Sequence record: LR756508.1
Direction: 5' to 3' (one strand)
Length of the DNA: 64,000 nucleotides
A program made the position numbers and the translations under genes. Below the pieces are notes generated by a model, which worked only from the letters and a program-made list of their open reading frames with translations, had not been told where the DNA came from and did not search any database. How positions within the stretch are numbered: the stretch's first letter is position 1; each line of letters starts with the position of its first letter. Positions 1-64,000 of this stretch are shown here, in pieces.

Positions 1-984
1 ATAGAAAGCAGGCTGTCCGAGTCTTCAAGAAAAACAGTTCCTAGTGGCTGGAGAGTCATCAATGAAGTTATTGATGGAGGACTAGGACCTGGTGAGCTTG
101 GTGTCGTCGTGGCACCGAGTGGCGCGGGAAAATCGTGGACGTTGTGCCACTTAGGTTTATCTGCAGTTAAGCAGGGATTTAACGTTTTGCATTATACTTT
201 GGAGCTTGATGAAGATCAAACTGGCCTCCGCTACGATTCAATTCTGAGCGGATATTCTCCAACCGAGGTAAGAGAGCACAAAGAAGAACTGATGGAAGTG
301 ATAGAAGGTTTAAATGGAAACCTAAACATTAAGCAGTTCCCAACAAAGTCTGCTTCCGTGCAAACTTTAAGTTCTCACTTTGAGAAAGTTCAAGCTATCG
401 AGGGAAGGCCAGATGTAATTTTAGTTGACTATGCAGACCTGCTTTCAACTATTACAAAGAAAAATAAAAACAGCGAAAACACTTACCTGCAGATGGGGAA
501 CATTTATACGCAGATCCGAAAAATGGCTGGCGAACTTCAAGTTCCAGTCTGGACCGTTTCACAGTCGAGAAGAGATTCTATCGATAAAGAAGTCATCCAA
601 GCGGACATGATAGCTGACTCTTATAAAAAGATTATGATCTCCGATGTGGTTCTTTCACTCTCTAGAACCAAGTCGGATAAGTTATCGAACACAGCGAGAT
701 TTCACTTCATTAAGAACCGTTTTGGTCAAGATGGCTTAACCTTCCCTTCGATTATGGATACAGAGAGTGGCACAATTGAGGTTTACGATCCCGAAAGCCA
801 GTATGGAGCGGAGGTCAAAGATAAAATGAGCAAGTCAGAGGGACAAGCCGAGATGGAGGCCCTCCGAGACCAGTATAATGATTATAAGAAAAGGACCAAT
901 GGCGAAGCAGATTCCCCTTCGACCTCGGTCGAAGATCTTTTAGAGAGCAAAAAAGAAGAAAAGAAAACAAACATTTCTGTTTAA
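1..984 (+). CDS. Replicative DNA helicase, DnaB/T4 gp41-like (5' partial; frame is open from base 1)
   Basis: Frame 1 reads ...GGLGPGELGVVVAPSGAGKS (Walker A), then VILVDYADLL (Walker B), VWTVSQSRR and FIKNRFG (Arg finger). Confidence 0.9.
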   Translation: MESRLSESSRKTVPSGWRVINEVIDGGLGPGELGVVVAPSGAGKSWTLCHLGLSAVKQGFNVLHYTLELDEDQTGLRYDSILSGYSPTEVREHKEELMEVIEGLNGNLNIKQFPTKSASVQTLSSHFEKVQAIEGRPDVILVDYADLLSTITKKNKNSENTYLQMGNIYTQIRKMAGELQVPVWTVSQSRRDSIDKEVIQADMIADSYKKIMISDVVLSLSRTKSDKLSNTARFHFIKNRFGQDGLTFPSIMDTESGTIEVYDPESQYGAEVKDKMSKSEGQAEMEALRDQYNDYKKRTNGEADSPSTSVEDLLESKKEEKKTNISV

Positions 985-1029
985 CTTTCGAGTCTAATTT
1001 TTTGAACTTTTAAACCAGGAGCTAATAGA

Positions 1030-3585
1030 ATGAGTGATAGAGTAACGGAGTATTTTAATGGGTCATTTTTGCCGTCTGACGTCTGGAAAGAAAAGTACCA
1101 GCTTACCACAATAGACGGTGAACCGAAGGAGGAAACTCCCGAGGACATGCACAGGAGAATGGCCGAGCATTTTGGAAGAATTGAGGAAAGTTATAGGTCC
1201 GAGCGCACGTCGGTTTTGAAAAATAAACCCGAATTGCTTAGCAAGTATGGAAGGAGTAGGGATGAACTCTATGAAGATAAAGTTTTTGAGTTGTTCGATG
1301 AATTTGAGTATATTGTTCCTCAGGGGTCAATTATGTCCATGCTCGGGAATCCGTATCAAACCGGATCTCTGAGCAACTGTATTGTTCTTGACGATGTGAA
1401 GGATTCCTACGGTGCGATAATGTATGCTGATCAACAGCTTGCACAGCTTTTCAAGAGACGCTGCGGAGCCGGAATTGATGTATCGCGATTACGACCAGAA
1501 GGCGCTGGCGTCCGAAATGCCGCCAGAAGTTCAACTGGCGCTGTGAGCTTTATGCACAGGTTCAGTGACACAACAAATGAGGTTGCTCAGGATGGAAGAA
1601 GGGGGGCATTGATGCTAACGCTGGACTGCCGTCACCCGGACATGACTCGATTTGTAGAGGAAAAAGATGATCCGACAACCATGACCGGAGCGAATATCTC
1701 TGCTAAGTGGACCGATGATTTTCTTGAAGCTGTAGAAAATGATGAAAGTTATACGCTTCGGTTCCCCGTAGATGTTTCTCCCGATGAAGCTGATATTACC
1801 AAAGAGGTGAATGCACGAGAGCTCTTTAAGACTGCATCCGAAAATGCCCATATTCATGGCGGAGATCCAGGATGTCTGTATATTGGCCGAATGGAAAATT
1901 ATTCTACTGGCTGTGGATACCCTGATGTTCGCATCGTCTCAACTAACCCCTGCGGAGAAATCCCTATGTCTGAAGATGCTTGCAGATTGATTGCAATGAA
2001 CTTCATGTCAGTTGTTGAAGAACCCTTCACTGATGACGCCAGTATAGACTTTGATCTGCTTTACAAAATTTCTTATGAACAGCAAAGGCTTCTTGATAAC
2101 CTTGTGGACCTTGAAGTTGAAGCGATTGACAAGATTATTGAGAAAGTAAAGAATGATCCTGAAGATGACAAGTATAAGAGAGTTGAGATTGAAACATGGG
2201 AATCTCTGAAGGAAAGCTGCGAAAAATACAGAAGAACCGGCGGTGGATTCACGGCTCTCGGCGACATGCTTGCAGCTTTAGGCATTGAGTACGGCTCCGA
2301 AAAGTGCGACGAGGTTCTCCACGAGGTAATGAGTACAAAGCTCGAAGGCGAGTGGGATGCTTCCACCGACCTCGCCATAGAGCGTGGAACCTTCCCCGAA
2401 TGGGACTCCCAGTACGACGATACCGAGTTCTTCGATATGCTCGAAGAGGAATTTCCAGACATCTACGAGAGAAACATGGAGTATGGGAGGCGAAACATCT
2501 CCCTTTCCACTGTCGCTCCAACTGGAAGCGTTAGCCTTATGTCTAAGATTGGAGAAGACTTTGGAACAACAAGTGGTATTGAACCACTTTTCTCGACAGA
2601 GAAAAATAAAGCTTGGCACATTCGGAACAAGAGGGCCGATGGAAGCGAGGACTACGATTACGTAGACGAGGAAGGAAACAAGTGGAAGCAGTACCCAGTG
2701 TTCCATAATGGCTTTCGAATCTGGATGGAAGAAAATGGATACGAAAGTCCAACTGAAAAACCCGAGGAAGAGTTAAAAGAAATCTTCAAAGAAAGTCCTT
2801 ATGTCACTTCCGCTGGGCTTCACTGGAAAGACCGTCTTCGGACGCAGGGGATAGTACAACGTTTTACAACACATAGTATCAGCTCAACAGTCAACCTCCC
2901 AGAAGACGCCGAAGCTGAGGAGACCTACAAGATCTATAAAAATGGCAGAAAATATGGCCTCAAAGGTGCCACGATTTTCCGAAATGGATCAAAACGTGGG
3001 GTCCTTGAAGGTGAAGACGGCGGAGGAAGCTCGGAAGAAGACGAGATTACCTACAACGACGCTCCAGAGAGGCCCGAAGTATTGGAGGCAGATATTCATC
3101 AAGTTCGGTACAACGGCGAACCTTGGAAGATTCTGGTCGGAAGGCTTGAGGGCAAGCCTTACGAGGTCTTTGCTATAAAGACTGGAAAAGACACTGGAAT
3201 TAGAGTTCGGTTCACTGACTCGGATGACAACAAAATCGAGGAAGGTCTTATTCGAAAAACTGATAGTGGAGTTTATGACTTTGAGGCGAAAGACGGGAAA
3301 GTGGTTATTGAGGACATCGCCGAGTATGCTCCAGATGATAAAGTCCGAGTTGATACTCGCCTTCTTTCCCTTAACCTCCGCCACGGAGTGAAGCCAGAGT
3401 ATCTTGTCAGTCAACTTGAAAAGGCAGACGGAAGCGTCGTGTCGTTTGGCAGGGCTATTTTGAAGGCTCTTCGCTGCTACTTGGACGTTGATCCCGACGA
3501 CAAGTGTCCAGAATGTGGAGAAGAAAGTCTGGCTTTCGTTGAGAGCTGCTTGAAATGTAAGAACTGCTCATATAGCCGATGTTAA
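1030..3585 (+). CDS. nrdJ: Class II (adenosylcobalamin-dependent) ribonucleotide reductase with C-terminal TSCPD-like domain and Zn ribbon
   Basis: SLSNC, TNPCGEI catalytic motif, TVAPTGSVS, ISSTVNLP, KGATIFRNGS; C-terminal CPECG..CLKCKNCSYSRC; no nrdB nearby. Confidence 0.9.
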   Translation: MSDRVTEYFNGSFLPSDVWKEKYQLTTIDGEPKEETPEDMHRRMAEHFGRIEESYRSERTSVLKNKPELLSKYGRSRDELYEDKVFELFDEFEYIVPQGSIMSMLGNPYQTGSLSNCIVLDDVKDSYGAIMYADQQLAQLFKRRCGAGIDVSRLRPEGAGVRNAARSSTGAVSFMHRFSDTTNEVAQDGRRGALMLTLDCRHPDMTRFVEEKDDPTTMTGANISAKWTDDFLEAVENDESYTLRFPVDVSPDEADITKEVNARELFKTASENAHIHGGDPGCLYIGRMENYSTGCGYPDVRIVSTNPCGEIPMSEDACRLIAMNFMSVVEEPFTDDASIDFDLLYKISYEQQRLLDNLVDLEVEAIDKIIEKVKNDPEDDKYKRVEIETWESLKESCEKYRRTGGGFTALGDMLAALGIEYGSEKCDEVLHEVMSTKLEGEWDASTDLAIERGTFPEWDSQYDDTEFFDMLEEEFPDIYERNMEYGRRNISLSTVAPTGSVSLMSKIGEDFGTTSGIEPLFSTEKNKAWHIRNKRADGSEDYDYVDEEGNKWKQYPVFHNGFRIWMEENGYESPTEKPEEELKEIFKESPYVTSAGLHWKDRLRTQGIVQRFTTHSISSTVNLPEDAEAEETYKIYKNGRKYGLKGATIFRNGSKRGVLEGEDGGGSSEEDEITYNDAPERPEVLEADIHQVRYNGEPWKILVGRLEGKPYEVFAIKTGKDTGIRVRFTDSDDNKIEEGLIRKTDSGVYDFEAKDGKVVIEDIAEYAPDDKVRVDTRLLSLNLRHGVKPEYLVSQLEKADGSVVSFGRAILKALRCYLDVDPDDKCPECGEESLAFVESCLKCKNCSYSRC

Positions 3586-3606
3586 CTTCACCTTTTTCTC
3601 GGATCT

Positions 3607-3614
3607 TATAAATA
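3607..3614 (+). promoter_or_regulatory. TATAAATA, identical to the T4-type late promoter consensus
   Basis: Exact octamer in the nrdJ-endonuclease intergenic gap. I noticed only one copy and the genome is AT-rich, so it may be chance. Confidence 0.25.
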
Positions 3615-3688
3615 CGTGATGTGCTTATTGGTGAACAATCAACCAATTAGAAGTTTTTTAGAACGCACCACTATTATTTAGATATTTT

Positions 3689-5002
3689 ATGACATACGCT
3701 CTTTATGAAAAAGAAAAAGGTACTCCTCGTTATGTGGGAGAAACCACTTCTAATTTAAGAAAAAAGTTAGGAGTTTTAAAATATAGTGCTAAACAAGAGA
3801 ATAACTGGAATAGTCCTCTAGTAAGATGGATAAATGCGAATGAAATTGAAATCTTACTGCTTGAAGATGATGGACAGAAAGAGTGGTGGGTAGAGTATTT
3901 AAAATATTTAGGTTGTAATCTACTGAACAATACAACTGGATGTGAGGATGGAAACGGAGACAAAAAATGTGAGATCTGTGGAGCTGGATTTACAAAAAAT
4001 CAAGTTCAAGGTGGAGTGTTTACTTCACATATCAAAACTAAGCACGGAATGTCAAAACAAGAATACGTGATTGAAACTAAATACGATGGAGAGCCCCCAA
4101 AGTGTGAGTGTGGCTTATGTGATGAAACGCCTAGGTTTCACCGGGGAGAATTTAAAACATGGGCCAGCCGAAAACACATGAGTCATGAATGGAGAAAACA
4201 AAAGTATATAGAAAAATTTGGGTATCCAAAATGTGGTTATGAGGAGTGTGAAAACAAAGTAGAATTTAGAAGGGGTGAGCCCCACAAATATTGTTCCAAT
4301 ACATGTTCTGGAAAAGATAATGGAGGATTTGCTCAACCTGAAATCCAAGAAAAAATTAAACGTGTATGTAAAGAAAAATATGGTGTTAAAAACCCTAGCG
4401 AGCTCGAAGAAGTAAAAAAGAAAACTGGTGCTAAAAACCTTGGGAATAACCCGTGGGCGGCTATGTCAGAAAGCACAAGAAAAGAAACCAAACAGAAGAT
4501 AAGCGAGTGGAGTAAAAAAATGTGGGAAGAAAACAAAGATGAAATGAAGAAGAAGATATCTAAAGCACATTCCGATATATCTGAAAAAAAGTCAAGAATA
4601 GCGAAAAAACTTCGACAAAACGAAGAATATGTAAAAAATTTGACTTCTTCTATCGCTGAAACTCTGGGTTCAAAAGAAAAGTCAAAACCTCATAAAAAGT
4701 TTTGTGATAAACTTAATCTCAAAGAAAAGGGTTATAAGTCTGAGCAGCAGGTAGGATCTTATATTGTTGATGAATTAAATGAAGAAAACAACAAGATTAT
4801 TGAAGTTTTTGGAGATTATGTTCACGCTAATCCTGAAAAATTTGATCCCGAAGATGTAATAAAACTCCCTGGTAACACTTATAAAGCAAAAGAAAAATGG
4901 GAGCACGATAGGAAGAAAATTGACTGGTTAGAAAAACAAGGTTATGAGGTAGTAATTTTATGGAGTAGCGACGAAATAAGTGAGGCGAGAGAAAAATTAT
5001 GA
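3689..5002 (+). CDS. Free-standing putative homing endonuclease (GIY-YIG-like N-terminus, Zn fingers, C-terminal Vsr/DUF559-like nuclease)
   Basis: YALYEKEKGTPRYVGET; CEICG..HIKTKH, CECGLC, YCSNTC; YIVDELNEENNKIIEVFGDYVHANP; K-rich. Confidence 0.7.
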   Translation: MTYALYEKEKGTPRYVGETTSNLRKKLGVLKYSAKQENNWNSPLVRWINANEIEILLLEDDGQKEWWVEYLKYLGCNLLNNTTGCEDGNGDKKCEICGAGFTKNQVQGGVFTSHIKTKHGMSKQEYVIETKYDGEPPKCECGLCDETPRFHRGEFKTWASRKHMSHEWRKQKYIEKFGYPKCGYEECENKVEFRRGEPHKYCSNTCSGKDNGGFAQPEIQEKIKRVCKEKYGVKNPSELEEVKKKTGAKNLGNNPWAAMSESTRKETKQKISEWSKKMWEENKDEMKKKISKAHSDISEKKSRIAKKLRQNEEYVKNLTSSIAETLGSKEKSKPHKKFCDKLNLKEKGYKSEQQVGSYIVDELNEENNKIIEVFGDYVHANPEKFDPEDVIKLPGNTYKAKEKWEHDRKKIDWLEKQGYEVVILWSSDEISEAREKL

Positions 5003-5181
5003 AATCGCCTTGCATCAATGTTTGTGAACTAGACGAGGATAATATTTGCCAAGGATGTGGAAGAAGCTTAGAGCACATCCTTAACTGGACAAATTATACA
5101 GAAAAAGAACGAGAAGAAATAATAACAAGATTAAACAAAAAAATTGATAACAATGAGAAAAAGAAAAGAAACTATAAATAG
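4999..5181 (+). CDS. DUF1289-family small Cys-rich protein
   Basis: MKSPCINVCELDEDNICQGCGRSLEHILNW matches the family pattern SPC..vC......C.GC.Rt..EI..W. Confidence 0.8.
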   Translation: MKSPCINVCELDEDNICQGCGRSLEHILNWTNYTEKEREEIITRLNKKIDNNEKKKRNYK

Positions 5182-5443
5182 AGAAGTTGTGGAAGCCGAA
5201 AACGGATTTAAGATTATAAAAGAGCGCACTGGACATACTATTAAGGAAGATGGAGAGAAGATGGGGTCTGGAGCTAAAATGAACTCAGTTTCTAAAATTA
5301 TCACTCCGAACGGCGAAGAGCTTGAAAATATGAAAGAGGTATTTGACTGGCTGGCTGGAAACCATGAGTATAATCAAAAAATCTCTGCTGACTTTAAGCC
5401 GCATAAATCAAAAACTTCAAAAAGAGTTGGTAGGCAAAACTAA
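5144..5443 (+). CDS. Hypothetical protein (start may be 5153)
   Basis: ORF fills the gap in a tightly packed + strand run. Confidence 0.55.
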   Translation: MITMRKRKETINREVVEAENGFKIIKERTGHTIKEDGEKMGSGAKMNSVSKIITPNGEELENMKEVFDWLAGNHEYNQKISADFKPHKSKTSKRVGRQN

Positions 5444-5730
5444 TGGATATAAAAGAGGTTGCAGAAAAGCATTCAGAATGGGTAAATAAACAAGACTGGC
5501 AAAAAACAACAGTTCTTGAAAAACTTGCCTTAATAGGAAGTGAAGTGGGGGAGGCTGTAAATGAATGCAGGGGCAACACTCCCACTGAGGATTTTCCACA
5601 CGAAATAGCTGATATTGTTCTTCGCGTCTTTCATCTTGCCGAGACCGAAAATATTGATATCGAAAAAGCTCTAAAAAGAAAGATAACAAAAAATAAAGAG
5701 AAAGACATAGATGAAAGCAAATTGAAGTAA
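5443..5730 (+). CDS. MazG-like NTP pyrophosphohydrolase
   Basis: LEKLALIGSEVGEAVNECR...EIADIVLRVFHLA (EExxE...ExxD pattern). Confidence 0.8.
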   Translation: MDIKEVAEKHSEWVNKQDWQKTTVLEKLALIGSEVGEAVNECRGNTPTEDFPHEIADIVLRVFHLAETENIDIEKALKRKITKNKEKDIDESKLK

Positions 5731-5828
5731 CCCATACGAAACTTTCTATGTAAATAATTTCTTCTATTTAAATGTAGAAAATTTAAACAAATCTTGTTAC
5801 TCTTCACAAAATTAACAAAAGAAAAGCC

Positions 5829-6554
5829 ATGAGTGATTACGATCATCCCGTTTACGAAAGGCCCAGAGATGGTAGAGTTCTGAATCCTTCCACCGAAAAT
5901 TGGGTTAAGCAAAGTTATGCACAAAAAATTGGTATTTTGAAAGATGCCAAACGAAAAACTGCAGAGTTCTATCGTGAAAAAGAAGAAGAAGGAAGGAAAG
6001 CCGCAGAAAAAGCGGCAGAACGAATTTCGCAAGCCGAAGATTCTGAAGATAGAGAAAATCTAAATTCCCAGGTAGAACCTGACGAAGAAGGCAAAGAGAA
6101 CTTAGATGAGACAGCGCGTGTTCAATACGACGAAACTGGCCAGGAGCACAGGGTCGACCACGGAGATTCTGCTGAAGAGAAATCTCCTGATGAGGCGCTA
6201 GAAAATATAATGAATGATATTGATAGTGGAGGTGACTTTGATGGAGAAGAGTTCGTGGATACCGATGCCGCTGAACCAGACATGGACGCTTCACCTCAGC
6301 CTGGAGCTGGTGAAGAAGTTGAGGACTACGAGCCTGAAAATGTGGATATTCCAACCTTTCCTGGTGGAATCTATTCCACAAAAGCTCAAAAAGAGAAGCA
6401 GAAAAAGCAAGAAATCAAAGACCTGACAGATGACAGTGATCCCTCCAAAAGATCGGATACTGAAAAAGCTGGAAAAAATAAAAGGTATGAGCACACCGAT
6501 AGTGGTGGAATCCGAGTCATTTATGAAGATGAAGAAGACTCCGATAAAAACTAA
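5829..6554 (+). CDS. Acidic low-complexity hypothetical protein
   Basis: 241 aa, very D/E-rich, probably disordered after a short N-terminal domain (VLNPSTENWVK). Confidence 0.7.
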   Translation: MSDYDHPVYERPRDGRVLNPSTENWVKQSYAQKIGILKDAKRKTAEFYREKEEEGRKAAEKAAERISQAEDSEDRENLNSQVEPDEEGKENLDETARVQYDETGQEHRVDHGDSAEEKSPDEALENIMNDIDSGGDFDGEEFVDTDAAEPDMDASPQPGAGEEVEDYEPENVDIPTFPGGIYSTKAQKEKQKKQEIKDLTDDSDPSKRSDTEKAGKNKRYEHTDSGGIRVIYEDEEDSDKN

Positions 6555-6592
6555 CAAAAACTGGTTTCCATTAAAAAAATCCAAAGTCATAG

Positions 6593-7030
6593 ATGACTAC
6601 CGAAGGTTCTATTGGAATTAAAAAACTTGATAGAGACGCTAAACTTGTCGAAAAGGCAAATCAAGGAGATTTAGGCTACGATATTTTCGCTAATGAAAAC
6701 GTGGCCATTAATCCCGGAAAATCTGAATTGATTGACACTGGAGTTGCACTTCAGCCTCCTCAAGGTTGGGGGTTTTTTATTAAAGACCGTAGCTCGTATG
6801 CTTCTTCGAAAAACTTGGAGACTGCGGCTGGCGTAATAGATCAAGGCTATCGGGGTGAAGTAAAGGTTCTAATTAGAAATTACGAAAATAGGCCCCACCG
6901 AGTTTTAAGAGGCGACAAAATTGCTCAATTGGTTCCTATTTCCGCTACCAGTTTTGATATTCAAGAAGTTAGTCAGTTCAATGAAACTCAAAGAGGAGCC
7001 GATGGATTTGGCTCAACTGGCGAAAAATAA
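6593..7030 (+). CDS. dut: Trimeric dUTPase
   Basis: GDLGYDI, IKDRSS, AGVIDQGYRGEV, GDKIAQLV, RGADGFGSTG (motifs 1-5). Confidence 0.95.
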   Translation: MTTEGSIGIKKLDRDAKLVEKANQGDLGYDIFANENVAINPGKSELIDTGVALQPPQGWGFFIKDRSSYASSKNLETAAGVIDQGYRGEVKVLIRNYENRPHRVLRGDKIAQLVPISATSFDIQEVSQFNETQRGADGFGSTGEK

Positions 7031-7041
7031 AGAGAACTTTG

Positions 7042-7854
7042 ATGAGATTTAAAAAGCTTTTGGAAGAAAAAAATCAAGGAAAGCTGTTCGAAAAGCTGCA
7101 TGAGGAGTTGAACTCGGGAAAGTGGATCGTGCGTGAAACAAAGCTTTACAGAGGAACCGATAGGCCAACCAAAAAAATGAAAGTAAAAGACGTGAGGAGT
7201 AGGTCTGGTAGGGAGCCAAAAGACACTGATAACATTGTTGATGAGCTAATTCACCTCTTTTACGACAAGTGTTTTTCGGAGTATCCGAATCGAAGGGAAA
7301 GCGTTTTCGCATCAACCTCCGCTGGAAGCGCCGAATTTTATGGGAAACCTCATCTCGCCTTCCCTCATAAAAATGCCAAAATAAGTGGCAGAAACGCCGA
7401 TCCACACAACGTTTTTGAAGCTCTATCTAGTAAAATAAAAAGAATTAAAAAAATTTGGCTTAAAAACAAGGAACGGATAAACAAAGTTATAGGAGAATTT
7501 CCAAAAAAAGACGCCGATAAAATTCGAGATCTATTTTTTCTTCTTTCTGGTTATGACCTGAGCTTAATTCAAAATGAAAGTATTACATGTCCTGAAAAAC
7601 TGGTTAAGTATACCGACCAGCTCCATAAAAAATATGAAGACTTTAGTCCACAGAGCTTGCCTTTTAAAAAGTTTCTCGGTCTTTTAGACGGAGTTGTGTA
7701 CTCGATCAATAGATATTTCGAAAATTTGGAGCTTGGATATCCGAAACCAGACGGCTTTTATGGCGAAATAATGATTGATGGAAAGTACCTGCAAGTTGAA
7801 AAAAACGTGTTTGATGAGTATTATGCTAACTTTGATCATAACCTGGACTGGTAA
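7042..7854 (+). CDS. ADP-ribosyltransferase-like paralog 1 with N-terminal leader
   Basis: MRFKKLLEE; LYRG; SVFASTS..AEFYG; GEIMI. Confidence 0.6.
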   Translation: MRFKKLLEEKNQGKLFEKLHEELNSGKWIVRETKLYRGTDRPTKKMKVKDVRSRSGREPKDTDNIVDELIHLFYDKCFSEYPNRRESVFASTSAGSAEFYGKPHLAFPHKNAKISGRNADPHNVFEALSSKIKRIKKIWLKNKERINKVIGEFPKKDADKIRDLFFLLSGYDLSLIQNESITCPEKLVKYTDQLHKKYEDFSPQSLPFKKFLGLLDGVVYSINRYFENLELGYPKPDGFYGEIMIDGKYLQVEKNVFDEYYANFDHNLDW

Positions 7855-7885
7855 TCCTCTGCGTATATTTCAAATCTGACGCTAA

Positions 7886-8734
7886 ATGAAACTTAAGAGA
7901 GTTCTTCAAAGCTTATTATCAGAATCCAGAACTAAAAGGTTGGAAGGAGTTTATGGGGCTGAAGACCTTTACAACAGGAAAGATTTCTCCTCCTATAGTT
8001 TTGCGAATAGTCAGATTTTTCGGGGAATAGAAGGTGGGCCTGGTTATGGATATATTGATCCATCCAATTTTAAAAGAGAGTCTGCCCACACAAAGAACTA
8101 TTATACTCTAATAATCGATAATTCTGATAATTGGAGTGAATATCCAGACAGATCAAAAAGTATAGTCTGCACTACTGGTCAACGTGCAGCCAGTAACTAT
8201 GGAAATACCTACCTTGTAGTTCCTGAAGGATCTCCAAAAGTTGGTATTGCCCCTGCCAGAGACATCTGGTTTTCTTTTGACCGAAAGTTGAGAGAAATTA
8301 ACTTATCGACACTTTCGGTGCTTAACGAAGTAATCCACGACCTGTCTCTTGTTATTTTAGACGAGAGTCCTCCAGAAAAAAATTACCAAAAGTTTAAGAG
8401 TTTCATTCAAAAACTGGGGAAGGTAGGAGAAGAAAACGGAGAATTTGAGCACATAGCTAAAAATGACACTTCCAAAAACTCAGAGACGTACATGAAAACA
8501 GCAGGCTCTTTCTGTAGGGCCTATATTAAACAGGAAAGGTCTCTATATCAATTTCTAGAGTATATTCTTGATCCGAATGAAAACGCATTTGAAGTTAAAA
8601 AGTATACAAATCCTTTTGAGGTAGAAAAAAATCTAGAAGTTTGGATGACTAGCCCCGCCTTGCTAATCCGCAAAGACAAGTGGGACGAGTTTTTTCAAAA
8701 AGTCATTGGAATGGATACCCCCTTCAAAAAGTAA
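7886..8734 (+). CDS. ADP-ribosyltransferase-like paralog 2 with N-terminal leader
   Basis: MKLKRVLQSLLSE; IFRG; YPDRSKSIVCTTG..ASNYG; LEVWM. Confidence 0.6.
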   Translation: MKLKRVLQSLLSESRTKRLEGVYGAEDLYNRKDFSSYSFANSQIFRGIEGGPGYGYIDPSNFKRESAHTKNYYTLIIDNSDNWSEYPDRSKSIVCTTGQRAASNYGNTYLVVPEGSPKVGIAPARDIWFSFDRKLREINLSTLSVLNEVIHDLSLVILDESPPEKNYQKFKSFIQKLGKVGEENGEFEHIAKNDTSKNSETYMKTAGSFCRAYIKQERSLYQFLEYILDPNENAFEVKKYTNPFEVEKNLEVWMTSPALLIRKDKWDEFFQKVIGMDTPFKK

Positions 8735-8742
8735 ATGGTTTC

Positions 8743-9819
8743 ATGGGTGATAAACTTGAAAATGCAACTTTTCTTTGTGGAGATGCAGAGGACAAGTTGT
8801 CAGAGTTACAATCTAATTCTGTTCAAGTTTGTATTACATCTCCACCTTACTGGGGACTGCGAGATTATGGCGAAAGAGATCAACTTGGCTTAGAAGACTC
8901 TCCCCATGAATACGTTAAAAACTTAACTCAAGTATTTCGTGAAGTGAAGAGGGTACTACATCCATCAGGCACTTTCTGGCTTAATATCGGAGATAGCTAC
9001 AATGGAAGCGGTGGAACAGGCACCAAGCCGAATTTAAGACCAAACCAGAAAGAGCACGGGGCACCAGCAACAAGATTTGATGGGCTAAAACCAAAAGACA
9101 AGACGCTAGTTCCATCGAGAGTAGCCCTGGCCTTACAAGAGGATGGATGGTGGGTGAGGCAAGAAATAATCTTCGCCAAAGGCATTAGTTTCTGCGAAGA
9201 TTATAGTGGGACGTGTATGCCAGAGTCAGTATCTGACCGCTGTTCAACCTCTCACGAAAAGTTTTACCACCTGTCGAAATCTAAAAACTACTTTTATGAT
9301 ATAGATGCTGTAAGAGAGTCCTATCAAAGCAAAAAAAGAGATATTGATAGAGCACACGTAACAGGAAGAGGGAAGCAGGACTATTCAACGGCTTTCTTAG
9401 GCTCAGATCAAAGAGATAAAAGTGGGGGATATCCCTTCACAAATGGAGGCAGAAATTTAAGAAGCGTTTGGACTATAAACCCTTCGCAGTTCAAAGGTGC
9501 TCATTTTGCCGTGTTTCCTTTAGATCTTGTTGAACCGCCAGTAAAAGCTGGAAGTCCTTCTGGTGGCGTCTGCACCGAGTGCAAAATTCCCTACAGAAAA
9601 GTAGACGGCAAGTGGGCAAAAAGATGTGATTGCGAAACGGATGAGACAGAGCCTGCTACTATTTTAGATCCTTTCATGGGAGCAGGAACAACTGGAATTG
9701 CAGCCTTAAAACATGGAAGAAGGTTTGTCGGAATAGATATAAACGATGAATACATCGAAATGGCAAAAAACCGAATACGAAAACATGAAGAGGTTCCGTT
9801 AAGTCACGACTGGTGGTAG
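8743..9819 (+). CDS. Beta-class N4-C/N6-A DNA methyltransferase
   Basis: CITSPPYWGLRDY (motif IV), HFAVFPLDLV, ILDPFMGAGTTG (motif I). ATG 8743 is a more plausible start than 8680. Confidence 0.9.
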   Translation: MGDKLENATFLCGDAEDKLSELQSNSVQVCITSPPYWGLRDYGERDQLGLEDSPHEYVKNLTQVFREVKRVLHPSGTFWLNIGDSYNGSGGTGTKPNLRPNQKEHGAPATRFDGLKPKDKTLVPSRVALALQEDGWWVRQEIIFAKGISFCEDYSGTCMPESVSDRCSTSHEKFYHLSKSKNYFYDIDAVRESYQSKKRDIDRAHVTGRGKQDYSTAFLGSDQRDKSGGYPFTNGGRNLRSVWTINPSQFKGAHFAVFPLDLVEPPVKAGSPSGGVCTECKIPYRKVDGKWAKRCDCETDETEPATILDPFMGAGTTGIAALKHGRRFVGIDINDEYIEMAKNRIRKHEEVPLSHDWW

Positions 9820-9836
9820 AAACGAGATAAAGTGAA

Positions 9837-10688
9837 ATGAGGCTAAAGAAAATATTAAAAGAAAAGGTTGAAGATCAAGAAGCTCAAGAGCTTTTTAATG
9901 AGCTTGATGAATATCTTTTGACCGAAAACAAACTTTACCGAGGAATGAGAACTAATGTAGATACTTATATCCAGCGAACAGTAAGAGAGGGAAGGGTTCC
10001 TAATGCCACTACCAAAGCCGCTGACGTCTTTCTCAACACGTTACTTTCCAACCTTTTTCCAAGGCACCCAAAAAGAAGTAAATCTACCTTTGGAACTCCG
10101 AGTAAATCTTTCGCCACCAGCTTTGGAACCACTATCAATATGATCGTTCCAAAAAAGGATGCCAAAGTAAAGTTTTATGAAAGCGACACGTGGCCGAGAT
10201 ACACGTCCTCAATTGGAAATGAAATAAATGCTGGAACTCGAAAACTCAATAAACTCAGCGTCTCATTGGAAAACCAAACTCTTGGAAGAAAGTTTGAGAA
10301 ACTAAGAGAAAATTACAATAAAGAAATTGTTGATTTCATATATGGAGTATGGGAGATGAAAAGCTATGGAGACTCTGGAATTTTTGAAGATGTGATAAGT
10401 CAGTTTTCAAAACTCTCGACGCTATATGGAAATCTGAAATCTTTCTTCGAAACACAAAACGCCGAAGAAAACATAGAAGAAGAGATAATCTTTGCAGCAA
10501 AAAAATATTTACATGCTCTGAACACATTTAAAGAGTATGTGTCCAACGGACACGACGAGTACCACACAAATACTCGCGAAGTTATCGTGGAAGGAGATCA
10601 TCTCATTATTAATCCAAATTGGTTTGATAAGCACTTCGAGTGGTCCAAAGGTAATATTCAATTTAAACCAAAAACAAATGGAGAGTAG
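9837..10688 (+). CDS. ADP-ribosyltransferase-like paralog 3 with N-terminal leader
   Basis: MRLKKILKE; LYRG; HPKRSKSTFGTPS..ATSFG; REVIV. Confidence 0.6.
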   Translation: MRLKKILKEKVEDQEAQELFNELDEYLLTENKLYRGMRTNVDTYIQRTVREGRVPNATTKAADVFLNTLLSNLFPRHPKRSKSTFGTPSKSFATSFGTTINMIVPKKDAKVKFYESDTWPRYTSSIGNEINAGTRKLNKLSVSLENQTLGRKFEKLRENYNKEIVDFIYGVWEMKSYGDSGIFEDVISQFSKLSTLYGNLKSFFETQNAEENIEEEIIFAAKKYLHALNTFKEYVSNGHDEYHTNTREVIVEGDHLIINPNWFDKHFEWSKGNIQFKPKTNGE

Positions 10689-10828
10689 TGGTAATCAGTG
10701 ACTTAAATGTTTGAGTCAGATAGATTCGATATTAAACATGTTTAAATACCTTAGATCAATTAAATAAGGCCACAATAGATGTTATATAGGACAGCATGAG
10801 TGAGTTTTTTCACTATATGAGATAATAT

Positions 10829-11347
10829 ATGGCATCTGAAGACAACAGAAAGTTTGAGTATGGATGTGTGATGGCCAACCTCAAAATTCCATACTGGAAT
10901 TCATTTACAAACAGGATCGAAGAGCAGGACTTATATTATAAGCCTGACGATGATAGTTTTGGCCGGGAAGAAGATCCTCACGTCACTATCTTGTTTGGCC
11001 TGCACGAGCACATTCCCGATTCTTATATCGCCAAGGCTTGCAGTAAAATCAAGCCAATTCCAATTCAACTTAGAAGCATCTCAACATTTACCGATAACGA
11101 AGATTTCGATGTCCTAAAGTTTGACGTGAAGTCTTCATATTTGCACTTTTTAAACGAGGCGTTCAAAAAATTTCCATATACTTCTTCATATCCCTCTTAC
11201 AATCCACATCTCACAGTAGCCTACTTAAAAAAGGAAAAGGCTGAAAAATATTTCTGGCTATTCAACGAAATGCCAACTCAAGAGTTTTTGAGTGAAGAGA
11301 TTGTGTACTCGAAAACTTCCGGAGAAAAGCTTCGTTTCGATCTCTAA
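10829..11347 (+). CDS. 2H phosphoesterase (2'-5' RNA ligase/Acb1-like fold)
   Basis: Two HxT motifs: PHVTILFG and PHLTVAY. Confidence 0.8.
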   Translation: MASEDNRKFEYGCVMANLKIPYWNSFTNRIEEQDLYYKPDDDSFGREEDPHVTILFGLHEHIPDSYIAKACSKIKPIPIQLRSISTFTDNEDFDVLKFDVKSSYLHFLNEAFKKFPYTSSYPSYNPHLTVAYLKKEKAEKYFWLFNEMPTQEFLSEEIVYSKTSGEKLRFDL

Positions 11348-11362
11348 AGTCTATCCTGGTCG

Positions 11363-14300
11363 ATGTATAAAAACATCTATATCGAAGATCGCTATACCGA
11401 TCAACCTACCGTTCATATATGGGATTCTCAGAAAGGTCACATTGAGTTCGAATATAATAAAAAAATGTACGTCCGGTCACCCGATGGCGATTATACATCT
11501 CTTTATGGAGACCCTCTAGCAGAAGTTCCAGCCTCAAAAATCGATTATAATACGAAACAAAGGCTGCAGGATCGGTACGGGGAAGGTGAAGCTATATTTC
11601 AATCAGATCTTCAACTTGAAACTCAAATCTTATCGGAGGTCTACAGGGACGCAGAAGAGCCAAGTGAAGATGTAGAGACCCTCTTTTTCGATATTGAGGT
11701 TTCTATGGAGGGAGAACTCCCAAAGATTAGCACTGCGAATAACCCCATCACTTCAATTGCCTACACAGTCCGATCTACAGGCGAATCTAAAGTCTTAATC
11801 TGGGACCCCGAAAACGAAACAGAAAACTTCGAGCAGGAGGGAGTAGAGGTCATACCTTTTGAGGGGGAAGACCAGCTTCTTTATTCTTTTGTTGAAGAAT
11901 GGAGAGATATTGATCCTGATATAATTTCGGGATATAATGTCGATGGTTTTGATGTCCCTTATCTTTACAGGAGAATCAGTAAGGTAATTAACAACGACTT
12001 TGCAGATCGCTTGTCTCCGATTGAAGAAGTAGATTTTCGAAAAAATCGTGGAGAACGTGGCGAAGGTCGGTTTTTTATTGCTGGCGTCAGCTCTCTCGAT
12101 TACTACTCGCTTTATAAAAACTTTACTTTTACTGAGCTCGACTCATATTCTCTCGATAATGTGTCTAAAGAGGAATTAGATCGGGGGAAGGTGGAGTATA
12201 TGGGAAAAGAAATTGAGACCGAGGATGGAGAAACGGTTGTAATCGAAGATCTTGATGATTTGAAAGAATACGACCCTGAAGCCTTCGTTCGATATAATAT
12301 CGAAGATGCATGGCTTGTTAGAGACTTAGACGATAAATTTGACTTCATTGAACTGGCCAGAAAAATTTGTCACTTAGGGCACGTTCCCTATGAGGACATT
12401 TATATGAGTTCAAGATATATCGACGGCGCGTTTATCACGAGGCTTAATAAACGTGGAATTATTGCACCAAACGTTCACAGAATTGAGGATTTTGAATTGG
12501 ATGGATTTCATTCGGTTGGATCAAAAGAGATTAAGCTAAAAAATGAAATCCATCCTGACATTCCAAGAAAAGGAACAATTGGAATCCGAGTTTCCTCAGC
12601 CACGAAGAAAAAGGTAGATTATGATCGGATCGAGAAAGATAAGTTTATTTTAGAAGAACCAGTTGATTTTGAGGTTTTTGAAGATTATTCGATTGGACTT
12701 GAGTTCGAAGGTGCTTACGTAAAAGAACCTGATCCTGGCCTTTACGAATGGATTTACGATCTGGACTTAACCTCCATGTATCCTTCTATTATTATGTCCT
12801 TGAATATTTCTCCCGAAACGTTGGTTGGAAAAATTTATGACTGGAGCGCTGAAGGGTTTATTAAAGGTGAAAAAGAAACGTATAAAGTTTGGATTTTTGA
12901 TGAAGAAGAGTTTTCGGAATTTACTAATTCCGAGTTGGAGAAATTTCTGGAAGAAGGAGAATTTAGTGTAGCCGCAAATGGAGCTTTTTATAGAAATGAT
13001 AAGAAAGGTATTATCCCTGAGGTTCTTGAAGAGTGGTTTACGCTTCGGCAAGAATACAAGTCTACCAGAAACGAGTGGCGTGAAAAAGAAGGAGAAAAGG
13101 CTGAAGAAAAAGCTGAATACTACGATAAACTCCAACACGTCCATAAAATTTTGATTAACTGTTTCACTCCAGGTCATGAAATCGTAACGAAAGATGGAGT
13201 CAAAAATATTGAAGACGTAGAAGAAGGAGATTTTGTTTATTCAGTAGATCCCGAAACTGGCAACGTTCAGTATAAACCAGTTTCAAGAACCTACAGGCAA
13301 GAAAATTATGACGGAAATGTTGTTAACTTCCAGAATTCTTTCGTAGATTTCTCGGTTACGCCAAACCACGATATGGTTTATGGAGGTGACGAGATCTATA
13401 AAGAAAAAGCAGGAAACTGCCTAAATGATTCTGACGAGAGGCGAATGTGGTCACATGGAGCCCTAAGAAAAGACTCGCCAGTTCACGTCAGCCTCAAAAA
13501 TTTCTGTGATCGTTTGGGTGTCGATTACGAATATGACGTTCAAAAAGGCGTAATCAAAAGTTCAGGTACCCAGTCAACCTGGGTTAAAAATACATACCTG
13601 CTTCCTAACTTTCTAAAACTCTGTGGGCAGTATGTGTTTGGAGCGCAGTCTGAACCTGATGGCACCGATAGTGAATCTTACTCTATAGCTACGGAAAACA
13701 ATAAAAAGATTGAGGTCGAAAACACTATACTCCACAAGATACTCAAAGAAGATTTTGGAGAAGAAGCTCAAGATAAAAGAATTCCAGGTTGGATTTGGGA
13801 GTTGGATGGAGTCATTCTAAAAAACCTCTTGGAAACGATCTTTTCTGATGTGGAAAATAGAGACAGCTACCAGTATAAAACTGACCATGAAGAATTCGCG
13901 CAGGATGTAGTAAGACTGGCTTACCATTGTGGCTACAGGGCCGTTGTTGAGAGTCCTGCTAATGAAAATATTAGCTATTATGAAGTGTCAATTTACGAGG
14001 AAGATGGAGAAGTTCCTCCCATTTTAAAAGATAAGGACAGGGAATTAGAAGAGTATGATGGTCCTATCGTTTGTGTTGAGGTGGAAGACAATCATACGGT
14101 CCTGGCAGGAAAAAATGGTAAGTTCAACTTGATTGGCCAGTCGGTTTATGGTATTATGGGGTTGCCAAATTTTCGATTCTACAATGTATATAATGCGTCC
14201 GCCACTACACTTACTGGACAAGCAATTATCAAGTACACACAGAGAATGGGAGATCATTATTATAATAAAAAAATTGGAAAAGACGTTGAGTTTGAAGATG

Positions 14301-14416
14301 AATCTGAGATGAACATTGACTTTAATGAAACCTATTTAGTAATGCGAGATGGGATGAAGATGAAAGTGAAAGGAAAAGAACTTCAAGAGGAAGACGAGCT
14401 TGTAATTGAAGACTAA
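11363..14416 (+). CDS. polB: Family B DNA polymerase, N-terminal part (3'-5' exonuclease, motifs A and B), intein-containing
   Basis: FFDIEV, YNVDGFDVPYL, YNIEDA, DLDLTSMYPSII, KILIN|intein|SVYG. The ORF stops before motif C. Confidence 0.92.
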   Translation: MYKNIYIEDRYTDQPTVHIWDSQKGHIEFEYNKKMYVRSPDGDYTSLYGDPLAEVPASKIDYNTKQRLQDRYGEGEAIFQSDLQLETQILSEVYRDAEEPSEDVETLFFDIEVSMEGELPKISTANNPITSIAYTVRSTGESKVLIWDPENETENFEQEGVEVIPFEGEDQLLYSFVEEWRDIDPDIISGYNVDGFDVPYLYRRISKVINNDFADRLSPIEEVDFRKNRGERGEGRFFIAGVSSLDYYSLYKNFTFTELDSYSLDNVSKEELDRGKVEYMGKEIETEDGETVVIEDLDDLKEYDPEAFVRYNIEDAWLVRDLDDKFDFIELARKICHLGHVPYEDIYMSSRYIDGAFITRLNKRGIIAPNVHRIEDFELDGFHSVGSKEIKLKNEIHPDIPRKGTIGIRVSSATKKKVDYDRIEKDKFILEEPVDFEVFEDYSIGLEFEGAYVKEPDPGLYEWIYDLDLTSMYPSIIMSLNISPETLVGKIYDWSAEGFIKGEKETYKVWIFDEEEFSEFTNSELEKFLEEGEFSVAANGAFYRNDKKGIIPEVLEEWFTLRQEYKSTRNEWREKEGEKAEEKAEYYDKLQHVHKILINCFTPGHEIVTKDGVKNIEDVEEGDFVYSVDPETGNVQYKPVSRTYRQENYDGNVVNFQNSFVDFSVTPNHDMVYGGDEIYKEKAGNCLNDSDERRMWSHGALRKDSPVHVSLKNFCDRLGVDYEYDVQKGVIKSSGTQSTWVKNTYLLPNFLKLCGQYVFGAQSEPDGTDSESYSIATENNKKIEVENTILHKILKEDFGEEAQDKRIPGWIWELDGVILKNLLETIFSDVENRDSYQYKTDHEEFAQDVVRLAYHCGYRAVVESPANENISYYEVSIYEEDGEVPPILKDKDRELEEYDGPIVCVEVEDNHTVLAGKNGKFNLIGQSVYGIMGLPNFRFYNVYNASATTLTGQAIIKYTQRMGDHYYNKKIGKDVEFEDESEMNIDFNETYLVMRDGMKMKVKGKELQEEDELVIED
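13160..14140 (+). mobile_element. Intein 1 in PolB motif B (327 aa, Cys1, ends Gly-Gln, +1 Ser)
   Basis: KILIN|CFTPGHEIVTKDG...VTPNH...VCVEVEDNHTVLAGKNGKFNLIGQ|SVYG; eroded LAGLIDADG-like centre. Confidence 0.88.
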
Positions 14417-14474
14417 AAAAACCAACTACTAAAGTTTTCAGTTCATGGTGGTTTTTAACTTTTAGAGATGAGAA

Positions 14475-15287
14475 ATGAAACTAAAAAAAGTATATGAAAA
14501 CTTAATTTCCGAGGGAAGAACCGAAAAGCTTTCAAAGAAAAAGCTAATTGACATATACAATGAAAAAGTGGGGATTGAGCCTCACAAACTACCTTCCATT
14601 TATCGTGGAAAGAAGTCCAAAATGAAATATGGGTTCGTAGAACCAAGAAAATTTGAAAGAAGTTCTGCATATACCCTGAACTATTACACTCTCATTATTG
14701 ATAATAGTAAGCCCTGGAGTGATTATCCCGAGAGGTCGAAGTCTTTAGTCTGCACCACATCAAAAACGAAAGCTTCCGACTATGGAAGTGTGTATCGCGT
14801 TTTTCCGTTCCCAGGTGCTGAGATTGGAATAACACCAGAGAGTGATATCTGGGATTCTTTTTCTCAATTAGAAAACCAAGTTGATATTGATGATCTTCAA
14901 CACTTCAACTATACACTTAGAAAATTAGGCGAGTCATGCATTGGAAGAAAAACAAGTGATGAAAGTTGGAGTAAGTTTAAAAAAGACTTGAGCCAAATCG
15001 CTAACTGTGACAGTTTTAGTCAGTTGTATCAGACCGGAGAATATCCGCCAGAAATTGATCAATTCATAACTCCTTTTAAATTAAACATAAAAAGACTGGC
15101 TGACTACTTTTTTCCAAACTACACATCTTTTGTAGAAATGTTCGAAAATTTGCTTCATCCCGATAAAAACAATTTTGAGAAGAAGAAATTTGATTCGAAC
15201 GTTACTCTTCCTAAAGATATAGAAGCTTGGACTGATTCCCCTACTTTACTGGTTCGCGATGGCCATTTTCCTAAAGAGCTGGTTTAA
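14475..15287 (+). CDS. ADP-ribosyltransferase-like paralog 4 with N-terminal leader
   Basis: MKLKKVYENLISE; IYRG; YPERSKSLVCTTS..ASDYG; IEAWT. Confidence 0.6.
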   Translation: MKLKKVYENLISEGRTEKLSKKKLIDIYNEKVGIEPHKLPSIYRGKKSKMKYGFVEPRKFERSSAYTLNYYTLIIDNSKPWSDYPERSKSLVCTTSKTKASDYGSVYRVFPFPGAEIGITPESDIWDSFSQLENQVDIDDLQHFNYTLRKLGESCIGRKTSDESWSKFKKDLSQIANCDSFSQLYQTGEYPPEIDQFITPFKLNIKRLADYFFPNYTSFVEMFENLLHPDKNNFEKKKFDSNVTLPKDIEAWTDSPTLLVRDGHFPKELV

Positions 15288-15329
15288 ATTTGTTTGTTGT
15301 TAAAACTTTAATCTTAAAGAGAACATGAA

Positions 15330-16085
15330 ATGAAGCTAAAAAATCTGTTGTCCGAAGACTTAAGAGGCCAAAAATTAAGTTTAGAAAAAACAAAAGAGTT
15401 ATACCGTGAAAACTGTCAGGAGCACGGTTTTAACAACACTCAGATCTATCGAGGCGTTTCTGGACAACCCAAGCTCTATTTCTTAAATCCATCGAGAAAT
15501 AAACGAAGTTCTCCTTCGAGCGATGGTTATTACAGCCTCATCATGGATAACTCTGGATTTTGGAGTGGATATCCAAAGAGAAGTAAAAGTATTATCTGCT
15601 CGACTAGTCAGTCTTATGCTTCGAGTTTTGGAACGCTATATTTAGTTATTCCTTACGACAATTCTAATTTTGGGGTTTGTCCAAATGATGACATTTGGAG
15701 GTCATTTGACTTCTCTGAGTTTGAAGAAATTGATGACTTAATGAATTTTGACAATCATTTGAACAAAATTTCTGAAAAAATTTTGAATGAGAAATTGAAC
15801 AGTACCAATTTCAATAAATTCAAAGGTCAAATAATAGAAATAGGCAGGAAGATCGTAAATAATAAAGGATTGTCTTCAACATCTTTTCTATTAGAGAAGT
15901 ATTTGAATAGCACTGCAGACGACCTGCTTTTTTATATTGAGCGGCTTCTTGATCCCGAAAAAAATGGATTCAAGACTAAAGAATATACTTCAAAGTTTAA
16001 TCTTTTTGGAAACAGGGAAGTATGGTCCGATGGAGAGTTTCTGTTGATCCAGCATGATCTAATTGATTCTTTTAAGAAAAAATAG
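15330..16085 (+). CDS. ADP-ribosyltransferase-like paralog 5 with N-terminal leader
   Basis: MKLKNLLSE; IYRG; YPKRSKSIICSTS..ASSFG; REVWS. Confidence 0.6.
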   Translation: MKLKNLLSEDLRGQKLSLEKTKELYRENCQEHGFNNTQIYRGVSGQPKLYFLNPSRNKRSSPSSDGYYSLIMDNSGFWSGYPKRSKSIICSTSQSYASSFGTLYLVIPYDNSNFGVCPNDDIWRSFDFSEFEEIDDLMNFDNHLNKISEKILNEKLNSTNFNKFKGQIIEIGRKIVNNKGLSSTSFLLEKYLNSTADDLLFYIERLLDPEKNGFKTKEYTSKFNLFGNREVWSDGEFLLIQHDLIDSFKKK

Positions 16086-16090
16086 AAAAA

Positions 16091-16486
16091 ATGGTTATGG
16101 AGCACAAAAACTTGATACAAAAAGCGAGGAAAGCGAGAGAAAAAGCGTTTTGTCCATATAGCGAGTATCCAGTTGGAGCCGCTGTAGAGACTAATGAGGA
16201 CGTTTTTACTGGAGCTAACATCGAGGTTTCAGGACGTTCTACTTCGGTCCATGCTGAAATGCTTGCTTTTTTTCAAGCCGTTTATAACGGAGCGGAAGAA
16301 TTTCATAAAATGGCAGTTTCGCCGAAAAATCAGAGCGGAGAAGCGATTTGTGGGCTATGTCAACACACTGTTGCTCAGTTCACAGATGAACTGCTCATAA
16401 TTGAGGACTGTGGAGAAGAAGACCCTGAAACTTACAGATTATCCGAATTGATAGGACCTGCATATAGCCCCTCAACGAGGCATTAA
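16091..16486 (+). CDS. cdd: Cytidine deaminase
   Basis: AFCPYSEYPVGAA, GANIE, VHAE and CGLC zinc motifs. Confidence 0.88.
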   Translation: MVMEHKNLIQKARKAREKAFCPYSEYPVGAAVETNEDVFTGANIEVSGRSTSVHAEMLAFFQAVYNGAEEFHKMAVSPKNQSGEAICGLCQHTVAQFTDELLIIEDCGEEDPETYRLSELIGPAYSPSTRH

Positions 16487-16544
16487 GAAATGTATCACTT
16501 TTAAAAGAAGCATAAAATTACTGAATTCGAAATAGTGAAAGAGT

Positions 16545-17345
16545 GTGAGATTTAAAGACTTACTTCAGGAAGTTTCGGCTCCTTCAATTGAAAGTTTATC
16601 GGCTCAAGACTTTGCGGAGATTTATGCCGAGGCTTGGTATAGAAATTGGAGGCGAGAAGTAAAAAGGCTTGGAGATGATTATCCAAAAGTAAAAAATATT
16701 AGCCACCTGTTTGATCAGCTTGAAAATGAAGTTCATGCAGCAGCCATCCAAAGTGGCCACATAGGTTTTCTTTACGAATGTCTTAAGAATGGACGAATAA
16801 CAAAGAAGATAGCCTCTGGCCAGAGTGGCTTTGATAGTCCTGGAAAAAGAGAACCAGAAGTTGAGTTTAGAGGTGAAAAGTGCGCCTCTTACCAAGGAGG
16901 GTGTTACTATAATGCCTTGGATTTCATGAACAGAACTGAAAGAGATGACGTAGAACTGGCCTATGGACTAATGGTTGGTGAAAGGTTTTTAGAAGGAGTA
17001 TACAAGTCAATCGAGTCTTCGCTCGATTCTAATAATAGTAATTTGAATACAGGACTAACAGAGCACTCTTTTGTGCTGGTAAATGGAAATAAGATATTTG
17101 ATCCTACCCTCCCCCACTCCGAGTTAAAGAGTGAAACTTATGCTTACGAAACTGTTCCTTCTTCGGTTTGGAGAAAGTTTCCACATGATTTTGAAGACAA
17201 AAACTATTCAGCCAACGAATTTGCCGACTATATTGAGGTCGAGTTAGAAAATCATGTGGGTAGAGCTGGAATTAAAAAAAGGATCGAAGAGTATCACGAA
17301 AACTTCACTTCTCAAAAAAAACATTTTTCCTATAGCCAATCTTAA
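16545..17345 (+). CDS. Putative transglutaminase/papain-like (Cys-His-Asp) enzyme with N-terminal leader
   Basis: GTG start, MRFKDLLQE; GGCYYNA ... EHSFVL ... IFDPT in triad order. Confidence 0.5.
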   Translation: MRFKDLLQEVSAPSIESLSAQDFAEIYAEAWYRNWRREVKRLGDDYPKVKNISHLFDQLENEVHAAAIQSGHIGFLYECLKNGRITKKIASGQSGFDSPGKREPEVEFRGEKCASYQGGCYYNALDFMNRTERDDVELAYGLMVGERFLEGVYKSIESSLDSNNSNLNTGLTEHSFVLVNGNKIFDPTLPHSELKSETYAYETVPSSVWRKFPHDFEDKNYSANEFADYIEVELENHVGRAGIKKRIEEYHENFTSQKKHFSYSQS

Positions 17346-17421
17346 AGCGAATTTGACCGAACTTTTTAGTCAATTTTCTTACCTATTTCTGCATTTCTTC
17401 TCTTAATAATCAGTCTTCTGT

Positions 17422-19287
17422 ATGAAAACAAAGAAAATTAAAAATATTCCCGAATCAAAACTGAATCAGGACGGAGAAAAAGAATATTGCGTATACACCG
17501 ATTCCTGCCCCGGTTTTGAGCCTATAGTTGTTAAAAGTAAAGAAAGTGGGTTGATTGACGTAAGACTCATATCAGACCTTGAAAACCGTTGGCAGGAGTA
17601 TCTTGTTTGGAGCGATGAAGGTTTTGTAAGAATTAATAATTTTATTAAAAAACCGCTTCGAAAAAACCTCTTCACTGTCAGGACGCAAAGAGGTGTTGTT
17701 CATGTCACTGAGGACCATAGCCTAATCAAATCTTCGGGAGATCCAATAAAACCAAATAAAGTTGAAGTAGGAAACACGGAGCTTTTACACAAAAAAATCG
17801 GCAATTTTGAGCGGAAGACTGAATTTTCAAAAAAACGTGCTTGGTTTTTCGGATTTTTTACTGCAGTAGAAAATAGTAGATGCTCTAATTCCAAAGAAGA
17901 AAATAAAAAGTTAGATGAGGCTTTAAAACAAAAAATTAATGTATCAGCAGAAACCAAAAGGATAGTAGAGTCCGAAAGTTTCACAAAATCTCCTGTATAT
18001 CCAAGATCAGGTTTTGGAAGAGACTTTCCCTCTGGATCTGTAAATCTGTGTTATACAGAAGACAAAAAACTGAAAGTTCCGCCTCAAATTTTAAATGCCA
18101 AAAGAAGTGAAACTATCGAAGCATTTTTGGAAGGCTACAGTGATGGCGACGATCAGATTAATCGAAATTCTTCTAAAAGAAGGTACTGGTTTGATTCTCC
18201 CGTGTTAGCCCAAGGAATTAACCTTTTATTTAATAAATTAGATCAATTAATGGAGGTTGATTATCTAAGAAGTGATGAAAAAGAAAGTATTGGGTTAAGC
18301 AGCCAGGATTCTTGGAAAGAAGAATCAGAAAAAGTAGAGCAAATTGAAGAGTTTGAATACAAGGGAGATTATGTTTACGACTTGGAAACCGAAAACCATC
18401 ATTTTGCCTGTGGAGTAGGCTCCATTGTTGTCCATAACACCGACTCGGTGTTTTATCCAGCAGAGCCGATTGTTGAAAAGCAGATGCCGAATGTAGACAC
18501 CGAAGATGAAGAGGGTATGACCGATGCAATTTTAGAGATTGCAGATGAGGTCGAGGATTATCTTAACGCCTGCTATAACCATTTCGCTAGAGAATTAGCT
18601 CACATTCCTGAAGATAAAAAGCACTGGTTTGAAATTAAACAGGAGCTTGTAGCCAAGTCTGGCCTTTGGGTTCGGAAAAAAAGATATGCCCAGTGGATTA
18701 TCAACGACGAAGGTGATCCAACAGACGAGTTGGACGTGAAAGGGCTTGATATTATCCGCTCCGATTTCCCTACTGCCTTTCGAGAGCTTCTAGAAGATGT
18801 TATTGTTTCGATCCTTAAAGGCTCGGATAAAAAAGAAATAGACAAAAAGGTTCTCGATTTCCGAGAGAATCTTAAAAATTTGAATCTTGAGGACGTGGCG
18901 AGGCCAACTAAAGTAGGAGACCTTGAAGACTACCATACCGATGATTTTGGAAGAACTCAAAAAGGTACTCCCGCTCACTTTGCCGGAGCGTTAAATTACA
19001 ACGACTTGATCAGGCACTTTGGACTTGAAAAAGAAGTTTCTCCTATCAAAAGCGGATCAAAGATCAAGTGGGTTTATTTAAATAAAAACAATCTTGGCTT
19101 CGAGAAGATGGCTTTCAAAGGTCAAGGAAATCCTAAGAAGATAATAGAGTTTTTAAAAGACAATACTGACTTCGTAAAACTTTACGAAAAAAGCCTCAAG
19201 AGTAAAGTTGAAGCTGTTTATGAAGCTATGGACTGGAACTTTCCATCCGAAAACAAACGGCAGGCTCAGAAGTTTTTCAGCATGTGA
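17422..19287 (+). CDS. polB: Family B DNA polymerase, C-terminal part (motif C, thumb), intein-containing
   Basis: YCVYTD|intein|TDSVF gives YTDTDS after splicing; KKRYA, VKGLDIIRSD; C-terminal QAQKFFSM clamp-binding-like tail. Confidence 0.92.
   Translation: MKTKKIKNIPESKLNQDGEKEYCVYTDSCPGFEPIVVKSKESGLIDVRLISDLENRWQEYLVWSDEGFVRINNFIKKPLRKNLFTVRTQRGVVHVTEDHSLIKSSGDPIKPNKVEVGNTELLHKKIGNFERKTEFSKKRAWFFGFFTAVENSRCSNSKEENKKLDEALKQKINVSAETKRIVESESFTKSPVYPRSGFGRDFPSGSVNLCYTEDKKLKVPPQILNAKRSETIEAFLEGYSDGDDQINRNSSKRRYWFDSPVLAQGINLLFNKLDQLMEVDYLRSDEKESIGLSSQDSWKEESEKVEQIEEFEYKGDYVYDLETENHHFACGVGSIVVHNTDSVFYPAEPIVEKQMPNVDTEDEEGMTDAILEIADEVEDYLNACYNHFARELAHIPEDKKHWFEIKQELVAKSGLWVRKKRYAQWIINDEGDPTDELDVKGLDIIRSDFPTAFRELLEDVIVSILKGSDKKEIDKKVLDFRENLKNLNLEDVARPTKVGDLEDYHTDDFGRTQKGTPAHFAGALNYNDLIRHFGLEKEVSPIKSGSKIKWVYLNKNNLGFEKMAFKGQGNPKKIIEFLKDNTDFVKLYEKSLKSKVEAVYEAMDWNFPSENKRQAQKFFSM
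17503..18438 (+). mobile_element. Intein 2 in PolB motif C (312 aa, Ser1, His-Asn end, +1 Thr)
   Basis: YTD|SCPGFEPIVV...VTEDHSL...AFLEGYSDGD...VYDLETENHHF..IVVHN|TDS. Confidence 0.92.
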
Positions 19288-19404
19288 ATATCGATTTAAA
19301 TGAACAGTTTCACGGCATTATAATAAGTGCTGCCTATACTTATAATTGAATATTGAATGCGGATAAGGTTAACTTAGCTATTTTAATCAAATCAGTTACA
19401 AAAA

Positions 19405-20193
19405 ATGGTTGATACAGTTGTCGAAGAACCTGAAGTAGAAAATGAAAATGAGACTGTCGAAAACGAACAAATTTCAAAAGACAGGCTCACATCTCATATT
19501 GATCGTTATTATCTTGGAGGAAATGTCGAGCACGTCAAGCTTCAAATCCAAGATGGCACTCTAAACTGCAATTTCATCTCAAATGATCAGAGCCTTGTAG
19601 GGAAGTTTGAGGTCGAAGACATGCCTCTCGAAGACTGCGAGCTTGGAATTTACGATACGGCAAAGCTTCGGAAGCTCATTAAAATCCTTGAAGACGAGAT
19701 TGACATTGAGGTCGAGTACGCTGCCGAAAAAGCCAAGGCCCTTCATATGAGAGATAACTTCAAGGAAGTTGATTTCCAGCTTGGAGAGCTTTCTATTATT
19801 CCAGATGCCCCATCTCTTAAGCAGATCCCTGACTTTGAAACTGTTGTAACGCTTGATAACCAGTTTATTTCCGATTTTATTGATGCTGAGAGGGCTTTGA
19901 AAGATTCTTCAACCTTTGCAGTTCAATCGGAAGGAAGTGACGTTGAAGTTATTCTTGGGTACTCTCAAAGAGGGAATACCAATAAGGTGTTCTTAAATCC
20001 TACTACCGAGCGCTTCGAGGAGATGGATCCGACAATGTTTGATTCGTCTGTGTTCTCCGAAATCCTTTCGGCAAATGACGATGCTGAAGAAATGAGTTGG
20101 GAAGTTTCTTCCCAAGGACTTTCACGAATTTCATTTTCTGGTGGCGACTTTGATCTCACGTATTACTTCGTCGCAAAGTCAGAAGCCGTGTAA
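19405..20193 (+). CDS. DNA polymerase sliding clamp (gp45/PCNA-like)
   Basis: 262 aa acidic protein between polB and the clamp loader; LGIYDTAKLRKLIKIL and C-terminal LTYYFVAK resemble phage clamps. Confidence 0.75.
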   Translation: MVDTVVEEPEVENENETVENEQISKDRLTSHIDRYYLGGNVEHVKLQIQDGTLNCNFISNDQSLVGKFEVEDMPLEDCELGIYDTAKLRKLIKILEDEIDIEVEYAAEKAKALHMRDNFKEVDFQLGELSIIPDAPSLKQIPDFETVVTLDNQFISDFIDAERALKDSSTFAVQSEGSDVEVILGYSQRGNTNKVFLNPTTERFEEMDPTMFDSSVFSEILSANDDAEEMSWEVSSQGLSRISFSGGDFDLTYYFVAKSEAV

Positions 20194-20234
20194 TTAAGTG
20201 TATTCTTATAGGAATAAAACCAAACACTACTTTT

Positions 20235-20666
20235 ATGGAAAGACAAAAAGTTTTAGATAAAATTGCTGAGTTGAGTAATCAAATTCATAAAGAGACTCTA
20301 CGTGGAGGCGCAGAGCTAGTTCTATTAAGCGAACGAGCATATGATTCGATTGAAGACGACATTGAAAACAGTATGCTTGACAACAGTCTTCACGTCATTC
20401 AACCAGGTGAGTGGGGTGATCCAGACGGTATCCCTGATTCTCCATGTGATATTCGTGCGATCTATTTTGGTGGAATGGTAGATATAAAACAGATTGGAGA
20501 TAATGTTAATCTAAGTTATGGTGATGATCTAGATGCTGCTGTTAAGGACCAGACAAAAAATGTAGAGAGTGGCGACCCAGATATGATGGATATACCTGAT
20601 ATCGATCTTGGATACACTGATGAACCCGTTGAAGACGTTTCAGAAGAATATACTTTTAAATCATAA
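20235..20666 (+). CDS. Hypothetical acidic protein
   Basis: 143 aa ORF in the operon. Confidence 0.6.
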   Translation: MERQKVLDKIAELSNQIHKETLRGGAELVLLSERAYDSIEDDIENSMLDNSLHVIQPGEWGDPDGIPDSPCDIRAIYFGGMVDIKQIGDNVNLSYGDDLDAAVKDQTKNVESGDPDMMDIPDIDLGYTDEPVEDVSEEYTFKS

Positions 20667-20677
20667 AATTAGATCAA

Positions 20678-22072
20678 ATGTCTGGATTCTTTGGAAAAGA
20701 CAGGGAGATGGAAATATGGGCAGAAAAATATCGTCCCGAGACGCTTGAAGACTATGTCGGAAATGATCATATTAAAGATAAAGTAGAGCGTTATATTGAG
20801 GAAGATGATATCCCTCATCTACTTTTTCATTCTAAAAAACCAGGTACAGGTAAATGCTTAGGTTATTCTGAAATGGTTGATGTAAAAATTGGAGCTGTTA
20901 ATTCCAATGAAAGAGAACTTAGACTTCCAGTAGGAAGACTTTTTGAGCTTCTTGGAATTGACAATAATAAATACGATAAGTTTCAAGAGGTTGGTTGGGA
21001 TGTTTCAATTAAAGATTCGGGTGGAGAGTATGTTAGTATAAACTCGCTTGTAAAAAAGAAAGGAAACGTTTTTTCTTATGAGTTTAAAGATGGCACGACT
21101 ATTACTTGTGATGAAAATCATCTCGTAAAAAACTGGAAGACTGGAGATTTCCAATGCATTTGTAATGTTCAGTTTGTCGAAACTGTTACAGGGAAAAAAG
21201 AAATTGTCGATAAGAAATTTGAGGGGTATAAAGATGTTTATGATTTTTCCTTGAATCATCCTCATGAATACGTGACCTCATCCGGAATTGTTTGTCATAA
21301 TACGTCACTGGCTAAAATTATTGTAAATAATATCGACTGCCAGTATATGTATATCAACGCATCTGATGAAAATAGCGTTGATACGATGAGAAATAAAATC
21401 AAGCAATATGCCAGTAATGTTGCTATTAACAACTTGAATGTCATAATTTTGGATGAGAGCGACATGCTTTCACCCCAATCACAGGCGGCACTCAGGCGAA
21501 TTATGGAAGATTTCGCTCAAACCACCCGCTTTATCCTCGCTTGCAACTTCGTGTCTAAGATAGTGGAGCCAGTAGTTTCGCGGACGCAGTCTTTTAAGGT
21601 TCTCCCCCCAAAAAAGTCTGAGGTAGCTAAAAAACTGGTAGGTATTTTACAAAATGAGGGAATTAAATTTGAAAAAAGTCAGGTTGGATTAATAGTAAAT
21701 CAGTATTATCCAGACATTCGGAAAGTATTTAACAATGCCCAGCAGAATACCATTGACGAAGAGCTTGTGGTGCATGAAGAAGACATGATTGAGTCTTCTT
21801 ATAAGTTTAAACTTCTTGAACTATTAAAAGATAGCTCAAAAAACCAAAACGATCTTTTCCAAGAAATTAGGGAGCTTACTGCAAGTGCTCCAATTGACTC
21901 ATACTCTGACGTGTATCGGTTCTTGTTCGATAAAGCCGACGAGTATGCCGAAGGGCATGTTGCTGAAGTCTACCTCCAGCTTGCCGAGTCTCTTTTCGAA
22001 GACTCAATGACAACTGATCCTGAAATTACTTTCTCTGCCTGCATCATTCAAATTATTGATATCATTCGTTAA
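20678..22072 (+). CDS. Clamp loader AAA+ subunit (gp44/RFC-small-like), intein-containing
   Basis: WAEKYRP, PGTGK|intein|TSLAK, INASDE, ILDESD, RFILACN, SRTQ. Confidence 0.92.
   Translation: MSGFFGKDREMEIWAEKYRPETLEDYVGNDHIKDKVERYIEEDDIPHLLFHSKKPGTGKCLGYSEMVDVKIGAVNSNERELRLPVGRLFELLGIDNNKYDKFQEVGWDVSIKDSGGEYVSINSLVKKKGNVFSYEFKDGTTITCDENHLVKNWKTGDFQCICNVQFVETVTGKKEIVDKKFEGYKDVYDFSLNHPHEYVTSSGIVCHNTSLAKIIVNNIDCQYMYINASDENSVDTMRNKIKQYASNVAINNLNVIILDESDMLSPQSQAALRRIMEDFAQTTRFILACNFVSKIVEPVVSRTQSFKVLPPKKSEVAKKLVGILQNEGIKFEKSQVGLIVNQYYPDIRKVFNNAQQNTIDEELVVHEEDMIESSYKFKLLELLKDSSKNQNDLFQEIRELTASAPIDSYSDVYRFLFDKADEYAEGHVAEVYLQLAESLFEDSMTTDPEITFSACIIQIIDIIR
20855..21301 (+). mobile_element. Mini-intein in the clamp-loader Walker A motif (149 aa)
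   Basis: GTGK|CLGYSEMV...TCDENH...VYDFSLNHPHEYVTSSGIVCHN|T. Confidence 0.92.
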
Positions 22073-22079
22073 CACGTGA

Positions 22080-23423
22080 CGTTCAAGAATGCCTCCGTCT
22101 TGGGAGGTGAATTGAACCACTTTAAGCTTCAAAATATATGCATAAGGTAAGAAAATTAAATATCGAAGATCCCGAGCTTGAAGAGCAGCTTAACGAGCTT
22201 GCGTCAGCTTCTGCAGACCTGTGGAACACGATTTGCACCTGGCACTGGCGGACGGTCGACCGCCAGGGCCACTGGCTCAGTCAGGGTGCGATGATGAGGT
22301 GGCACTGCAATGGCCATCCGTACTTTCATAGCCAGACGGCCCAGGCAGTCGCTGACCAGTTCTACAGCTCACTCAAAAGCTGGAGAGCCAGAGATCGAAA
22401 AGGCAAGCCACCTTTGGATCGTGAGAAAGAGTGGAACAAGATCTGCTGGAATTTCCAAGCCATCAAGCTTCGAAGCGATGGCCAACTAAGATTGTCGAAT
22501 GGACTTGGTAACGATCCAGTTCTGATTGACTGGCCTGTCAATGAAGAACCAGTATTTGTTGAGATCGGCTGGAATCAACGCTTTGAAGTCAGAGCTACAT
22601 ATGAAACCAAAACTGAAGATCGGACAACTGGAAACAAAATAGCTGGCGTCGACTTGGGCGAAAAGCACTTGGCAGCAGTTGCGACTGGTAGCGATAGCTT
22701 TCTTTTGAATGGAGGAAGGCTACGAGCAATAAGAAAATACCAAAACCAGACGAAAGCACGGCTACAAGAAAAAATCAGTAGAAAAGAGAGAGGATCTAGA
22801 CGCTGGAAAAGGCTTGTTAAAAGTAAGAACCAGCAGTTGGAGCATTTGGATAACAAGATCACGGACATCCTGCACAAGCTTTCCCGAAAACTGATCGACA
22901 TGTGCCTCGAACGCGATGTGTCGACAGTGGTGATCGGGAAGTTGAAGGGAATCCGAGATCATATCGATCACGGTCGATATCTAAACCAAAGGCTCCACCA
23001 GTGGGCGCATGGGACTTTTGGCGACTACATCGAGTATAAAGCGAAAGATAATGGCATTGAGGTCAAGTATGTTGAAGAAGCCTATACGTCCCAGACTTGT
23101 CCTCGATGTGGAGCGGCAGATGAGTCTCATAAGAATGGACGTAACTTTGAGTGCTTGAATTGCAGTTATGAAGCCCACAGAGATTCGGTTGGAGCCTGGA
23201 ACATAAGGAAGAAGTATGTCAGCGAGGATGCGGATCGAAGCGTATCTAGCTGTCTACCTGGAGCGATGGCGTCTCCCTCGGGAGTGCGGCACGAGCCGCA
23301 CCTCCCGTGTAGCTCGCGGAGCAAAGATCCCTGCTTGCCAAATCCTTGTTAGGAACGCGAGAAAGATTGTTTTCACTGTAATTTGAACAAGAATCCCCTC
23401 GCTTTAGCGAGGAGAGACGTCAA
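22080..23423 (+). mobile_element. IS200/IS605-family (IS1341-type, tnpB only) insertion sequence
   Basis: Left hairpin AAGAATGCCTCCGTCTTGGGAGG near 22086; right end AAGAATCCCCTCGCTTTAGCGAGGAGAGACGTCAA ends at 23423; higher GC than flanks; left boundary approximate. Confidence 0.8.
22138..23352 (+). CDS. tnpB: TnpB RNA-guided endonuclease
   Basis: AGVDLGEKHLA, LHKLSRKLI, YTSQTCPRCG, FECLNC, HRDSVGAWNI. Confidence 0.92.
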   Translation: MHKVRKLNIEDPELEEQLNELASASADLWNTICTWHWRTVDRQGHWLSQGAMMRWHCNGHPYFHSQTAQAVADQFYSSLKSWRARDRKGKPPLDREKEWNKICWNFQAIKLRSDGQLRLSNGLGNDPVLIDWPVNEEPVFVEIGWNQRFEVRATYETKTEDRTTGNKIAGVDLGEKHLAAVATGSDSFLLNGGRLRAIRKYQNQTKARLQEKISRKERGSRRWKRLVKSKNQQLEHLDNKITDILHKLSRKLIDMCLERDVSTVVIGKLKGIRDHIDHGRYLNQRLHQWAHGTFGDYIEYKAKDNGIEVKYVEEAYTSQTCPRCGAADESHKNGRNFECLNCSYEAHRDSVGAWNIRKKYVSEDADRSVSSCLPGAMASPSGVRHEPHLPCSSRSKDPCLPNPC

Positions 23424-23443
23424 TATGGCGATGTGGAAAAGAG
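23230..23443 (+). ncRNA. Predicted TnpB omega/reRNA (tnpB 3' end to IS right end, plus about 20 nt guide)
   Basis: Inferred from the known TnpB architecture; 5' boundary is a guess. Confidence 0.45.
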
Positions 23444-24369
23444 ATGATAAGCCTTCTACAGTTTTTGACCTTTTTACAGGCGAAGAAAGCGACGAGTACC
23501 AACGTCAATCTTTTACCCAATGGTCAAGAGATGGACAAAATTTTATTCCGACAAGACAAACCCAAAACCAACTTCCAGCGGGATATTATGAGATTGGCCA
23601 CAACCAAAAGCACGGCGTTTTCTTAGAAAAGGTTCCCGTAAACACTGAGGAGCTTGTCCGTTTTCCCGACAGCACATTTGATAACGTAATTCAAGAAATT
23701 AAAACGTTTTGGGACAGGGAGGAAATTTTCCGAGAGTACGGCATACCGTTCAAAAGAGGAATTCTCCTATATGGGGAGCCAGGAACTGGCAAGAGTTGTC
23801 TTGTCAAGCTTATAATGAGCGACGTAATTACGAGAGGTGGGATCGTTTTGAATTTTGAGCACCCTGAAACGTTTAAAATGGGAGTTCGGGCACTGCGAGA
23901 GGTTCATCCCGATAAACCCATTGTTGTCGTTATGGAAGACGTTGATTCAATTCTTGAAAACACTTCTAGAACCGAAGTTTTAAATATTTTGGATGGAGTG
24001 ACAAAAACAGACAAAATTGTCTTCCTGGCAACAACGAATTATCCCGAAAAACTCGAAGAAAGGATTACAAACAGGCCCTCTCGGTTTGATAAAAGGTACG
24101 AAATTGATATGCTCGGGGAGGAGTCAAGAAAGATGTATTTTGATTTTCTTTTCGATAAAGTGCCTGAGGAGGAGGTAGAAAAAGAAGGATATGACGTCGA
24201 GAAGTGGGCAAAAGATACGAAAGAACTTACAATTTCACATCTCAATGAGCTTTTCGTGGCAGTTGTGATTCTAGGGGACGATTACGATGAAACTCTTAAT
24301 ACTTTAAAAGAAATGGACAATAAACTATCTACCACTCCGAAGGGAAATGGAGTTGGGTTTTCACAGTAA
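23425..24369 (+). CDS. AAA+ ATPase (BCS1-like); start corrected to lie outside the IS
   Basis: ILLYGEPGTGKS, VMEDVD, LATTNYPEKL, RPSRFD. The track start at 23383 falls inside the IS right end. Confidence 0.88.
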   Translation: MAMWKRDDKPSTVFDLFTGEESDEYQRQSFTQWSRDGQNFIPTRQTQNQLPAGYYEIGHNQKHGVFLEKVPVNTEELVRFPDSTFDNVIQEIKTFWDREEIFREYGIPFKRGILLYGEPGTGKSCLVKLIMSDVITRGGIVLNFEHPETFKMGVRALREVHPDKPIVVVMEDVDSILENTSRTEVLNILDGVTKTDKIVFLATTNYPEKLEERITNRPSRFDKRYEIDMLGEESRKMYFDFLFDKVPEEEVEKEGYDVEKWAKDTKELTISHLNELFVAVVILGDDYDETLNTLKEMDNKLSTTPKGNGVGFSQ

Positions 24370-24392
24370 TATAAACTAAAAACTTAAATATT

Positions 24393-24653
24393 ATGGATTT
24401 GAAAGGACAATCATCAGGGCTTAATCCACAACCTTCCGGTGGTGGGAAACCCAATATCGATTTTGACGACTTGATTGATGTGACGTGTAACGAATGCGAT
24501 AACCATACATTCGAGCAGGTTCGAGTAATCAAGAAGCTCTCAAAGCTTATGTCGCCAAAAGGAGAAGAAGGAATTGTTCCAATTCCAGTGTTCAAGTGCG
24601 ACGAGTGTGGGAATATCAACGACGAGTTTTTGGACTTTAGCAAAAACGAGTAG
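24393..24653 (+). CDS. Small Zn-ribbon protein
   Basis: CNECDN ... CDECGN. Confidence 0.7.
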   Translation: MDLKGQSSGLNPQPSGGGKPNIDFDDLIDVTCNECDNHTFEQVRVIKKLSKLMSPKGEEGIVPIPVFKCDECGNINDEFLDFSKNE

Positions 24654-24655
24654 GT

Positions 24656-25471
24656 ATGAGGAAGGTTGAAACCATCAACCAGTGGGAAGGTTCCGAGCAC
24701 CTTTCCGACGGAGAAGTAAAAGAGTTCTACGACTCTCATATCGAGTGGCTTCAAAACCAGTCTTTCAGTGAGCTTCCAATACACAGGAAGTATTGGATTG
24801 AAGCTACGGAAGTAAAAAACGAAGACAATTGGAACTTTCAAAGGTGTGAGATTCGCACTCCGCACCGTAGAAGCGGAGAGATGATGCTTGAACAAAGTGT
24901 CAAAATTGGAGTTTACAACCGAAACTATCACAGCTTCGCCGAAGGCACGTTTCATCCGTTCCATAAAAACGGGCAAGATTACGCCTTGTATTCTCCAGAT
25001 TATACTTCTACACGGATAATGAAATTGCCTGAGTGTGAGGACATAGGCGGAGAGAAACCAAACAAAACTGGCTTCTGTCCTGTCGAGTATTTTGTTCCAT
25101 GTAATAAGCGGAATTCCGATAAGTATAAAACTTTCAATGTGGACTTTGGTTTTGTTAAAGGTTGCGTTTGGGGCGATGATTCCTCGATGAACGTCCAGTA
25201 TATTGATCTAACGAATGCAGAAGAGGGGGAAATCGAGCGAAAACCTGAAAAATTGGGATATCACGAGCTTCCAGAGAACGTCCCACTAAAAAAAGCGGTA
25301 GACTTAGGCCACTATAACGACGATCCAGATTTTACGGAGTGGGAGAATCAGATTTCTATTGCTAGTTATCGGTCTTTTAAAGTCGACGCCGATCTAAATT
25401 TTCACTTTCAACGCGATGGCCTCTCGGCTGAGAAAAAAGAAGAGGACAAAGAATTCGTTGAATTTAACTAA
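24656..25471 (+). CDS. Hypothetical protein
   Basis: 271 aa ORF with codon style like its neighbours. Confidence 0.7.
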   Translation: MRKVETINQWEGSEHLSDGEVKEFYDSHIEWLQNQSFSELPIHRKYWIEATEVKNEDNWNFQRCEIRTPHRRSGEMMLEQSVKIGVYNRNYHSFAEGTFHPFHKNGQDYALYSPDYTSTRIMKLPECEDIGGEKPNKTGFCPVEYFVPCNKRNSDKYKTFNVDFGFVKGCVWGDDSSMNVQYIDLTNAEEGEIERKPEKLGYHELPENVPLKKAVDLGHYNDDPDFTEWENQISIASYRSFKVDADLNFHFQRDGLSAEKKEEDKEFVEFN

Positions 25472-25482
25472 GAGAAAAAAAC

Positions 25483-25683
25483 ATGCCTTTGTATTGCTAC
25501 TTTTGTCCAGAATGCGAAAGACAAGAAGAACTGCGCTTAGAATTTGATCACGACACTCCAACCTGCAGCGAGAGTCACGAAGAAGTAGCAATGAAAAGAG
25601 ATTTTGGAAAAGAAGGGATGCCTGGGATTCATTTTAAAGGAGAAGGAGAAAATACTGGATTCCATTCTGTTGATTACGATTGA
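25483..25683 (+). CDS. FmdB-family zinc-ribbon protein
   Basis: MPLYCYFCPEC...TC...IHFKG..GF...DY pattern. Confidence 0.75.
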   Translation: MPLYCYFCPECERQEELRLEFDHDTPTCSESHEEVAMKRDFGKEGMPGIHFKGEGENTGFHSVDYD

Positions 25684-26045
25684 ATGTTCAAAACTTGCAT
25701 TTTATGCCTGATTTAGCAAAACAATTAGCTTGTGATCCAGACTGGCCCGCTCCCAAACGAAATCCAGTATTTTACTCAATGAGCCAGTGGGAGAGGGTTC
25801 AACGTCTCTCTAGTTCCAACTGGCCAGATTTAAACTGGTCAAACGAGTGGGTTGCTTTTTTCGAGGAAGAGGATTTTGACCGTCAGATTGCCGTCGACGC
25901 TCGAAGTGGAAAGCTCCAGAAAGCATTTGGATTAAATGAAATGGATTCGATTGAAGAGATTGAAACCAAGCCAAGAGCTAAAGCTTACCTGCGTTCAATA
26001 AAAGATCGCCATCAGGGAAACGAGGGCCTCCAGCCACTTCCTTGA
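25680..26045 (+). CDS. Hypothetical protein
   Basis: ORF overlaps the upstream stop; start may be 25702. Confidence 0.55.
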   Translation: MNVQNLHFMPDLAKQLACDPDWPAPKRNPVFYSMSQWERVQRLSSSNWPDLNWSNEWVAFFEEEDFDRQIAVDARSGKLQKAFGLNEMDSIEEIETKPRAKAYLRSIKDRHQGNEGLQPLP

Positions 26046-26126
26046 TATATTTTTAAAATTGTTAAACTTAAAACGGACCTGTTTTCAGACGCGTGGCTTC
26101 TCCCCTCAAAAAAAATTAAACAACCA

Positions 26127-26483
26127 ATGAACGAGTCAAAAGAAGAACTTACACAACAAATTCTTAATGAGGGGGAAGACGTCGATTTTAGCCAAAAAGA
26201 GTTTAAATTGTCCGAAGAAGAGGTGGGGAAGATTGAGAGCATTGGAAAAGAAAACTTTGATTACTGCGTTACTGCTCTGCTTTATGAACGAAATTCTGAT
26301 CACGAATTTGAACTTAATGAGGAAGAAAACAAAATAGCAATCGATGATTTCATTGAGCTTGAGTTTAACCCTGAAGTTTGGCTTACTCAAAACGATACTC
26401 AAAAAGAGGCAATCGCAAATGCAGTAGGATACATTTCAACTGTGTTTGTTAATAATATTGAAAATTTTCAAGAAGAGGAATAA
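26127..26483 (+). CDS. Hypothetical acidic protein
   Basis: 118 aa E-rich ORF. Confidence 0.6.
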   Translation: MNESKEELTQQILNEGEDVDFSQKEFKLSEEEVGKIESIGKENFDYCVTALLYERNSDHEFELNEEENKIAIDDFIELEFNPEVWLTQNDTQKEAIANAVGYISTVFVNNIENFQEEE

Positions 26484-26525
26484 GTATAGTGTATTCACAT
26501 CTTAGCTAATATCGCGTGTTTTTTT

Positions 26526-26990
26526 ATGGGTGATGACGATGAAAAAGGACTTTTTGATCACTTAAATGTCGTAAAGCAGGATAAAGATCCAGACTACTGG
26601 GGTCGCCTGTCTGATAGTGAAAAGAAAGACTGGTCGACTTTTATGATCGAACGTTTCCTTTCCTGCAATCCTGCGTTTACCCCCATAATATCGGAATTAA
26701 AACCATACACTCAGGAAATGGAGGATCGACATGTGTATCGACTCTATGCTGAAATACTCCCATATGATGGGGAATATTGGGAATATGTAAGCAATAAGAA
26801 TAAAGAAAAGTATCCCGATTGGATTGTTGAAACATTGTCCGATTACTATAAGATTTCTTGTGAGGAAGCAAGGGAGTATATTGATGTGTTTCTTTCAAAG
26901 GGTGAAGAAGGAAAAGAAAAAATCAAGTCAATTCTTGGAAAGTATGGGATTGAAGACGATAAACTCAAAAATGTATCGAAAATCGGATAA
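26526..26990 (+). CDS. Clamp loader small subunit (gp62-like)
   Basis: LFDHLN..K, FMIERFLS, LYAEILP and C-terminal helical pattern typical of gp62-like proteins; gp44-like gene is upstream. Confidence 0.65.
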   Translation: MGDDDEKGLFDHLNVVKQDKDPDYWGRLSDSEKKDWSTFMIERFLSCNPAFTPIISELKPYTQEMEDRHVYRLYAEILPYDGEYWEYVSNKNKEKYPDWIVETLSDYYKISCEEAREYIDVFLSKGEEGKEKIKSILGKYGIEDDKLKNVSKIG

Positions 26991-27033
26991 CTGTTCATTT
27001 TGAAATCAACTGTAAAGTTAAGGATTTAAGAAT

Positions 27034-27294
27034 ATGGAGAATAGATTTCAGTTTACAAAAAAATTTCTTTCAGAGGTCCAAGATCAAGTCGGAATGTTTT
27101 CGACCATTTCACTTTCTTATGGTCCTCAAGGCTATTCGATGATTGTTAGTTTCCACGAAAATGAGGATATTGGTGAGGATGAAGTTTTGCACGTAAAATT
27201 TGACGATTCAGATTTTCAAGACGACAGGGTTTACGAGGAATCAATTATCGAGCAGATCGAAGATTATGTTAATGAAAATATTCAACAAACGTAA
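27034..27294 (+). CDS. Hypothetical acidic protein
   Basis: 86 aa ORF. Confidence 0.55.
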   Translation: MENRFQFTKKFLSEVQDQVGMFSTISLSYGPQGYSMIVSFHENEDIGEDEVLHVKFDDSDFQDDRVYEESIIEQIEDYVNENIQQT

Positions 27295-27301
27295 AACGGT
27301 T

Positions 27302-27712
27302 ATGGAAAAAACGGAAGAAGAAATTCTTAACGAGATTTCCAATCTCAGTGAGAAATTGGATGTTGATTTCTCGATGAACCCCCAAACCACGTTGGAAGAG
27401 TTTCAGAGTCGAGTTGACGCCTTACTTAACTACGCAAGAGAAACAAGAGAAGAAAAAAACCCTGCGTATTCAGGTGATAACGATTACCATGAAAACTTTA
27501 AAACTGCAGCTAAGTTTTTAGATGTTCGTCCAATTACAGTTGCTGCAATTTATTATTGGAAGCACGTTTCGGCTATACTGAGTTATGCTAAAGATAAAGA
27601 TATCGAGCAGGCAGAATCTTTAGAGTCAAGGTTTGTAGACTGCTTAAATTACTCCTTCATCATGTATAGCTTGTATAAAGAAGAACAAGAATTTCAAAAC
27701 AAAACTGATTAG
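27302..27712 (+). CDS. MazG/dUTPase-like all-alpha protein (DUF1599/nucleotide-modification-associated-like)
   Basis: EKNPAYSG..YHENF...KH...ESLESRFVDCLNY; ATG 27302 preferred as start. Confidence 0.5.
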   Translation: MEKTEEEILNEISNLSEKLDVDFSMNPQTTLEEFQSRVDALLNYARETREEKNPAYSGDNDYHENFKTAAKFLDVRPITVAAIYYWKHVSAILSYAKDKDIEQAESLESRFVDCLNYSFIMYSLYKEEQEFQNKTD

Positions 27713-27716
27713 GTTT

Positions 27717-28040
27717 ATGAACTTTCCAAGACAGGTTAGCAAAAAAGAGGTGGTTCCAGCACTTCGAAAGTTTTATAAGAGCGTAGACGAAAACATCCGA
27801 CAAACTTACGAAGAGTTTGATGGAAATGTGTCAGGAAACATGGAAGAGATTGATTTTAACCAAGGAAAATTTCAGGCTGTAATCCGAGACATCCGTAACG
27901 GTAACGATCAAGTAACCGTAGAATTTTATGATGTTGAAATTATTCCTGGAGCCACGCCACGAATGAGAAAACAAGTAAATAGCTTTCAGCTTAATTTTCG
28001 TTATGGCAAGTGGTTTCGTGAAGAAAATGTCGTAAACTGA
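27717..28040 (+). CDS. Hypothetical protein
   Basis: 107 aa ORF. Confidence 0.55.
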   Translation: MNFPRQVSKKEVVPALRKFYKSVDENIRQTYEEFDGNVSGNMEEIDFNQGKFQAVIRDIRNGNDQVTVEFYDVEIIPGATPRMRKQVNSFQLNFRYGKWFREENVVN

Positions 28041-28041
28041 G

Positions 28042-28335
28042 ATGGACTTAAAAAAGTTCTATGAAAGGTATAACGAGTTTGAAAACCAAGCTTTTATCCT
28101 TTTCAAAGAAAAGGTTAAAAAAGATAATCCCGATGAAAGTTTTTCTTTTAAGCTCTCTTCATCTCGCTTAGAAGAAGATCACTTCTTTCTTAACATCCTT
28201 GAAAAACACGTTTTTTCATCAGTTGGGAGTTTTGAGAAGTTTGAGGTCAAAGTCCCCTTCAACTGTATAGAGCGGGATAGTCTTGAAGAAGTTGAATACA
28301 AACGTAAAGTCGCATCTGGCCTAGGTCTGTTTTGA
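28042..28335 (+). CDS. Hypothetical protein
   Basis: 97 aa ORF. Confidence 0.55.
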   Translation: MDLKKFYERYNEFENQAFILFKEKVKKDNPDESFSFKLSSSRLEEDHFFLNILEKHVFSSVGSFEKFEVKVPFNCIERDSLEEVEYKRKVASGLGLF

Positions 28336-29157
28336 ATGTCTAAAAGCAAAAGGACTTCTGATAAATTTTATACGAAAAAAGAAGTAGCCAGGGACCTAAT
28401 CTCTGAGGTTCCACTTGAAAAGTTTGAAAATATAATTGAACCTTCAGCGGGAACTGGTTCTTTTTCCTCTAAAATCGACGGCTGCATAGCCATCGACACC
28501 GATCCCCAGTCTAAAGAGATAAAAAAACAAGATTTTTTTGACTTTGAGTTTCATGGAGATCCTTCTAACACAATAGTGCTCGGCAACCCACCTTTTGGTA
28601 GGCAGGGCAGTAAAGCCCTCTCATTTATAAGAAAAGCTTCAGAAATCGCCGATGCCATAGGATTTATTTTGCCTAAGTCTTTTAAAAAAGATTCAATGAA
28701 AAGGAAGGTTCCCGACCATTTCCACGTCCAAAAAGAAATTGACCTTCCAGAAAAAAGTTTTGTTTACAGAGGCGAAGACCATGAGGTTCCTGTCGTGTTT
28801 CAACTCTGGATCAGAGAGGACGTGCCGAGGTTGAAGTATGGAGAGAACGAGCCCCTCGGCTATACCTTTTTAAAAACCCCCAAATATGCAGATTTCACAG
28901 TTCGAAGGGTTGGGGTGCATGCTGGTGAGGCCAGCCTTACTTCTCTCGATAAATCCCCACAAAGCCACTATTTTTTGCGCTTAGACAAACGAATAAAGTC
29001 AAAGAGGGCAAAAATTGTCAAGAGTCTTAACCAAACCGAGTTTCCATCCGCAGAAGATACTTCTGGCCCAAATTCAATTTCAAAAGGTGAGTTTATCTGC
29101 AAGTTAAATCCTATTATTGAGGAAATGTCTGATCTAAGTGAACTTAGATTTTGGTAA
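28336..29157 (+). CDS. N6-adenine DNA methyltransferase (motif I before motif IV)
   Basis: DKFYTK, IIEPSAGTGSF, VLGNPPFG, FILPKSF. Confidence 0.88.
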   Translation: MSKSKRTSDKFYTKKEVARDLISEVPLEKFENIIEPSAGTGSFSSKIDGCIAIDTDPQSKEIKKQDFFDFEFHGDPSNTIVLGNPPFGRQGSKALSFIRKASEIADAIGFILPKSFKKDSMKRKVPDHFHVQKEIDLPEKSFVYRGEDHEVPVVFQLWIREDVPRLKYGENEPLGYTFLKTPKYADFTVRRVGVHAGEASLTSLDKSPQSHYFLRLDKRIKSKRAKIVKSLNQTEFPSAEDTSGPNSISKGEFICKLNPIIEEMSDLSELRFW

Positions 29158-29186
29158 GCGAGCTATTAGCATCAAAAATATAACTC

Positions 29187-30020
29187 ATGAAGTTTGATAA
29201 CTGCGTTGGAAATCCTCCTTACAATTATCCAAAAATTGGCGGAAAATCAAGCGGAAATGTGTTGTGGCCCGATTTTGTGAAGCGAGGCATCGACAACCAA
29301 CTTTCAAGTCGTGGCTCACTTACTTTCGTCCATCCATCAATTTGGAGAAAACCTGTTGATAGAAACAGCGACGTTCGGCTATGGAATAAGCTTTCCAATA
29401 ATCTAGTTTACTTGAATATAAACGACTCCAAAACAGGTCAAAAAGTTTTTGGGGCCAACACGAAGTTCGATTGGTACGTTTGGAAAGATGGTTATAGCGG
29501 ACTGGCTACTGTAAACGATGAAAATGGAAACAAAATCGAGATTAACTTATCGGAGTGGAGCTTTCTTCCTAACTCTCATTTTAAGTTAATTCAAACGTTA
29601 ATTGCTGGTTCCAACGACAAAAAACAAAAGGTCATATTTGATTCTTCCTACCATGCTTCCCGAACGTTCGTGACCGACAAAAAAGATCTCGCCCACTGTT
29701 ATCCTGTCGTTCATTCTACTGCAGGAGGACGAAATATCAAATATTCGGATCGTCAAGACCGGGGCCATTTTGGAATTCCAAAGCTAATTATTGGAGAAAG
29801 TGGAATCGGTGATCCAATTCTCGATGTGAAAGGTGAATATGGAATGACACAGGGGGCAATGGGCCTTCAAATCGGGAGTGAAAAGGAAGGTGAAAAAATG
29901 CTTGAGGTACTTCAGTCCGAAAAAATGTCCAAGATATTAAATGCCTGCCAGTGGAGTGGGTTTAGAATTGATGCGAGGCTTTTCCATCAGTTTAAAAAAG
30001 ACTGGTATGATAGCCTGTAG
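29187..30020 (+). CDS. N6-adenine MTase C-terminal half (motif IV plus TRD; no motif I)
   Basis: Starts MKFDNCVGNPPY; LWPDFV, FVHPSIW; no FxGxG-type SAM motif. Confidence 0.75.
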   Translation: MKFDNCVGNPPYNYPKIGGKSSGNVLWPDFVKRGIDNQLSSRGSLTFVHPSIWRKPVDRNSDVRLWNKLSNNLVYLNINDSKTGQKVFGANTKFDWYVWKDGYSGLATVNDENGNKIEINLSEWSFLPNSHFKLIQTLIAGSNDKKQKVIFDSSYHASRTFVTDKKDLAHCYPVVHSTAGGRNIKYSDRQDRGHFGIPKLIIGESGIGDPILDVKGEYGMTQGAMGLQIGSEKEGEKMLEVLQSEKMSKILNACQWSGFRIDARLFHQFKKDWYDSL

Positions 30021-30188
30021 TTCATTTTTATTTTCTTTTCTTTTTGCCGTTTCTAAACATATGCAGCGTAAGAATAAAATACCTAAGACTGCATTTCAGA
30101 TAAAAAAATAGTCGGAAGACGGGGATAGGAAAATAAGTTTGATCAGCATTATAACTTTTCTGCATTTTAATTACTTGCTTCGCTAATC

Positions 30189-30959
30189 ATGGAAACGGTT
30201 AATAAGAGAATAAAACTTGGAGAAGATGATATCGAGAGATTCATGGAGGAGTTTAAAAAAAGAGTCGAAGATTTTCATTCCACCCTTCGGGTTTCTCCAA
30301 TAGGCGAACATTTCGAAGACCTGGTTCACCAGGCATTTGTCCGAGCTGAAATTCCTGGAGTGAGATGGGATGGGCTCGATCACAAATCTGGAGCAGATTT
30401 GTTTTTCGACCAGGAGCTTTCACTTCCATTCGATTGGGCAGAAAAGCCCCTCAAAGCTCCTTCCGTAAAAACAAACGTGAAGAGGCAGCAAGACCCCATT
30501 CGCTCAGACATATCTGGAGAGAGGCTTGGAAATATGATGATGGGAGAAGATAAAGATACGGCTTTAAAAGAGGTCTTAAATCTGTTAGCGAATAAAGTGA
30601 ACTATAACTACTACATCCTCCTTACGAGGCGAACCCAGCGAGGAAAAGATTATAACCGAAAGGCTTTAAGAGGAGAAGGTTTTGAAGAATACGAAGTTTT
30701 CCTCATTCCTGCTTCCTACTTCCACCAATTCCTGTATCCAGTTAGTAAGTGGACTCACACCTCAAAAAAGTGGAAAAGAAAGATAGAGAAAGGTTTCAAC
30801 CTGGTTATCACGAAAAGTATGGCGCATCAATATTGGATACAGGGAGTGCCGTACAATGACATTAAAAAATACTCTCTGGGTTCTGTGGAAATCTCACATA
30901 CTTCTATTCTTGATGAACGGTATCCTGCTGAAGATATTGCCAAAAGAAAAGTGCAATAA
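30189..30959 (+). CDS. Putative PD-(D/E)xK restriction-endonuclease-like protein
   Basis: GEHFEDLV...DHKSGADLF...PSVK; lies between MTase halves. Confidence 0.4.
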   Translation: METVNKRIKLGEDDIERFMEEFKKRVEDFHSTLRVSPIGEHFEDLVHQAFVRAEIPGVRWDGLDHKSGADLFFDQELSLPFDWAEKPLKAPSVKTNVKRQQDPIRSDISGERLGNMMMGEDKDTALKEVLNLLANKVNYNYYILLTRRTQRGKDYNRKALRGEGFEEYEVFLIPASYFHQFLYPVSKWTHTSKKWKRKIEKGFNLVITKSMAHQYWIQGVPYNDIKKYSLGSVEISHTSILDERYPAEDIAKRKVQ

Positions 30960-30994
30960 TCAATATCAGCGTAAAATCTCAAAAAACGGTTATT

Positions 30995-31570
30995 ATGAGA
31001 GATCCATATAAAATATTAGAAAACGCTCGGAAAAAGATGGAAGATTATGTGGTGAGCCAACAATCAAGAGATCAGCATGCTGAGGTACATACGCCCTTCG
31101 GACTGATTTCTAACATGCTTTCGCAAATTCCAGAAGAAGAGTGGGATTCGCCTGAAAAAACTTGGTACGATTCATCTGCAGGGATTGCTAATTTCACCGT
31201 TGTTGTAGCAGAAAAGCTTATGGAATCTCTAAAAGATGAATTTTCAGATTCAAAAGAAAGGTACCGTCATATAATGGAAAAACAGATCTACATGGCCGAG
31301 CTTCAAATAAAAAATGTAGTAAAAGCCGGAGAATTATTAAACCCATCTGGAGAACTCAATCTCAACATCAAATGTGTTGATTCCTTGGAGCTTCAAACTG
31401 AATACATGGAACCATCTGACTGGAACCAGCACAGGTTTCGGACGCACTACAAAACAAGCGATTTCTTTAATTATGAACCAAAACCAGAAGAGTTTGAGAA
31501 ACTAGAAAAAGTAAAAGAACTTACCGATAACGAAGAAATTATCGAGAACTTTGAGAAAGGATATAAATAG
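30995..31570 (+). CDS. N6-adenine MTase N-terminal half (motifs X, I-III; no motif IV)
   Basis: AEVHTP, WYDSSAGIANF, QIYMAEL, NIKCVDSL; no NPPY. Confidence 0.72.
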   Translation: MRDPYKILENARKKMEDYVVSQQSRDQHAEVHTPFGLISNMLSQIPEEEWDSPEKTWYDSSAGIANFTVVVAEKLMESLKDEFSDSKERYRHIMEKQIYMAELQIKNVVKAGELLNPSGELNLNIKCVDSLELQTEYMEPSDWNQHRFRTHYKTSDFFNYEPKPEEFEKLEKVKELTDNEEIIENFEKGYK

Positions 31571-31600
31571 ATTTTCTAAAAGGTTTTATTTTTTTAAGAC

Positions 31601-34600
31601 ATGAGCGATTTTCGAAAACAGCTCACTGATTTCCCAATTCAGACCGTAAACATTGGAGACTTCAATCCAAGTGAAGATCAAGTCCGAGACGACGATCATC
31701 TCCTTCTTTATATTACTGAGGTTGAAGGTCCTGATGGAAAGACACATTTTAAGTTCGGCACCACAGAACGTACAAACAGAAGTGGTGAGGTTCGGGGAAA
31801 TTATGCCCGAGAATTATTTCAAGATCGGCTTAATGGGTATTCTACTGAATTACTTCCTAGAAGAACTCTTAGCGGTCTATTCATTCTTCCTCGTTACTAT
31901 AAAGGTGTCCGCTGGACCGACACTAGAATTGGAAATAAGATCTTTAAGGGTCTTCTTGGACTTCAAGAATCTAACAGGTTTCCGCATGCCACCGAGATTG
32001 TAACTAATACGACTATCGAAGAGCTTAAAGATACATTAGTTGAGCAGTTCGGAGGGAGTAAGAAAAAAAGTATTTACAACGATGGGGGATTTCACGATTA
32101 CCAGAAACAAGTTATTGAAAATATATATGGGGCGGTCAAAAAGAGAGTAGAGAATGGGAATAGCGAATCGCTTGATATTTTAGAATACCTGGCCGCACGG
32201 TTTGGAAAAAACCGAACCTTCCTAAAAACAATCAAAGACCTCTGGCAAGATTTCGGCTACGGAGCTTTTATCATTTCTCCATACTGGCTTTCGGTTCATA
32301 ACGGATTTGAACAGTTGATTCGAGAATACCGAGAGTTTGATGACTTTGTTTTTATAGATGCCAGGCCAGATGGCGACAAGAAGTGGGAGGATCGGCTTGA
32401 ATGGGCTTATAAAAACGACGACGTATTTCCCGTTGTTGCCGTAAGCTTGGTGAAAGGTGAAGATTCAAAAAGTGACATTCAAAAAATTACCTACGTTCCT
32501 AAAGATGAGCGTATAACACTAATCGATGAGGCGGATTACGGTGCTCATACTGAAAATAGCGGGAAACTAATAGACTATATTGAAGGCACTGAGCACGCCT
32601 ATAGCTGGGGTCCGAAGCCCGGAGATTCAGTTGCACTTAACATGAAAACAACGGGTTCTGGCCTGGAAAAAATGGCGAAGTATGACATAGATTGGGATAA
32701 AGTTAAATCGATTCCATATCTTGAGCTTGTTCGCCAGAAGAATAATGGGAATCAAAGCCTGCAACACGTCGTTGATCCAATTCTTCGTAGTTGGAATGCT
32801 GAGGATACGCTCGCTGATGAATTGAAGCGGCATTTCCCCCAAGAACAAATCCCATCACTCTACCAGCTTGCACAAAAAGCAGATCAAAACGAACACATCT
32901 GGAGGAAAATTTTTCGAGTCGTTTTCTCTGACTATCCTGACGGAGAATACGGCCCTGCTTCGGGTATGAATGTGGTCAATGAGGCCGTAGAGTCTATTTC
33001 AAACTTCAACAAAGCAAAAGATGGCCTGGGAGTCATGGCGAAAATGCCGTCTGTGAGTAAAGAAAGTCTACTTGCGATAGAAAAGGCAGCCGAAGAGGCA
33101 CTTGACGATTGGGCTGTAATGACCCTCTGTGGGCGAGTTTATGATGAAAACTCAAATGTCGTCTATGAAGGGACAACCAACGTTGAAGCAGAAGATAAGG
33201 TCAAGGGATTTTTGAAAGAAGAGTATGATCCCAAAAAACACGAGCGTGGCGTGCTTATCTTGACTATGGGCATGGGGTTTCGGAGCTTCACGGTTCCTGA
33301 CATTTCAGTCGTTGCTAATTTTTCAGACGGCGGGGAAGCCTCGACAATTGTGCAGGCCGCAAGTAGAGCTTTTTCCCCAAGATACATCAAGTATTTAAGC
33401 GAGGGAGACGAAAAGCAGTTAAAAGAAAAAAATGAGGCGATGTTCGCCGATTACGGCTTCGATCAGTCAAAAACAAAAGATGCCATTACGAAGTTTCTAG
33501 CGCAAAATCTTTTCGCCGAACGGGATTCGGATCGCTCCGACGGCGAATCGATTGGAGAGACGTGGAGACGGATTTATCCTTCGGTGGACGTGATGAAATA
33601 CATGGGAGAAAACCGGAGATTTGGAGAATTAGAACCGAGCAATCTTCTAAGTGAGATTACCGATACAAAGAAGTTTAGCGAAAGAGGCGCTTATAACACG
33701 AACACAAATCCTGCGTACAGATTTGACTCAATTCGAAGAATTTTCGGAAAAGCCAAAAGTCTTGATATATCCAAACATTTTGATGGAAATGTCAATATCG
33801 ATGCTGGAAGTTCAAGCGTAGGTGATCAGAACACTGAAAACCCTGGCGATGATGAAAATGATCTTGACAGCGAAGAACTTGCAGAAAAATCTGCACTTCT
33901 TCGAGGAATGGGATTCACTCTACCTATTTTTGCAGGCGATGAAAACTCAATTTTTGATGCCATCGATAAAATTAAAATGGAAGAAGAACTTCGCGAAGAT
34001 TGGATTAGCCTTTGTGGGATAACCCCTGAAGAGTATAAAAAGCTTCTTCTTCCCACAGAGAACGGAAATACGGTAATGCCTGTTGATGAAATAAGTCTGG
34101 TTTTTCATACCAGAAAAGATACACCTGAAAAAGCGTTGAGGGGAGTTCTAAAGGCAAACCGGCTTTTTGAAATTCCAGACGAAATGATAGAGGAAATGTT
34201 GATTTATGAAGACATTTCTCCCACCGATAAAATTGCTATCATTGACGCTGCAGGACCTAAACTGCTTAAAGAACTTCCAGCGTACTGCAGTGATGAAAAT
34301 ATTATGGTTTTCACTCGATTTCACCTCTTAAAACGACATATTAAAAAAGAATTTCCAAATATCCACGTCAAAGTTGTAGATGTTAAAGATGATGAAAGTA
34401 TTGATGATGCCTACAAAAGAAAAATGAACGAAACTGACATGGACTTCGATTCTGCTATTGGAAATCCACCTTATCATAAAGATGACGATGGACATGGTGC
34501 TTCTTCTACTACAGTTTACGATGATTTCGTAAAACTATCCCAAAGGCTAGCAGAAAAAACTTGTCTTGTAGTTCCTGCTCGCTGGTTCATAGGGGGAAAG

Positions 34601-35368
34601 GGACTCTCGGACTTTCGTAACTGGATGCTTCAAAGAGATGATATAGAAAGTATTCAGTATTGGAATAAAGATAACAATCCTTTCAAAAATACTAAAATTT
34701 CTGGAGGCGTCTGCGTAATATACACAAACAAGAATAAGGATTCTGATAAGGTTCTGCTTAATGGAACTGAAATTAAATTGGACCGATATGACATCATTGT
34801 CTCGGATACCGAGTCGTATCCAATCATCGATTCTGTCCGTGAAAACTCAGACCGTTTTTTGAATGAAATATATGTTCCCTCATCCTTTTCTGGAATTAGT
34901 CCGAGTGATGATGAGTTGTGTGATTCTAAAAAAACCGATAGACACATTCCCTGCTATACTTTTCAACAGGGTGGTTTCAAGCGCTGGGTAGACTTTAAAG
35001 AAACAAAAAATATGAGGAGGGGGGGAGATCAACTTCACGTTCTTACCGTCGAAGCGAATGGAGATGAAACCGATGGGTTCGGAAATACTTTTATCGCTAA
35101 AAGAAACGAAACATTTAGTAAAACCTACATCGGGTTTGAAGTTAGCTCACTGAGAAAGGCGGTGAGTCTTCGGACTTATCTAAACACTAAGTTTGCGAAC
35201 CATATGCTTCGCCTCAGAAAAATTAGCCAGCATATTTCAAGAAAAACTACAAAGTGGGTTCCTATTCCATCTCTTGACCGAATTTGGACAGATGAAGAAC
35301 TAAGAAAGGGGGGGTTTTTTGGTCTTTCAGGTGATCAATGGGACTATATTTTGGAAACTGGTTCTTGA
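31601..35368 (+). CDS. Nuclease-SF2 helicase-N6 MTase-TRD fusion (Type ISP/IIG-like)
   Basis: N-terminal LLYITE..FKFGTT (GIY-YIG/T5orf172-like); ARFGKN, LIDEADYG, QAASR; FDSAIGNPPY, VVPARW, Eco57I-like TRD tail. Confidence 0.7.
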   Translation: MSDFRKQLTDFPIQTVNIGDFNPSEDQVRDDDHLLLYITEVEGPDGKTHFKFGTTERTNRSGEVRGNYARELFQDRLNGYSTELLPRRTLSGLFILPRYYKGVRWTDTRIGNKIFKGLLGLQESNRFPHATEIVTNTTIEELKDTLVEQFGGSKKKSIYNDGGFHDYQKQVIENIYGAVKKRVENGNSESLDILEYLAARFGKNRTFLKTIKDLWQDFGYGAFIISPYWLSVHNGFEQLIREYREFDDFVFIDARPDGDKKWEDRLEWAYKNDDVFPVVAVSLVKGEDSKSDIQKITYVPKDERITLIDEADYGAHTENSGKLIDYIEGTEHAYSWGPKPGDSVALNMKTTGSGLEKMAKYDIDWDKVKSIPYLELVRQKNNGNQSLQHVVDPILRSWNAEDTLADELKRHFPQEQIPSLYQLAQKADQNEHIWRKIFRVVFSDYPDGEYGPASGMNVVNEAVESISNFNKAKDGLGVMAKMPSVSKESLLAIEKAAEEALDDWAVMTLCGRVYDENSNVVYEGTTNVEAEDKVKGFLKEEYDPKKHERGVLILTMGMGFRSFTVPDISVVANFSDGGEASTIVQAASRAFSPRYIKYLSEGDEKQLKEKNEAMFADYGFDQSKTKDAITKFLAQNLFAERDSDRSDGESIGETWRRIYPSVDVMKYMGENRRFGELEPSNLLSEITDTKKFSERGAYNTNTNPAYRFDSIRRIFGKAKSLDISKHFDGNVNIDAGSSSVGDQNTENPGDDENDLDSEELAEKSALLRGMGFTLPIFAGDENSIFDAIDKIKMEEELREDWISLCGITPEEYKKLLLPTENGNTVMPVDEISLVFHTRKDTPEKALRGVLKANRLFEIPDEMIEEMLIYEDISPTDKIAIIDAAGPKLLKELPAYCSDENIMVFTRFHLLKRHIKKEFPNIHVKVVDVKDDESIDDAYKRKMNETDMDFDSAIGNPPYHKDDDGHGASSTTVYDDFVKLSQRLAEKTCLVVPARWFIGGKGLSDFRNWMLQRDDIESIQYWNKDNNPFKNTKISGGVCVIYTNKNKDSDKVLLNGTEIKLDRYDIIVSDTESYPIIDSVRENSDRFLNEIYVPSSFSGISPSDDELCDSKKTDRHIPCYTFQQGGFKRWVDFKETKNMRRGGDQLHVLTVEANGDETDGFGNTFIAKRNETFSKTYIGFEVSSLRKAVSLRTYLNTKFANHMLRLRKISQHISRKTTKWVPIPSLDRIWTDEELRKGGFFGLSGDQWDYILETGS

Positions 35369-35435
35369 ACTTTGAGCTTTGACCACTTCTTTTTAGTATT
35401 AAAGACTTTGTTCTGGTAAAAATATCATATTTTAA

Positions 35436-37289
35436 ATGGTTAATGTTGAGCAGGGAGATGTAAAAGAGGTTTTATCAGGTAAAGAAGAGCACACTTTTGA
35501 TTCGGTTGTTACCGATCCTCCTTATGAGCTTGGTTTCATGGGGAAAAAATGGGATGATAGTGGCATAGCGTTTGATAGGAAGATGTGGTCGGAGGTTTAC
35601 AGGACCATGAAACCCGGCGCTTGGGTCTGCGCTTTTTCTGGCACACGGACCCACCACAGAATGATGGAGGCCATGGATGACGTGGGGTTTGACATGTATG
35701 GCATTTTGATGTGGGTTTACGGGTGTTTGAGTGAGGACACTGAGATATTAACAGAAGACGGGTGGAAGGATCTATACGAATATGATAGCGAAAAGGTGGC
35801 TTGCTGGGATAGTAATAAAAATGAAATACGGCTGTCTTCTATCCATAATAAGTTTGTTTATGAGCACGGTGGGGACATGATCCGCCTCCAAAACTGCTAT
35901 ACAGATCAGCTTCTCACTCCCAATCATCGCGTCTATTATAGAAAAGAACACAAAAACAAAAAAGACCAGTTAAGTAAACAATTTAAGTCAAAAGACTGGC
36001 GTATTGAGCAAGCTCAAAATCTAATAAATGGAGAAACTTTAAACCTTCCGTTATCTTCCTATCATGATGGTGAAGGTATCGGTGGAACACAATATGCTCA
36101 GCTATCAGCCTATTTTTATGCCAGCGGTAAAATTGATGAGGAAAGTAGTAGGGTGAGAATCGTCCAAAACTCTGAAAATCGAGAGCATATAAACCGCCTT
36201 GATAATCTTTTAGAAAAATTAAGAATTAATTTTGAAAAAAAGAAGGGTAAAAATCAACATGAAATTATTTGGCTTATTAAAAAGTCAGAAAATTTGAAAA
36301 AGAGTTTTAATGAAAAAACTCCAGGGTGGAACCTATTATGGAACATGACATTAGAAGAAAAGGAGGTATTTCTTGAAACTACAGTAAATTTAAACGAAAA
36401 TATAACACAGAATCTACATCAAAAAGAACGGAAGAACTGGTTCCAGGCATTATTACACTGTATTGGAAAAGAAGGTATTAACGTTGGAGAAAACGACTTT
36501 CAGTTGAATCTCCATTCGAATTCAACCACTCAAGTTGAGCCTAATAAACAAAGGCGAGTTAAAAATTATAGTGGAAAAGTCTGGTGCGTTGAAACTTCCA
36601 CAGGTGCTTTTATGGCGAGAAGAAACGGAAAAGTGTTTATTACGGGAAACAGTGGGTTTCCAAAAAACCATGACGTTTCCAAAGCTATTGACAAAGAGCT
36701 TGGAAAATACGACGAGCGTGAAGTAGTTGGAAAAAAGTCAACCAAAATCCATTTAGAAAATTTAGGCGATGCTGGATACGGTGAAGAATGGGAAGTAACA
36801 GAGCCATACACCGACGAGGCAAAAAAGTGGGAAGGATGGGGAACTGCTTTAAAGCCTGCCTATGAACCGATAGCACTGGCTAGAAAAAAAGGTGATAGAG
36901 TTAATCCTGATCTCTCGAAGGGTTCCAGATTTTTCTACTGTCCCAAGGCAAAAAGATCAGAGCGAAATATTGGGTGCGAAGACAATGAGCATCCTACGGT
37001 GAAACCTATAGAACTCATTTCTTATCTGGTCCGGTTAATCACTCCTCAAGATGGGAAGGTCCTAGATCCTTTTGTTGGAAGTGGCTCCACTGCTATAAGC
37101 GCAGTATTAGAAAACCGTAGTGGACTCGGGATTGAGTTAGATGAAGAAAGCCACTCCCTCGCTTCTAAAAGAGTAGAGTACGTTAAGAACAACCTGATAC
37201 AAGTCTATGACCAAATTTATAACGATCCTAGTAACAACATAACTAAAAAACAAGCCTCGACAATCGAGCACGGCTTCTGGAGCGAGTGA
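35436..37289 (+). CDS. Beta-class DNA methyltransferase A (intein-containing)
   Basis: VVTDPPYELGFMG, HPTVKP, VLDPFVGSGST. Confidence 0.92.
   Translation: MVNVEQGDVKEVLSGKEEHTFDSVVTDPPYELGFMGKKWDDSGIAFDRKMWSEVYRTMKPGAWVCAFSGTRTHHRMMEAMDDVGFDMYGILMWVYGCLSEDTEILTEDGWKDLYEYDSEKVACWDSNKNEIRLSSIHNKFVYEHGGDMIRLQNCYTDQLLTPNHRVYYRKEHKNKKDQLSKQFKSKDWRIEQAQNLINGETLNLPLSSYHDGEGIGGTQYAQLSAYFYASGKIDEESSRVRIVQNSENREHINRLDNLLEKLRINFEKKKGKNQHEIIWLIKKSENLKKSFNEKTPGWNLLWNMTLEEKEVFLETTVNLNENITQNLHQKERKNWFQALLHCIGKEGINVGENDFQLNLHSNSTTQVEPNKQRRVKNYSGKVWCVETSTGAFMARRNGKVFITGNSGFPKNHDVSKAIDKELGKYDEREVVGKKSTKIHLENLGDAGYGEEWEVTEPYTDEAKKWEGWGTALKPAYEPIALARKKGDRVNPDLSKGSRFFYCPKAKRSERNIGCEDNEHPTVKPIELISYLVRLITPQDGKVLDPFVGSGSTAISAVLENRSGLGIELDEESHSLASKRVEYVKNNLIQVYDQIYNDPSNNITKKQASTIEHGFWSE
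35724..36650 (+). mobile_element. Intein in MTase A (309 aa, Cys1, Gly-Asn end, +1 Ser)
   Basis: WVYG|CLSEDTEILTEDGW...LTPNH...VWCVETSTGAFMARRNGKVFITGN|SGFPK; degenerate LAGLIDADG-like centre (SAYFYASG). Confidence 0.92.
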
Positions 37290-37336
37290 AATGCCATTTC
37301 AATTCTCCACACTCTGAATACAGTTTTCGTTTTCTG

Positions 37337-38626
37337 ATGCAAAAAATTCTTCAGGGTAATTCAAAACAAATACTGAAGGATATTGAGAAAGAGTCCGTCC
37401 ACTCCGTCGTAACTGATCCTCCTTATGAGCTAGGGTTTATGGATCGAGATTGGGATGAAAGCGGAATTGCCTTCGATGAAAACTTTTGGATACAGGCGAA
37501 AAGAGTTTTGAAACCTGGTGGTTACGTGCTATCTTTCGGTGGATCACGAACTCACCATAGACTTATGGTAGCTATCGAAAATGCTGGCTTCGAGATCAAA
37601 GGGTGCTGTATGTGGTTATATAATACAGGATTTCCGAAATCTCACGACGTTTCCCGTGGAATAGACAAAGAATTGGATATGGAGGATAAACGGGAGGTTA
37701 TAGCCACTGAAGAAAGGTATAACGAGCCTTCGGGCCTCGTGAAAGCTGGTCGGGGACCTGAGGCAAGAGAAAAAATTACTCGCGAGATTACAGCTCCCGC
37801 ATCTCAAGAGGCAAAAAAATGGGAAGACTGGGGAACCGCCTTGAAGCCTGCCTACGAGCCAATCGTTATGGCACGAAAACCACTTTCTGAAGACACTATA
37901 GCCGAGAATATTTTAAAGCACTCGGTGGGTGCTATTAATATTGATGGCTGCAGGTTGCCCACCTCCGACGATACGCAGCGGAAAGTTGGAGACAGGCAGA
38001 CTGGTACTTACGATGAAGTCGGTGGAATGTTTGAGAAAGGAAAATACGAAGGAATGAAAGCTGGTGGGCATGAAGACGGAAGATGGCCTACTAACCTGAT
38101 GTTAAACAATAGGGCTACGGTGCTTTTAGACAGACAAGGAGGAAAAACAAAAAGTAAGGTAAGAGAACCGACGGGTGGTAGCCAGTCTTCCAACCGAGTG
38201 GCTATGGGAGAAATAACAACTCCAGATACATCAAAACGGGGGTATAACGACTCAGGTGGAATATCAAGATACTTCTACTCCCCTAAGCCGCACTCGAAGG
38301 AGAAAAATATCGGGTGTGAAGACAACTATCACCCAACTGTGAAGCCAATCGAGTTTATAAGCTATTTAATTCGTCTGGTTACGCCAGAAGACGGAAAAGT
38401 AATGGACCCCTTTCTTGGAAGTGGAACAGGGGCAATAGCTGCACTCTTAGAGGACAAAGATTTTATTGGAATTGAACTAAATGAAGAAAAAGCTGAATTG
38501 TCCAAGAAGCGAGTTGAACATGTAAAAAATAATTTAGAAGATGTAAAAAGACAAATTTTTGGAGACCCAAGTAATGAAATAACAAATAAAGAAAAGTCTA
38601 CAATTGATCATGAATTCTGGGGATAG
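37337..38626 (+). CDS. Beta-class DNA methyltransferase B
   Basis: VVTDPPYELG, HPTVKP, VMDPFLGSGTG; ATG 37337 preferred as start. Confidence 0.92.
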   Translation: MQKILQGNSKQILKDIEKESVHSVVTDPPYELGFMDRDWDESGIAFDENFWIQAKRVLKPGGYVLSFGGSRTHHRLMVAIENAGFEIKGCCMWLYNTGFPKSHDVSRGIDKELDMEDKREVIATEERYNEPSGLVKAGRGPEAREKITREITAPASQEAKKWEDWGTALKPAYEPIVMARKPLSEDTIAENILKHSVGAINIDGCRLPTSDDTQRKVGDRQTGTYDEVGGMFEKGKYEGMKAGGHEDGRWPTNLMLNNRATVLLDRQGGKTKSKVREPTGGSQSSNRVAMGEITTPDTSKRGYNDSGGISRYFYSPKPHSKEKNIGCEDNYHPTVKPIEFISYLIRLVTPEDGKVMDPFLGSGTGAIAALLEDKDFIGIELNEEKAELSKKRVEHVKNNLEDVKRQIFGDPSNEITNKEKSTIDHEFWG

Positions 38627-39602
38627 GGTGAAGTTTACCTCAAAGAAAATTGAAGACCACCTTGTCCATACTTGCATCACTGAGTCCAACGAAACTTCAG
38701 TGGAAACATGGAAAAAAGTTAAAAAATCTTTAAAACCTGGAGGTCACCTGGCAGCGGTTTCCGATAAAAAGACTCATTATAAAGTCACCGCTTCTATCGA
38801 GGACGCTGGTTTCGAGGTTCGTGATACAATTGTTTTTCTTATTCAGTCGGACAGTTTTGAAAGGTTTGAAACTTCCTATAAAGCAGTAACCCTGGCTCGA
38901 AAACCTTTGTCTGAAGATAACACCGCTCAAAACACATTAAAACACGGAACATCTGCCATTAATATTGGCGAGTGTAGAATAGAGTATAATGGTCCGGTTA
39001 AAAGAAGCTTTCGAAAATCTGATGGCACGGGATCAAATGATGCTACCTTCTGGCCTGAAGGAATCCGAAGTTCGAATAGACCTGCCACTCCTACCGAAGA
39101 AGGGAGGTGGCCTACAAATCTTTTGTTGGATTATAAAACCTGTCCGAAGCTTGACTATCAAAGTGGCGTATTATCGAGTGGTGAAAATGCAGTGAGAACC
39201 CAAAACGCATCCGATTCTTATCATGGAGGAGATACTGGCGCGTTTTCTGAAGGTGCAGTAATGACCACTTATGGGGATTCTGGTGGAGCTTCCAGGTATT
39301 TTAATACCCCGAAAGACTTCAATGAAGAGTTTGAAAATAGCGAGTTGACCGGCCTCATGTGCTTTCTTATAAGACTCCTTACTCCTGAAGAAGGATTGAT
39401 ATTTGATCCTTTTTTGTCAACTGGCTCGATTGGAGTAGCTGCGGTTCTCGAAGAAAAAATGTTTATCGGAAAAGGCACTTCTCGTACCGATATTGAGTAT
39501 GCCGCTCAAAATGCTGGCCACCTAAAAGAAAAGTACATGTCCAAAGAAAAGAAAGAAAGCGACTTGGAAGACACAATCAAGCACAACTTCTGGGAAAAAT
39601 AG
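38604..39602 (+). CDS. Degenerate beta-class MTase paralog C (catalytic DPPY lost)
   Basis: HTCITESNE replaces HSVVTDPPY; LKPGGHL, LARKPLSE, AINIG, EGRWPTNL kept; IFDPFLSTGS; no HPTVKP. Confidence 0.75.
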   Translation: MIMNSGDRVKFTSKKIEDHLVHTCITESNETSVETWKKVKKSLKPGGHLAAVSDKKTHYKVTASIEDAGFEVRDTIVFLIQSDSFERFETSYKAVTLARKPLSEDNTAQNTLKHGTSAINIGECRIEYNGPVKRSFRKSDGTGSNDATFWPEGIRSSNRPATPTEEGRWPTNLLLDYKTCPKLDYQSGVLSSGENAVRTQNASDSYHGGDTGAFSEGAVMTTYGDSGGASRYFNTPKDFNEEFENSELTGLMCFLIRLLTPEEGLIFDPFLSTGSIGVAAVLEEKMFIGKGTSRTDIEYAAQNAGHLKEKYMSKEKKESDLEDTIKHNFWEK

Positions 39603-39608
39603 AAAAAT

Positions 39609-40763
39609 ATGAACTCAAAAACGTCTCTACATCTTGCCGATTCCAAAAAGAAGCTATTGAAATTCGACCAGAATAGTTTTCACTCCTGCGTGTGTGATCC
39701 GCCCTATGAGCTTGGAATCATGAACAAAAGCTGGGACGAAAGCGGCATCGCTTTTGATAGCGAATATTGGAGTAGAGTTTATCGGGTTTTAAAACCTGGC
39801 GCTCACCTACTTGCTTTTGGTGGTAACAGAACTCATCACAGGCTTATAGTTGCAATTGAAGACGCTGGTTTTGAAATTAGAGATTGCCTCATGTGGGTTT
39901 ATTCGAATGGTCTCAGCAATTCTCATGACGTTTCAAAAGCTATTGATAAGCACCACGGAAAAAGCGAAGAGCGTGAAGTTGTAGACACTTACACGAAAAC
40001 CGAGTCGTATACAAAAGAATATTCTGGAGAGGCAAGGGGCGAAACCCCCTGGGGGCAGGCAGTGATTGAAGTTACAGCTCCCGCTACCCAGGACGCAGAG
40101 AAGTGGAATGGATATGGAACCAAGCTGAAACCAGCTTACGAGCCGATTGTTCTTGCCCGAAAACCGATCTCAGAAAAAAATATAGCGAAAAATGTATTGA
40201 GGCATTCTGCTGGAGCCATAAACATTGGCGACTGCAAAATTGGAAACGAGAGGCTTCCTGCAGTTGATCGTGGCAATTCGAAAAATACTGATTTCCAAAG
40301 CGGTGGCGATACGCCAAAGCGTGAAGGGAGGTGGCCTACAAACTTTATTATAGATGAGGAGGTAGCAGGCGAGTTGGACTGGCAGAGTAGAGACCGAAAT
40401 GCTTCTCGCTTTTTCTATTCGCCTAAAGCTCAACAGGACGAAAGAAACATTGGTACTGCAGAAAATAACCATTCTACTGTAAAGCCTATTGAGCTTATGG
40501 CGTATCTTGTTAGGCTTGTTACTCCTCCTGAAGGTGAAGTTTTAGACCCATTTATGGGAAGTGGGAGCACTGGAGTAGCTGCGATTTTGGAAAACGTGGA
40601 CTTCACGGGCATTGAACTCCGAGAGGAAAGTTTTGAAATAGCAGAAGACCGAATTCAGTATACAAAAAGAAATTACGTAAAAGTGAGAGATCTTATTTTT
40701 GATGATCCTCATAACGAAGAAACAAACAAAGAAAAGTCTGCCATGAATCACGGGTTCTGGTAA
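39609..40763 (+). CDS. Beta-class DNA methyltransferase D
   Basis: VCDPPYELG, HSTVKP, VLDPFMGSGSTG. Confidence 0.92.
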   Translation: MNSKTSLHLADSKKKLLKFDQNSFHSCVCDPPYELGIMNKSWDESGIAFDSEYWSRVYRVLKPGAHLLAFGGNRTHHRLIVAIEDAGFEIRDCLMWVYSNGLSNSHDVSKAIDKHHGKSEEREVVDTYTKTESYTKEYSGEARGETPWGQAVIEVTAPATQDAEKWNGYGTKLKPAYEPIVLARKPISEKNIAKNVLRHSAGAINIGDCKIGNERLPAVDRGNSKNTDFQSGGDTPKREGRWPTNFIIDEEVAGELDWQSRDRNASRFFYSPKAQQDERNIGTAENNHSTVKPIELMAYLVRLVTPPEGEVLDPFMGSGSTGVAAILENVDFTGIELREESFEIAEDRIQYTKRNYVKVRDLIFDDPHNEETNKEKSAMNHGFW

Positions 40764-40809
40764 TTTTCATATCATTGTATTTTAGATTTGATAATATCTT
40801 GTTATAACC

Positions 40810-41295
40810 ATGAAAATGATAGCAGCGGCTGATGAAGAGGGGGGTATTGGAAAGGACGGAGAAATTCCCTGGCATCGCCCGCAAGACCTTCGTTTTTTTA
40901 AGTTTAAAACTCTCCACAAAAACATCGTCATGGGAAGGAAAACTTTTGAAAATATAGGCATTCTTCCCAACCGAAAGATGTATATCTTGTCAAAAGAAAA
41001 AAATGGATATGTTGAAGGCTCCAACCGAATGGCCAGGTTCGTTCGGATTGAGCAGCTTTTCCTCGAAGCATTCAATTCTCAAAACGAACTGTATAACTGC
41101 GGAGGAGGTCAAGTTTATGATTTATTTCTTGAACGGATCGAGGAAGCTTTCATAACCAGGGTAGCTGGCTCTTACGACTGCGATACATTTCTTCCTGACC
41201 TGCATAGCGAATTAGAAAAAATTGGCGAGTTTGATTTAAGCGGAGACTTGACTGTTGAGAGATGGATTTCTTCAAATAGAAAACTCAAAGCATGA
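40810..41295 (+). CDS. folA: Dihydrofolate reductase
   Basis: IAAADEEGGIGKDGEIPW, VMGRKTF, CGGGQVY, CDTFLP. Confidence 0.92.
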   Translation: MKMIAAADEEGGIGKDGEIPWHRPQDLRFFKFKTLHKNIVMGRKTFENIGILPNRKMYILSKEKNGYVEGSNRMARFVRIEQLFLEAFNSQNELYNCGGGQVYDLFLERIEEAFITRVAGSYDCDTFLPDLHSELEKIGEFDLSGDLTVERWISSNRKLKA

Positions 41296-42365
41296 CAAAT
41301 CCGATAAACGACGCAAAGAATTTTGATCTGAGCGTCGAAGATTACTTTATAATGCTAAGCCATACTATCGAAGAGACCTCAACAAATAATAGGCACAGGG
41401 TCATAAAAAACTTTGAGCCTAGCTTTGATCTTCTTAGAAAGATCGACCCCGAAGACTTAGACCAGCATGGAGGAAAAGATGTGGCTGTGGTTTATATGGT
41501 CTGGGACAACTTTGCTTATGTAAAGTATGCCCTGCTCTCTATCATGTCAAACTATGTTCACACTGACCTTATTGATTTTCCATTGAAAGTAATTTTTGGC
41601 GGAGACTTAGCAGAGTTTGAAAACGTACTGCGACCTGTTTTTGAGGCGTTTGGGGCTGAAGTTATTATTGATCAAGATTACAAATTCAAATACACGCTTC
41701 CTAACCATTTTTCTGATCATAGGTTTATCTTTAACGTCGATGCGGACATTTTCTTCTTTGGAGGACGGAATGACATTTACAAGAGCATTTTCAACTATTA
41801 TCGAGGAAGAAAAAAAGTGAAAGCTCTTCGAGAGCCTTATATTGTTTGTAGCGAAGAACTCGACTGGTCCTCTAAAAAACGATTCTTTCATCCTTTGGAA
41901 GCTGTTCCCCCTGATACATTTGATCTTGATAGCAAATACGATAAGTCGGGTTTTATTAACTTCTGGATGAACTGCGAATTTTTGGACTTAACCCGCAGGG
42001 AAGTTTTCAACCGGATGAGGGGAAGCTGGATGTGGAACATCTTTTCCGCGTTCGAGCCCAATATGTTTCGCAGGTTTGGAGAATGGGACGACTATTCGAA
42101 GTATTGTAAAGAAGACCTGGAGATTTGGGATGACGAATTTGTCTATGAGCTTTGGAACTGGGATAACAATATTCCTCAAGTTTACCTTGACTCTTTTCGT
42201 AAAATCAGAAATGCGAGGTCGGACCTAAGTTTTCTTGATGAAGATAAGGAAGAAAAACGGACGGGGATCACTCACCCCGTTAATGCGTATAAAGAAATTG
42301 ACAGGATCAAAGTAAGAAGTTTCTTTGATCACATTCAAATGGAGTTTCAACAAAAACTGCTTTAG
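41292..42365 (+). CDS. Putative GT-A fold glycosyltransferase
   Basis: FNVDADIFF (DxD); YVKYALLSI resembles GT8-type N-termini. Confidence 0.45.
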   Translation: MTNPINDAKNFDLSVEDYFIMLSHTIEETSTNNRHRVIKNFEPSFDLLRKIDPEDLDQHGGKDVAVVYMVWDNFAYVKYALLSIMSNYVHTDLIDFPLKVIFGGDLAEFENVLRPVFEAFGAEVIIDQDYKFKYTLPNHFSDHRFIFNVDADIFFFGGRNDIYKSIFNYYRGRKKVKALREPYIVCSEELDWSSKKRFFHPLEAVPPDTFDLDSKYDKSGFINFWMNCEFLDLTRREVFNRMRGSWMWNIFSAFEPNMFRRFGEWDDYSKYCKEDLEIWDDEFVYELWNWDNNIPQVYLDSFRKIRNARSDLSFLDEDKEEKRTGITHPVNAYKEIDRIKVRSFFDHIQMEFQQKLL

Positions 42366-42367
42366 TT

Positions 42368-43021
42368 ATGCCCCAATCCGATCTCGATGAAGCCGTTGAA
42401 GCTGGAAAAGAAAAGGCTCTCGATAGAGAAGCAGATGTTTTAATCTATGAAAATGAAGGAAGTAATATCAGAAACGATTTTACTATTACGCTTTCACGAT
42501 GGGGAATGCCTAAAGAATTCCCCGAGCTAGATAGGACATATAAAGTCGTAGCAGAGATCTTTTTCGAAGACGGAAATTCTCGTGTTTCTTTCGCTCCCTC
42601 GGTTGATAATGAAGGCAATTCTTCTAGCGAGTTCTGCGAGGGTAGAGAGGTTCTCGTTGTGTTTGAAGGAGGAGACACTGAAAAAACAAAAATCGAAAAA
42701 CTCTCTAAACGGCAGGTTAAAACTGAAAACGGCATGAAGTTCAAACGCTCAGATCTAACGGCTGGCTGGGGAACCGAGCCCTCAAAACTTGAGCTTGAAA
42801 CCCAGAGTAATGAAAGTTCAATTTCTGATAACGATCTTGATTGGATCGAGAAAGGTGATGAAGTCCTTACCTCAGAAGAAAAGGTGGTTGAAGTAACTGC
42901 CGTAACATCAAGGCAGATTAAGACTTCCGAAGACAACTACCGAAAAAGCGATGGAAAGGTTTGGGGAGGAGGGGAAAAGGAACTTGCTAAAAAATTAACT
43001 CAGAGTATTGAAAATTCATGA
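42368..43021 (+). CDS. Hypothetical protein with a duplicated small beta domain
   Basis: IEKLSKRQVKTENGMKFKRSD versus VTAVTSRQIKTSEDNYRKSD. Confidence 0.65.
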   Translation: MPQSDLDEAVEAGKEKALDREADVLIYENEGSNIRNDFTITLSRWGMPKEFPELDRTYKVVAEIFFEDGNSRVSFAPSVDNEGNSSSEFCEGREVLVVFEGGDTEKTKIEKLSKRQVKTENGMKFKRSDLTAGWGTEPSKLELETQSNESSISDNDLDWIEKGDEVLTSEEKVVEVTAVTSRQIKTSEDNYRKSDGKVWGGGEKELAKKLTQSIENS

Positions 43022-43812
43022 CCGTAGATACATATTTCATCTTTGCAATGGGCAGGTCGGGAGGATCTTCGCTCCAGCATGCCATAACTGCGGCTATAAA
43101 TAAAAAAAATCCATCTACTGGAGAACCGTTCAAAACTGGAATCTATCACGAAGTCTTAAAAAAATCAAGATATCCTGAAAAAACTCTGCTTAAACAGGTT
43201 GAATTTATAAAACGAAATTTCTGTGGATTAAAGATTAATTTACATCATTTCTCATTTATCCCTGAAGAAAAATTTGGGAGGTTTGATGATAGCAAGCAGT
43301 TTTTCCGTCCCATTTTTAACAGTTTTGACCACATAATTTTGAATGAAAGAAAAAATCTTTTGAAAAAAGTAATATCAGAGCGCCAAGCTGTAAAGCTAGA
43401 CAGCTGGGAGGTAAATTCATTAGAAGACCGAGTGAAATTGATTGAAAGCTCGAAGACTTGGACTGAAGATTTAGAGGCAGTTGAAAATCACTTAAAACGA
43501 AAAGAAGATCTCTGGAACTTTTGTACAGACTTGCTTTCTGATTCTGAAATAAGTGTTTATAATGCAGATTATGAAGACGTGTATGTAGATACGACAGTTG
43601 ATGAGAGAATAGATAAAGTAAAAGACATTGTTAACTGGCTCGGGTATGCGTTTGATGACGAACACACTGGGACAATCGAGCACTTAATGAGCCCAAAAAG
43701 AAAAGTGTCTTCCAAACGGCTCTATTCTCTTATCGATAATATTCATGATATTAATGAAAGGTTTGGACCCAAATACGGATATCTATTCGAAGAGCATAAT
43801 AATGATAATTAA
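43018..43812 (+). CDS. Sulfotransferase-like (Stf0-type) protein 1
   Basis: IFAMGRSGGSSL (5'-PSB-like), ERKNLLKKVIS (3'-PB-like), YED. Confidence 0.7.
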   Translation: MTVDTYFIFAMGRSGGSSLQHAITAAINKKNPSTGEPFKTGIYHEVLKKSRYPEKTLLKQVEFIKRNFCGLKINLHHFSFIPEEKFGRFDDSKQFFRPIFNSFDHIILNERKNLLKKVISERQAVKLDSWEVNSLEDRVKLIESSKTWTEDLEAVENHLKRKEDLWNFCTDLLSDSEISVYNADYEDVYVDTTVDERIDKVKDIVNWLGYAFDDEHTGTIEHLMSPKRKVSSKRLYSLIDNIHDINERFGPKYGYLFEEHNNDN

Positions 43813-43826
43813 ACTAAAGCAACAAA

Positions 43827-44039
43827 ATGAGCGATACAAAAGGTACTGCAAACAAAGTTATTGATCTGGTTCTCGAAGGACTTGTGACTGACAGCAAAGA
43901 GAAGAAACAGATTGCACTCGAAAACATCCTTTATGAGTTTCTGGAGAAAGATCGAGAAAAGTTTGAGCGTCTTCACGAGCACATGCAGTGGCGAACTCCA
44001 CATGACATTGAGGATGGAAATGAGGCAGAAGAAGAGTAG
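43827..44039 (+). CDS. Hypothetical protein
   Basis: 70 aa acidic ORF. Confidence 0.55.
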   Translation: MSDTKGTANKVIDLVLEGLVTDSKEKKQIALENILYEFLEKDREKFERLHEHMQWRTPHDIEDGNEAEEE

Positions 44040-44288
44040 AAGTAAATCGTGAATTGCCCAAGACTCAGTCAGAGCTAAAAGTGGAAAATCATACTGGTGG
44101 CATGGCAGAAAAAAACTGCTGCATCTATTTGATCTGATGCTTTTTCTTTTGTAAGTAAGGTTTCATTTCGAAAGTAGCCTACCATTTTAGAGTCACTGCA
44201 TGTTTCCGGTAAGAATATTAGCCAGAACTTTTTCAAATCGTAGCTGAGTTCCTCGTTTTCTGAGGAGAAAAGTTTAAGTAGATTTGAT

Positions 44289-44795
44289 ATGAACTCGCAG
44301 CTTTGTGTTTTTTGCGTCTGGAAGCTAGGTCCACTCATATCGTTTTTGGACTTTTTAAGAAACTTGGACCATGATATTGTTCGTATATACCTCGATAAAA
44401 GGTATTTGACATCTAAAAACAATCCAGCATATGATCCGAGGCAGCATGATTACTTAGAAGAGGAGATTATACCAGAGTATGACGTCAAATTTCATGGTGA
44501 GCCTTTTGACGATTTGCATAGCCTTCCTGGTATTATTTTTAATGATCGCGAATTCTTAAAAAATGAACCTGACTTTTTTTTCGCACGAAGACACAAGCAG
44601 ATGAAGGTTCATTTGATTGAGGGATTAAACATTGATCACCGCAAACTGCTTATTCATGAAATTGGTTATTATCCCTGGGATAAGACTTTTCATTTTGGCC
44701 GAGGGGGAGTTTTTCCTGAATCTCGACTTTACAGGATGACTGAAAATGACCTAAAGGACTATCCTATCTATGGAAAAAATACAAGAAGGGATTGA
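44289..44795 (+). CDS. KpsS/KpsC-like capsular polysaccharide protein, N-terminal part
   Basis: LLIHEIGYYP..TFHFGRGGV resembles the E.G..p....ld..Gv segment of this family. Confidence 0.45.
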   Translation: MNSQLCVFCVWKLGPLISFLDFLRNLDHDIVRIYLDKRYLTSKNNPAYDPRQHDYLEEEIIPEYDVKFHGEPFDDLHSLPGIIFNDREFLKNEPDFFFARRHKQMKVHLIEGLNIDHRKLLIHEIGYYPWDKTFHFGRGGVFPESRLYRMTENDLKDYPIYGKNTRRD

Positions 44796-45390
44796 AGACC
44801 TAAAACAGGAGGAAAGTAAAGACATTTCTATATTTGGCAGACCTTTTGTTTATGTCCCACTTCAAACCACCGACGAGTTCAAGAGAAATGCGTACTCGTG
44901 TTATGAACAAAACAATCAAAAGTTTATAGAGTTCGTTGATAAGATAGTTCCTAATAAATACGCCTTACTCGTAAAAGAGCATCCTGGCATGCCGCCTGAA
45001 AAACATGTTCGGTATGATACCCTTTCTGAGAGGTGTCTTAATATTTCTGGTCTGAACTTTTCGGTTTATGACCTTATTAACGAGTCTGAGTTTGTCATTG
45101 CAATCAACACTACTACTGTCGTAGAAGCAATAGCGATGGGAAAAAAAGTCTTTTCTTATGGCGATGAAATTTTCTGTAACAAAGGACTAACCCATCACAA
45201 GATTTATGATTTCGAAAAATTTAGACGTGCCATTGAATCTACTCTCCGAAATCTAAAAAGAAATGATATCAATAAGAAATTCATTTCAGCGGTCATAGAT
45301 CGCTCCATAATAGGCAAAAGGGCAGATGATCCTTCGTACGTAAAAAACCACTTCTGGAACTCTGAACTTCAAATCTCCGAAAAAAGTTAA
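44770..45390 (+). CDS. KpsS/KpsC-like capsular polysaccharide protein, C-terminal part
   Basis: YVPLQ, LVKEHP, VIAINTTTVVEAIAMGKKVFSYG. Confidence 0.65.
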   Translation: MEKIQEGIEDLKQEESKDISIFGRPFVYVPLQTTDEFKRNAYSCYEQNNQKFIEFVDKIVPNKYALLVKEHPGMPPEKHVRYDTLSERCLNISGLNFSVYDLINESEFVIAINTTTVVEAIAMGKKVFSYGDEIFCNKGLTHHKIYDFEKFRRAIESTLRNLKRNDINKKFISAVIDRSIIGKRADDPSYVKNHFWNSELQISEKS

Positions 45391-45421
45391 AAATCTGCCT
45401 TAACAAAAGATCACATCTGAT

Positions 45422-45703
45422 TTGAGCGAGAACATGGAGAAAAATGGTAAAAATTCCTGGAAAGTATACATCGTTCGGTGCTCCGATGATAGCTTGTATA
45501 CGGGAGTAACAAAGGATTTAGATAGGCGAGTGAATGAACACAACTCTGGCAGTGGAGCTAAATATACCAGATCTCGCACTCCCGTTAAACTCGTCTGGTC
45601 AGAAAGTAAATCATCTCGGTCCAAAGCTCAGAAGCGAGAGCACGAAATTAAGTCCCTTTCAAGAGACAAAAAACTTCAATTAATAGATGTCAGATCTGGA
45701 TAA
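45422..45703 (+). CDS. GIY-YIG nuclease (UPF0213-like)
   Basis: VYIVRCSDDSLYTGVTKDLDRRVNEHNSGSGAKYTRSR. Confidence 0.9.
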   Translation: MSENMEKNGKNSWKVYIVRCSDDSLYTGVTKDLDRRVNEHNSGSGAKYTRSRTPVKLVWSESKSSRSKAQKREHEIKSLSRDKKLQLIDVRSG

Positions 45704-46742
45704 TTTTTTCGATACTGAAGAGCCTGCGTCTAAAAGCGAAAAAGATAATAAAAAAGACACCCGGAACAGGAAAATATCTTGGAGCCAATTTAAGACGTAT
45801 GAAGAATGTCCTAAGAAGTGGCAGTTAAAGTATAAAGAAGGACATCATATTCCTTCCTCTTCGATTCATACAATTTTCGGTGCTGCAGTTCATGAGGCGA
45901 TACAAAGTTATCTTAACGTTTTATATCATAAGTCCGTGGGCGAAGCAGAAAACCTTGATCTTCGTTCAATTCTAATCGAAAAAATGAAGGAAGAATATAA
46001 AAAAGCTCGGGATGAGTTCGAAGAAAGCGAGTACATTGACGGAGACGAACTGCCTGCTTCTCAGATCGAGATGAAAAAGTTTTTGATGGATGGGGAGAAG
46101 ATGATCAAATCTTTCCTGGCTAATAGAACTAATTATTTTAATACGAAGACAACTGATCTAGTTGGAATAGAGCTCCAGGTAAATCATTCTCTTAAAGAAA
46201 ACGTCGATTATGTTGGATATTTGGACGTGGTTTTAAAAGAGCGTGGAAAAGAAAAGTATAAAGTAATTGACATAAAAACAAGCAAGGAAGGCTGGGATAA
46301 ATGGAAGAAAAAAGATAAAATGCGTGTTAACCAAGTCGTTTCTTATAAATCCTACTATTCGGAGGTTCTCGGCACCGACCCATCAAACATTGACGTCGAG
46401 TACATAATACTAAAGAGGATCTTAAAAGAAAACAAATATCATAAGCAAAATAGGATTCAAACATTTTCTCCTCCAAGTGGAAGCATCACTCAAAGCAAAG
46501 TCCGAGAGCAAATCAACGAGTTTGTTGAAGACTGTTATAATGAAGACGGAAGTAGAAAAGATAAAGAATATGATCCTGATCCTGAAAAATTTACCTGCTG
46601 CTGGTGTGAGTTTTCTAAGCAGTTTGATGGAAAATATCCTGTTTGTGATCAAGGTGGTGAAAGATTTGGTGTTGATGATAATGAAAAATATCCATCTGGT
46701 ATGAAAGGTTATATTGACAACAAATACGTAGAAGATAATTAA
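45687..46742 (+). CDS. PD-(D/E)xK RecB/Cas4-like exonuclease 1
   Basis: ECPKKW, GYLDVV, IDIKTS, CCWC..C terminal Cys cluster. Confidence 0.82.
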   Translation: MSDLDNFFDTEEPASKSEKDNKKDTRNRKISWSQFKTYEECPKKWQLKYKEGHHIPSSSIHTIFGAAVHEAIQSYLNVLYHKSVGEAENLDLRSILIEKMKEEYKKARDEFEESEYIDGDELPASQIEMKKFLMDGEKMIKSFLANRTNYFNTKTTDLVGIELQVNHSLKENVDYVGYLDVVLKERGKEKYKVIDIKTSKEGWDKWKKKDKMRVNQVVSYKSYYSEVLGTDPSNIDVEYIILKRILKENKYHKQNRIQTFSPPSGSITQSKVREQINEFVEDCYNEDGSRKDKEYDPDPEKFTCCWCEFSKQFDGKYPVCDQGGERFGVDDNEKYPSGMKGYIDNKYVEDN

Positions 46743-46756
46743 AACAGAAATTTGCT

Positions 46757-47257
46757 ATGTCTAAATTCACTAAAAATAAACTCCAAAAGTTATATGTTGA
46801 AGAAAACAGATCGGCCAGTTACATTGCTAAAGCTTTTGGTTATAAAAGCACATCTTCAGTCTACTTTTATCTTAATAAGTGGAATATTCAGAAGAGTCAA
46901 CAAAAAATAAATGAGACTAAACTTAAAACACAATTCTCTAATTTAATTAAAAACGAAGTTGGATCCTTCGAAAATTTTAAAGAAGTCGTAGATAATGCTG
47001 AGACAAAAAGAGAGGTAAATCAACATCTTCACATTGAAGACTGTTCTGAAATGCTCGACTTTTTTGACTTAGAGGTTGTTCCTAAAAGAGAGCAGATAAA
47101 GAATGAAGCTACTCTTAAAAATCTTTATATCGAGAAAGATCTCAATCAAGAGCAAATAGCTGAACGATACAATTGTTCGTCAAGCTCTGTCGCATCCTGG
47201 CTGAAGAAATACGGAATTGAAAAACCTCATAATCTTAAATGGAACTTGGTCAAATAG
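46757..47257 (+). CDS. HTH-repeat protein; probable 5' part of a frameshifted endonuclease
   Basis: Two LxxLY.E...S...IA HTH-like repeats. Confidence 0.6.
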   Translation: MSKFTKNKLQKLYVEENRSASYIAKAFGYKSTSSVYFYLNKWNIQKSQQKINETKLKTQFSNLIKNEVGSFENFKEVVDNAETKREVNQHLHIEDCSEMLDFFDLEVVPKREQIKNEATLKNLYIEKDLNQEQIAERYNCSSSSVASWLKKYGIEKPHNLKWNLVK

Positions 47258-47864
47258 GGAAGCTTCACATCCTCATTCTGATGGTTTTAATCATTCTGAA
47301 AAAACAAAAAAGAAAATGGAGGAATATAATGTTTCTAAGGAATTCCTCCAATACTATTATCACAAGTTAAATTTTACGAGCAGAGAGATCGCCAAAATTA
47401 TCGGCTGTTGTAAAACAACAATTGTTAACAAGCTCGGAAAATTTAACATTGAGAAAAAAACTCGACAGGATTATGATCAAAGTGGAAAAAATAACGGCTT
47501 TTACAATAAAAGTCATACAAAAAAGTCTAAAAGAAAAATGAGAAAAAACTATATTGAAGAATTGGAAGAAAAACACGGAGAGGTCATTGTTCCAAATTAT
47601 AATCCTAAGGCTTGTAAATTGATTGATAATTACGCCGAAAAACATGGCTATGAATTCCAACATGCGGAAAATGGCGAAGAGTATTTTGTAGAAGAATTAG
47701 GATACTGGGTTGACGGGTATGATGAAGACAAAAATACTGTAATTGAGGTATATGAGTCTCACCATTTTAAAAACGGAGAATTGAGAAAAGAAGATAAAAA
47801 GAGGGAAAAAGAAATTAAAAGTAATCTGAACTGCGAGTTCATTTCTCTGAAATCTTTTGAGTAA
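47217..47864 (+). CDS. NUMOD3/HTH-containing putative homing endonuclease, 3' part
   Basis: HSEKTKKKM, HTKKSKRKM, GYWVDGYDEDKNTVIEVYESHH. Confidence 0.65.
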   Translation: MKNLIILNGTWSNREASHPHSDGFNHSEKTKKKMEEYNVSKEFLQYYYHKLNFTSREIAKIIGCCKTTIVNKLGKFNIEKKTRQDYDQSGKNNGFYNKSHTKKSKRKMRKNYIEELEEKHGEVIVPNYNPKACKLIDNYAEKHGYEFQHAENGEEYFVEELGYWVDGYDEDKNTVIEVYESHHFKNGELRKEDKKREKEIKSNLNCEFISLKSFE

Positions 47865-47881
47865 AAGATAGATAAAATTTA

Positions 47882-48184
47882 ATGAGTTCGTGTAATCAAA
47901 CAAAAAGAAAATCGATGACCCTAAAGGACATGTTCGAAAAACTGATTTTTGGAAAATATGAAACAAAAAAAGAGCTTCTTGATTTAGCAGAAAAGGTTGA
48001 AAATAAGAACTTCGAAGAGCTGGACTCGGAAGTCGAGAGCCTTATGGAAACCACCGTTGCATTTGTAGAAGATGAAAAAGAAGAGCAGTTTCTCCAAACG
48101 TTCTCAAAAATTATTAGGCTCGGCGCGAAAGGAAAGGTAAACGAGCTTGAAATGATCGAGGACATGTATAATCGCAAAAATTAA
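47882..48184 (+). CDS. Hypothetical protein
   Basis: 100 aa ORF. Confidence 0.55.
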   Translation: MSSCNQTKRKSMTLKDMFEKLIFGKYETKKELLDLAEKVENKNFEELDSEVESLMETTVAFVEDEKEEQFLQTFSKIIRLGAKGKVNELEMIEDMYNRKN

Positions 48185-48190
48185 AGTGTT

Positions 48191-48469
48191 ATGCTTATTG
48201 AGTCGAAAGAAGACTTTAAAACTCGCTTAGTCGAAGACTTAAGCGAGGAGGGGTATGCCGTTGAGTTCGGTGAAACCGAGATTAAAGAAGATCCAGCCAC
48301 TGCCGTTCCTGTTGAGTTTCAAAAAGCTAAAGTTTTAGATGGTGAAGGCAGTGAGGTTAGTTTTCGCCTGAACACTAATAACTTTCAAGTTGATGGTGAG
48401 CACTACAATAACTTAATCGAAAGTTTTTTGGAGCAGGTCGAGGAAAAATTTAAAACTGAGGACGAATGA
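48191..48469 (+). CDS. Hypothetical acidic protein
   Basis: 92 aa ORF. Confidence 0.55.
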   Translation: MLIESKEDFKTRLVEDLSEEGYAVEFGETEIKEDPATAVPVEFQKAKVLDGEGSEVSFRLNTNNFQVDGEHYNNLIESFLEQVEEKFKTEDE

Positions 48470-49176
48470 GATCATATTTTAAACTTGCTAATGAACTTCT
48501 GCCTATCAATGAAGACGTCAAGCAGAACAGAGAGTATAGAGAATTTGCTCGGAAGATTTATCAAAAGTTAAAGTCTGCCTTAGAAGACGGTAAAAATAAC
48601 ATATTAAACAAAGCCAAAAATGGTTATTTTGTCGACGGAAATGTAATAGGGCACAGCGCCTTTATATTTTACTTTGCTCCTAAAGGCCACACAAGTGGGT
48701 ACAAGAAGCACGAGGACTACCACATGATTAAAATTCCTGTTCTTCCCGAAGACGGATCTCCTGAAAATATTGAGTTTCGCCTCCATGAAATGAAAAAAAC
48801 TATTGTTCACGAGATCATTCATGCTTTAGATAATATGAGATTTGATAAAGACATGGAGGATTTCTACTCAAGTGAAGACCTGGGAACAAAAGAGTACTTC
48901 AACAAACCCAATGAACTGAATGCCTACTACCAAGGAGCTGTAAATGAGCTTGAGGAGTTTATCGAAGACATGTCTCTTCACGAGTTTGAAGCGTATCAAG
49001 ACTTCTTCGAGGACTTCCAGAGCTTTAAAGACTGGACATTTGAGCTGTTTTTTGAAGAGAAGTTTTTAGAAGCGATCACCAGAAAGAATAAAAGAAAAAT
49101 TGAGAAAAGACTTAGCAAGTATTATCAAAAAATCGAAAAAGAAGGCAAATTAAGCAAAAATCGTTATGAGCAGTAA
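48466..49176 (+). CDS. Zincin-like metalloprotease paralog 1
   Basis: IVHEIIHALD ... YFNKPNELNAY. Confidence 0.65.
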   Translation: MRSYFKLANELLPINEDVKQNREYREFARKIYQKLKSALEDGKNNILNKAKNGYFVDGNVIGHSAFIFYFAPKGHTSGYKKHEDYHMIKIPVLPEDGSPENIEFRLHEMKKTIVHEIIHALDNMRFDKDMEDFYSSEDLGTKEYFNKPNELNAYYQGAVNELEEFIEDMSLHEFEAYQDFFEDFQSFKDWTFELFFEEKFLEAITRKNKRKIEKRLSKYYQKIEKEGKLSKNRYEQ

Positions 49177-49438
49177 ATATGAACTAAAAGAAGGGACTGA
49201 AGTTCGGGTTCCAAATCTTATTTTTGAAGACAAAGATTCAAGTGACGTAGAGGACGTCATGTTTTTTGAAGTAAGAATTGACCGAACTGAAAAGAACTAT
49301 GTTTACCTCTCGACGCTTGGAGATAATAACCATTACGATGGAGAACGATTCCCTCGCGATCTTGTTCAAGCTTGGCAGTATAAACCTTACTTTAATGTGG
49401 GTTCGTATGAAGAAAAGGATGTCGAGCAGAAAGTTTGA
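49166..49438 (+). CDS. Hypothetical protein
   Basis: 90 aa ORF. Confidence 0.55.
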   Translation: MSSKYELKEGTEVRVPNLIFEDKDSSDVEDVMFFEVRIDRTEKNYVYLSTLGDNNHYDGERFPRDLVQAWQYKPYFNVGSYEEKDVEQKV

Positions 49439-49443
49439 ATTTG

Positions 49444-50262
49444 ATGCTTTTCAAAGACCTCCTTACTGAATCTAAGGGCAGTAAATTTCGATCATTGATA
49501 AAACTCCTGAAGAAAGACGGGTGGATTCTCCAAAAACCATTTTTGTATCGAGGAAGAAAAGGTGAGCCTGAGTTTGCCTATGAGGTTCGAGAAAAAAGAG
49601 AAGAGCGAGAGCCGAAAGACACTGCCATAAAAACAAACAATATAGTTAGCTGCCTGCACGATGTTTTTCTGCCAGAATTTCCTCACAGGGGGCGCTCGGT
49701 TTTCGCAACTTACGACCGAACAGTTACAAGGGATTACGGTTCGTATGACATGCTTGTAGTTCCTCATAAGACCGCTAAAATCTCCTGGTCGGAAGCAGAT
49801 GCCTGGTGGTCGTTTTTCAAAGAAATGGAGTCAATGATTGATTCACTTTCAACAAAAAATCCTGTAGAATGTTTGAACCGGAGCAAAGATAAATCCGAAC
49901 ATCACCGGATGGTTTTTGATTTAATCAAGGCACTCGTGAAAGCATCTACTGCCAAAAGCTGCTCGGAACTAAAAAAATACAAAGAAGAATACGGAAACCC
50001 GTTCGTGAACTCTACGGCGTTTATGACTCTTCGGAATAAACTTGAAAATGAACCGAGCACTTGTTTTTTAAATTCTCAAAAAGTGGTTTCAAATCTTGAA
50101 AAGTATTACAGAAACCTCCACCTCGGATATCCAAACAATAAAGAAAGTTTTTATGAAACTGCGATAGAAGGAAGATATATTTATATTAATTTGAAGACGT
50201 TTCTTGATCATCATAAAGAAAAGTTTGAAAGAGAGTTTGGATTTGTTTTTGAAGGCAGATAA
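49444..50262 (+). CDS. ADP-ribosyltransferase-like paralog 6 with N-terminal leader
   Basis: MLFKDLLTE; LYRG; REPKDT; FPHRGRSVFATY..DYG; YETAI. Confidence 0.6.
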   Translation: MLFKDLLTESKGSKFRSLIKLLKKDGWILQKPFLYRGRKGEPEFAYEVREKREEREPKDTAIKTNNIVSCLHDVFLPEFPHRGRSVFATYDRTVTRDYGSYDMLVVPHKTAKISWSEADAWWSFFKEMESMIDSLSTKNPVECLNRSKDKSEHHRMVFDLIKALVKASTAKSCSELKKYKEEYGNPFVNSTAFMTLRNKLENEPSTCFLNSQKVVSNLEKYYRNLHLGYPNNKESFYETAIEGRYIYINLKTFLDHHKEKFEREFGFVFEGR

Positions 50263-50271
50263 AGATTTGCT

Positions 50272-51021
50272 ATGAAACTATCGAACCTACTATTTGAAGA
50301 TGCAGAGCTAGATCGTGAGTTTCGAAAGAAAGCCCGAAAAATTTATGAAGATTTACTATCTTACCTGGAAGACGAGGGAGAAAACATCTCTTTTCAACAA
50401 GGAATAGGTTTATCGGTTTCTTTAGATGAGTTTACTGATCCTGTGCGAGAAAAAAATCCCTTAAAAGTAGTCTGGCTTCCATCGAAATCTCGTTTTGGGG
50501 ACGCCTCGTATTTTAAAAAAGGAAGTGGGGTAATGAGAAGTCCTTACCTTGCCTTGAGGGGACTAGATAAAAGCGACTTAAACCTTCCACCTGACGAGAG
50601 GAAAGAAAAACTTATTAGGGACTTAAAAAGCAACTCCGACGTGTTTATCCACGAACTTATTCACTACTTTGATGATCTCAGGTCTGATAAAGACCTACAA
50701 AACGTGCTTTCTTTTGATAAGAGCGACTACGACACTGAAGACTATTATTCTGATCCTGTTGAGGTTAATGCCTTTTTTCAAGCTGCCGTTTCAGAACTGG
50801 AAGATTTTATTGAAGAGGAAGGCCATTTTAAGTTCATGATGGAAACCTGTTGGAAAGAGGACTTTAAAAAGTTCAACGAATGGATGTTTGAAAATGTAAT
50901 TCCAGATGAACTTGAAGAAAATATTTCGAAAGACCAGAAAAAAAGGCTCGTAAACAGGCTTTATGGGTTTTGGGAGCAGCTTGAAGAACGCCACGAAAAA
51001 TTGAAAAACAATGAAACTTAA
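50272..51021 (+). CDS. Zincin-like metalloprotease paralog 2 with N-terminal leader
   Basis: MKLSNLLFE; FIHELIHYFD ... YYSDPVEVNAF. Confidence 0.65.
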   Translation: MKLSNLLFEDAELDREFRKKARKIYEDLLSYLEDEGENISFQQGIGLSVSLDEFTDPVREKNPLKVVWLPSKSRFGDASYFKKGSGVMRSPYLALRGLDKSDLNLPPDERKEKLIRDLKSNSDVFIHELIHYFDDLRSDKDLQNVLSFDKSDYDTEDYYSDPVEVNAFFQAAVSELEDFIEEEGHFKFMMETCWKEDFKKFNEWMFENVIPDELEENISKDQKKRLVNRLYGFWEQLEERHEKLKNNET

Positions 51022-51862
51022 AGATTTACTTTTTGAACAGTCAAATCCAAAAGAGTTAGCTGAAAAATTTATTAAAAAGGTCGAAAGTGGCGAATGGACC
51101 ATCCCCCAGAAGAAAGGAATCGACCTGTGGCGTGGAACGAATAGAGAGGTAATGGTTGGGGTAAAAGAGGAGTATACCAAAAACAGGAAGCCGATGAACA
51201 CCTCTGCCGACACTCAACAAATGTTGGATATAGTTGCTAGAAGGCAGATGGCCGAATGGCCGCTTCGAACTTTTTCACGGTTTGCTTCTACACGTCTTAG
51301 TTTCGTCCAGTCTTATGGCACGCCTCATTATGTATTCCCCCGTAAAAATTCGAAAATTGCTTCATTTGAAAGAGACGCCTTCATAACTTATTTTGGCAGG
51401 TATAACGAAAATCCCGAGCACTTTGTTAAAAAGTTTAGAAAGTTTTTTGATAAAACGGAGAAGGACTGGAATTATATCCAAGAAAAACTTGGAGAAGAGA
51501 TAGCGGATTTTCTTTCCGCTTATTTCTTAGCTGTTGATGGTGGCGATTTTAATCACTTCAAAAAACTAGCGAGTAAGTATGAAATTAGTAAACACGTTGA
51601 AGTGTTCGAGAGAGCTCATAATCTTCTAGCCGAAGGTGACGTAAAAATGAGCGTTTTTGGTTCAAGTCACCTCTATGATGCAGTTATTACGGGTAAGAAA
51701 TTAGTAGAAAACATATCTACCTATTTTGAAGAAGGAAAGCGGGGAATAGTAAAAGAATCGGAGGAGCTGATTATTCAAGGCGACCTGCTTCATCTTAAAA
51801 AGTCTTTCGCCGATGAATACCTCAAATTCGAAAACAATAGCTGGCAGATTGATATTTTTTAA
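51011..51862 (+). CDS. ADP-ribosyltransferase-like paralog 7 with N-terminal leader
   Basis: MKLKDLLFE; LWRG; WPLRTFSRFAST..SYG; SEELII. Confidence 0.6.
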   Translation: MKLKDLLFEQSNPKELAEKFIKKVESGEWTIPQKKGIDLWRGTNREVMVGVKEEYTKNRKPMNTSADTQQMLDIVARRQMAEWPLRTFSRFASTRLSFVQSYGTPHYVFPRKNSKIASFERDAFITYFGRYNENPEHFVKKFRKFFDKTEKDWNYIQEKLGEEIADFLSAYFLAVDGGDFNHFKKLASKYEISKHVEVFERAHNLLAEGDVKMSVFGSSHLYDAVITGKKLVENISTYFEEGKRGIVKESEELIIQGDLLHLKKSFADEYLKFENNSWQIDIF

Positions 51863-51868
51863 AGGGTT

Positions 51869-54220
51869 ATGATTGATCTTAAAACTGGCGATTGTCGGGA
51901 TATATTGAGCTCTTATCCCGAGGCTACCTTCCACTCCTGCGTTACAGATCCTCCTTATGAACTCGGTTTTATGGGGAAGAACTGGGATCAGAGCGGCGTT
52001 GCTTTCGATGTTGATACCTGGTCTGAAGTTTACCGAGTTTTGAAGCCTGGAGCACATCTTCTGGCTTTCTCGGGAACCCGAACTCATCACAGAATGATGG
52101 TTGCTATCGAGGACGCTGGATTTGAGCTAAGAGATACTCTCATGTGGGTTTCAGGATGTATCACTCCAGACACAGAAATTCTTACCAGTGAAGGATGGAA
52201 AAAACACAATCAACTTAAAATTGGAGAAAATGTAGTTTGTTATGACAAAGACACAGACTCTTATCAATACGGACCGATTCAGCAAAAATTGGAAAAACAT
52301 AACCAATCTACAGCCTTCCGAATTCGAGGAGATCGTACAGACCAAATCGTCAGTCCAGAACATTGCGTCATCGTTGAACGAGATGGAAATTTTGAATTTG
52401 AAAGAGCGTGGAGACTGGCACGGAAACAGGAAATATCCGTACCCATATTGGAAGATTTGCGAGCAGTGCGAAAAGATCTTTCCAGCTATGAGCAAAGAGC
52501 AGGCGAAACGCAACAAAACCTGCAACCCGAAATGCGCTCACGAACAAATATCAAAGAAGCGAACTGGAAACCTGATTCCTATGGAAAAGAGGGACGGCAC
52601 GGTTCAACTCAAATGCGAGGAATGCAGGAAAGAATTTTACAAATGGAGGAACAACATCTCGGAAGGAGAAAGGGGAGACTTTTGTTCCAAAAGTTGTTAC
52701 TTCAAGTGGATGGAGAAAAGCGAAGAGTTAACCGAACACATGCGAGAGATAAGGTTGGAAGGAAGACGAAGCGAAGAAAAAATGGAAAAGCTGAGAGAAA
52801 GGATGACAGGTTCTACAAATCCAAGTTGGAAGGGGGGTGTAACTTACAAAAATACAAAAGGAAACTACAAAAACACAATACTTGTTCAATGTCCCGAAGA
52901 GTTCAGCGAGATGGCAAGAAAGGCTGGCTATGTTCTCGAACATCGGCTCAAAGTCGCCCAAAAAATCGGTCGACCACTCAAGAGCGAAGAAGTGGTTCAT
53001 CACATCGATCAAGACCCGCAGAACAACAAAATCGAAAACCTAATGCTATTTCGAAACGACAAAGACCACAAACTCCACGAACATCACGGAGAACCTGCAC
53101 CGATTTGGCAACCATCGAGCCATTAGATTATGACGGAATGGTATGGTGTGTAAAAGTCCCAACGGGTGCGTTTGTCGCCCGAAGAAACGGAAAAATGTTT
53201 GTAACTGGAAACAGTGGATTCCCGAAGTCTTATAGCATAGACAAAGATATTGACAAAGAACTTGGCGTAGAAGATAAAAGAGAAGTCGTAGAAGAAAAAG
53301 AGTGGAGGGTCGGTGGAGGAAATGTCTTAAACTTAAGAGAAGGAGAAGCAGAAACGAAAACGCAGCAGATAAGTAGGCCAGCTTCAAAAGAGGCTAGAAA
53401 GTGGAACGAATGGACTACGTCTTTAAAACCTGCTTACGAACCCATTACTTTAGCTAGAAAACCGATTTCTGAGCAAAACGTCGCTAAAAACGTTCTGAAG
53501 CATGGAACTGGAGCAGTAAACGTGAAAGAAACGCGAATCGGAGACGAAAAGAGAGTTAACCCTCCAGCGAAGAACAAAGGGGGTGGAAATAGCCTTCACA
53601 TGAGCAAAGAAGGAATGCCCGACGACGCAGAGGGCAGGGCAACTGAGGGCAGGTGGCCTACTAACCTTATTTTGGATGAGCGGGCTTCTGTTTTATTAGA
53701 TAACCAGAGTGGAGACTTACATCCCCGTGGAAACACCACTCCCACGAAAAGAAAGAAAAGTGAAGGAATATGGGGAAACCACTCGCCTTCTTATGGAGTC
53801 GGCAAGTCTGGTAAGGTCGATTCGGGGAGCGAGGGGGGAGCGTCTAAATTTTTCTACTGCCCGAAAGTCCGTGGCTCAGAGAGAAACCTCGGTTGCGAAG
53901 ACGGAGAAAACGATCACCCAACGGTTAAGCCAATTGAGCTTATGGCTTATCTAATTCGGCTCGTTACTCCCGAAGACGGAAAAACGCTCGATCCGTTTGT
54001 TGGAAGTGGATCAACTGTTTTAGCTTCGATTTTAGAACAGAAAGACGCTACTGGAATTGATTTAGATGAGGAAAACATTCAACTTACAAGAAAGCGGGCT
54101 GACTACTTTCAAAAAAACTTCCAAGAAGTTTACGATTTTTTTTGCGACGATCCTGGAAACGAAATAACTCGACAGGAGAAATCAACAATTGATCATAGTT
54201 TTTGGAATCTTAGAAATTAG
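51869..54220 (+). CDS. Beta-class DNA methyltransferase E (intein-containing)
   Basis: CVTDPPYELGFMG, HPTVKP, TLDPFVGSGST. Confidence 0.92.
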   Translation: MIDLKTGDCRDILSSYPEATFHSCVTDPPYELGFMGKNWDQSGVAFDVDTWSEVYRVLKPGAHLLAFSGTRTHHRMMVAIEDAGFELRDTLMWVSGCITPDTEILTSEGWKKHNQLKIGENVVCYDKDTDSYQYGPIQQKLEKHNQSTAFRIRGDRTDQIVSPEHCVIVERDGNFEFERAWRLARKQEISVPILEDLRAVRKDLSSYEQRAGETQQNLQPEMRSRTNIKEANWKPDSYGKEGRHGSTQMRGMQERILQMEEQHLGRRKGRLLFQKLLLQVDGEKRRVNRTHARDKVGRKTKRRKNGKAERKDDRFYKSKLEGGCNLQKYKRKLQKHNTCSMSRRVQRDGKKGWLCSRTSAQSRPKNRSTTQERRSGSSHRSRPAEQQNRKPNAISKRQRPQTPRTSRRTCTDLATIEPLDYDGMVWCVKVPTGAFVARRNGKMFVTGNSGFPKSYSIDKDIDKELGVEDKREVVEEKEWRVGGGNVLNLREGEAETKTQQISRPASKEARKWNEWTTSLKPAYEPITLARKPISEQNVAKNVLKHGTGAVNVKETRIGDEKRVNPPAKNKGGGNSLHMSKEGMPDDAEGRATEGRWPTNLILDERASVLLDNQSGDLHPRGNTTPTKRKKSEGIWGNHSPSYGVGKSGKVDSGSEGGASKFFYCPKVRGSERNLGCEDGENDHPTVKPIELMAYLIRLVTPEDGKTLDPFVGSGSTVLASILEQKDATGIDLDEENIQLTRKRADYFQKNFQEVYDFFCDDPGNEITRQEKSTIDHSFWNLRN
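52157..53212 (+). mobile_element. Intein in MTase E (352 aa) carrying an out-of-frame HNH gene
   Basis: WVSG|CITPDTEILTSEGW...SPEH...VWCVKVPTGAFVARRNGKMFVTGN|SGFPK. Confidence 0.9.
52383..53126 (+). CDS. HNH homing endonuclease with Zn ribbons, nested in the +1 frame inside the intein
   Basis: CEQC, CNPKC, CEEC, FCSKSC, NPSWKGG, YVLEHR, VVHHIDQDPQNNKIENL. The frame is open from 52242; ATG 52383 is the likely start. Confidence 0.88.
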   Translation: MEILNLKERGDWHGNRKYPYPYWKICEQCEKIFPAMSKEQAKRNKTCNPKCAHEQISKKRTGNLIPMEKRDGTVQLKCEECRKEFYKWRNNISEGERGDFCSKSCYFKWMEKSEELTEHMREIRLEGRRSEEKMEKLRERMTGSTNPSWKGGVTYKNTKGNYKNTILVQCPEEFSEMARKAGYVLEHRLKVAQKIGRPLKSEEVVHHIDQDPQNNKIENLMLFRNDKDHKLHEHHGEPAPIWQPSSH

Positions 54221-54226
54221 TTTTTT

Positions 54227-54583
54227 ATGTCTGATCACGAAAGTGCTAATGAAGCTGTAGATGATCTTGTCCAGGAAATGGAAACTTATAATTTTGACAT
54301 TTCTCTGGGCGAAGAAAAAGAAGCTAGGGGGAATAATAAAGGTAGGGTCAAAGAGCTAATACACAATCCCTCTGAAAAAATTTTTCTTGTTCCACTTGAC
54401 ATTAAATTCTTTAACGAAGAGGTCGAAGGAGTTAAAGGGTTTGACGTCATGAAAGCTATGCTGTTTGAGAACTTGTGGCACCAGAAGCATAACAAGTGGC
54501 CCTGGGAGGAAGATGAAGATCCGAGAGATGAAGATCTTCTTCATGTCTACGAACAGAATCCTGATTTAACTGAAGAAAACTAA
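54227..54583 (+). CDS. Hypothetical acidic protein
   Basis: 118 aa ORF. Confidence 0.55.
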   Translation: MSDHESANEAVDDLVQEMETYNFDISLGEEKEARGNNKGRVKELIHNPSEKIFLVPLDIKFFNEEVEGVKGFDVMKAMLFENLWHQKHNKWPWEEDEDPRDEDLLHVYEQNPDLTEEN

Positions 54584-54640
54584 TTCCTCTTCCTGTTTTG
54601 TAGAAAAACGAATTAGGTGAAATCAAATATAATAGTTTAA

Positions 54641-55456
54641 ATGAGTAAACTTGATAAAAAGTATACTGAACTATTGAGGGACATTCTAGAAAACGGGGTT
54701 GATGATAATGATCGAACTGGGACGGGAACTCGGAAGGTGACTGGGAGGCAGGTGAGATTCGAAGTCGATGCAAATAATTTTCCAATTGTCACAAAGAAAA
54801 GAATTGTTTGGAACAGCTTGTGGACTGAGCTCGTTTGGTTTATTCAGGGAAGAACTAATACTGATTTCCTTCACGAACACGGTGTTCATATCTGGGACCA
54901 GTGGGCAAACGAAAATGGAGAACTTGGACCCGGAGTTTATGGTAAAATGTGGAGAGACTGGAACGGGACCGATCAACTCCAACAGGTGGTTAACGGGCTC
55001 CGTGAAAATCCAAGCTCACGTCGGCATCTGGTCTCTGCTTGGAACGTGGATAAGATCCCAAAAACCAATCTTCCGCCTTGTCACTACGCTTTTCAGTTTG
55101 TGAGTAAACCCTCACAAAGTAAAGAGACTCGCAGACTTGATGTAATTGTTTCACAGCGTTCAGCAGATTCGTTCATTGGTGCTGTTTGGAATTGGACCTC
55201 CTATGCCACTCTACTTATTCTTATTTCAAAACTCGCAGGTCATAAACCTGGAGAAGTAATTTGGAATGGGGGTGATGTACACCTCTATCAAAACCACTTT
55301 AAACAGGCAAAAAAAATGATTGAGATGGATAAGATATATGAACCACCTCAGCTTGAAGTAGATAATATAAATTCTCTTGAAGATATACAACACTCAACAG
55401 TTGAGTTGAAAAATTATGAGTGTGGGCCGTTTATTCAAGCGCCAGTGGCCGCTTAA
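54641..55456 (+). CDS. thyA: Thymidylate synthase
   Basis: DRTGTGT, ELVWFIQG, YGKMWR, LPPCH, QRSAD, GDVHLYQNH. Confidence 0.95.
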   Translation: MSKLDKKYTELLRDILENGVDDNDRTGTGTRKVTGRQVRFEVDANNFPIVTKKRIVWNSLWTELVWFIQGRTNTDFLHEHGVHIWDQWANENGELGPGVYGKMWRDWNGTDQLQQVVNGLRENPSSRRHLVSAWNVDKIPKTNLPPCHYAFQFVSKPSQSKETRRLDVIVSQRSADSFIGAVWNWTSYATLLILISKLAGHKPGEVIWNGGDVHLYQNHFKQAKKMIEMDKIYEPPQLEVDNINSLEDIQHSTVELKNYECGPFIQAPVAA

Positions 55457-55689
55457 ATAACATGTACCACCAGTGCTTCTACTCCGATAAAGAAATCAGG
55501 TATCTTCAGAAAAAATATGAGAAGCTGGGAGAAAAAAAGAGAATTCGTTTCAATGATGAAATCAGTTCTCCAAACTATAATTCAATCGCGATAGAAACAT
55601 TGTCATTGGATTTCTCGGTTAGCCTGAAGCCAGACAAAAGGTTCAATGGAGACCTTAAAAAATTAAATTCACTAATCAAAAATAGTTGA
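55456..55689 (+). CDS. Hypothetical protein
   Basis: ORF from ATG near 55462 filling the gap; start uncertain. Confidence 0.4.
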   Translation, partial: NNMYHQCFYSDKEIRYLQKKYEKLGEKKRIRFNDEISSPNYNSIAIETLSLDFSVSLKPDKRFNGDLKKLNSLIKNS

Positions 55690-56700
55690 ATGTCTTTAGA
55701 GGACAAAATTGAAAATCTTAAAGGTCGGTTGTATGGAGAGTTGGATGAGTCCACAGAGAGGCTTAAAGAAGTCCTCGATGCAGAAGAGGATGACAGTTTT
55801 CCATACAAAAAAATGGTATCTGCGTCCATGTTCGAGAGATTTTCCGAGTGCCCGAAACAATGGGAATTAAGATATAAAGATAAAAACTACGAACCTGAGG
55901 ACAACGAAAATACCATTTATGGCGACTCCATTCACAGGCTTGTAGAAAATTATATGGAAGCCGATAACAAAAGTGAGTATGGTAGCGAAGAAAAGGTCGA
56001 GGATAAAGTAAAAAATGCAGTCAAAACAAGCGCCGAAGACGTGAAAAAAAGGTTTGATGCAGATGCTTCCGATAACAGAGATTACCCTTTTACCCCTCAA
56101 GTATTGGATCAAATGGTCCAAGACGCCTGCAAATCCTTTGGGCAGTACATTAAATTTGCAGATCAGTTTTTCGCAGACTCTTTGGAACTTGTTTCGGTAG
56201 AAGAGGAGTTTAAAGGCGATACATTTCACAACTTAGAATTTCGTGGGAAGGTCGATCTGGTTTTTTACGATAGCGAAAAAGACCAGTTTTATATTATTGA
56301 CATCAAGTCTTCTAATTCAAGTTGGAAAACCCAAGATATCAACTTCCTGGCAAAAAAGGTCCAACTTTTAAGCTATAAATTTTATTTCTGCAAGGAACTA
56401 AACATTCCGTTTGAAAAGGTTAAGACCGCATTTGTCGTTCTAAACAGAAAAGGCGATGCGGATGGCGACTTTGCTCATATCGAGTCCATTTCAATCGATT
56501 CATCTGTTAAAAAGTTAAAATGGACAATCAAACAGTGGCAAAAATTCTTAAACAAAACTACATATGAAAAAGGTTATTTTAGAGATAGAGATTATAAAAA
56601 GAATCCTTCCGAAAAAAACTGTAGGCGCTGCCCTTATTCCACTCAATTTAATGGAAACGGAATGTGCGATCAAAAAGGAAGGAGGTGGGACAAGTCATGA
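55690..56700 (+). CDS. PD-(D/E)xK RecB/Cas4-like exonuclease 2
   Basis: ECPKQW, GKVDLV, IDIKSS, CRRC..C. Confidence 0.82.
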   Translation: MSLEDKIENLKGRLYGELDESTERLKEVLDAEEDDSFPYKKMVSASMFERFSECPKQWELRYKDKNYEPEDNENTIYGDSIHRLVENYMEADNKSEYGSEEKVEDKVKNAVKTSAEDVKKRFDADASDNRDYPFTPQVLDQMVQDACKSFGQYIKFADQFFADSLELVSVEEEFKGDTFHNLEFRGKVDLVFYDSEKDQFYIIDIKSSNSSWKTQDINFLAKKVQLLSYKFYFCKELNIPFEKVKTAFVVLNRKGDADGDFAHIESISIDSSVKKLKWTIKQWQKFLNKTTYEKGYFRDRDYKKNPSEKNCRRCPYSTQFNGNGMCDQKGRRWDKS

Positions 56701-56969
56701 AAGATATTAGATATTTTCTTAATACATTTACAAGCATATCTTATTACTCTAGCGACTGTCCACTCCCTAAACTTCCAAATATCATCCGAATGAACTCTCA
56801 GGTTGTTATTCACAAAGATAATAATTCTGAAAAATTTGATCTTGAAAAATGTCGGTTCTACTATGAGTTCCAAAGTTTGACGAGAAAAGAGCTTAAATAC
56901 TTTCTTACCTGCATGGAACCTGAAATATCTAAAAACCATCTGGAAAGAGAAAGAAAAATAGTGGCTTAA
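56697..56969 (+). CDS. Hypothetical protein
   Basis: MKDIRYFL..., ATGA overlap with the upstream stop. Confidence 0.5.
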   Translation: MKDIRYFLNTFTSISYYSSDCPLPKLPNIIRMNSQVVIHKDNNSEKFDLEKCRFYYEFQSLTRKELKYFLTCMEPEISKNHLERERKIVA

Positions 56970-57428
56970 ATGAAAGATTCGAAAAAAGAACACTTAAAGG
57001 CCGGTGACGAAAATGTAAGAGTGGGGGTGGTAGGTTCTCGCGAGTATTCAAAAGTGTGGAAAGTCAAAAAAGCCTTAAGAACTTGGAAAGAAAAATTCGG
57101 CGATAGGCTTGTAGTAGTTTCTGGTGGAGCTTATCGTGGAGCAGATAGAATAGTTAAGGATCTACTACAAAATGATGCCGAGGTAGAGAACATTGATTAT
57201 GAGGAATTCCCCCCCCGCCATCAGAATTATAACGAATACTGTCTTTTTTCAAAAGAAGAGTATGGAAAAGAATATGATACGGGACATTATTTTGAAAGAA
57301 ATGAAGAAGTAGCTTATCGTTCTGATTATATTTTTGCTTTTATTCCAGAAGGAGTTGAAGCCAGTGGAACGAAGGATACTATAGAAAAAGCGAAAGAGTT
57401 TGATAAAAAAGTCAAAATCATAAATTGA
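56970..57428 (+). CDS. SLOG-superfamily (YspA/DprA-like) protein
   Basis: VGVVGSRE, VVSGGA.GAD, ERNEEV, SGTKDTI. Confidence 0.75.
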   Translation: MKDSKKEHLKAGDENVRVGVVGSREYSKVWKVKKALRTWKEKFGDRLVVVSGGAYRGADRIVKDLLQNDAEVENIDYEEFPPRHQNYNEYCLFSKEEYGKEYDTGHYFERNEEVAYRSDYIFAFIPEGVEASGTKDTIEKAKEFDKKVKIIN

Positions 57429-57431
57429 CAT

Positions 57432-58748
57432 ATGGAAAAAGAGAATGTTTTATTTGTAACTGATCACCCTGCACTGTCTTCAGGTGTGGGGAAAAAATCA
57501 AAAGAAATTATCGGAAGCTCTTTAAATGAAATCAACTGGACCTGCTTGGGAGGAAACAGCAATCCAAGAAAAAGAAGTATAAGAACATACGGGGAAGATT
57601 TTTTTGAGGATCCGAATGGATCTGGAAGCGTAAGCGTATTTCCGCATAGGCAGTATGGAAATTATTCTCTTTTTTCGCGTCTTGTAGAAAAAAATAATAT
57701 AGATAAAGCTTTATTTTTTGGCGATCCCAACAATTTTTACTGGCTCAGGGAAAATAAGTCTGAGATTCAAATTCCTCTTTACTACTACCACGTCTGGGAT
57801 AATCTTCCTGTTCCTGAATTCAATAAAAGCTTTTACGAGTGTTTTGATTGGATCGGTGCCATTTCATTAACCACTTACTATATTTTAGAAGAAGTCTATT
57901 CTGGAAATTATAGCTACGTCCCCCATGGCGCAGACGAAAACACATTTTATCCTATTACCGAAAATCTTTCTCGCGTTATCGAGTGGAAGGGAAGAAAAAC
58001 TACGGAGTATCAAATCATTAAAGAAATAAAAGAAGACTGGCTCGGGGATAAAGACTTTATTATTTTTTGGTGTAACCGAAATCTTCAGAGAAAAAATGCT
58101 GCGGATGTAATCAGATCTTTCCAGCAGTTTACAGAAGAGTTTCCGAAAACAAGAAAAGATGATTTTGCCCTGCTTATGAAAACTGATCATGAAGACAGGG
58201 AAGGTCCAAACCTTGCTGCAGTCGCTGACGCCATCGCCAATGATTGTGATATTCGCATTTTACCCGAACACATTTCTGATCGACGGTTAAACTGGTATTA
58301 TAACCTAGCTGATGTCACCCTCAACATCTCTAATCGCGAGGGTTGGGGACTTACGAGCCATGAATCTCTCTTATCTGGCACCCCAATTCTCGTAAATAAG
58401 ACTGGCGGCCTGCTTGATCAATGTGGATTTGAAAGAGAGAATGGAAAGTTTATAGACCCCAAGTCCGAAGAACTTCAGAGGTACGTAAACAAAGAAATAT
58501 CAAATTCAGGAAAATGGGCTAACACAGTAACACCTAAAGTTCAAACGTTAAGTGGCACTCAGACGGAGCCTTATATTTATGATGACTACGTCTCTATTGA
58601 GGAGGTGGTAAACCAGCTTAAAGATATATTTATGAAAGGAAAAAAGGCTCGAAAAAGAGCTGGAATGAAGGGGAGGACTTACGCCATGGAACATCTTTCT
58701 CTTGAAGAAATGACTGAAGGCGTCAAAAAAGGTATTCTAAATAATTGA
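57432..58748 (+). CDS. GT-B (GT4-like) glycosyltransferase
   Basis: FWCNRNLQRKN, YNLADV..SNREGWGL..HESLLSGTPI. Confidence 0.88.
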   Translation: MEKENVLFVTDHPALSSGVGKKSKEIIGSSLNEINWTCLGGNSNPRKRSIRTYGEDFFEDPNGSGSVSVFPHRQYGNYSLFSRLVEKNNIDKALFFGDPNNFYWLRENKSEIQIPLYYYHVWDNLPVPEFNKSFYECFDWIGAISLTTYYILEEVYSGNYSYVPHGADENTFYPITENLSRVIEWKGRKTTEYQIIKEIKEDWLGDKDFIIFWCNRNLQRKNAADVIRSFQQFTEEFPKTRKDDFALLMKTDHEDREGPNLAAVADAIANDCDIRILPEHISDRRLNWYYNLADVTLNISNREGWGLTSHESLLSGTPILVNKTGGLLDQCGFERENGKFIDPKSEELQRYVNKEISNSGKWANTVTPKVQTLSGTQTEPYIYDDYVSIEEVVNQLKDIFMKGKKARKRAGMKGRTYAMEHLSLEEMTEGVKKGILNN

Positions 58749-58801
58749 AAAGGTTGTCAAGATGTGAATATTCTAAAATTCTATAATTGTCTTGAGACCA
58801 G

Positions 58802-59587
58802 ATGGACAAAAGAGTACTGCTGTTTAACCACGGACGTTGTGGTTCAAAAAGTATTCAGTTTATTCTCTCTAAAGTTTTGACTGAGGCAGATAATGATATA
58901 AAAGCTGGTAAGGGTGGCAAGCAGTACTTCGATTTCTCTCATTATCCAGGAAACATTTTGAACCTGCTCGAAGGCGGCATAATTGAAACGCTGGACAGGT
59001 TTTATCAAGAAAATGATGAAGCCTCTATATTTCGACATCGGTTTCAAGACCCTTGTGAAATCCTCTCCTATGACACCGATGAGCCTGTAATAAAGTTTAT
59101 CAATGAGTCTGTAATTGACTATTTCAGTAAAAAGGGATATGTAATATTCCTAGAAAGAAAAAATCTTTTGAAAGTAGCAATTTCATATTTTATTTCAAAC
59201 AACTTTAATATTTCAGATTCACCTCCAGGCAGCGTAAAAGGTTTTGAAACGAAAGAAGCACACTTTGGAAAAATTCGGAATAGATGCGAAAGATTAAAGA
59301 GAGAAATGGAGTATTTTAAAAGTTATATTGAAGAAAAAGACACCTCGATGTATAACTTGTATTACCAAGACTTCTTTTTGAATTCAAAAAAGAAAACATA
59401 CAGGAAGGTGAAACACATTTTAAACTTCTTAGGATGTGAGCCTGAACTTAACTCAATACAAAAGAAAATAATAAACAAGAACACCCGAAAGAGTGAAAAG
59501 GTGAACAGTAAAAAAACGTATCGGCTAATTGAAAATCTTGATGAATTAAACTTTAAGCTGGGCGAAAAATATGGCTACTTAGTGTAA
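58802..59587 (+). CDS. Sulfotransferase-like (Stf0-type) protein 2
   Basis: LFNHGRCGSKSI, ERKNLLKVAISY, YQD; C-terminus GEKYGYL matches paralog 1 (GPKYGYL). Confidence 0.68.
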   Translation: MDKRVLLFNHGRCGSKSIQFILSKVLTEADNDIKAGKGGKQYFDFSHYPGNILNLLEGGIIETLDRFYQENDEASIFRHRFQDPCEILSYDTDEPVIKFINESVIDYFSKKGYVIFLERKNLLKVAISYFISNNFNISDSPPGSVKGFETKEAHFGKIRNRCERLKREMEYFKSYIEEKDTSMYNLYYQDFFLNSKKKTYRKVKHILNFLGCEPELNSIQKKIINKNTRKSEKVNSKKTYRLIENLDELNFKLGEKYGYLV

Positions 59588-59633
59588 TTTAAGCAGAATG
59601 GTTTCCGATAAAATCTAAAAATAGTTAAAAGAT

Positions 59634-60053
59634 ATGAGCGAGTTATATGAAGAAAATACAGAGGAAATGAGTCTAAAAGAAAAAGAAATTCTTCTTGTCC
59701 GTATGGAAGACAGTTATACTGCCGCAGAAGTCACGCAGATCATAAACGAAATTGACCAGAATATAAATGGCGAAGATGAAGAATTTACAACTCCAGTTTT
59801 GTTTCTTGATAAATCTGTTGAAGTTGAAAAGTTAAGCATCAACAGGTTAGAGCAGATCCTTGAACAAGCGAAATCTATTTTTGAAGATGGTAAACCTAAA
59901 CAAGAAGAAGTAGAGTTTGAAAATGAAGAGCTGGAAGGCGTTGAAGTAGAAGAAGAAGAGGATCAAGTAAAGGTTGATGATATACCAGAAGAACTTGAAG
60001 AGCTGGTTCCGAAAGAGGTAAGAGATCAACATCAAGATGAAGAAACGTCGTAA
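59634..60053 (+). CDS. Hypothetical highly acidic protein
   Basis: 139 aa, E-rich. Confidence 0.6.
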   Translation: MSELYEENTEEMSLKEKEILLVRMEDSYTAAEVTQIINEIDQNINGEDEEFTTPVLFLDKSVEVEKLSINRLEQILEQAKSIFEDGKPKQEEVEFENEELEGVEVEEEEDQVKVDDIPEELEELVPKEVRDQHQDEETS

Positions 60054-60059
60054 CTTCAT

Positions 60060-60701
60060 ATGTTGTACATGATTATCCCCGCAAGACAAGGCTCCAAAAG
60101 GTTCAAAAACAAGAACAGGAAGCTTCTTCCATATACGTTAAAAGAAATTCCCTCTGAAATTCATGAACGTACTGTTATAACCACCGACGATGAATATATT
60201 TGGAACCGAGTTTCAAATATGGACGTAAAGCTTCACGAGAGAAGCGAAAGATTGGCGGGCGATGAGGTTTCGATGAGAGAAGTTTTGATTAGCGTGGCGG
60301 AGGATTTTAACTTTGAGAAAACAGATACCTTCGTTATGCTTTATCTTACCTATCCTGGAAGAAATTATGAAGATATAAAAAGTGCCATAAACTTTTTTCA
60401 AGATCATAACGCCGATTCACTTCTCTGCAGGCAGCCAGCCAAATCCCACCCTTACCTTTGTATGTACGCGGAAGAAAATAATAAGGGATCTCAAATCATA
60501 GACCACGAGCTTTACAGGTATCAAGATTATCCAGAGGTTTTTGAACTTTCACATTACATAGCAATTCAAAAAGTTGGCGAGATTCCAAATCTAAACCCCA
60601 ACCTTTATAACGAGGATACTGTTTATTATCCTGTTGGTAACGTAATAGATGTTGATTACGAAGAAGATTTCGATAGATTTTTGAAGGAGAATGAAAAATG
60701 A
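60060..60701 (+). CDS. Acylneuraminate/nonulosonate cytidylyltransferase (NeuA-like)
   Basis: IIPARQGSKRFKNKN, ITTDD, LYLTYPGR, IDVDYEEDF. Confidence 0.85.
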   Translation: MLYMIIPARQGSKRFKNKNRKLLPYTLKEIPSEIHERTVITTDDEYIWNRVSNMDVKLHERSERLAGDEVSMREVLISVAEDFNFEKTDTFVMLYLTYPGRNYEDIKSAINFFQDHNADSLLCRQPAKSHPYLCMYAEENNKGSQIIDHELYRYQDYPEVFELSHYIAIQKVGEIPNLNPNLYNEDTVYYPVGNVIDVDYEEDFDRFLKENEK

Positions 60702-60710
60702 GAATAATCT

Positions 60711-61877
60711 ATTAAAAAAGCTTGTATTACTTACGACAAATACAGTAATCTCTCTAATCGTCAAAAGTCAAAACTCAAAAATTCTCCCAAGATTTTCTTC
60801 GTTGAAATTCAAAATACTAGCTCCTCAATAAAATTTAACGTAAATGGAGACCCAGAAGAATTTCAAGCGGATAATTTTGCCTATCAACACCGTTTTTGGA
60901 ACCAAAACGGAAATATAAAAGACTGGAATGGAGGTCTTCTTCATTTGAATAATAATGTATTCGCTTCTCTTTATTTTTGTTATGAAAGTCAGTGCAGAGA
61001 AATACTAATTGATGGCGCTATTTTCGAGCTTACCTCTGGCAATTTTGAAAAGAAAGTAGTATATCGCCTCTTAGAGCAGCTTAAAAATTTTATAGGATGT
61101 AATCTCCACTGCCTGAGAGGTGACTATGGCGAGGCTTTTAGCCTGCCAAGTTTCATTAATAGTATTAATGATGAAGAAAATTTTGTAGAATCGGGATTAA
61201 GCAAATTTAATAAATTTGAAAATCTAATTGAGGAGGTAATGCCGAGTTCTGTTTTTAATAACGTATATGTTCCTTACAATTTTGAAGATCTAGAGTCCAC
61301 AAGCATCGTTTGTAATTCTGAAGAGATGTTAGATTCTAAGAAGCGGGGAGACATTGAATCAAATGAATGCATTGTTCGTTTAAATAATGCTCCATGTCAA
61401 GGGTTTGAAAAAGACGTCGGTGAAAGAACCACATTTCGTTTCGTAAATGAAATGTTGTCCAAAGGAAAATTAATAAATGGCGATTATGACATTAGCAATT
61501 TAAATGAATTATCAGGAGAGAGGTTGATTTTTGATGTTCAGGATAAAGACCTGGAATTTGAATTACGAAAGAAGCTTGCCGCTCAAAATGAACTTTACTT
61601 TGTATCAGGGACATTAGCTGATGAAATGGATGGTTTGACTGAAGCTTACAATTTAAACAATCTTTCTTCTGGCTTGAAAACCACCCTTCTTTTCGTACTG
61701 TTATCGGAAAAAGTCCAGATTTTTGGAATGAATTTTTACTCGAATCTGGGCAGTTCACTTCATTACTGGGAAGAACTTCTAACAGATGAGGTAGATAAAA
61801 CCCACAATTGGGAAAAAGAAAAAGAAGTTTTTCAATTTCTCCAAGAAAATTTTGACGTGAGTCTTGATGAAAACTAA
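60711..61877 (+). CDS. GT29 sialyltransferase-like protein (frame open from 60708; start uncertain)
   Basis: Sialylmotif-L-like SIVCNS...IESNECIVRLNNAPCQGFEKDVGERTT; S-like LSSGL; VS-like HYWE..H...E. Confidence 0.75.
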   Translation: MKKACITYDKYSNLSNRQKSKLKNSPKIFFVEIQNTSSSIKFNVNGDPEEFQADNFAYQHRFWNQNGNIKDWNGGLLHLNNNVFASLYFCYESQCREILIDGAIFELTSGNFEKKVVYRLLEQLKNFIGCNLHCLRGDYGEAFSLPSFINSINDEENFVESGLSKFNKFENLIEEVMPSSVFNNVYVPYNFEDLESTSIVCNSEEMLDSKKRGDIESNECIVRLNNAPCQGFEKDVGERTTFRFVNEMLSKGKLINGDYDISNLNELSGERLIFDVQDKDLEFELRKKLAAQNELYFVSGTLADEMDGLTEAYNLNNLSSGLKTTLLFVLLSEKVQIFGMNFYSNLGSSLHYWEELLTDEVDKTHNWEKEKEVFQFLQENFDVSLDEN

Positions 61878-61886
61878 GAATTAAGA

Positions 61887-62546
61887 ATGAAAAATAAAGA
61901 AGATCCTGAAGTAAGAGATCGGATACACACCTTTAGTGATTTAAAAAAACATGGCAATTACCCTTTAGATCTTAGTTTTCCTTTTAAGAGAGAAGGATTA
62001 GAAAATTATATCAAAAACAGTGAAGACATACCTGGATCAGTAAGAAAAGCTTCAAGTGTTTTTTACGTTTCTGATCCGAAAGGTCTGTCCGATGACGACC
62101 TAATTAAATTTTCGAATTCTTACGATTTGATTTTGAGAGATGCGACGAAGACTTACAAATCTCTGACCTTTTATAAATTATCCAATGCCAACTTCTCGAT
62201 TATAAACTCTTATAGTAATCAATTAAAAGAGTTTGAATGGAAAACTACTAATTCTTTTTATCTTGGTGAAACTAAAAATCAAGACTTTGAACTTTCTTCT
62301 GAAGGCGTTGATAAGAACAGTATATTCATGACCAATGAAAAACTTGAGGACGTTATTAGAAACTTTAATAACGCTAATTCTTTAAGTCTCGAAAACACAA
62401 AATCAATTCCTACTGTAATTTTTCTTTTGAAGTGTTTTGACGTGGTTCATTGTTATGGACTTGAATACGGCTCTGTAGACGAAGATAATATATCGTTTGG
62501 GATGCATTTTGAAGGACTTATCACGCTTAAAAGTTTGTATCATTAA
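61887..62546 (+). CDS. Hypothetical protein, possibly a degenerate GT29-like domain
   Basis: NSYDLILR and FDVVHCYG weakly echo the sialylmotifs. Confidence 0.4.
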   Translation: MKNKEDPEVRDRIHTFSDLKKHGNYPLDLSFPFKREGLENYIKNSEDIPGSVRKASSVFYVSDPKGLSDDDLIKFSNSYDLILRDATKTYKSLTFYKLSNANFSIINSYSNQLKEFEWKTTNSFYLGETKNQDFELSSEGVDKNSIFMTNEKLEDVIRNFNNANSLSLENTKSIPTVIFLLKCFDVVHCYGLEYGSVDEDNISFGMHFEGLITLKSLYH

Positions 62547-63397
62547 TGAATATTTTACAATGGAAACAAACAACAATTGCCGAGGCTCCCGACGAGTTGA
62601 GCAAAGCTATAAACAAGTATACTGGTCACCACTCAAGCGTTCAAAAGAAGGGGGCAGTGCAGAGTAGGAATTATGATATTGTTCACTTTCACAACAAAAC
62701 TACAAAGGTTCATTCAAAAAACACTAAGAAGTGTATTCAATATCATAGTGAACCCCATAGAGTAAGATTAGGTCCGTCAAACATCTCTAATAAGTTTGTC
62801 ATAGCTCAATACCACGCTACACTTCCTGAATACTCCGACTGTACACCAGTCAGAAATTTAATTGATTTCAACTCTAAGCATTATAAGCAAAACCCTGTCG
62901 AAGATAAAATAAGAGTTTCTTTTTCTCCCTCTGCCTTAACAAATAATGGATACTGGTACGATAAAGGATATCGCCAAACGAAACGGGTTCTTGAAAGGCT
63001 AAAATCCGAACATTCATCTGAATTTGACTATAATATTATTTCTGGTGAGTCTCTGGAGGACTGCATAAGACAAAAACGGGAAAGTAATGTAGTTCTAGAC
63101 GAATGTTCCACTCCATCTTATCATCGAAGTGGATTAGAGGGCCTGGCTTTGGGAAAATATACAATCTGCTCGCTTCACTCTGAGGTTGAAGATGAGATGC
63201 TGAATGCCTCTGGAGCTGAAAAACATCCTTTTTTTGATGTGAACATCACGAATCTTTATTCTCACTTAAAAGGTTTAATTGATAAAGGCTCTTTTTTTGC
63301 TATTCAAAAGGGAAAGCAAAGTAGAGAGTGGATGGAAGAATACTGGTCTCCTTCTCAGATTGCCCAAAATTTTGTTAAGATGTATGAGGAGGTTTAA
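62546..63397 (+). CDS. Putative GT-B glycosyltransferase
   Basis: YDIVHFHN, VVLDEC..SYHRSGLEGLALGK. Confidence 0.6.
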   Translation: MNILQWKQTTIAEAPDELSKAINKYTGHHSSVQKKGAVQSRNYDIVHFHNKTTKVHSKNTKKCIQYHSEPHRVRLGPSNISNKFVIAQYHATLPEYSDCTPVRNLIDFNSKHYKQNPVEDKIRVSFSPSALTNNGYWYDKGYRQTKRVLERLKSEHSSEFDYNIISGESLEDCIRQKRESNVVLDECSTPSYHRSGLEGLALGKYTICSLHSEVEDEMLNASGAEKHPFFDVNITNLYSHLKGLIDKGSFFAIQKGKQSREWMEEYWSPSQIAQNFVKMYEEV

Positions 63398-63449
63398 TAC
63401 CTTAATTTTCAAAACAACATTTAGCTGAATATTCAAAAAGTGTTTCTAA

Positions 63450-64000
63450 ATGAGCATCATAAACCAGATTTTTGATCGGGTTTTTGTAATTAACCTGGAC
63501 AAAAGAAAAGACCGCCAGGAACATTTTAAAAAAGAACTCTCACGGTTTGGCATTTCTTATAACCGAGTATCAGCCGTTGATGGTGAAGATGAAGACGTTC
63601 CCGATATCGATGGATTAACTCCAGGAGAAGTTGGATGCATTTTAAGTCATAAAAAGGTTCTGGAGAGAATTATCGAGCAAAAGATTCAACTCCCTTTAAT
63701 CTTAGAAGACGATATAATTTTTGAAGATAATTTCAGTTCGAGATTTGAAAGACATTTCTCTCAGCTTCCTCAAGACTGGTCGATGTATTATCTGGCCGCA
63801 AATACTACTCAAGACCAGAATCTGACTTCTGTCTCCGAAAACATTGACAGAACTCACAAAGCACTTACTACACACAGCTATTCAATTAAACTTAAAAAAG
63901 CTGAAAAACTTTACAATATAATTGAAGATAACGCTTTCGAAAAACCAGTTGATAATGCCTATACGGATTTCCAAAAGGAAGAAAGGGTTTACGTTTCCAA
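63450..64000 (+). CDS. GT25-family glycosyltransferase (3' partial; not in the ORF track)
   Basis: MSIINQIFDRVFVINLDKRKDR...AVDG...GEVGCILSH...LILEDD. Confidence 0.85.
   Translation, partial: MSIINQIFDRVFVINLDKRKDRQEHFKKELSRFGISYNRVSAVDGEDEDVPDIDGLTPGEVGCILSHKKVLERIIEQKIQLPLILEDDIIFEDNFSSRFERHFSQLPQDWSMYYLAANTTQDQNLTSVSENIDRTHKALTTHSYSIKLKKAEKLYNIIEDNAFEKPVDNAYTDFQKEERVYVS

Follow-up and report, generated by a model that had tools for sequence, protein, structure and literature searches.

A shared N-terminal leader on unrelated proteins of an uncultured huge phage, a probable T4-type capsid-targeting propeptide

Leader-bearing genes in the window and across the genome

LR756508.1 is the unannotated 484-kb sequence of an uncultured phage, and a stretch of 64,000 nt of it (the window) was analyzed here. 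Ten genes in the window, all on the plus strand, encode proteins with a common N-terminal leader, and translation returned all ten N-termini exactly as described in an earlier note on this DNA. BLAST reproduced the division of their bodies into groups of seven, two, and one that the note had proposed. The seven belong to a large protein family without a Pfam match, which is defined here and referred to as the main family. The genes are listed with the support for each, where A1 and A3 are protein alignments.

7042..7854, plus strand: main-family gene, 270 aa, leader MRFKKLLEE at nt 7042-7068 (translation, paralogy, A1)
7886..8734, plus strand: main-family gene, 282 aa, extended leader MKLKRVLQSLLSE at nt 7886-7924 (translation, BLAST, A1)
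9837..10688, plus strand: main-family gene, 283 aa, leader MRLKKILKE at nt 9837-9863 (translation, BLAST, A1)
14475..15287, plus strand: main-family gene, 270 aa, extended leader MKLKKVYENLISE at nt 14475-14513 (translation, BLAST, A1)
15330..16085, plus strand: main-family gene, 251 aa, leader MKLKNLLSE at nt 15330-15356 (translation, BLAST, A1)
16545..17345, plus strand: gene with a singleton body, 266 aa, GTG start, leader (M)RFKDLLQE at nt 16545-16571 (translation, BLAST)
48466..49176, plus strand: HExxH-family gene, 236 aa, divergent and longer leader MRSYFKLANELLPINE at nt 48466-48513 (translation, BLAST, A3)
49444..50262, plus strand: main-family gene, 272 aa, leader MLFKDLLTE at nt 49444-49470 (translation, BLAST, A1)
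50272..51021, plus strand: HExxH-family gene, 249 aa, leader MKLSNLLFE at nt 50272-50298 (translation, BLAST, A3)
51011..51862, plus strand: main-family gene, 283 aa, leader MKLKDLLFE at nt 51011-51037 (translation, BLAST, A1)

Alternative TTG starts lie one codon upstream at 7042 and three codons upstream at 49444; the ATG starts yield the canonical leader. The two extended leaders contain a four-residue insertion within the leader according to alignment A1, and in the divergent leader of the 48466 protein, I-N-E-D lines up with L-F-E-D of its paralog 50272 in alignment A3. The 49444 gene has a syntenic copy in L017 that begins MRLKDLLIE, and homologs of the 14475 protein were found by tblastn in Atu_ph07, RsoM2USA, and SCTP-2. 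The 14475 gene itself is located between the two halves of a split DNA polymerase. The 7886 protein has an SRT/GRT motif after the leader, typical of the subfamily that makes up the metagenomic majority.

Across the whole phage genome, approximately 37 proteins (about 5% of the genes) carry the leader, with the consensus M-[KR]-[LF]-K-x-[LI]-L-x-E, which in some cases is shifted or extended by a few residues; the original count of ten is thus correct for the window and too low for the genome. At a leader PSSM score of at least 14, hits comprised 27 of the 795 predicted N-termini of the phage and one of 105,398 internal 8-residue windows; at a score of at least 10, the corresponding numbers were 31 and 11. 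Since the PSSM was built from the N-termini themselves, the internal windows should be taken as the control in this comparison. The leader is essentially confined to N-termini. The suggestion that the tagged proteins are less acidic than the replication core holds only marginally (median pI 7.7 versus 5.4; Mann–Whitney p = 0.047).

Head genes, prohead protease, and virion proteins of a relative

Searches with T4 gp21, gp23, and gp20 (phmmer) revealed a T4-like head module comprising a gp23-type capsid protein, a portal, and a gp21-type prohead protease. The protease, for which the earlier note had advised looking, is encoded by r156480 (Pfam Peptidase_S77, E = 5.4e-26, 91.7 bits with a cutoff of 27), and its gene is interrupted by a LAGLIDADG intein. 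The conserved His and Ser motifs are kept in the alignment with T4 gp21, as ALGELDHP and GISSRGLGS. In the capsid protein, r171904, two LxE sites (LLE-53 and LKE-62) lie close to the counterpart of T4 Glu-65, where gp23 is cut, and a candidate acidic scaffold protein contains 22 [LI]xE sites. The tagged genes of the window sit outside this module, among replication and nucleotide-metabolism genes, which counts against a role in packaging. A distant homolog of the 50272 protein, P0158, adjoins a T4 gp13-like neck gene.

The capsid-targeting sequence (CTS) of T4 and its processing by gp21 have been described (PMC3012670, PMC5694885). In the T4 sequences that we fetched, ipII, ipIII, gp24, gp22, gp21, and Inh have a hydrophobic-hydrophobic-x-E motif at residues 6–10, and Alt has ITE-6. 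The proposed likeness to T4 was thereby borne out, known gp21 substrates bearing the same signature at the same spacing from Met-1.

The strongest evidence for a packaging tag comes from the virions of Agrobacterium phage Atu_ph07, a cultured relative for which a list of virion proteins identified by ESI-MS/MS has been published (Attai et al. 2018, PMC6102473). The equivalent leader in this phage is M[RK]WxQL[TN]E (e.g., MRWEQLTE). According to the published list, all 19 of the 19 annotated leader-bearing genes have their products in the virion, against a background of 140 of 714 (Fisher p ~1e-14), the 140 coming from particles that were purified with PEG only, so that some contamination is possible, and from a table without peptide positions. 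Genes were matched to the list by molecular weights, which were identical to 0.01 kDa, with a consistent gene order. The listed proteins include gp53–gp62, which are main-family homologs with the equivalent leader (gp53 being a Zeta-toxin fusion), and seven tagged proteins with non-family bodies, namely gp43, gp63, gp381, gp482, gp548, gp561, and gp672. The passages and tables of PMC6102473 covered here present the products of the CDS 31–76 cluster as "structural" without further explanation, and gp53–gp62 within it share the main family and leader type; in the same passages, these proteins are given as hypothetical structural proteins, with neither the shared leader nor a link to the gp21 homolog gp204 being mentioned. 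The leader provides an explanation for the presence of these "structural" proteins in the listed proteome.

Most likely, the leader brings its proteins into the capsid and designates them for cleavage by the T4-type head protease of the phage, and we regard its identification as a T4-type capsid-targeting propeptide as probable.

Bodies behind the leader and competing explanations

The main family comprises 5,445 representative metagenomic clusters, and the leader is found at the start of nearly all of the best 150 of these. Among 103 diverse homologs, the leader Glu is at least 90% conserved, on a level with the presumed catalytic residues. The window's members share invariant R37, G38, R57, R84, S87, and E242 (alignment A1), and in the 103 homologs R44, R87, S90, and E250 are invariant or nearly so and occur in the order of the catalytic motifs of ADP-ribosyltransferases (ARTs), namely Arg, Ser-x-Ser, and Glu. 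The ART-like fold proposed earlier did not find support: there was no Pfam match in any of the 103 members and no match to PDB sequences, and an AF2 model of the 7042 protein (pLDDT 77) gave a best Foldseek E of 0.48 against the PDB, with a single ART match at a probability of 0.09. Foldseek against BFVD returned a PARP-domain match at E = 0.77. In hhalign comparisons, T4 ModA and ModB matched only locally, at (Y/W)RG (probability 3–4%), and Alt gave nothing. Because a fold match is absent, the Arg/Ser/Glu order is only compatible with an ART of the R-S-E clade, and the invariant R, R, S, and E can be described as enzyme-like.

The remaining tagged cargo consists of the two HExxH proteins, a Zeta-toxin-like kinase, Tpt1-like proteins, and several orphans. 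In the family of 48466 and 50272, H127, E128, and H131 are invariant in six homologs (alignment A3); the match to Pfam Peptidase_M76 reached 17.5 bits, below the cutoff of 25.2, and no PDB match was found. These proteins are putative zincins, as suggested earlier. The 16545 protein, earlier labeled Cys-His-Asp, indeed has conserved Cys, His, and Asp residues, and M1, K4, L7, and E9 are invariant in a four-sequence alignment of its family (A4); it has no Pfam or PDB relative, and its AF2 model, with a pLDDT of only 35, gave no usable fold. The tagged protein r330232, encoded outside the window, is a predicted Zeta-toxin/AAA_33 P-loop kinase at significant scores (Zeta_toxin, 35.6 bits with a cutoff of 22.3; AAA_33, 37.6 bits with a cutoff of 27) and contains the Walker A motif GGPASGKT.

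These assignments bear on what the cargo does. Instead of an injected enzyme arsenal, the tagged proteins could be structural, filling the head like the inner body or core of phiKZ-like phages or serving as head-completion material, an explanation that we consider unlikely but deserving of real weight. It would fit the 26-member family, to which Pfam, PDB, and Foldseek assign no enzymatic family, and the fact that giant phages typically have many paralogous head proteins that are processed and lack a known activity (PMC5694885); ejection of the tagged proteins is itself putative. Against it stand the enzyme-like invariant residues of the main family and the recognizable enzyme types among the other bodies (the Zeta-toxin-type kinase, the invariant HExxH, and weak Tpt1/KptA matches), as well as the precedent of T4, in which ejected CTS cargo (IPs and Alt) acts on the host (PMC3012670).

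The leader might also reflect paralogy only, in which case it would be the first helix of a single expanded family, and similar starts of other proteins would be coincidental. As 26 of the 37 tagged proteins (the ~260-aa proteins of the main family) form one superfamily, much of the raw count is indeed paralogy. In the AF2 model of the 7042 protein, a long helix (residues 2–23; residues 2–7 have pLDDT <50) begins with the leader, and hhalign extends the similarity between the 16545 family and the main family by approximately 25 residues beyond the leader, weakly (probability 43%). However, removal of the leader leaves ten BLAST-distinct body groups, that is, nine besides the main family, including the Pfam-significant kinase. 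The main-family and HExxH-family profiles align over only the 10 leader columns, and homologs in both the HExxH and the 16545 family retain (L/I)-x-E despite varying N-terminal length. Together with the near absence of the motif at internal positions and the seven non-family bodies listed for Atu_ph07 virions, this makes paralogy alone very improbable; the leader is portable, as the earlier note had claimed. Given the similarity beyond the leader in the 16545 family, the portable unit may therefore be larger than nine residues.

We give even less credence to the idea that the leader directs its proteins elsewhere, to the membrane, to secretion, or, as a Clp-type tag, to degradation, with detection in virions being incidental. 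The leader is a short, amphipathic, and charged N-terminal peptide, and Atu_ph07 encodes several Clp components, but the hydrophobic core of Sec or Tat signals is lacking, every tagged Atu_ph07 protein is in the published virion list, and the last residues of the leader form the cleavage motif of the head protease that the phage encodes, a motif also present in the capsid protein and the scaffold candidate. Finally, an A-rich "downstream box" acting on mRNA or translation would suit the AAA/AGA/AAG-rich codons often seen at positions 2–4, but is scarcely tenable in view of a start-codon offset that varies by 0–3 residues, free synonymous variation at the conserved Leu (six different codons) and Glu (GAA 15, GAG 12), and conservation of the peptide rather than the DNA in very distant phages (MRWEQLTE in Atu_ph07, with metagenomic homologs varying similarly). 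Searches for a common upstream DNA motif and for a shared late-promoter motif of the tagged genes found neither, the latter result counting against a role in packaging. Conservation of the leader is at the protein level.

The leader as a proposed T4-type propeptide

A T4-type capsid-targeting propeptide would work as follows. During head assembly, the leader would attach the protein that bears it to the prohead's scaffolding core, and the gp21-type serine protease (Peptidase_S77) would then cut after the Glu of L-x-E. The mature protein would remain within the DNA-filled head and probably exit with the DNA at infection, where it may act on the host. The earlier reading, in which the head is preloaded with injected host-modifying enzymes, is thus partly supported.

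The principle is already known from T4; what is new is the tag sequence, the scale, and the cargo families. As with the CTS that gp21 removes from IPI, IPII, IPIII, and Alt, a short N-terminal peptide is common to otherwise unrelated proteins and closes with (L/I)-x-E around residue 9–10 (Glu at residue 9 in the canonical leader here). Both phages encode a gp21-family (Peptidase_S77) protease and a capsid protein with an N-terminal propeptide, and in both the cargo genes are scattered over plastic genome regions. In contrast to T4, the consensus here is of the MKLKDLLFE type, and the leader PSSM does not give a high rank to the T4 type quoted in the earlier note (MKTYQEFIAE); there are approximately 37 cargo proteins instead of about 4–5, the cargo belongs to other, mostly uncharacterized families, the protease gene carries an intein, and the function is predicted.

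The phiKZ-like giant phages, whose inner-body and ejection proteins are among those processed, likewise have dozens of head proteins, including paralog families that share N-terminal propeptides, and a gp21-related protease (phiKZ gp175, SPN3US gp245) that cuts after Glu (PMC5694885). Their proteases belong to MEROPS S80 and cut at (S/A/G)-x-E, often removing long propeptides, whereas the phage studied here has a protease with an S77 score and a nine-residue leader with the motif L-x-E; a uniform short tag over unrelated bodies is not described for these phages in PMC5694885. The Dar proteins of phage P1 (defence against restriction) are anti-host proteins that are packaged in the capsid and delivered with the DNA. 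Incorporation in P1 is hierarchical and protein-dependent, and is not known to involve a uniform cleavable 9-mer. A paper on P1 assembly reportedly discusses capsid targeting (PMC9024508).

A more far-reaching and rather doubtful proposal is that packaging in huge T4-related phages follows a sequence-addressed code, in which two or more classes of leader sort dozens of proteins into the capsid. The MKLKDLLFE-type leader of the enzyme-like ~260-aa proteins may be one class, and a KLRxIIREE-type leader, carried by small proteins that cluster in the head module, may be another. Under this proposal, the main family with its 5,445 clusters would be a new superfamily of host-modifying enzymes, possibly related to ARTs, that are injected and diversify rapidly, and metagenomes could directly reveal the "effectorome" that uncultured giant phages inject.

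Giant phages have hundreds of genes with unknown functions, and proteins that travel in the capsid are known for only a few cultured examples. The complete match to the published virion list of a cultured relative and the conservation over thousands of metagenomic clusters therefore make the leader a means to list, from sequence only, which proteins of an uncultured huge phage are candidates for packaging and possibly for injection. As is already done with the T4 CTS, the leader might also serve as a portable tag to load foreign proteins into large capsids.

The leader peptide in the genome and the window

The 64-kb window matches positions 248,001–312,000 of LR756508.1 (484,177 bp) exactly; the record is unannotated and derives from an uncultured phage. 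The earlier note had claimed a shared N-terminal leader on ten proteins of this region. Upon translation, all ten N-termini were exact, and BLAST reproduced the proposed grouping into seven members of a main family (genes named by their start positions: 7042, 7886, 9837, 14475, 15330, 49444, and 51011), a pair with an HExxH motif (48466 and 50272), and 16545 alone. A position-specific scoring matrix (PSSM) of the leader, M-[KR]-[LF]-K-x-[LI]-L-x-E, was run over every predicted N-terminus of LR756508.1, and a score of at least 14 was obtained for 27 of 795 N-termini versus 1 of 105,398 internal windows. The genome-wide scan gave approximately 37 leader-bearing (tagged) genes, 10 of which lie inside the window, and the offset of the leader from the start codon is 0 to 3 residues (MVKFKSLLFE, MAQLKKLLVE, and MERFKNLLLE). 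The codons for its conserved Leu, Lys, and Glu are distributed over synonymous choices, and no common DNA motif was found upstream of the tagged genes, which indicates that selection acts on the leader peptide.

An 8-mer, TCTATTTA(A), is 13-fold enriched in the intergenic DNA of LR756508.1, typically 40 to 60 nt upstream of starts (e.g., upstream of record positions 173722, 253829, which is 5829 in the window, and 339711), and is a candidate promoter element. The idea that it is a late promoter common to the tagged genes was rejected because the 8-mer has no specificity for them. Two paralogs of tagged proteins have displaced leader-like strings: MMKKNSSKKLQRIILEE, away from the annotated start, at record 220727 (L005:24727–25581; L numbers denote sequence stretches) and MDYSNFAKDLFTE at record 449541 (L010:8541–9452), the latter in a protein with a Zeta_toxin domain. 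These may be longer propeptides or reflect wrongly set starts.

Every gene in the window is on the + strand. The ten tagged genes are scattered through a region of replication and nucleotide metabolism, which includes the following genes.

Replication, nucleotide-metabolism, and neighboring genes of the window
+ strand: ribonucleotide reductase large subunit
+ strand: dUTPase
+ strand: dCMP deaminase
8680–9819, 35436–40763, and 51869–54220, + strand: six paralogous N6/N4 DNA methylase genes
10829–11347, + strand: 2H-phosphoesterase, borderline Acb1 (anti-CBASS; 27.9 bits vs. a cutoff of 27), between tagged 9837 and the polymerase
11363–14416 and 17422–19287, + strand: family-B DNA polymerase in two genes approximately 3 kb apart, with an intein-splicing domain at the start of the second
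22138–23352, + strand: TnpB/Cas12f-like gene (OrfB_IS605 and Cas12f1-like TNB), one of a 10-copy family across the genome

Four genes lie between the polymerase halves, namely tagged 14475 and 15330 of the main family, the dCMP deaminase gene, and tagged 16545. The polymerase of Atu_ph07, an Agrobacterium phage and cultured relative, is likewise encoded by two genes. Several of the methylase paralogs align mutually in two or three blocks with long inserts between them, and the methylase genes have a short C-terminal piece in common with other genes.

Protein bodies behind the leader

For grouping of the bodies, the first 14 residues were cut from 37 proteins, and the remainders were compared by BLAST. 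This yielded ten distinct groups: a superfamily with 26 members (no paralog family in LR756508.1 is larger), the HExxH pair, a pair of 175 and 200 aa, and seven singletons. The singleton at record 330232 scores above the Pfam cutoffs as a Zeta_toxin/AAA_33 P-loop kinase. In profile–profile comparisons, exactly ten leader columns aligned between the main family and the HExxH family, and nothing further; the HExxH and 16545 families had no aligned region. The main family and the 16545 family gave a weak match (43%) comprising the leader and the next helix, with the conserved core residues outside. Because this match extends into the helix after the leader, the transferable unit in some proteins may be somewhat more than nine residues. 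The ten body groups, the leader-only profile match, and the kinase singleton bear out the earlier proposal that the leader is a portable tag and reflects more than paralogy.

Conservation of the leader extends beyond this genome. When 1.84 billion proteins were searched with a main-family HMM at E ≤ 1e-3, 5,445 representative clusters matched, and the same leader is found at the start of nearly all of the best 150 of these 5,445 clusters. The leader Glu is kept in at least 90% of 103 aligned main-family sequences, the same class as R44, R87, S90, and E250. In the HExxH family, (L/I)-x-E-D is invariant even though N-terminal length ranges between 9 and 21 residues. The 16545 family has invariant M1, K4, L7, and E9. 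At record 180899–181604 (L004 ~33,899–34,604), a main-family gene appears to be in two pieces: the leader is on an N-terminal ORF of 168 aa, and an ORF of 55 aa matches the family C-terminus. This copy has probably undergone a frameshift or is decaying.

The ART-like fold that had been assigned to the main family found no significant match. Pfam gave none for the ten window proteins and 103 members, and a profile search of PDB sequences returned no relative. A structural model (pLDDT 77, pTM 0.75) had no significant Foldseek hit in the PDB (best E 0.48) and matched only uncharacterized jumbo-phage proteins in BFVD. Using hhalign, only the (Y/W)RG motif aligned with T4 ModA/ModB (3–4% probability), and the comparison with T4 Alt was not significant. 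The invariant R...R-x-x-S...E order is compatible with an ART-like family, a label that none of these tests supports. Three proteins that have an (F/Y)HVT motif and carry the leader or a similar sequence, at records 213967 (L005:17967–18398), 191924 (L004:44924–45673), and 223149 (L005:27149–28408), gave weak, subcutoff Pfam matches (6e-5 and 0.05) to Tpt1/KptA, an ART-fold family; ART-fold cargo is hinted at solely by these proteins, and the main family gives no such hint.

PDB profile searches with the HExxH and 16545 families gave no match. The HExxH motif is invariant, with a Pfam M76 match below threshold. In another phage contig, a more distant homolog of the HExxH protein immediately follows a T4 gp13-like neck gene, with a sheath gene nearby, which fits a virion-associated role. 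The 16545 protein retains several Cys, His, and Asp residues; its AF2 model, built from a four-sequence alignment, had a pLDDT of 35.

Head genes and comparison with T4

Head genes were sought by local phmmer with T4 proteins translated from the T4 record. This revealed a gp23-type major capsid protein (record 171904, E 2.5e-37), a gp20 portal, two gp18 sheath paralogs, and a gp17 terminase. The gp21-type prohead protease that the earlier note had suggested looking for was found at record 156480 (E 2e-18; Pfam Peptidase_S77, 91.7 bits vs. a cutoff of 27). When 20 large ORFs were scanned with PHROGs for head genes, the only hits were the large terminase, a baseplate wedge protein, and one “virion structural protein.” In the capsid protein, LLE-53 and LKE-62 are near the position aligned to the T4 maturation site. 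Just upstream of its gene is a scaffold candidate of 576 aa, very acidic, with 22 [LI]-x-E sites and the start ...ELLKE|A. On the downstream side, the first cluster of tagged genes begins three genes away from the capsid gene. The protease gene (record 156480–158204; L004:9480–11201) has a LAGLIDADG intein directly after ELDHPD (C...GN|S).

A second leader class, M-x(3-6)-[KR]-L-[RK]-x-[IV]-[IV]-[KR]-E-E-[IVL] (e.g., MKIQEQKLRGIIKEEIKK), was observed on small proteins (57–240 aa) at record 151–163 kb (L004 ~4,000–16,000), 189.6k, 194.3k, 194.8k, 218.1k, 219.9k, 401.7k, and 440.3k. The strict pattern has 13 matches in the first 30 residues versus 3 in 119,342 internal windows, and 6 of the 13 are located in the interval from the portal gene to the capsid gene. 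In a distant phage contig (L016:18649–19814), three small genes adjoining the sheath gene have this leader too.

The fetched sequences of T4 IPII, IPIII, gp24, gp22, gp21, and Inh have hydrophobic-hydrophobic-x-Glu at residues 6 to 10, and T4 Alt has ITE-6. The leader and the T4 capsid targeting sequence (CTS) thus have the same architecture, in both pattern and position, but no close sequence identity, and the huge-phage-leader PSSM scores IPII/IPIII low (0.5). T-even internal proteins are diverse defense proteins with the CTS as their sole common feature (PMC3012670).

Tagged proteins in Atu_ph07 virions

A tblastn search with the main family found homologs in cultured jumbo phages. Those in Atu_ph07 form a tandem array, the members of which start M[RK]WxQL[TN]E, and one (gp53) is a main-family domain fused to a Zeta-toxin domain. 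Every ORF start in the whole Atu_ph07 genome matching a generic leader pattern was listed. The ESI-MS/MS virion table (Attai et al. 2018, PMC6102473) contains 19 of the 19 annotated leader-bearing genes (gp43, gp53–63, gp381, gp407, gp408, gp482, gp548, gp561, and gp672), compared with a background of 140 of 714 genes (Fisher p ~1e-14); in gp407, the leader Met is 11 codons downstream of the annotated start. Calculated masses are within 0.01 kDa of those tabulated, and the genes are in a consistent order; a mass match occurs by chance approximately 9% of the time. The particles were PEG-purified, and the published table is without peptide positions.

Outside the virion list, the pattern matched only three internal start codons (topoisomerase, ribonucleotide reductase, and clamp-loader genes), weakly the start of a 68-aa ORF (where the annotated gene has 58 aa), and one unannotated 92-aa ORF. 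The virion list includes tagged proteins with bodies outside the main family and gp204, the gp21 homolog. Residence of tagged Atu_ph07 proteins in virions is supported by these data. Proteomics of RsoM2USA identified only approximately 10 gel bands.

We consider it likely that the leader is a capsid-targeting/propeptide tag because it is real, N-terminus-specific, portable, and conserved, because its end is the motif that one would expect for the T4-type head protease encoded by this phage, and because it predicts virion proteins without exception in Atu_ph07. By analogy with T4, a tagged protein would dock to the scaffold, the leader would be cut off after the Glu, and the tagged proteins would be ejected and act on the host. 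The principle of such a tag is already known from T4; new are the differing tag sequence, the scale (~5% of genes), and the cargo families, one of which is very large and without a Pfam match. Also new is the practical prospect that, with such a tag, the packaged cargo of uncultured huge phages would be readable from N-termini.

Follow-up and report, generated by a model that had tools for sequence, protein, structure and literature searches.

Why do seven DNA methyltransferase (MTase) genes of one uncultured 484-kb phage, not all of them of the same class, finish in nearly the same short aromatic peptide, and does this peptide connect the enzymes to the replication machinery? The question arose from the C-termini encoded in a 64,000-nucleotide stretch of record LR756508.1 (hereafter the window, whose coordinates are used unless stated otherwise). 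The genes under consideration are listed below.

8680..9819 (+), MTase F, a beta-class PF01555 enzyme; the public gene call starts at 8743 (358 aa), and the tail ..EEVPLSHDWW occupies the last ~10 codons (about 9787-9816)
17422..19287 (+), PolB-C, the C-terminal ORF of a family-B DNA polymerase, ending ..QAQKFFSM (19261-19284), a probable clamp-binding motif
19405..20193 (+), sliding clamp with a predicted two-domain PCNA/gp45-type fold, the proposed docking partner
20678..22072 (+), clamp-loader subunit (AAA+/RFC-like), N-terminus MSGFFG
23383..24369 (+), second AAA+ protein (Pfam AAA, E = 5e-15), a possible further clamp-loader subunit by position only, separated from the first by a TnpB-like gene
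28336..29157 (+), MTase G, gamma-like with NPPF at residue 84, ending ..DLSELRFW within a 12-residue terminal add-on, EEMSDLSELRFW (29119-29154)
35436..37289 (+), MTase A, a PF01555 paralog with a large intein-like insert, lacking a ~150-residue segment that B, D and E have; tail ..STIEHGFWSE (37257-37286)
37286..38626 (+), MTase B, a PF01555 paralog; tail ..KSTIDHEFWG (38594-38623)
38604..39602 (+), paralog C, PF01555-like but probably inactive, since it lacks the DPPY motif and has a degenerate motif I; tail ..DTIKHNFWEK (39570-39599)
39609..40763 (+), MTase D, a predicted CcrM/M.BceJIV-like beta-class N6-adenine MTase fold; ends ..KSAMNHGFW, with a predicted disordered tail at residues 367-384 (40707-40760)
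45687..46742 (+), PD-(D/E)XK-type exonuclease, starting MSDLDNFF, N-terminus MSDLDNFFDTEE
51869..54220 (+), MTase E, a PF01555 paralog with an intein-like insert at the same site as A; tail ..KSTIDHSFWNLRN (54179-54217)

Aromatic C-termini on the methyltransferases

The observation made in the first-pass annotation holds: every terminus it reported, on the MTases as well as on PolB-C, the clamp loader and the nuclease, is present in the sequence. The shared ending is also more than chance. In a crude call of 637 genes over the whole public record, [FW]W lies within the last 7 residues of 12 genes, against 3.2 expected from composition, and seven of these 12 are among the 10 MTase-like genes, against 5 of 627 others (Fisher p = 1e-11). 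Counting independent lineages instead, 3 of 6 MTase lineages against 5 of 627 other genes still gives p = 2.6e-5. Three other MTase-like genes of the same genome have no such tail (window 31601-35368, G2 at 29187-30020 and record 232764-237503).

The relationships among the tailed enzymes nevertheless differ from those first proposed. A to E are paralogs, 26-57% identical to A, so their shared tail is one inherited feature. F, initially taken as unrelated, belongs to the same Pfam family (PF01555, E = 6.8e-45) although it is only 26% identical, and only G represents a different class; it gave no Pfam hit and matched phrog_799 'DNA methyltransferase' (E = 1e-15). The claim of persistence across different MTase classes was thus overstated, because six of the seven genes are one Pfam family and five are paralogs; the real strength lies in three independent gains plus the same motif on non-MTase enzymes. 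Against the PF01555 profile, A, B, D, E and F score 86-154 bits over a cut-off of 26.7 and show the DPPY/SPPY and DPFxGSG motifs, whereas C scores 38.9 bits (E = 1.2e-9) but lacks DPPY, as had been noted.

A portable, predicted disordered peptide

The tail lies beyond the catalytic fold. Foldseek matched the AlphaFold2 (AF2) model of D (mean pLDDT 80) to solved beta-class MTases (CcrM, M.BceJIV, MboIIA, RsrI) with E = 2e-15 to 4e-12 and probability 1.0, the top hits being CcrM and M.BceJIV (E = 2e-15; PDB 6pbd, 9c3u), which share the PF01555 motifs DPPY and FxGSG with D. The sequence homologs in the PDB end at D residue ~350 of 384, where the extension begins, and none has the HxFW tail. In the model, pLDDT falls from 94 (residues 351-360) to 63, 37 and 31 in the subsequent blocks, and residues 367-384 are all below 50, although this could partly reflect the thin alignment there, as only about 25 of 122 rows carry the tail. 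Packing of the tail into the MTase fold had been set beforehand as a refuting condition, and it is not seen in the AF2 monomer model.

Comparison with homologs indicates that the tail was added independently in three MTase lineages. Of 120 D homologs, 23 form a clade ending ..DPSNxxTxEQTEVNDHxFW, while others at 45-52% identity lack it. Of the 120 listed F homologs, 18 (F's own public gene call included) end H-x-[FW]-W, most as (E/D)VPxNHxFW, and the rest, more distant, do not. For G, the 82%-identical homolog ends ..DLSQPDFW, but most of the 32-41% homologs, including every full-length alignment at 37-41%, stop about 12 residues earlier or end differently, with no FW. Altogether we counted 31 distinct D-type and 18 distinct F-type tails, with W as the very last residue in 45 of the 56 tailed proteins. 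The tail was absent from the 76 copies examined in bacterial or archaeal genomes, and the other 424 GenBank phage records with a D homolog, mostly mycobacteriophages without their own clamp of this type, align only to about residue 349-357.

The motif is not confined to MTases. In loci of marine relatives around related clamps (36-40% identity), two families are encoded immediately downstream of the clamp gene: a 324-aa family resembling PLP-dependent enzymes, 7 of 7 ending ..VKHDFF or ..VKHGFF, and a 182-aa CxxCxxCC family, 5 of 5 ending ..KQTIKHGFF or ..KQTIKHEFF. The four PF01555 MTases in those loci end ..EHDFWQ, ..EKFWG (two copies) and ..QWEKFM.

The predicted sliding clamp and its neighborhood

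ORF 19405-20193 gave no hit in Pfam, PHROGs, NCBIfam or PDB sequences and belongs to a divergent family known only from metagenomes. Its assignment as a clamp is confirmed by the predicted fold. The AF2 model (pLDDT 87.5, pTM 0.83) shows a repeated H/E pattern consistent with two topologically repeated domains, and Foldseek against the PDB recovered yeast, human and archaeal PCNA (E = 3e-13, TM ~0.7), the top 50 matches being all PCNA (TM 0.62-0.80). An RFC-like AAA+ gene follows it here and in relatives; in the window this gene hits Pfam AAA and DNA_pol3_delta2.

The motifs reported on the polymerase, loader and nuclease are conserved in orthologs. Of 70 PolB in loci with related clamps, 67 end in an aromatic pair (..ERFF, ..GKFFAFG or ..NQFFSFG), and syntenic relatives end ..EFFQF. 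In the syntenic contigs L190, L193 and L194/L195, the gene order is PolB, clamp (41-43% identity), RFC-like loader, MTases and PDDEXK nuclease, although in L190, which starts at its contig's end, only the MTases and the nuclease are in view. All 6 of 6 MTases in these contigs end HxFW. The L194/L195 loader starts MPQFFETEE, and in all three syntenic loci residues 1-60 of the loader align at 46-47% identity. The nuclease matches phrog_69 and phrog_1218 'exonuclease', and its orthologs start MSNKFFQTQE, MNDFFESQEE and MNNKFFDTQE. Every tailed MTase whose context could be read sits in this gene order, but co-occurrence with the clamp was read in only a handful of contigs (the window, L193, L194/L195, L007, L049/L072 and L077); clamp homologs lie next to tailed MTases in L193, L195, L007, L049/L072 and L077, whereas for L081, L190 and L191 the clamp lay outside the visible DNA.

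Proposed docking to the clamp and alternative explanations

The explanation that we favor, with moderate confidence, is that the C-terminal H-x-F-[FW] peptide is a portable short linear docking motif at the end of a flexible linker, whose most likely receptor is the phage-encoded PCNA-like clamp. In this view, the clamp would also receive the FF motifs of the polymerase (C-terminus), the loader (N-terminus) and the nuclease (N-terminus), and clamps left on freshly copied DNA would concentrate the MTase set, including the probably inactive paralog C, on nascent DNA, so that modification follows the fork. That C keeps the tail would mean that the tail is selected independently of catalysis. Our data establish that the tail is terminal and conserved, lies outside the solved fold and is predicted to be disordered, was gained independently by three MTase lineages, is carried by unrelated enzymes of phages with the same clamp family, and is absent from the copies of the MTase family examined in cellular genomes and from all GenBank phage hits; in contrast, binding to the clamp, including in the hydrophobic pocket between its two domains, and the benefit of faster protection of new DNA are inferences. 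The interpretation in the first-pass annotation, recruitment of the MTases to the replisome through the clamp, is therefore partly supported, and its proposal that nascent DNA is protected before host restriction acts is pure inference.

Known systems provide precedents. As with the PIP-box and clamp-interacting peptides of PCNA and gp45 clients, this is a short peptide at a protein terminus, ending in two aromatic residues after a flexible linker and found on the polymerase and several DNA enzymes of a genome encoding a predicted PCNA-fold clamp. However, it does not fit the canonical pattern of a glutamine, a hydrophobic residue three positions later and an aromatic pair three positions after that. 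The MTase tails read (T/V)(I/N)(D/K)HxF[FW], with no glutamine, an invariant histidine two positions before the aromatic pair, a last residue Trp that is usually the very C-terminus, and the hydrophobic residue four positions before the first aromatic, one further than in a canonical PIP box (as first noted) or in the PolB tails (..TLERFF, ..LNQFF), which do fit the Phi-x-x-FF part. The MTase tails may therefore use another site or another receptor.

Eukaryotic DNMT1 is likewise recruited to newly replicated DNA through a clamp-binding peptide that binds PCNA (PMC9690074), but it is a C5-cytosine maintenance enzyme of unrelated architecture, whereas here a whole set of beta- and gamma-class phage enzymes carries the peptide and the clamp is encoded by the virus. 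Phage T4 alpha-glucosyltransferase co-purifies with the phage's own clamp gp45, which is proposed to couple modification to replication (PMC13216743, citing Sommer 2004); this enzyme is a glucosyltransferase acting on hmC for which no terminal motif is named there, and the T4 study found that expression level, not clamp affinity, mainly sets the modification share. The plasmid MTases M.EcoGIX and M.BceJIII depend for activity on association with the replication machinery and co-purify with host DNA polymerase I, with the clamp named by the authors as a possible intermediary (PMC7736820), but they are specific for single-stranded DNA and no terminal peptide was described. We found no report of such coupling for phage MTases. 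If the tails dock on the clamp, this phage group couples DNA modification to the replication fork, closing the interval in which new DNA is unmodified and open to restriction. This would extend the principle known from DNMT1-PCNA and T4 alpha-glucosyltransferase-gp45 to phage MTases and perhaps to hypermodification enzymes, would explain why a probably inactive paralog is kept, and would provide a sequence signature (H-x-F-[FW] at the C-terminus) for clients of an uncharacterized clamp family that is abundant in metagenomes but absent from cultured phages.

Among the alternatives, the one that survives best, although unlikely, is that the tail docks on a shared partner other than the clamp, such as another replisome or DNA-bound hub (single-strand-binding protein, helicase or the polymerase itself) or a compartment/targeting receptor. 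The H-x-F-[FW] class (Phi at -4) differs from the PolB class (Phi at -3, FF), the receptor is inferred rather than identified by our data, and the carriers include enzymes not known to act on DNA, i.e., a PLP-type fold, a CxxCxxCC domain and a GT2 glycosyltransferase. However, terminal aromatic-pair peptides are the established way of binding PCNA/gp45-type clamps (PMC9690074), the non-MTase carriers lie directly next to the clamp gene, there is a continuum of endings (..ERFF, ..NQFF, ..HDFF, ..HDFW, ..EKFW) across clients in the same phages, and a DnaE-like polymerase fragment of the same genome ends ..NQFFW.

It is less likely still that the tail is part of the enzyme's own working, as an autoinhibitory or DNA-contacting arm or a dimer contact. 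Beta-class MTases such as CcrM and M.BceJIV work as dimers, CcrM has a C-terminal DNA-binding extension, and an AF2 monomer model cannot show inter-subunit contacts. Yet the same peptide sits on a gamma-like MTase and on PLP-type and CxxCxxCC proteins with unrelated folds, is kept on paralog C, is predicted unpacked and is absent from hundreds of close, presumably functional homologs. A C-terminal degron or protection tag setting the lifetime of DNA-modifying enzymes during infection is about equally improbable; the tail is terminal, exposed and predicted disordered, and its Trp is mostly the last residue, as expected for signals read from the free C-terminus, but no such degron class resembling it is known to us, and this reading explains neither the likeness to the polymerase tail nor the linkage to phages that encode this clamp. 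Paralogy among A to E plus chance endings of a short motif in F and G is very unlikely given the lineage-level enrichment and the conservation of the F and G tails in their closest homologs but not in more distant ones.

A broader and more tentative possibility is a general wiring rule, whereby DNA-modifying enzymes of phages and other mobile elements are plugged into whichever sliding clamp is in use by short, swappable terminal peptides, which would make replication-coupled 'epigenetic' protection widespread and predictable from sequence. In phages that bring their own PCNA-like clamp, the plug would be H-x-F-[FW] or Phi-x-x-FF, which sits on MTases of three lineages, on a possible TGT/DpdA-like enzyme, and on a GT2 glycosyltransferase, a PLP-type enzyme and a CxxCxxCC protein. 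In bacterial, prophage and small-phage copies of the same MTase family, the C-terminal extension often carries instead a glutamine-x-x-Leu/Met-Phe peptide of the kind that binds the bacterial beta clamp, suggesting that the idea may be general; such a peptide was seen in 12 of 74 genome copies and in 16 of 150 cluster representatives.

Methyltransferase tails in LR756508.1

The window begins at base 248001 of LR756508.1, an unannotated 484,177-bp uncultured phage assembly to which its bases 17000-24000 are 100% identical, and nearly all of its genes lie on the + strand. All termini listed in the first-pass annotation are present in the sequence, and the observation of a shared aromatic tail on the methyltransferases (MTases) is confirmed. 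Pfam places the MTases A to E in a single family, PF01555 (beta-class N6/N4 DNA methylases), together with F, which that annotation had treated as unrelated, with E-values from 1e-9 to 7e-45. A to E are paralogs, 26-57% identical to A, whereas F is only 26% identical and can be aligned to A-E by BLAST only around motif I. Paralog C lacks the DPPY motif. G has no Pfam hit, but matches phage DNA-methyltransferase PHROGs. We first considered that G and the next ORF (G2) were two halves of one split MTase, which would have made the G tail internal. This reading was rejected because G has its own NPPF motif at residue 84 and full-length homologs of the same size, and G is thus a separate gamma-like MTase. 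In a crude call of 637 genes, made on the public record read in pieces that were never joined, [FW]W lies within the last 7 residues of 12 genes, against 3.2 expected, and seven of these 12 are among the 10 MTase-like genes (Fisher p = 1e-11 by gene and 2.6e-5 by lineage).

Solved relatives (M1.HpyAVI, M.BceJIV, CcrM, MboIIA, RsrI, and TTHA0409) align only up to residue ~350 of the 384 residues of MTase D. An AlphaFold2 model of D, built from 122 sequences, has a confident core that matches M.BceJIV and CcrM, but its pLDDT falls from 94 (residues 351-360) to 63, 37, and 31, and residues 367-384 are all below 50. Although only about 25 alignment rows carry the tail, it is conserved yet predicted to be unpacked, which is the usual signature of a docking peptide.

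Among the 120 best homologs of D, 23 form a clade that ends ..DPSNxxT(E/D)EQTEVNDHxFW at a fixed distance from motif I, whereas others, equally close in the catalytic body, stop after the last helix or carry other endings. Among the 120 listed homologs of F, 18 end H-x-[FW]-W, most as ..(E/D)VPxNHxFW or ..HDWW, with roughly 40-74% identity to F (one of the 18, P0151, is F's own public gene call), and the rest end otherwise. The 82%-identical homolog of G ends ..DLSQPDFW, while its homologs that align over the full length at 37-41% identity, some on giant-virus MAG contigs, stop about 12 residues earlier, and the more distant ones end differently. Three MTase lineages therefore acquired a terminal FW peptide independently.

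None of the 76 copies of the family examined in bacterial and archaeal species genomes, drawn from the 79 best of 450 confirmed loci, has this tail or any terminal aromatic pair. Likewise, the 424 other GenBank phage records with a D homolog, mostly mycobacteriophages and Arthrobacter phages, align only to about residue 349-357. Tailed homologs come from large metagenomic phage contigs. In two of these loci, L193 and L194/L195, the gene order is that of the window, i.e., PolB, a 260- to 262-aa clamp (41-43% identical to ORF 19405-20193), an RFC-like loader, two PF01555 MTases, and a PD-(D/E)XK nuclease. A third, L190, starts at the end of its contig and shows the two MTases and the nuclease only. 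All six MTases in these three contigs end HxFW.

The predicted clamp and its putative clients

The ORF at 19405-20193 has no sequence-level annotation, as searches against Pfam, PHROGs, NCBIfam, PDB sequences, and, by tblastn, 50,697 GenBank phage records returned no hit, and only the fold identified it. It is predicted with a pLDDT of 87.5 to fold into a two-domain clamp whose 50 best PDB matches are all PCNA. The family is nonetheless abundant in marine viral contigs, with more than 544 loci in IMG/VR. In 80 such loci (L001-L080), PolB ends in an aromatic pair in 67 of 70 cases (..TLERFF, ..LGKFFAFG, or ..LNQFFSFG), and the ..QAQKFFSM ending of the window is the same motif. The N-terminal FF motifs pointed out in the first-pass annotation are also conserved in the syntenic relatives: the loader of L194/L195 starts MPQFFETEE, and the nucleases start MSNKFFQTQE, MNDFFESQEE, and MNNKFFDTQE. 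Elsewhere in the genome, further proteins end in aromatic clusters, the first of them belonging to a second polymerase type and the other two being candidate further clamp clients with PolB-like tails:
Record 47361-49085 (L082): 574-aa DnaE-like fragment of bacterial-type DNA polymerase III alpha (NTPase and finger domains), ending ..NRNQFFW
Record 100321-101031: 236-aa protein of unknown family, ending ..SQKFFG
Record 370633-370899: 88-aa protein of unknown family, ending ..TKFFDFGS

The strongest evidence comes from portability, since several non-MTase families in the 80 clamp loci also end in aromatic pairs. A 324-aa protein resembling PLP-dependent enzymes ends ..VKHDFF or ..VKHGFF in 7 of 7 cases, and a 182-aa CxxCxxCC protein ends ..KQTIKH(G/E)FF, almost the MTase tail, in 5 of 5. 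These two families lie directly downstream of the clamp gene. A 394-aa family ends ..FNQFFE or a close variant in 31 of 31 cases. We suspected that this family is a DpdA/TGT-like DNA transglycosylase, but Pfam, PDB, and PHROGs searches gave nothing useful and NCBIfam gave only weak hits to DpdA and TgtA (E ~1e-3, far below the cut-offs), which leaves this identity as a hint. A GT2 glycosyltransferase ends ..QNKFYDTI in 9 of 10 cases, and the four PF01555 MTases found in those loci end ..EHDFWQ, ..EKFWG (two copies), and ..QWEKFM. The peptide thus rides on unrelated folds, in phages that share this clamp family, next to the clamp gene.

Putative tethering of methyltransferases to newly replicated DNA

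The best explanation, which we hold with moderate confidence, is a clamp-docking peptide that would tether DNA-modifying enzymes to newly replicated DNA. The first-pass interpretation, that the tails recruit the MTases to the replisome for protection of nascent DNA before host restriction acts, is partly supported and remains the best available. Our analysis establishes the terminal position, conservation, independent acquisition, and portability of the peptide, whereas the identity of its receptor, physical binding to the clamp, and the benefit against restriction are inferred. The motif does not follow the canonical PIP spacing; it has an invariant His and no Gln, and its hydrophobic residue lies one position further out. 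We therefore refer to it as PIP-like in proposed function and not as a PIP box. Three MTase-like genes of the genome lack the tail, so in this view tethering is not universal. Near G lie two MTase-like ORFs with other termini:
29187-30020: G2, MTase-like, begins right at its NPPY motif and so lacks the usual N-terminal SAM-binding part; ends ..KKDWYDSL
31601-35368: 1255-aa neighbor with an Eco57I-type MTase domain near residue 955 and no aromatic tail

Docking to another shared receptor is a possible but less likely alternative. An intramolecular or dimer role is unlikely, and a turnover tag only slightly more so. Chance plus paralogy is rejected on the enrichment statistics and the conservation of the tails in orthologs.

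Association of DNA-modifying enzymes with sliding clamps is already known. A clamp review lists DNMT1 as a PCNA client and gives no bacterial or phage counterpart (PMC9690074). T4 alpha-glucosyltransferase, but not the beta enzyme, copurifies with gp45 (PMC13216743). The plasmid MTases M.EcoGIX and M.BceJIII associate with Pol I, and the clamp has been suggested as a go-between (PMC7736820). What would be new here is the placement of a putative clamp-binding peptide on phage MTases, as no report of a phage or bacterial MTase with such a peptide was found in the literature searched, although this absence is weak evidence given the poor coverage of subscription journals.

Recurrent peptides in untailed relatives and other features of the locus

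Many untailed relatives of the MTase (homologs P0032-P0117 and others, and loci L111-L189) end in other recurrent short peptides (..QNPMGL, ..NQFFG, ..LNKFFE, or ..QxxLF), several of which look like bacterial beta-clamp-binding motifs. In particular, their C-terminal extension often contains a glutamine/glutamate-x-x-Leu/Met-Phe peptide, e.g., ..QPDLF.., ..QPSLF.., ..QQSLF.., or a terminal ..QNRLF. It occurs in 12 of 74 dereplicated genome copies and in 16 of the 150 best 50%-identity cluster representatives from a profile search; in a further 8 of those 150, the tail is HxFW. Its rate is 0.4-0.8 per 100 residues in the extensions of the D-type homologs and the genome copies, against 0.005-0.009 in the protein bodies. 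This resembles the bacterial beta-clamp-binding peptide, but the search pattern ([QE]xx[LM]F) was itself derived from the consensus of that peptide, and the resemblance is a lead rather than a test.

Two of the tailed MTases and the polymerase carry intein-like sequences:
35436-37289: MTase A, insert of about 310 aa
51869-54220: MTase E, insert of about 420 aa
11363-14416: first ORF of the family-B DNA polymerase (PolB-N), with a Hint-type insert
17422-19287: second PolB ORF, 3 kb apart from the first, beginning with an Intein_splicing match (residues 59-339) before the polymerase resumes
The inserts of A and E occupy the same site of the catalytic domain, start with a Cys-Leu/Ile-Ser/Thr-x-Asp-Thr block, and end ..GN before Ser, which looks like an intein. 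A has a weak LAGLIDADG_3 hit, and its insert is 20% identical to the Hint insert in PolB-N but has no PDB sequence hit. A also lacks a ~150-residue segment that B, D, and E have. The arrangement of PolB suggests one complete intein plus a split intein. Relatives have a single ~830- to 930-aa PolB.

A family of ~250- to 285-aa paralogs starting MKLK/MRFK..LL has at least 18 BLAST-detectable members in the genome; in the window, members lie at 7039, 7886, 14475, 15330, 49435, and 51011 and, by their N-terminal sequence, also at 9837, 16545, and 50272. Its only family match is phrog_12810, of unknown function. The members flank MTases F and E and lie between the two PolB ORFs, and they may be mobile. 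Two further genes lie among the polymerase and clamp-loader-like genes:
16091-16486: dCMP/cytidine deaminase gene, between the two PolB ORFs
22138-23352: TnpB/Cas12f-like gene (OrfB_IS605 plus the TNB domain), between the two AAA+ clamp-loader-like genes
The genome has two more copies of this TnpB/Cas12f-like gene at 82-83% identity and about seven distant ones.

Follow-up and report, generated by a model that had tools for sequence, protein, structure and literature searches.

Several large phages carry a split intein in motif C of their family-B DNA polymerase (PolB): Pseudomonas phage MIJ3/PA5oct (PMC6892783), Tenacibaculum phage PTm1, Campylobacter phage CP21, and Aes123, whose PolB1 intein has a solved structure (9HTH, PMC11923092). 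Their N-fragments end with intein blocks B and N4, and a homing endonuclease gene lies between the halves, HNH in MIJ3 and VSR in PTm1. Block A, the TxxH motif, the +1 Ser and blocks F and G are all still in place, and these inteins splice, or appear competent to do so. In active split inteins, strong opposite local charges hasten the association of the fragments, after which disordered pieces co-fold (PMC11923092).

Related layouts have been described elsewhere. Fractured genes (Dassa et al. 2009, PMC2677866) consist of an N-part, a free-standing homing endonuclease and a C-part, and carry complete, modelled split inteins. In Aeh1, the essential gene NrdA was split by a mobile element (2011, PMC3045599), and the two sides of the break bear unique, oppositely charged tails; the authors speculated that these tails are possible remnants of a degenerate intein. 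The T4-type PolB of Aeromonas phages 25 and 44RR is encoded by two genes, gp43A and gp43B, which an endonuclease may or may not separate, and a published summary (Petrov et al. 2010, in PMC2988022) has it that the products co-purify and are active. In archaea, a family-B polymerase in two genes is cited for Methanothermobacter, and one with a split intein for Nanoarchaeum (PMC2677866).

Here we analyse a stretch of 64,000 nucleotides, which we call the window, from sequence record LR756508.1; the record comes from an uncultured huge phage and measures 484 kb. The polymerase of the window is encoded by two genes, and profile comparisons show homology between the end of the first, the tail, and the stretch from block B to block N4 in a split-intein N-fragment. 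We examine what this tail, and the head that opens the second gene, may have been and may do.

Layout and distribution of the split gene

The two PolB genes lie in different reading frames and are separated by a gap of 3005 nucleotides, which holds four genes. The features are the following, the limits of the two polymerase genes being those of the ORF list.

11363..14416, + strand: PolB N-half gene, 1017 aa; exonuclease domain, palm motif A, fingers with motif B, then the tail
13160..14140, + strand: intein 1, 327 aa, within motif B; first residue Cys, last residues Gly-Gln, then Ser
14279..14413, + strand: tail, 45 residues (aa 973-1017), net charge -10; profile homology to intein blocks B to N4; then TAA
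14475..15287, + strand: gap gene 1, 270 aa; phrog_12810, no assigned role; paralog of gap gene 2
15330..16085, + strand: gap gene 2, 251 aa; phrog_12810; paralog of gap gene 1
16091..16486, + strand: gap gene 3, 131 aa; cytidine/deoxycytidylate deaminase family (Pfam dCMP_cyt_deam_1, 1e-11)
16545..17345, + strand: gap gene 4, 266 aa; ortholog at L001:13651-14355, 40% identity, E 7e-62
17422..19287, + strand: PolB C-half gene, 621 aa; head, motif C (with intein 2), remaining palm, thumb
17422..17484, + strand: head, ~21 residues ahead of the resumed polymerase homology; first 12 residues net +3; family motif N-terminal
17503..18438, + strand: intein 2, 312 aa, within motif C; first residue Ser, last residues His-Asn, then Thr

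The initial annotation had PolB split in two genes at these coordinates, and all positions hold, but its account of the two motifs must be amended. The N-half does end after motif B, at the position given, but this motif is interrupted by the 327 amino acids of intein 1; motif C is indeed in the C-half, but it is not continuous, with the 312 amino acids of intein 2 inside, and the sequence YTDTDS is its spliced form. Once they are read across inteins 1 and 2, both motifs are there, acidic and basic residues included; motif B aligns with that of T4 gp43, and intein-free relatives have both motifs uninterrupted. The start of intein 1 has sub-threshold Pfam matches to Hint, PT-HINT and Hint_2, and its site is, in relatives, either empty (P0005) or occupied by versions of 141-369 amino acids. 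Intein 2 has a sub-threshold match to Pfam Intein_splicing (1e-6), and L089, L090 and L091 are alleles that lack it.

The N-half matches the Pfam families DNA_pol_B_exo1 (1e-27) and DNA_pol_B (9e-21), and the C-half DNA_pol_B (4e-7): with its exonuclease and polymerase domains, the enzyme belongs to family B, of the T4 gp43 type. The N-half stops at the TAA codon of positions 14414-14416, and the C-half starts at ATG 17422, with an in-frame stop upstream at 17407-17409.

The four genes of the gap, first described as unrelated, are unrelated to the polymerase, but gap genes 1 and 2 resemble each other (33% identity, E 5e-42). No homing endonuclease gene is found among them, and the ortholog of gap gene 4 in L001 sits after the C-half, outside the gap. 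In relatives, the gap ranges from 138 nt up to six genes, often homing endonucleases, with DUF559/Vsr-like, GIY-YIG/NUMOD3 and NUMOD3 genes represented; a homing endonuclease lies between the halves in L089, L091 and L093, and probably also in L088. One endonuclease gene of L089 opens with the same six codons as the C-half gene, and the bases upstream of them are shared too. Since the content of the gap varies from 0 to 6 genes among relatives, the four genes of the window are secondary: they are incidental and came in later, the intergenic site being one that tolerates insertion. A scan for repeats, promoters and terminators across the gap found no flanking repeats, and fewer promoter-like sites than the shuffle expectation.

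The split had been presented as an event of this genome, which it is not: it is an old trait of the family, is widespread, and is common among uncultured T4-like phages. The tail is present in 49 of the 120 relatives that were classified, far above chance; all 49 split N-halves keep it, in polymerases down to 38% identical, and it is absent from the 71 unsplit relatives. In a rough NJ tree of 116 relatives, split and unsplit alleles are interleaved, with at least 20 state changes. In the cultured-phage collection, no cultured phage has the tail, and a scan of IMG/VR for related loci returned nearly all unsplit genes.

Relationship of the tail and the head to inteins

Two profiles were built, one from ten tails, called A2, and a separate local one from 47 tails. 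The best match of A2 among solved structures is 9hth, the Aes123 PolB1 split intein (E 4e-4, chain residues 85-119), and the third is the Pab PolC intein; the E-values cited for the structure matches are 4e-4 and 0.014. The intein of 9hth and the motif-C intein of the relative L001 belong to the same intein family (E 7e-16). Compared with the N-fragments of natural split PolB inteins, the 47-tail profile scores 21.3 bits for PTm1, 17.4 for CP21 and 16.9 for MIJ3: the matches cover the last ~43 residues of these N-fragments and end 2-5 residues before the C-terminus. In MIJ3, the matched stretches had been named blocks B and N4 (PMC6892783).

Among 1.84 billion representatives, 121 proteins match the tail profile at E<=1e-3. 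Nine proteins in which the match is internal were tested, and all nine have bona fide intein domains around it (E 1.5e-8 to 4.4e-4); the genes concerned are polymerase, ribonucleotide reductase and portal genes. When the match is C-terminal (n=80), the TxxH motif is kept in 38 proteins and lost in 42, so that live N-fragments and dead tails form the two ends of a continuum.

Pfam Intein_splicing matches tails at positions 49-94 of its 155, with E 0.01 for L001 and E 0.21 for L002, both sub-threshold, and the window's own tail, taken alone, has no Pfam match: the case for homology rests on family profiles, which assign the tail to the N-terminal splicing region of the Hint superfamily. At that level, the link between the PolB tail and inteins is statistically solid. 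The Hint similarity suspected in the initial annotation is found in solved structures, in Pfam (sub-threshold), among the 1.84 billion proteins and in three split PolB inteins. The alignment to block B that had been drawn by eye is the one given by the profiles, and the clamp-loader mini-intein quoted for it is present at 20855-21301.

The motif of the head is found in 40 of 47 complete C-half N-termini, where successive columns hold Met (40/40), Lys (35/40), Ile (32/40), Lys (32/40), Lys or Ser (25/40 and 13/40), and Ile (30/40). In the mini-intein P0264, a head-like hexamer, or strand, comes directly after N4, which is suggestive of an intein origin; it is absent in the other 17 internal matches. 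A profile of 10 residues gives true heads at most 9 bits and has no statistical power.

How the two halves may come together

Tails and heads carry opposite charges, with means of -5.3 and +3.1; over 9 paired loci, the tail varies from -1 to -10 and the head from 0 to +5, and the window has -10 and +3. Oppositely charged unique tails at the break, as in the NrdA of Aeh1, are found here. Estimates of dN/dS are 0.20 for the tail (window vs L002), 0.02 for the head and 0.12 for the adjoining extein, based on 13 and 7 substitutions, and both tail and head are under purifying selection. AlphaFold2 predicts that the tail alone forms four strands, with a pLDDT of 88.4; among the 34 top Foldseek matches of this model, 10 are inteins, all E-values being >1. 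The head of a relative, alone, is predicted to be disordered (pLDDT about 40-47).

Acidic tails and basic heads, purifying selection, and a tail that is predicted to fold alone when the head is not, added to the conservation of the tail, point to a non-covalent zipper as the best reading. We thus conjecture, with a probability of about 0.65, that the locus descends from a fractured intein, and that tail and head dock two chains that are never ligated. The ancestor would be a "fractured" split intein in PolB motif C of large phages, whose two halves flanked a free-standing homing endonuclease gene. Deletion would have removed most of this intein and left two pieces: the last ~45 residues of the N-fragment, comprising block B with the strand that precedes it, and N4, would have become the acidic tail of the N-half, and the first strand of the C-fragment would probably have become the basic head of the C-half. 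Tail and head would attract each other by charge and co-fold into a partial Hint fold, docking the N-half, which bears the fingers, onto the C-half with motif C and the thumb. The polymerase would be made as two polypeptides, with no ligation at any time.

The junction does not coincide with the known motif-C intein site but lies ~9 residues upstream, and therefore the derivation needs a deletion in the N-half, and a motif-C strand moved to the C-half. Two relatives, P0024 and P0030, have a shorter tail right at the motif-C intein site, and this short tail is a possible intermediate; the contigs of both stop short of the partner gene. As a counterpoint on charge, the polarity is reversed in PTm1's natural split intein.

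A more tentative proposal is that the cassette formed by tail, stop, (endonuclease gene), start and head is the mobile element itself, a non-splicing descendant of an intein. It would spread among polymerase alleles by endonuclease-driven gene conversion, carrying its own non-covalent repair of the break. The proposal fits with the interleaved alleles, the endonucleases in the gaps of relatives, and the start that the L089 endonuclease has in common with the C-half.

It is rather unlikely that tail and head are inert leftovers, with halves that assemble through the polymerase's own palm interface. The precedents for such an assembly are the split gp43A and gp43B of Aeromonas phages, co-purifying and active in the published summary (PMC2988022), and the tails of Aeh1 NrdA, which are dispensable for heterodimer formation itself (PMC3045599). 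However, leftovers of this kind are at odds with a tail kept by every split N-half at identities down to 38%, with the low dN/dS of both pieces, with the confident four-strand fold predicted for the tail, and with the preservation of the opposite charges.

It is also unlikely that the tail is a selected domain that pairs not with the head but with DNA, say, or with another protein of the replisome. In favour of this, some tails, as single sequences, weakly match small SH3-, KOW- or Tudor-like modules; but the restriction of the tail to split genes, with none in the 71 unsplit relatives, and the conserved, oppositely charged head that accompanies it argue for the head as partner, and the homologs of the tail in live inteins bind just such a C-fragment strand.

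Natural split inteins are known in the same gene of other large phages, and the remnants could be one of them, still active and ligating the halves. The residues tell otherwise. In the block-B columns, Thr or His occurs in none of the 47 tails, the window having Asp and Glu in place of Thr-x-x-His. Block A and the N-terminal nucleophile are absent, as the tail opens at the strand before block B and ~75 residues of the N-fragment are missing; blocks F and G, the terminal His-Asn and the +1 nucleophile are absent too, as heads pass from the Met motif directly into the motif-C strand. A Hint fold takes 130-150 residues (PMC11923092), and tail and head together have ~65. Because block-B Thr and His are absent from the 47 tails, and blocks A, F and G are missing, splicing by these remnants is refuted as far as sequence allows, and an active intein is very improbable; the loss of the catalytic residues noted in the initial annotation is confirmed.

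The chances are just as slim that the tail arose as a degenerate copy of the polymerase's own motif-C region. BLASTP and tblastn alignments with T4 gp43 and the P-TIM40 polymerase do extend over the tail, at 32-34% identity, and MAFFT sets the motif-C strand of P0024 and P0030 under the first strand of the tail. The extension, however, contributes nearly no score, and these alignments across the tail were rejected for it; among 8802 ORFs, the tail profile matches inteins and no unsplit polymerase, and the significant library-wide matches are inteins in three unrelated host genes.

Least probable of all is a joining of the coding regions by an RNA intron, or by readthrough through recoding: self-splicing introns can occur in phage polymerase genes (PMC7824862), but there is no intron here since Rfam searches returned no family at E<=1 in positions 11000-20000 and none at gathering score in six related loci, and four protein-coding genes fill a gap whose length varies from 138 nt to six genes, between halves that differ in frame, the second with its own conserved Met start.

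Comparison with described systems

We found no published description of the tail-bearing split PolB arrangement in the literature, and gene callers tag the two halves as fragments or hypothetical proteins. Inteins are usually viewed as either splicing or decaying; the zipper reading suggests an apparent third fate, in which part of the fold is kept for finding and binding a partner, with all chemistry gone. The idea of a retained fold was raised by Crona et al. 2011 for another split phage enzyme, without sequence evidence (PMC3045599). If the docking is true, it accounts for an essential polymerase that tolerates a cut between motifs B and C, and it is one route by which gene fission by a mobile element becomes permanent. 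It would also offer protein engineers a natural library of small, diverged, charge-matched peptide pairs.

The natural split PolB inteins of Aes123, MIJ3/PA5oct, PTm1 and CP21 interrupt the same host gene at nearly the same place; the ends of their N-fragments are homologous to the tail, their fragment ends are oppositely charged as here, and the endonuclease between their halves is a trait found in relatives of the window. They differ in size and in outcome: Aes123 has ~120 + 39 residues, and the others are comparable, whereas the window has only ~45 + 21, none of them catalytic, with a junction ~9 residues further upstream and a product that must remain two chains.

The order of parts of the fractured genes is that of L089, L091 and L093, and their endonucleases include Vsr-like/DUF559 ones, as in relatives; in contrast to their complete split inteins, the window has vestigial intein halves, and a gap without endonuclease (PMC2677866). 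The gp43A and gp43B genes share with our locus a T4-type PolB in two genes, a likeness drawn from the published summary (PMC2988022). The archaeal split polymerases, as cited (PMC2677866), are also family-B enzymes in two genes, but they belong to another lineage and have either no intein trace or a working split intein.

The NrdA of Aeh1 has in common with the split PolB an essential gene broken by a mobile element and, where it is broken, unique tails whose charges are opposite. It is another gene, and the polarity is reversed, with a basic tail and an acidic head. For NrdA, a functional test was done, without a sequence link to inteins (PMC3045599); for PolB, the link is demonstrated, and the docking role is a conjecture drawn from conservation, charge, selection and predicted folds.

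A divided polymerase gene and its relatives

The window is contained, at 100% identity, in LR756508.1, the genome of an uncultured phage of 484 kb. Its family-B DNA polymerase (PolB) gene had been described in the initial annotation as split in two, and this holds, since ORF ends, frames, distance and gap genes all check out. The N-half ends at a TAA located 45 residues past the end of polymerase homology, the ATG of the C-half follows shortly after an in-frame stop, and the two halves, which do not share a frame, are separated by 3005 nt that contain four genes on the same strand. The continuous motif C quoted at that time is the spliced form, the gene itself being interrupted by an intein at 17503-18438.

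Features of the split PolB locus
11363-14416: N-half ORF, 1017 residues, family-B exonuclease and polymerase domains
13160-14140: full intein in motif B of the N-half
17422-19287: C-half ORF, with motif C, the remaining palm and the thumb
17503-18438: full intein in motif C of the C-half

No Shine-Dalgarno-like motif was found upstream of any of the ten gene starts examined in 10829-20678, thus its absence before the C-half is uninformative.

In relatives, the two intein sites are either empty or hold smaller versions. The motif-B intein of the window ends in Gly-Gln instead of His-Asn, an ending shared by 9 of 9 motif-B inteins of relatives; occupants of this site come in mini (141-143 aa) and large (324-369 aa) versions. 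At motif C, the 312-aa intein of the window and the 166-aa intein of the related locus L001 (12299-12796) are different inteins whose sites differ by two residues, so that adjacent sites in the motif C of the C-half are occupied by different inteins in the two lineages.

The tail, which we define as the last 45 residues of the N-half (14279-14413), is common to four close relatives, with 57-86% identity. When an intein-free N-half is compared with its 121 best relatives, 120 of these can be classified: a tail pattern of about 45 residues, right after the helix past motif B, is present in 49, and 71 continue directly into motif C. No tail was found in the cultured-phage collection.

The split of PolB is an old one, and the genes in its gap are later additions.

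Gap between the two halves in the window and in related loci
L001: 138 nt, no gene
L087: about 260 nt
L088, L090, L091, L092: one gene each
L089 and window: four genes each
L002: six genes

The fourth gap gene of the window has an ortholog in L001 that sits downstream of the C-half. The gap genes of the window had been called unrelated; there are indeed four, namely one cytidine deaminase, one gene without assigned function, and two genes, also without assigned function, that are paralogs of each other. These paralogs (phrog_12810) stand in tandem at 14475-16085, and L002 has, at the equivalent gap position (14080-15575), a pair of genes alike in size and place, together with two further genes upstream, one of which encodes a 233-aa protein with zinc ribbons. 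Gap genes of relatives include a DUF559/Vsr-like endonuclease, a SegE-type GIY-YIG/NUMOD3 endonuclease and NUMOD3 proteins.

In L087 (about 7838-8775), L088 (about 8656-9560) and L092 (8800-9713), which come from different samples, the C-half gene spans two frames. In each, a single break, made up of a stop and a frame change, falls at an equivalent relative position, and the parts on either side are conserved; programmed recoding, decay or a further split may account for it. The C-half of the window is free of such a break.

The tail and its intein counterparts

Sequence comparison identifies the tail as a piece of an intein. The Hint similarity that the initial annotation proposed to look for was found with tail profiles, both in solved structures and in 1.84 billion representative proteins. 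Searched against all solved-structure sequences, a profile built from ten tails (A2) has as best match 9hth (E 4e-4), the fused Aes123 PolB1 split intein (PMC11923092), and as third match the Pab PolC intein (E 0.014); both matches begin shortly before block B and run to where the N-terminal splicing region ends. 9hth and the motif-C mini-intein of L001 are members of one family (E 7e-16). Below threshold, positions 49-94 of the 155 of Pfam Intein_splicing match the tails of L001 and L002.

Over the representative proteins, A2 yields 121 matches at E<=1e-3. All nine internal matches scanned are surrounded by bona fide intein domains, hosted by polymerase, ribonucleotide reductase and portal genes. 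C-terminal matches number 80 among representatives with a full-length match; Thr-x-x-His is kept in 38 and lost in 42, so that they grade from live N-fragments to dead tails. Other library matches (P0243-P0245, P0248, P0263 and others) are very large proteins, of 1200-4400 aa, that match only the first 20 or so profile positions, 8-29 times each; the element repeated in them is probably an unrelated hairpin motif.

Built from 47 distinct tails, a second, local profile aligns with the final 43 or so residues of the N-fragments of three natural split PolB inteins from phages, PTm1 (21.3 bits), CP21 (17.4) and MIJ3 (16.9), stopping 2-5 residues short of the C-terminus; the stretches matched in MIJ3 were named blocks B and N4 by its authors (PMC6892783). 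The AlphaFold2 model of the window tail alone has four strands (pLDDT 88.4). Foldseek gives it no significant E-value; inteins make up 10 of its top 34 matches, 9hth among them, and one reaches a TM of 0.75 over 44 of 46 columns.

A 149-aa mini-intein lies at 20855-21301, in the P-loop of the clamp-loader gene that begins at 20678; the tail profile matches it weakly at the block-B region. Two long ORFs, 35436-37286 and 51863-54217, have a common intein-like C-terminal end, with Gly-Asn before Ser and a Trp-Cys motif upstream, and may represent additional inteins, of a different class.

Catalytic residues had been reported missing, and they are: the block-B columns contain Thr or His in none of the 47 tails, those of the window being Asp and Glu, and the head, the 21 or so residues that open the C-half (17422-17484), has neither block F nor block G. 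Because the tail begins directly after the extein, the N-fragment also lacks block A and some 75 residues. As far as sequence goes, this rules out protein splicing. Joining of the halves at the RNA level has no Rfam support, either in 11000-20000 at E<=1 or in six related loci at gathering score.

The head and a putative docking of the two halves

A basic head motif is common to 40 of 47 complete C-half N-termini, with, in successive columns, Met (40/40), Lys (35), Ile (32), Lys (32), Lys (25) or Ser (13), and Ile (30). The head profile is without statistical power, and an intein origin of the head is plausible: in a single case, P0264, a contiguous mini-intein of a ribonucleotide reductase and the best match to the tails among such inteins, a hexamer very like the head directly follows block N4, at the expected start of a C-fragment. 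Taken alone, the head from one relative is predicted to be structureless (pLDDT about 40-47).

In L089, the C-half gene (10515-11447) and the DUF559 endonuclease gene of the gap (8987-9409) have their first six codons in common, and near-identical bases upstream; head and start region may have been shared with a mobile cassette.

The best reading, by conservation, charge, selection and analogy with live split inteins, is a putative zipper, in which tail and head would dock non-covalently. The tail is found only where the split occurs, and a head accompanies it every time. Comparison of the window with L002 gives a dN/dS of 0.20 for the tail, 0.02 for the head and 0.12 for the neighbouring extein, computed on few substitutions. 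Tails are acidic (mean charge -5.3, window -10), and heads basic over their first 12 residues (mean +3.1, window +3). What has been kept is the end of an N-fragment and, probably, the start of a C-fragment. In live split inteins, high opposing local charges of the fragments speed association, and disordered pieces then fold together (PMC11923092).

Origin and known systems

Two N-halves, P0024 and P0030, still contain motif C, directly followed by a shorter tail at the known intein site. This form looks like an intermediate; its partner is unseen because the contigs stop within a Vsr-like endonuclease gene or shortly past it. To reach the majority form, the N-half would have to be stripped of its motif-C strand and of the opening part of the intein, and the C-half would need a motif-C strand, for which recombination with an unsplit allele is a possible source. 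A rough tree of 116 sequences mixes split with unsplit alleles and requires at least 20 changes between the two, a pattern that suggests transfer or repeated loss.

Split PolB genes are already described (PMC2677866, PMC2988022), and PolB split inteins with endonucleases between the halves are also known (PMC2677866, PMC6892783). The PTm1 split intein has a charge complementarity like the one described here, with the sign reversed. In literature without most subscription journals, we found no published intein remnant in an enzyme-assembly role. Charged tails are already known to assemble a split phage enzyme, and the authors of that work raised, as a speculation, an intein origin for tails of this kind (PMC3045599).
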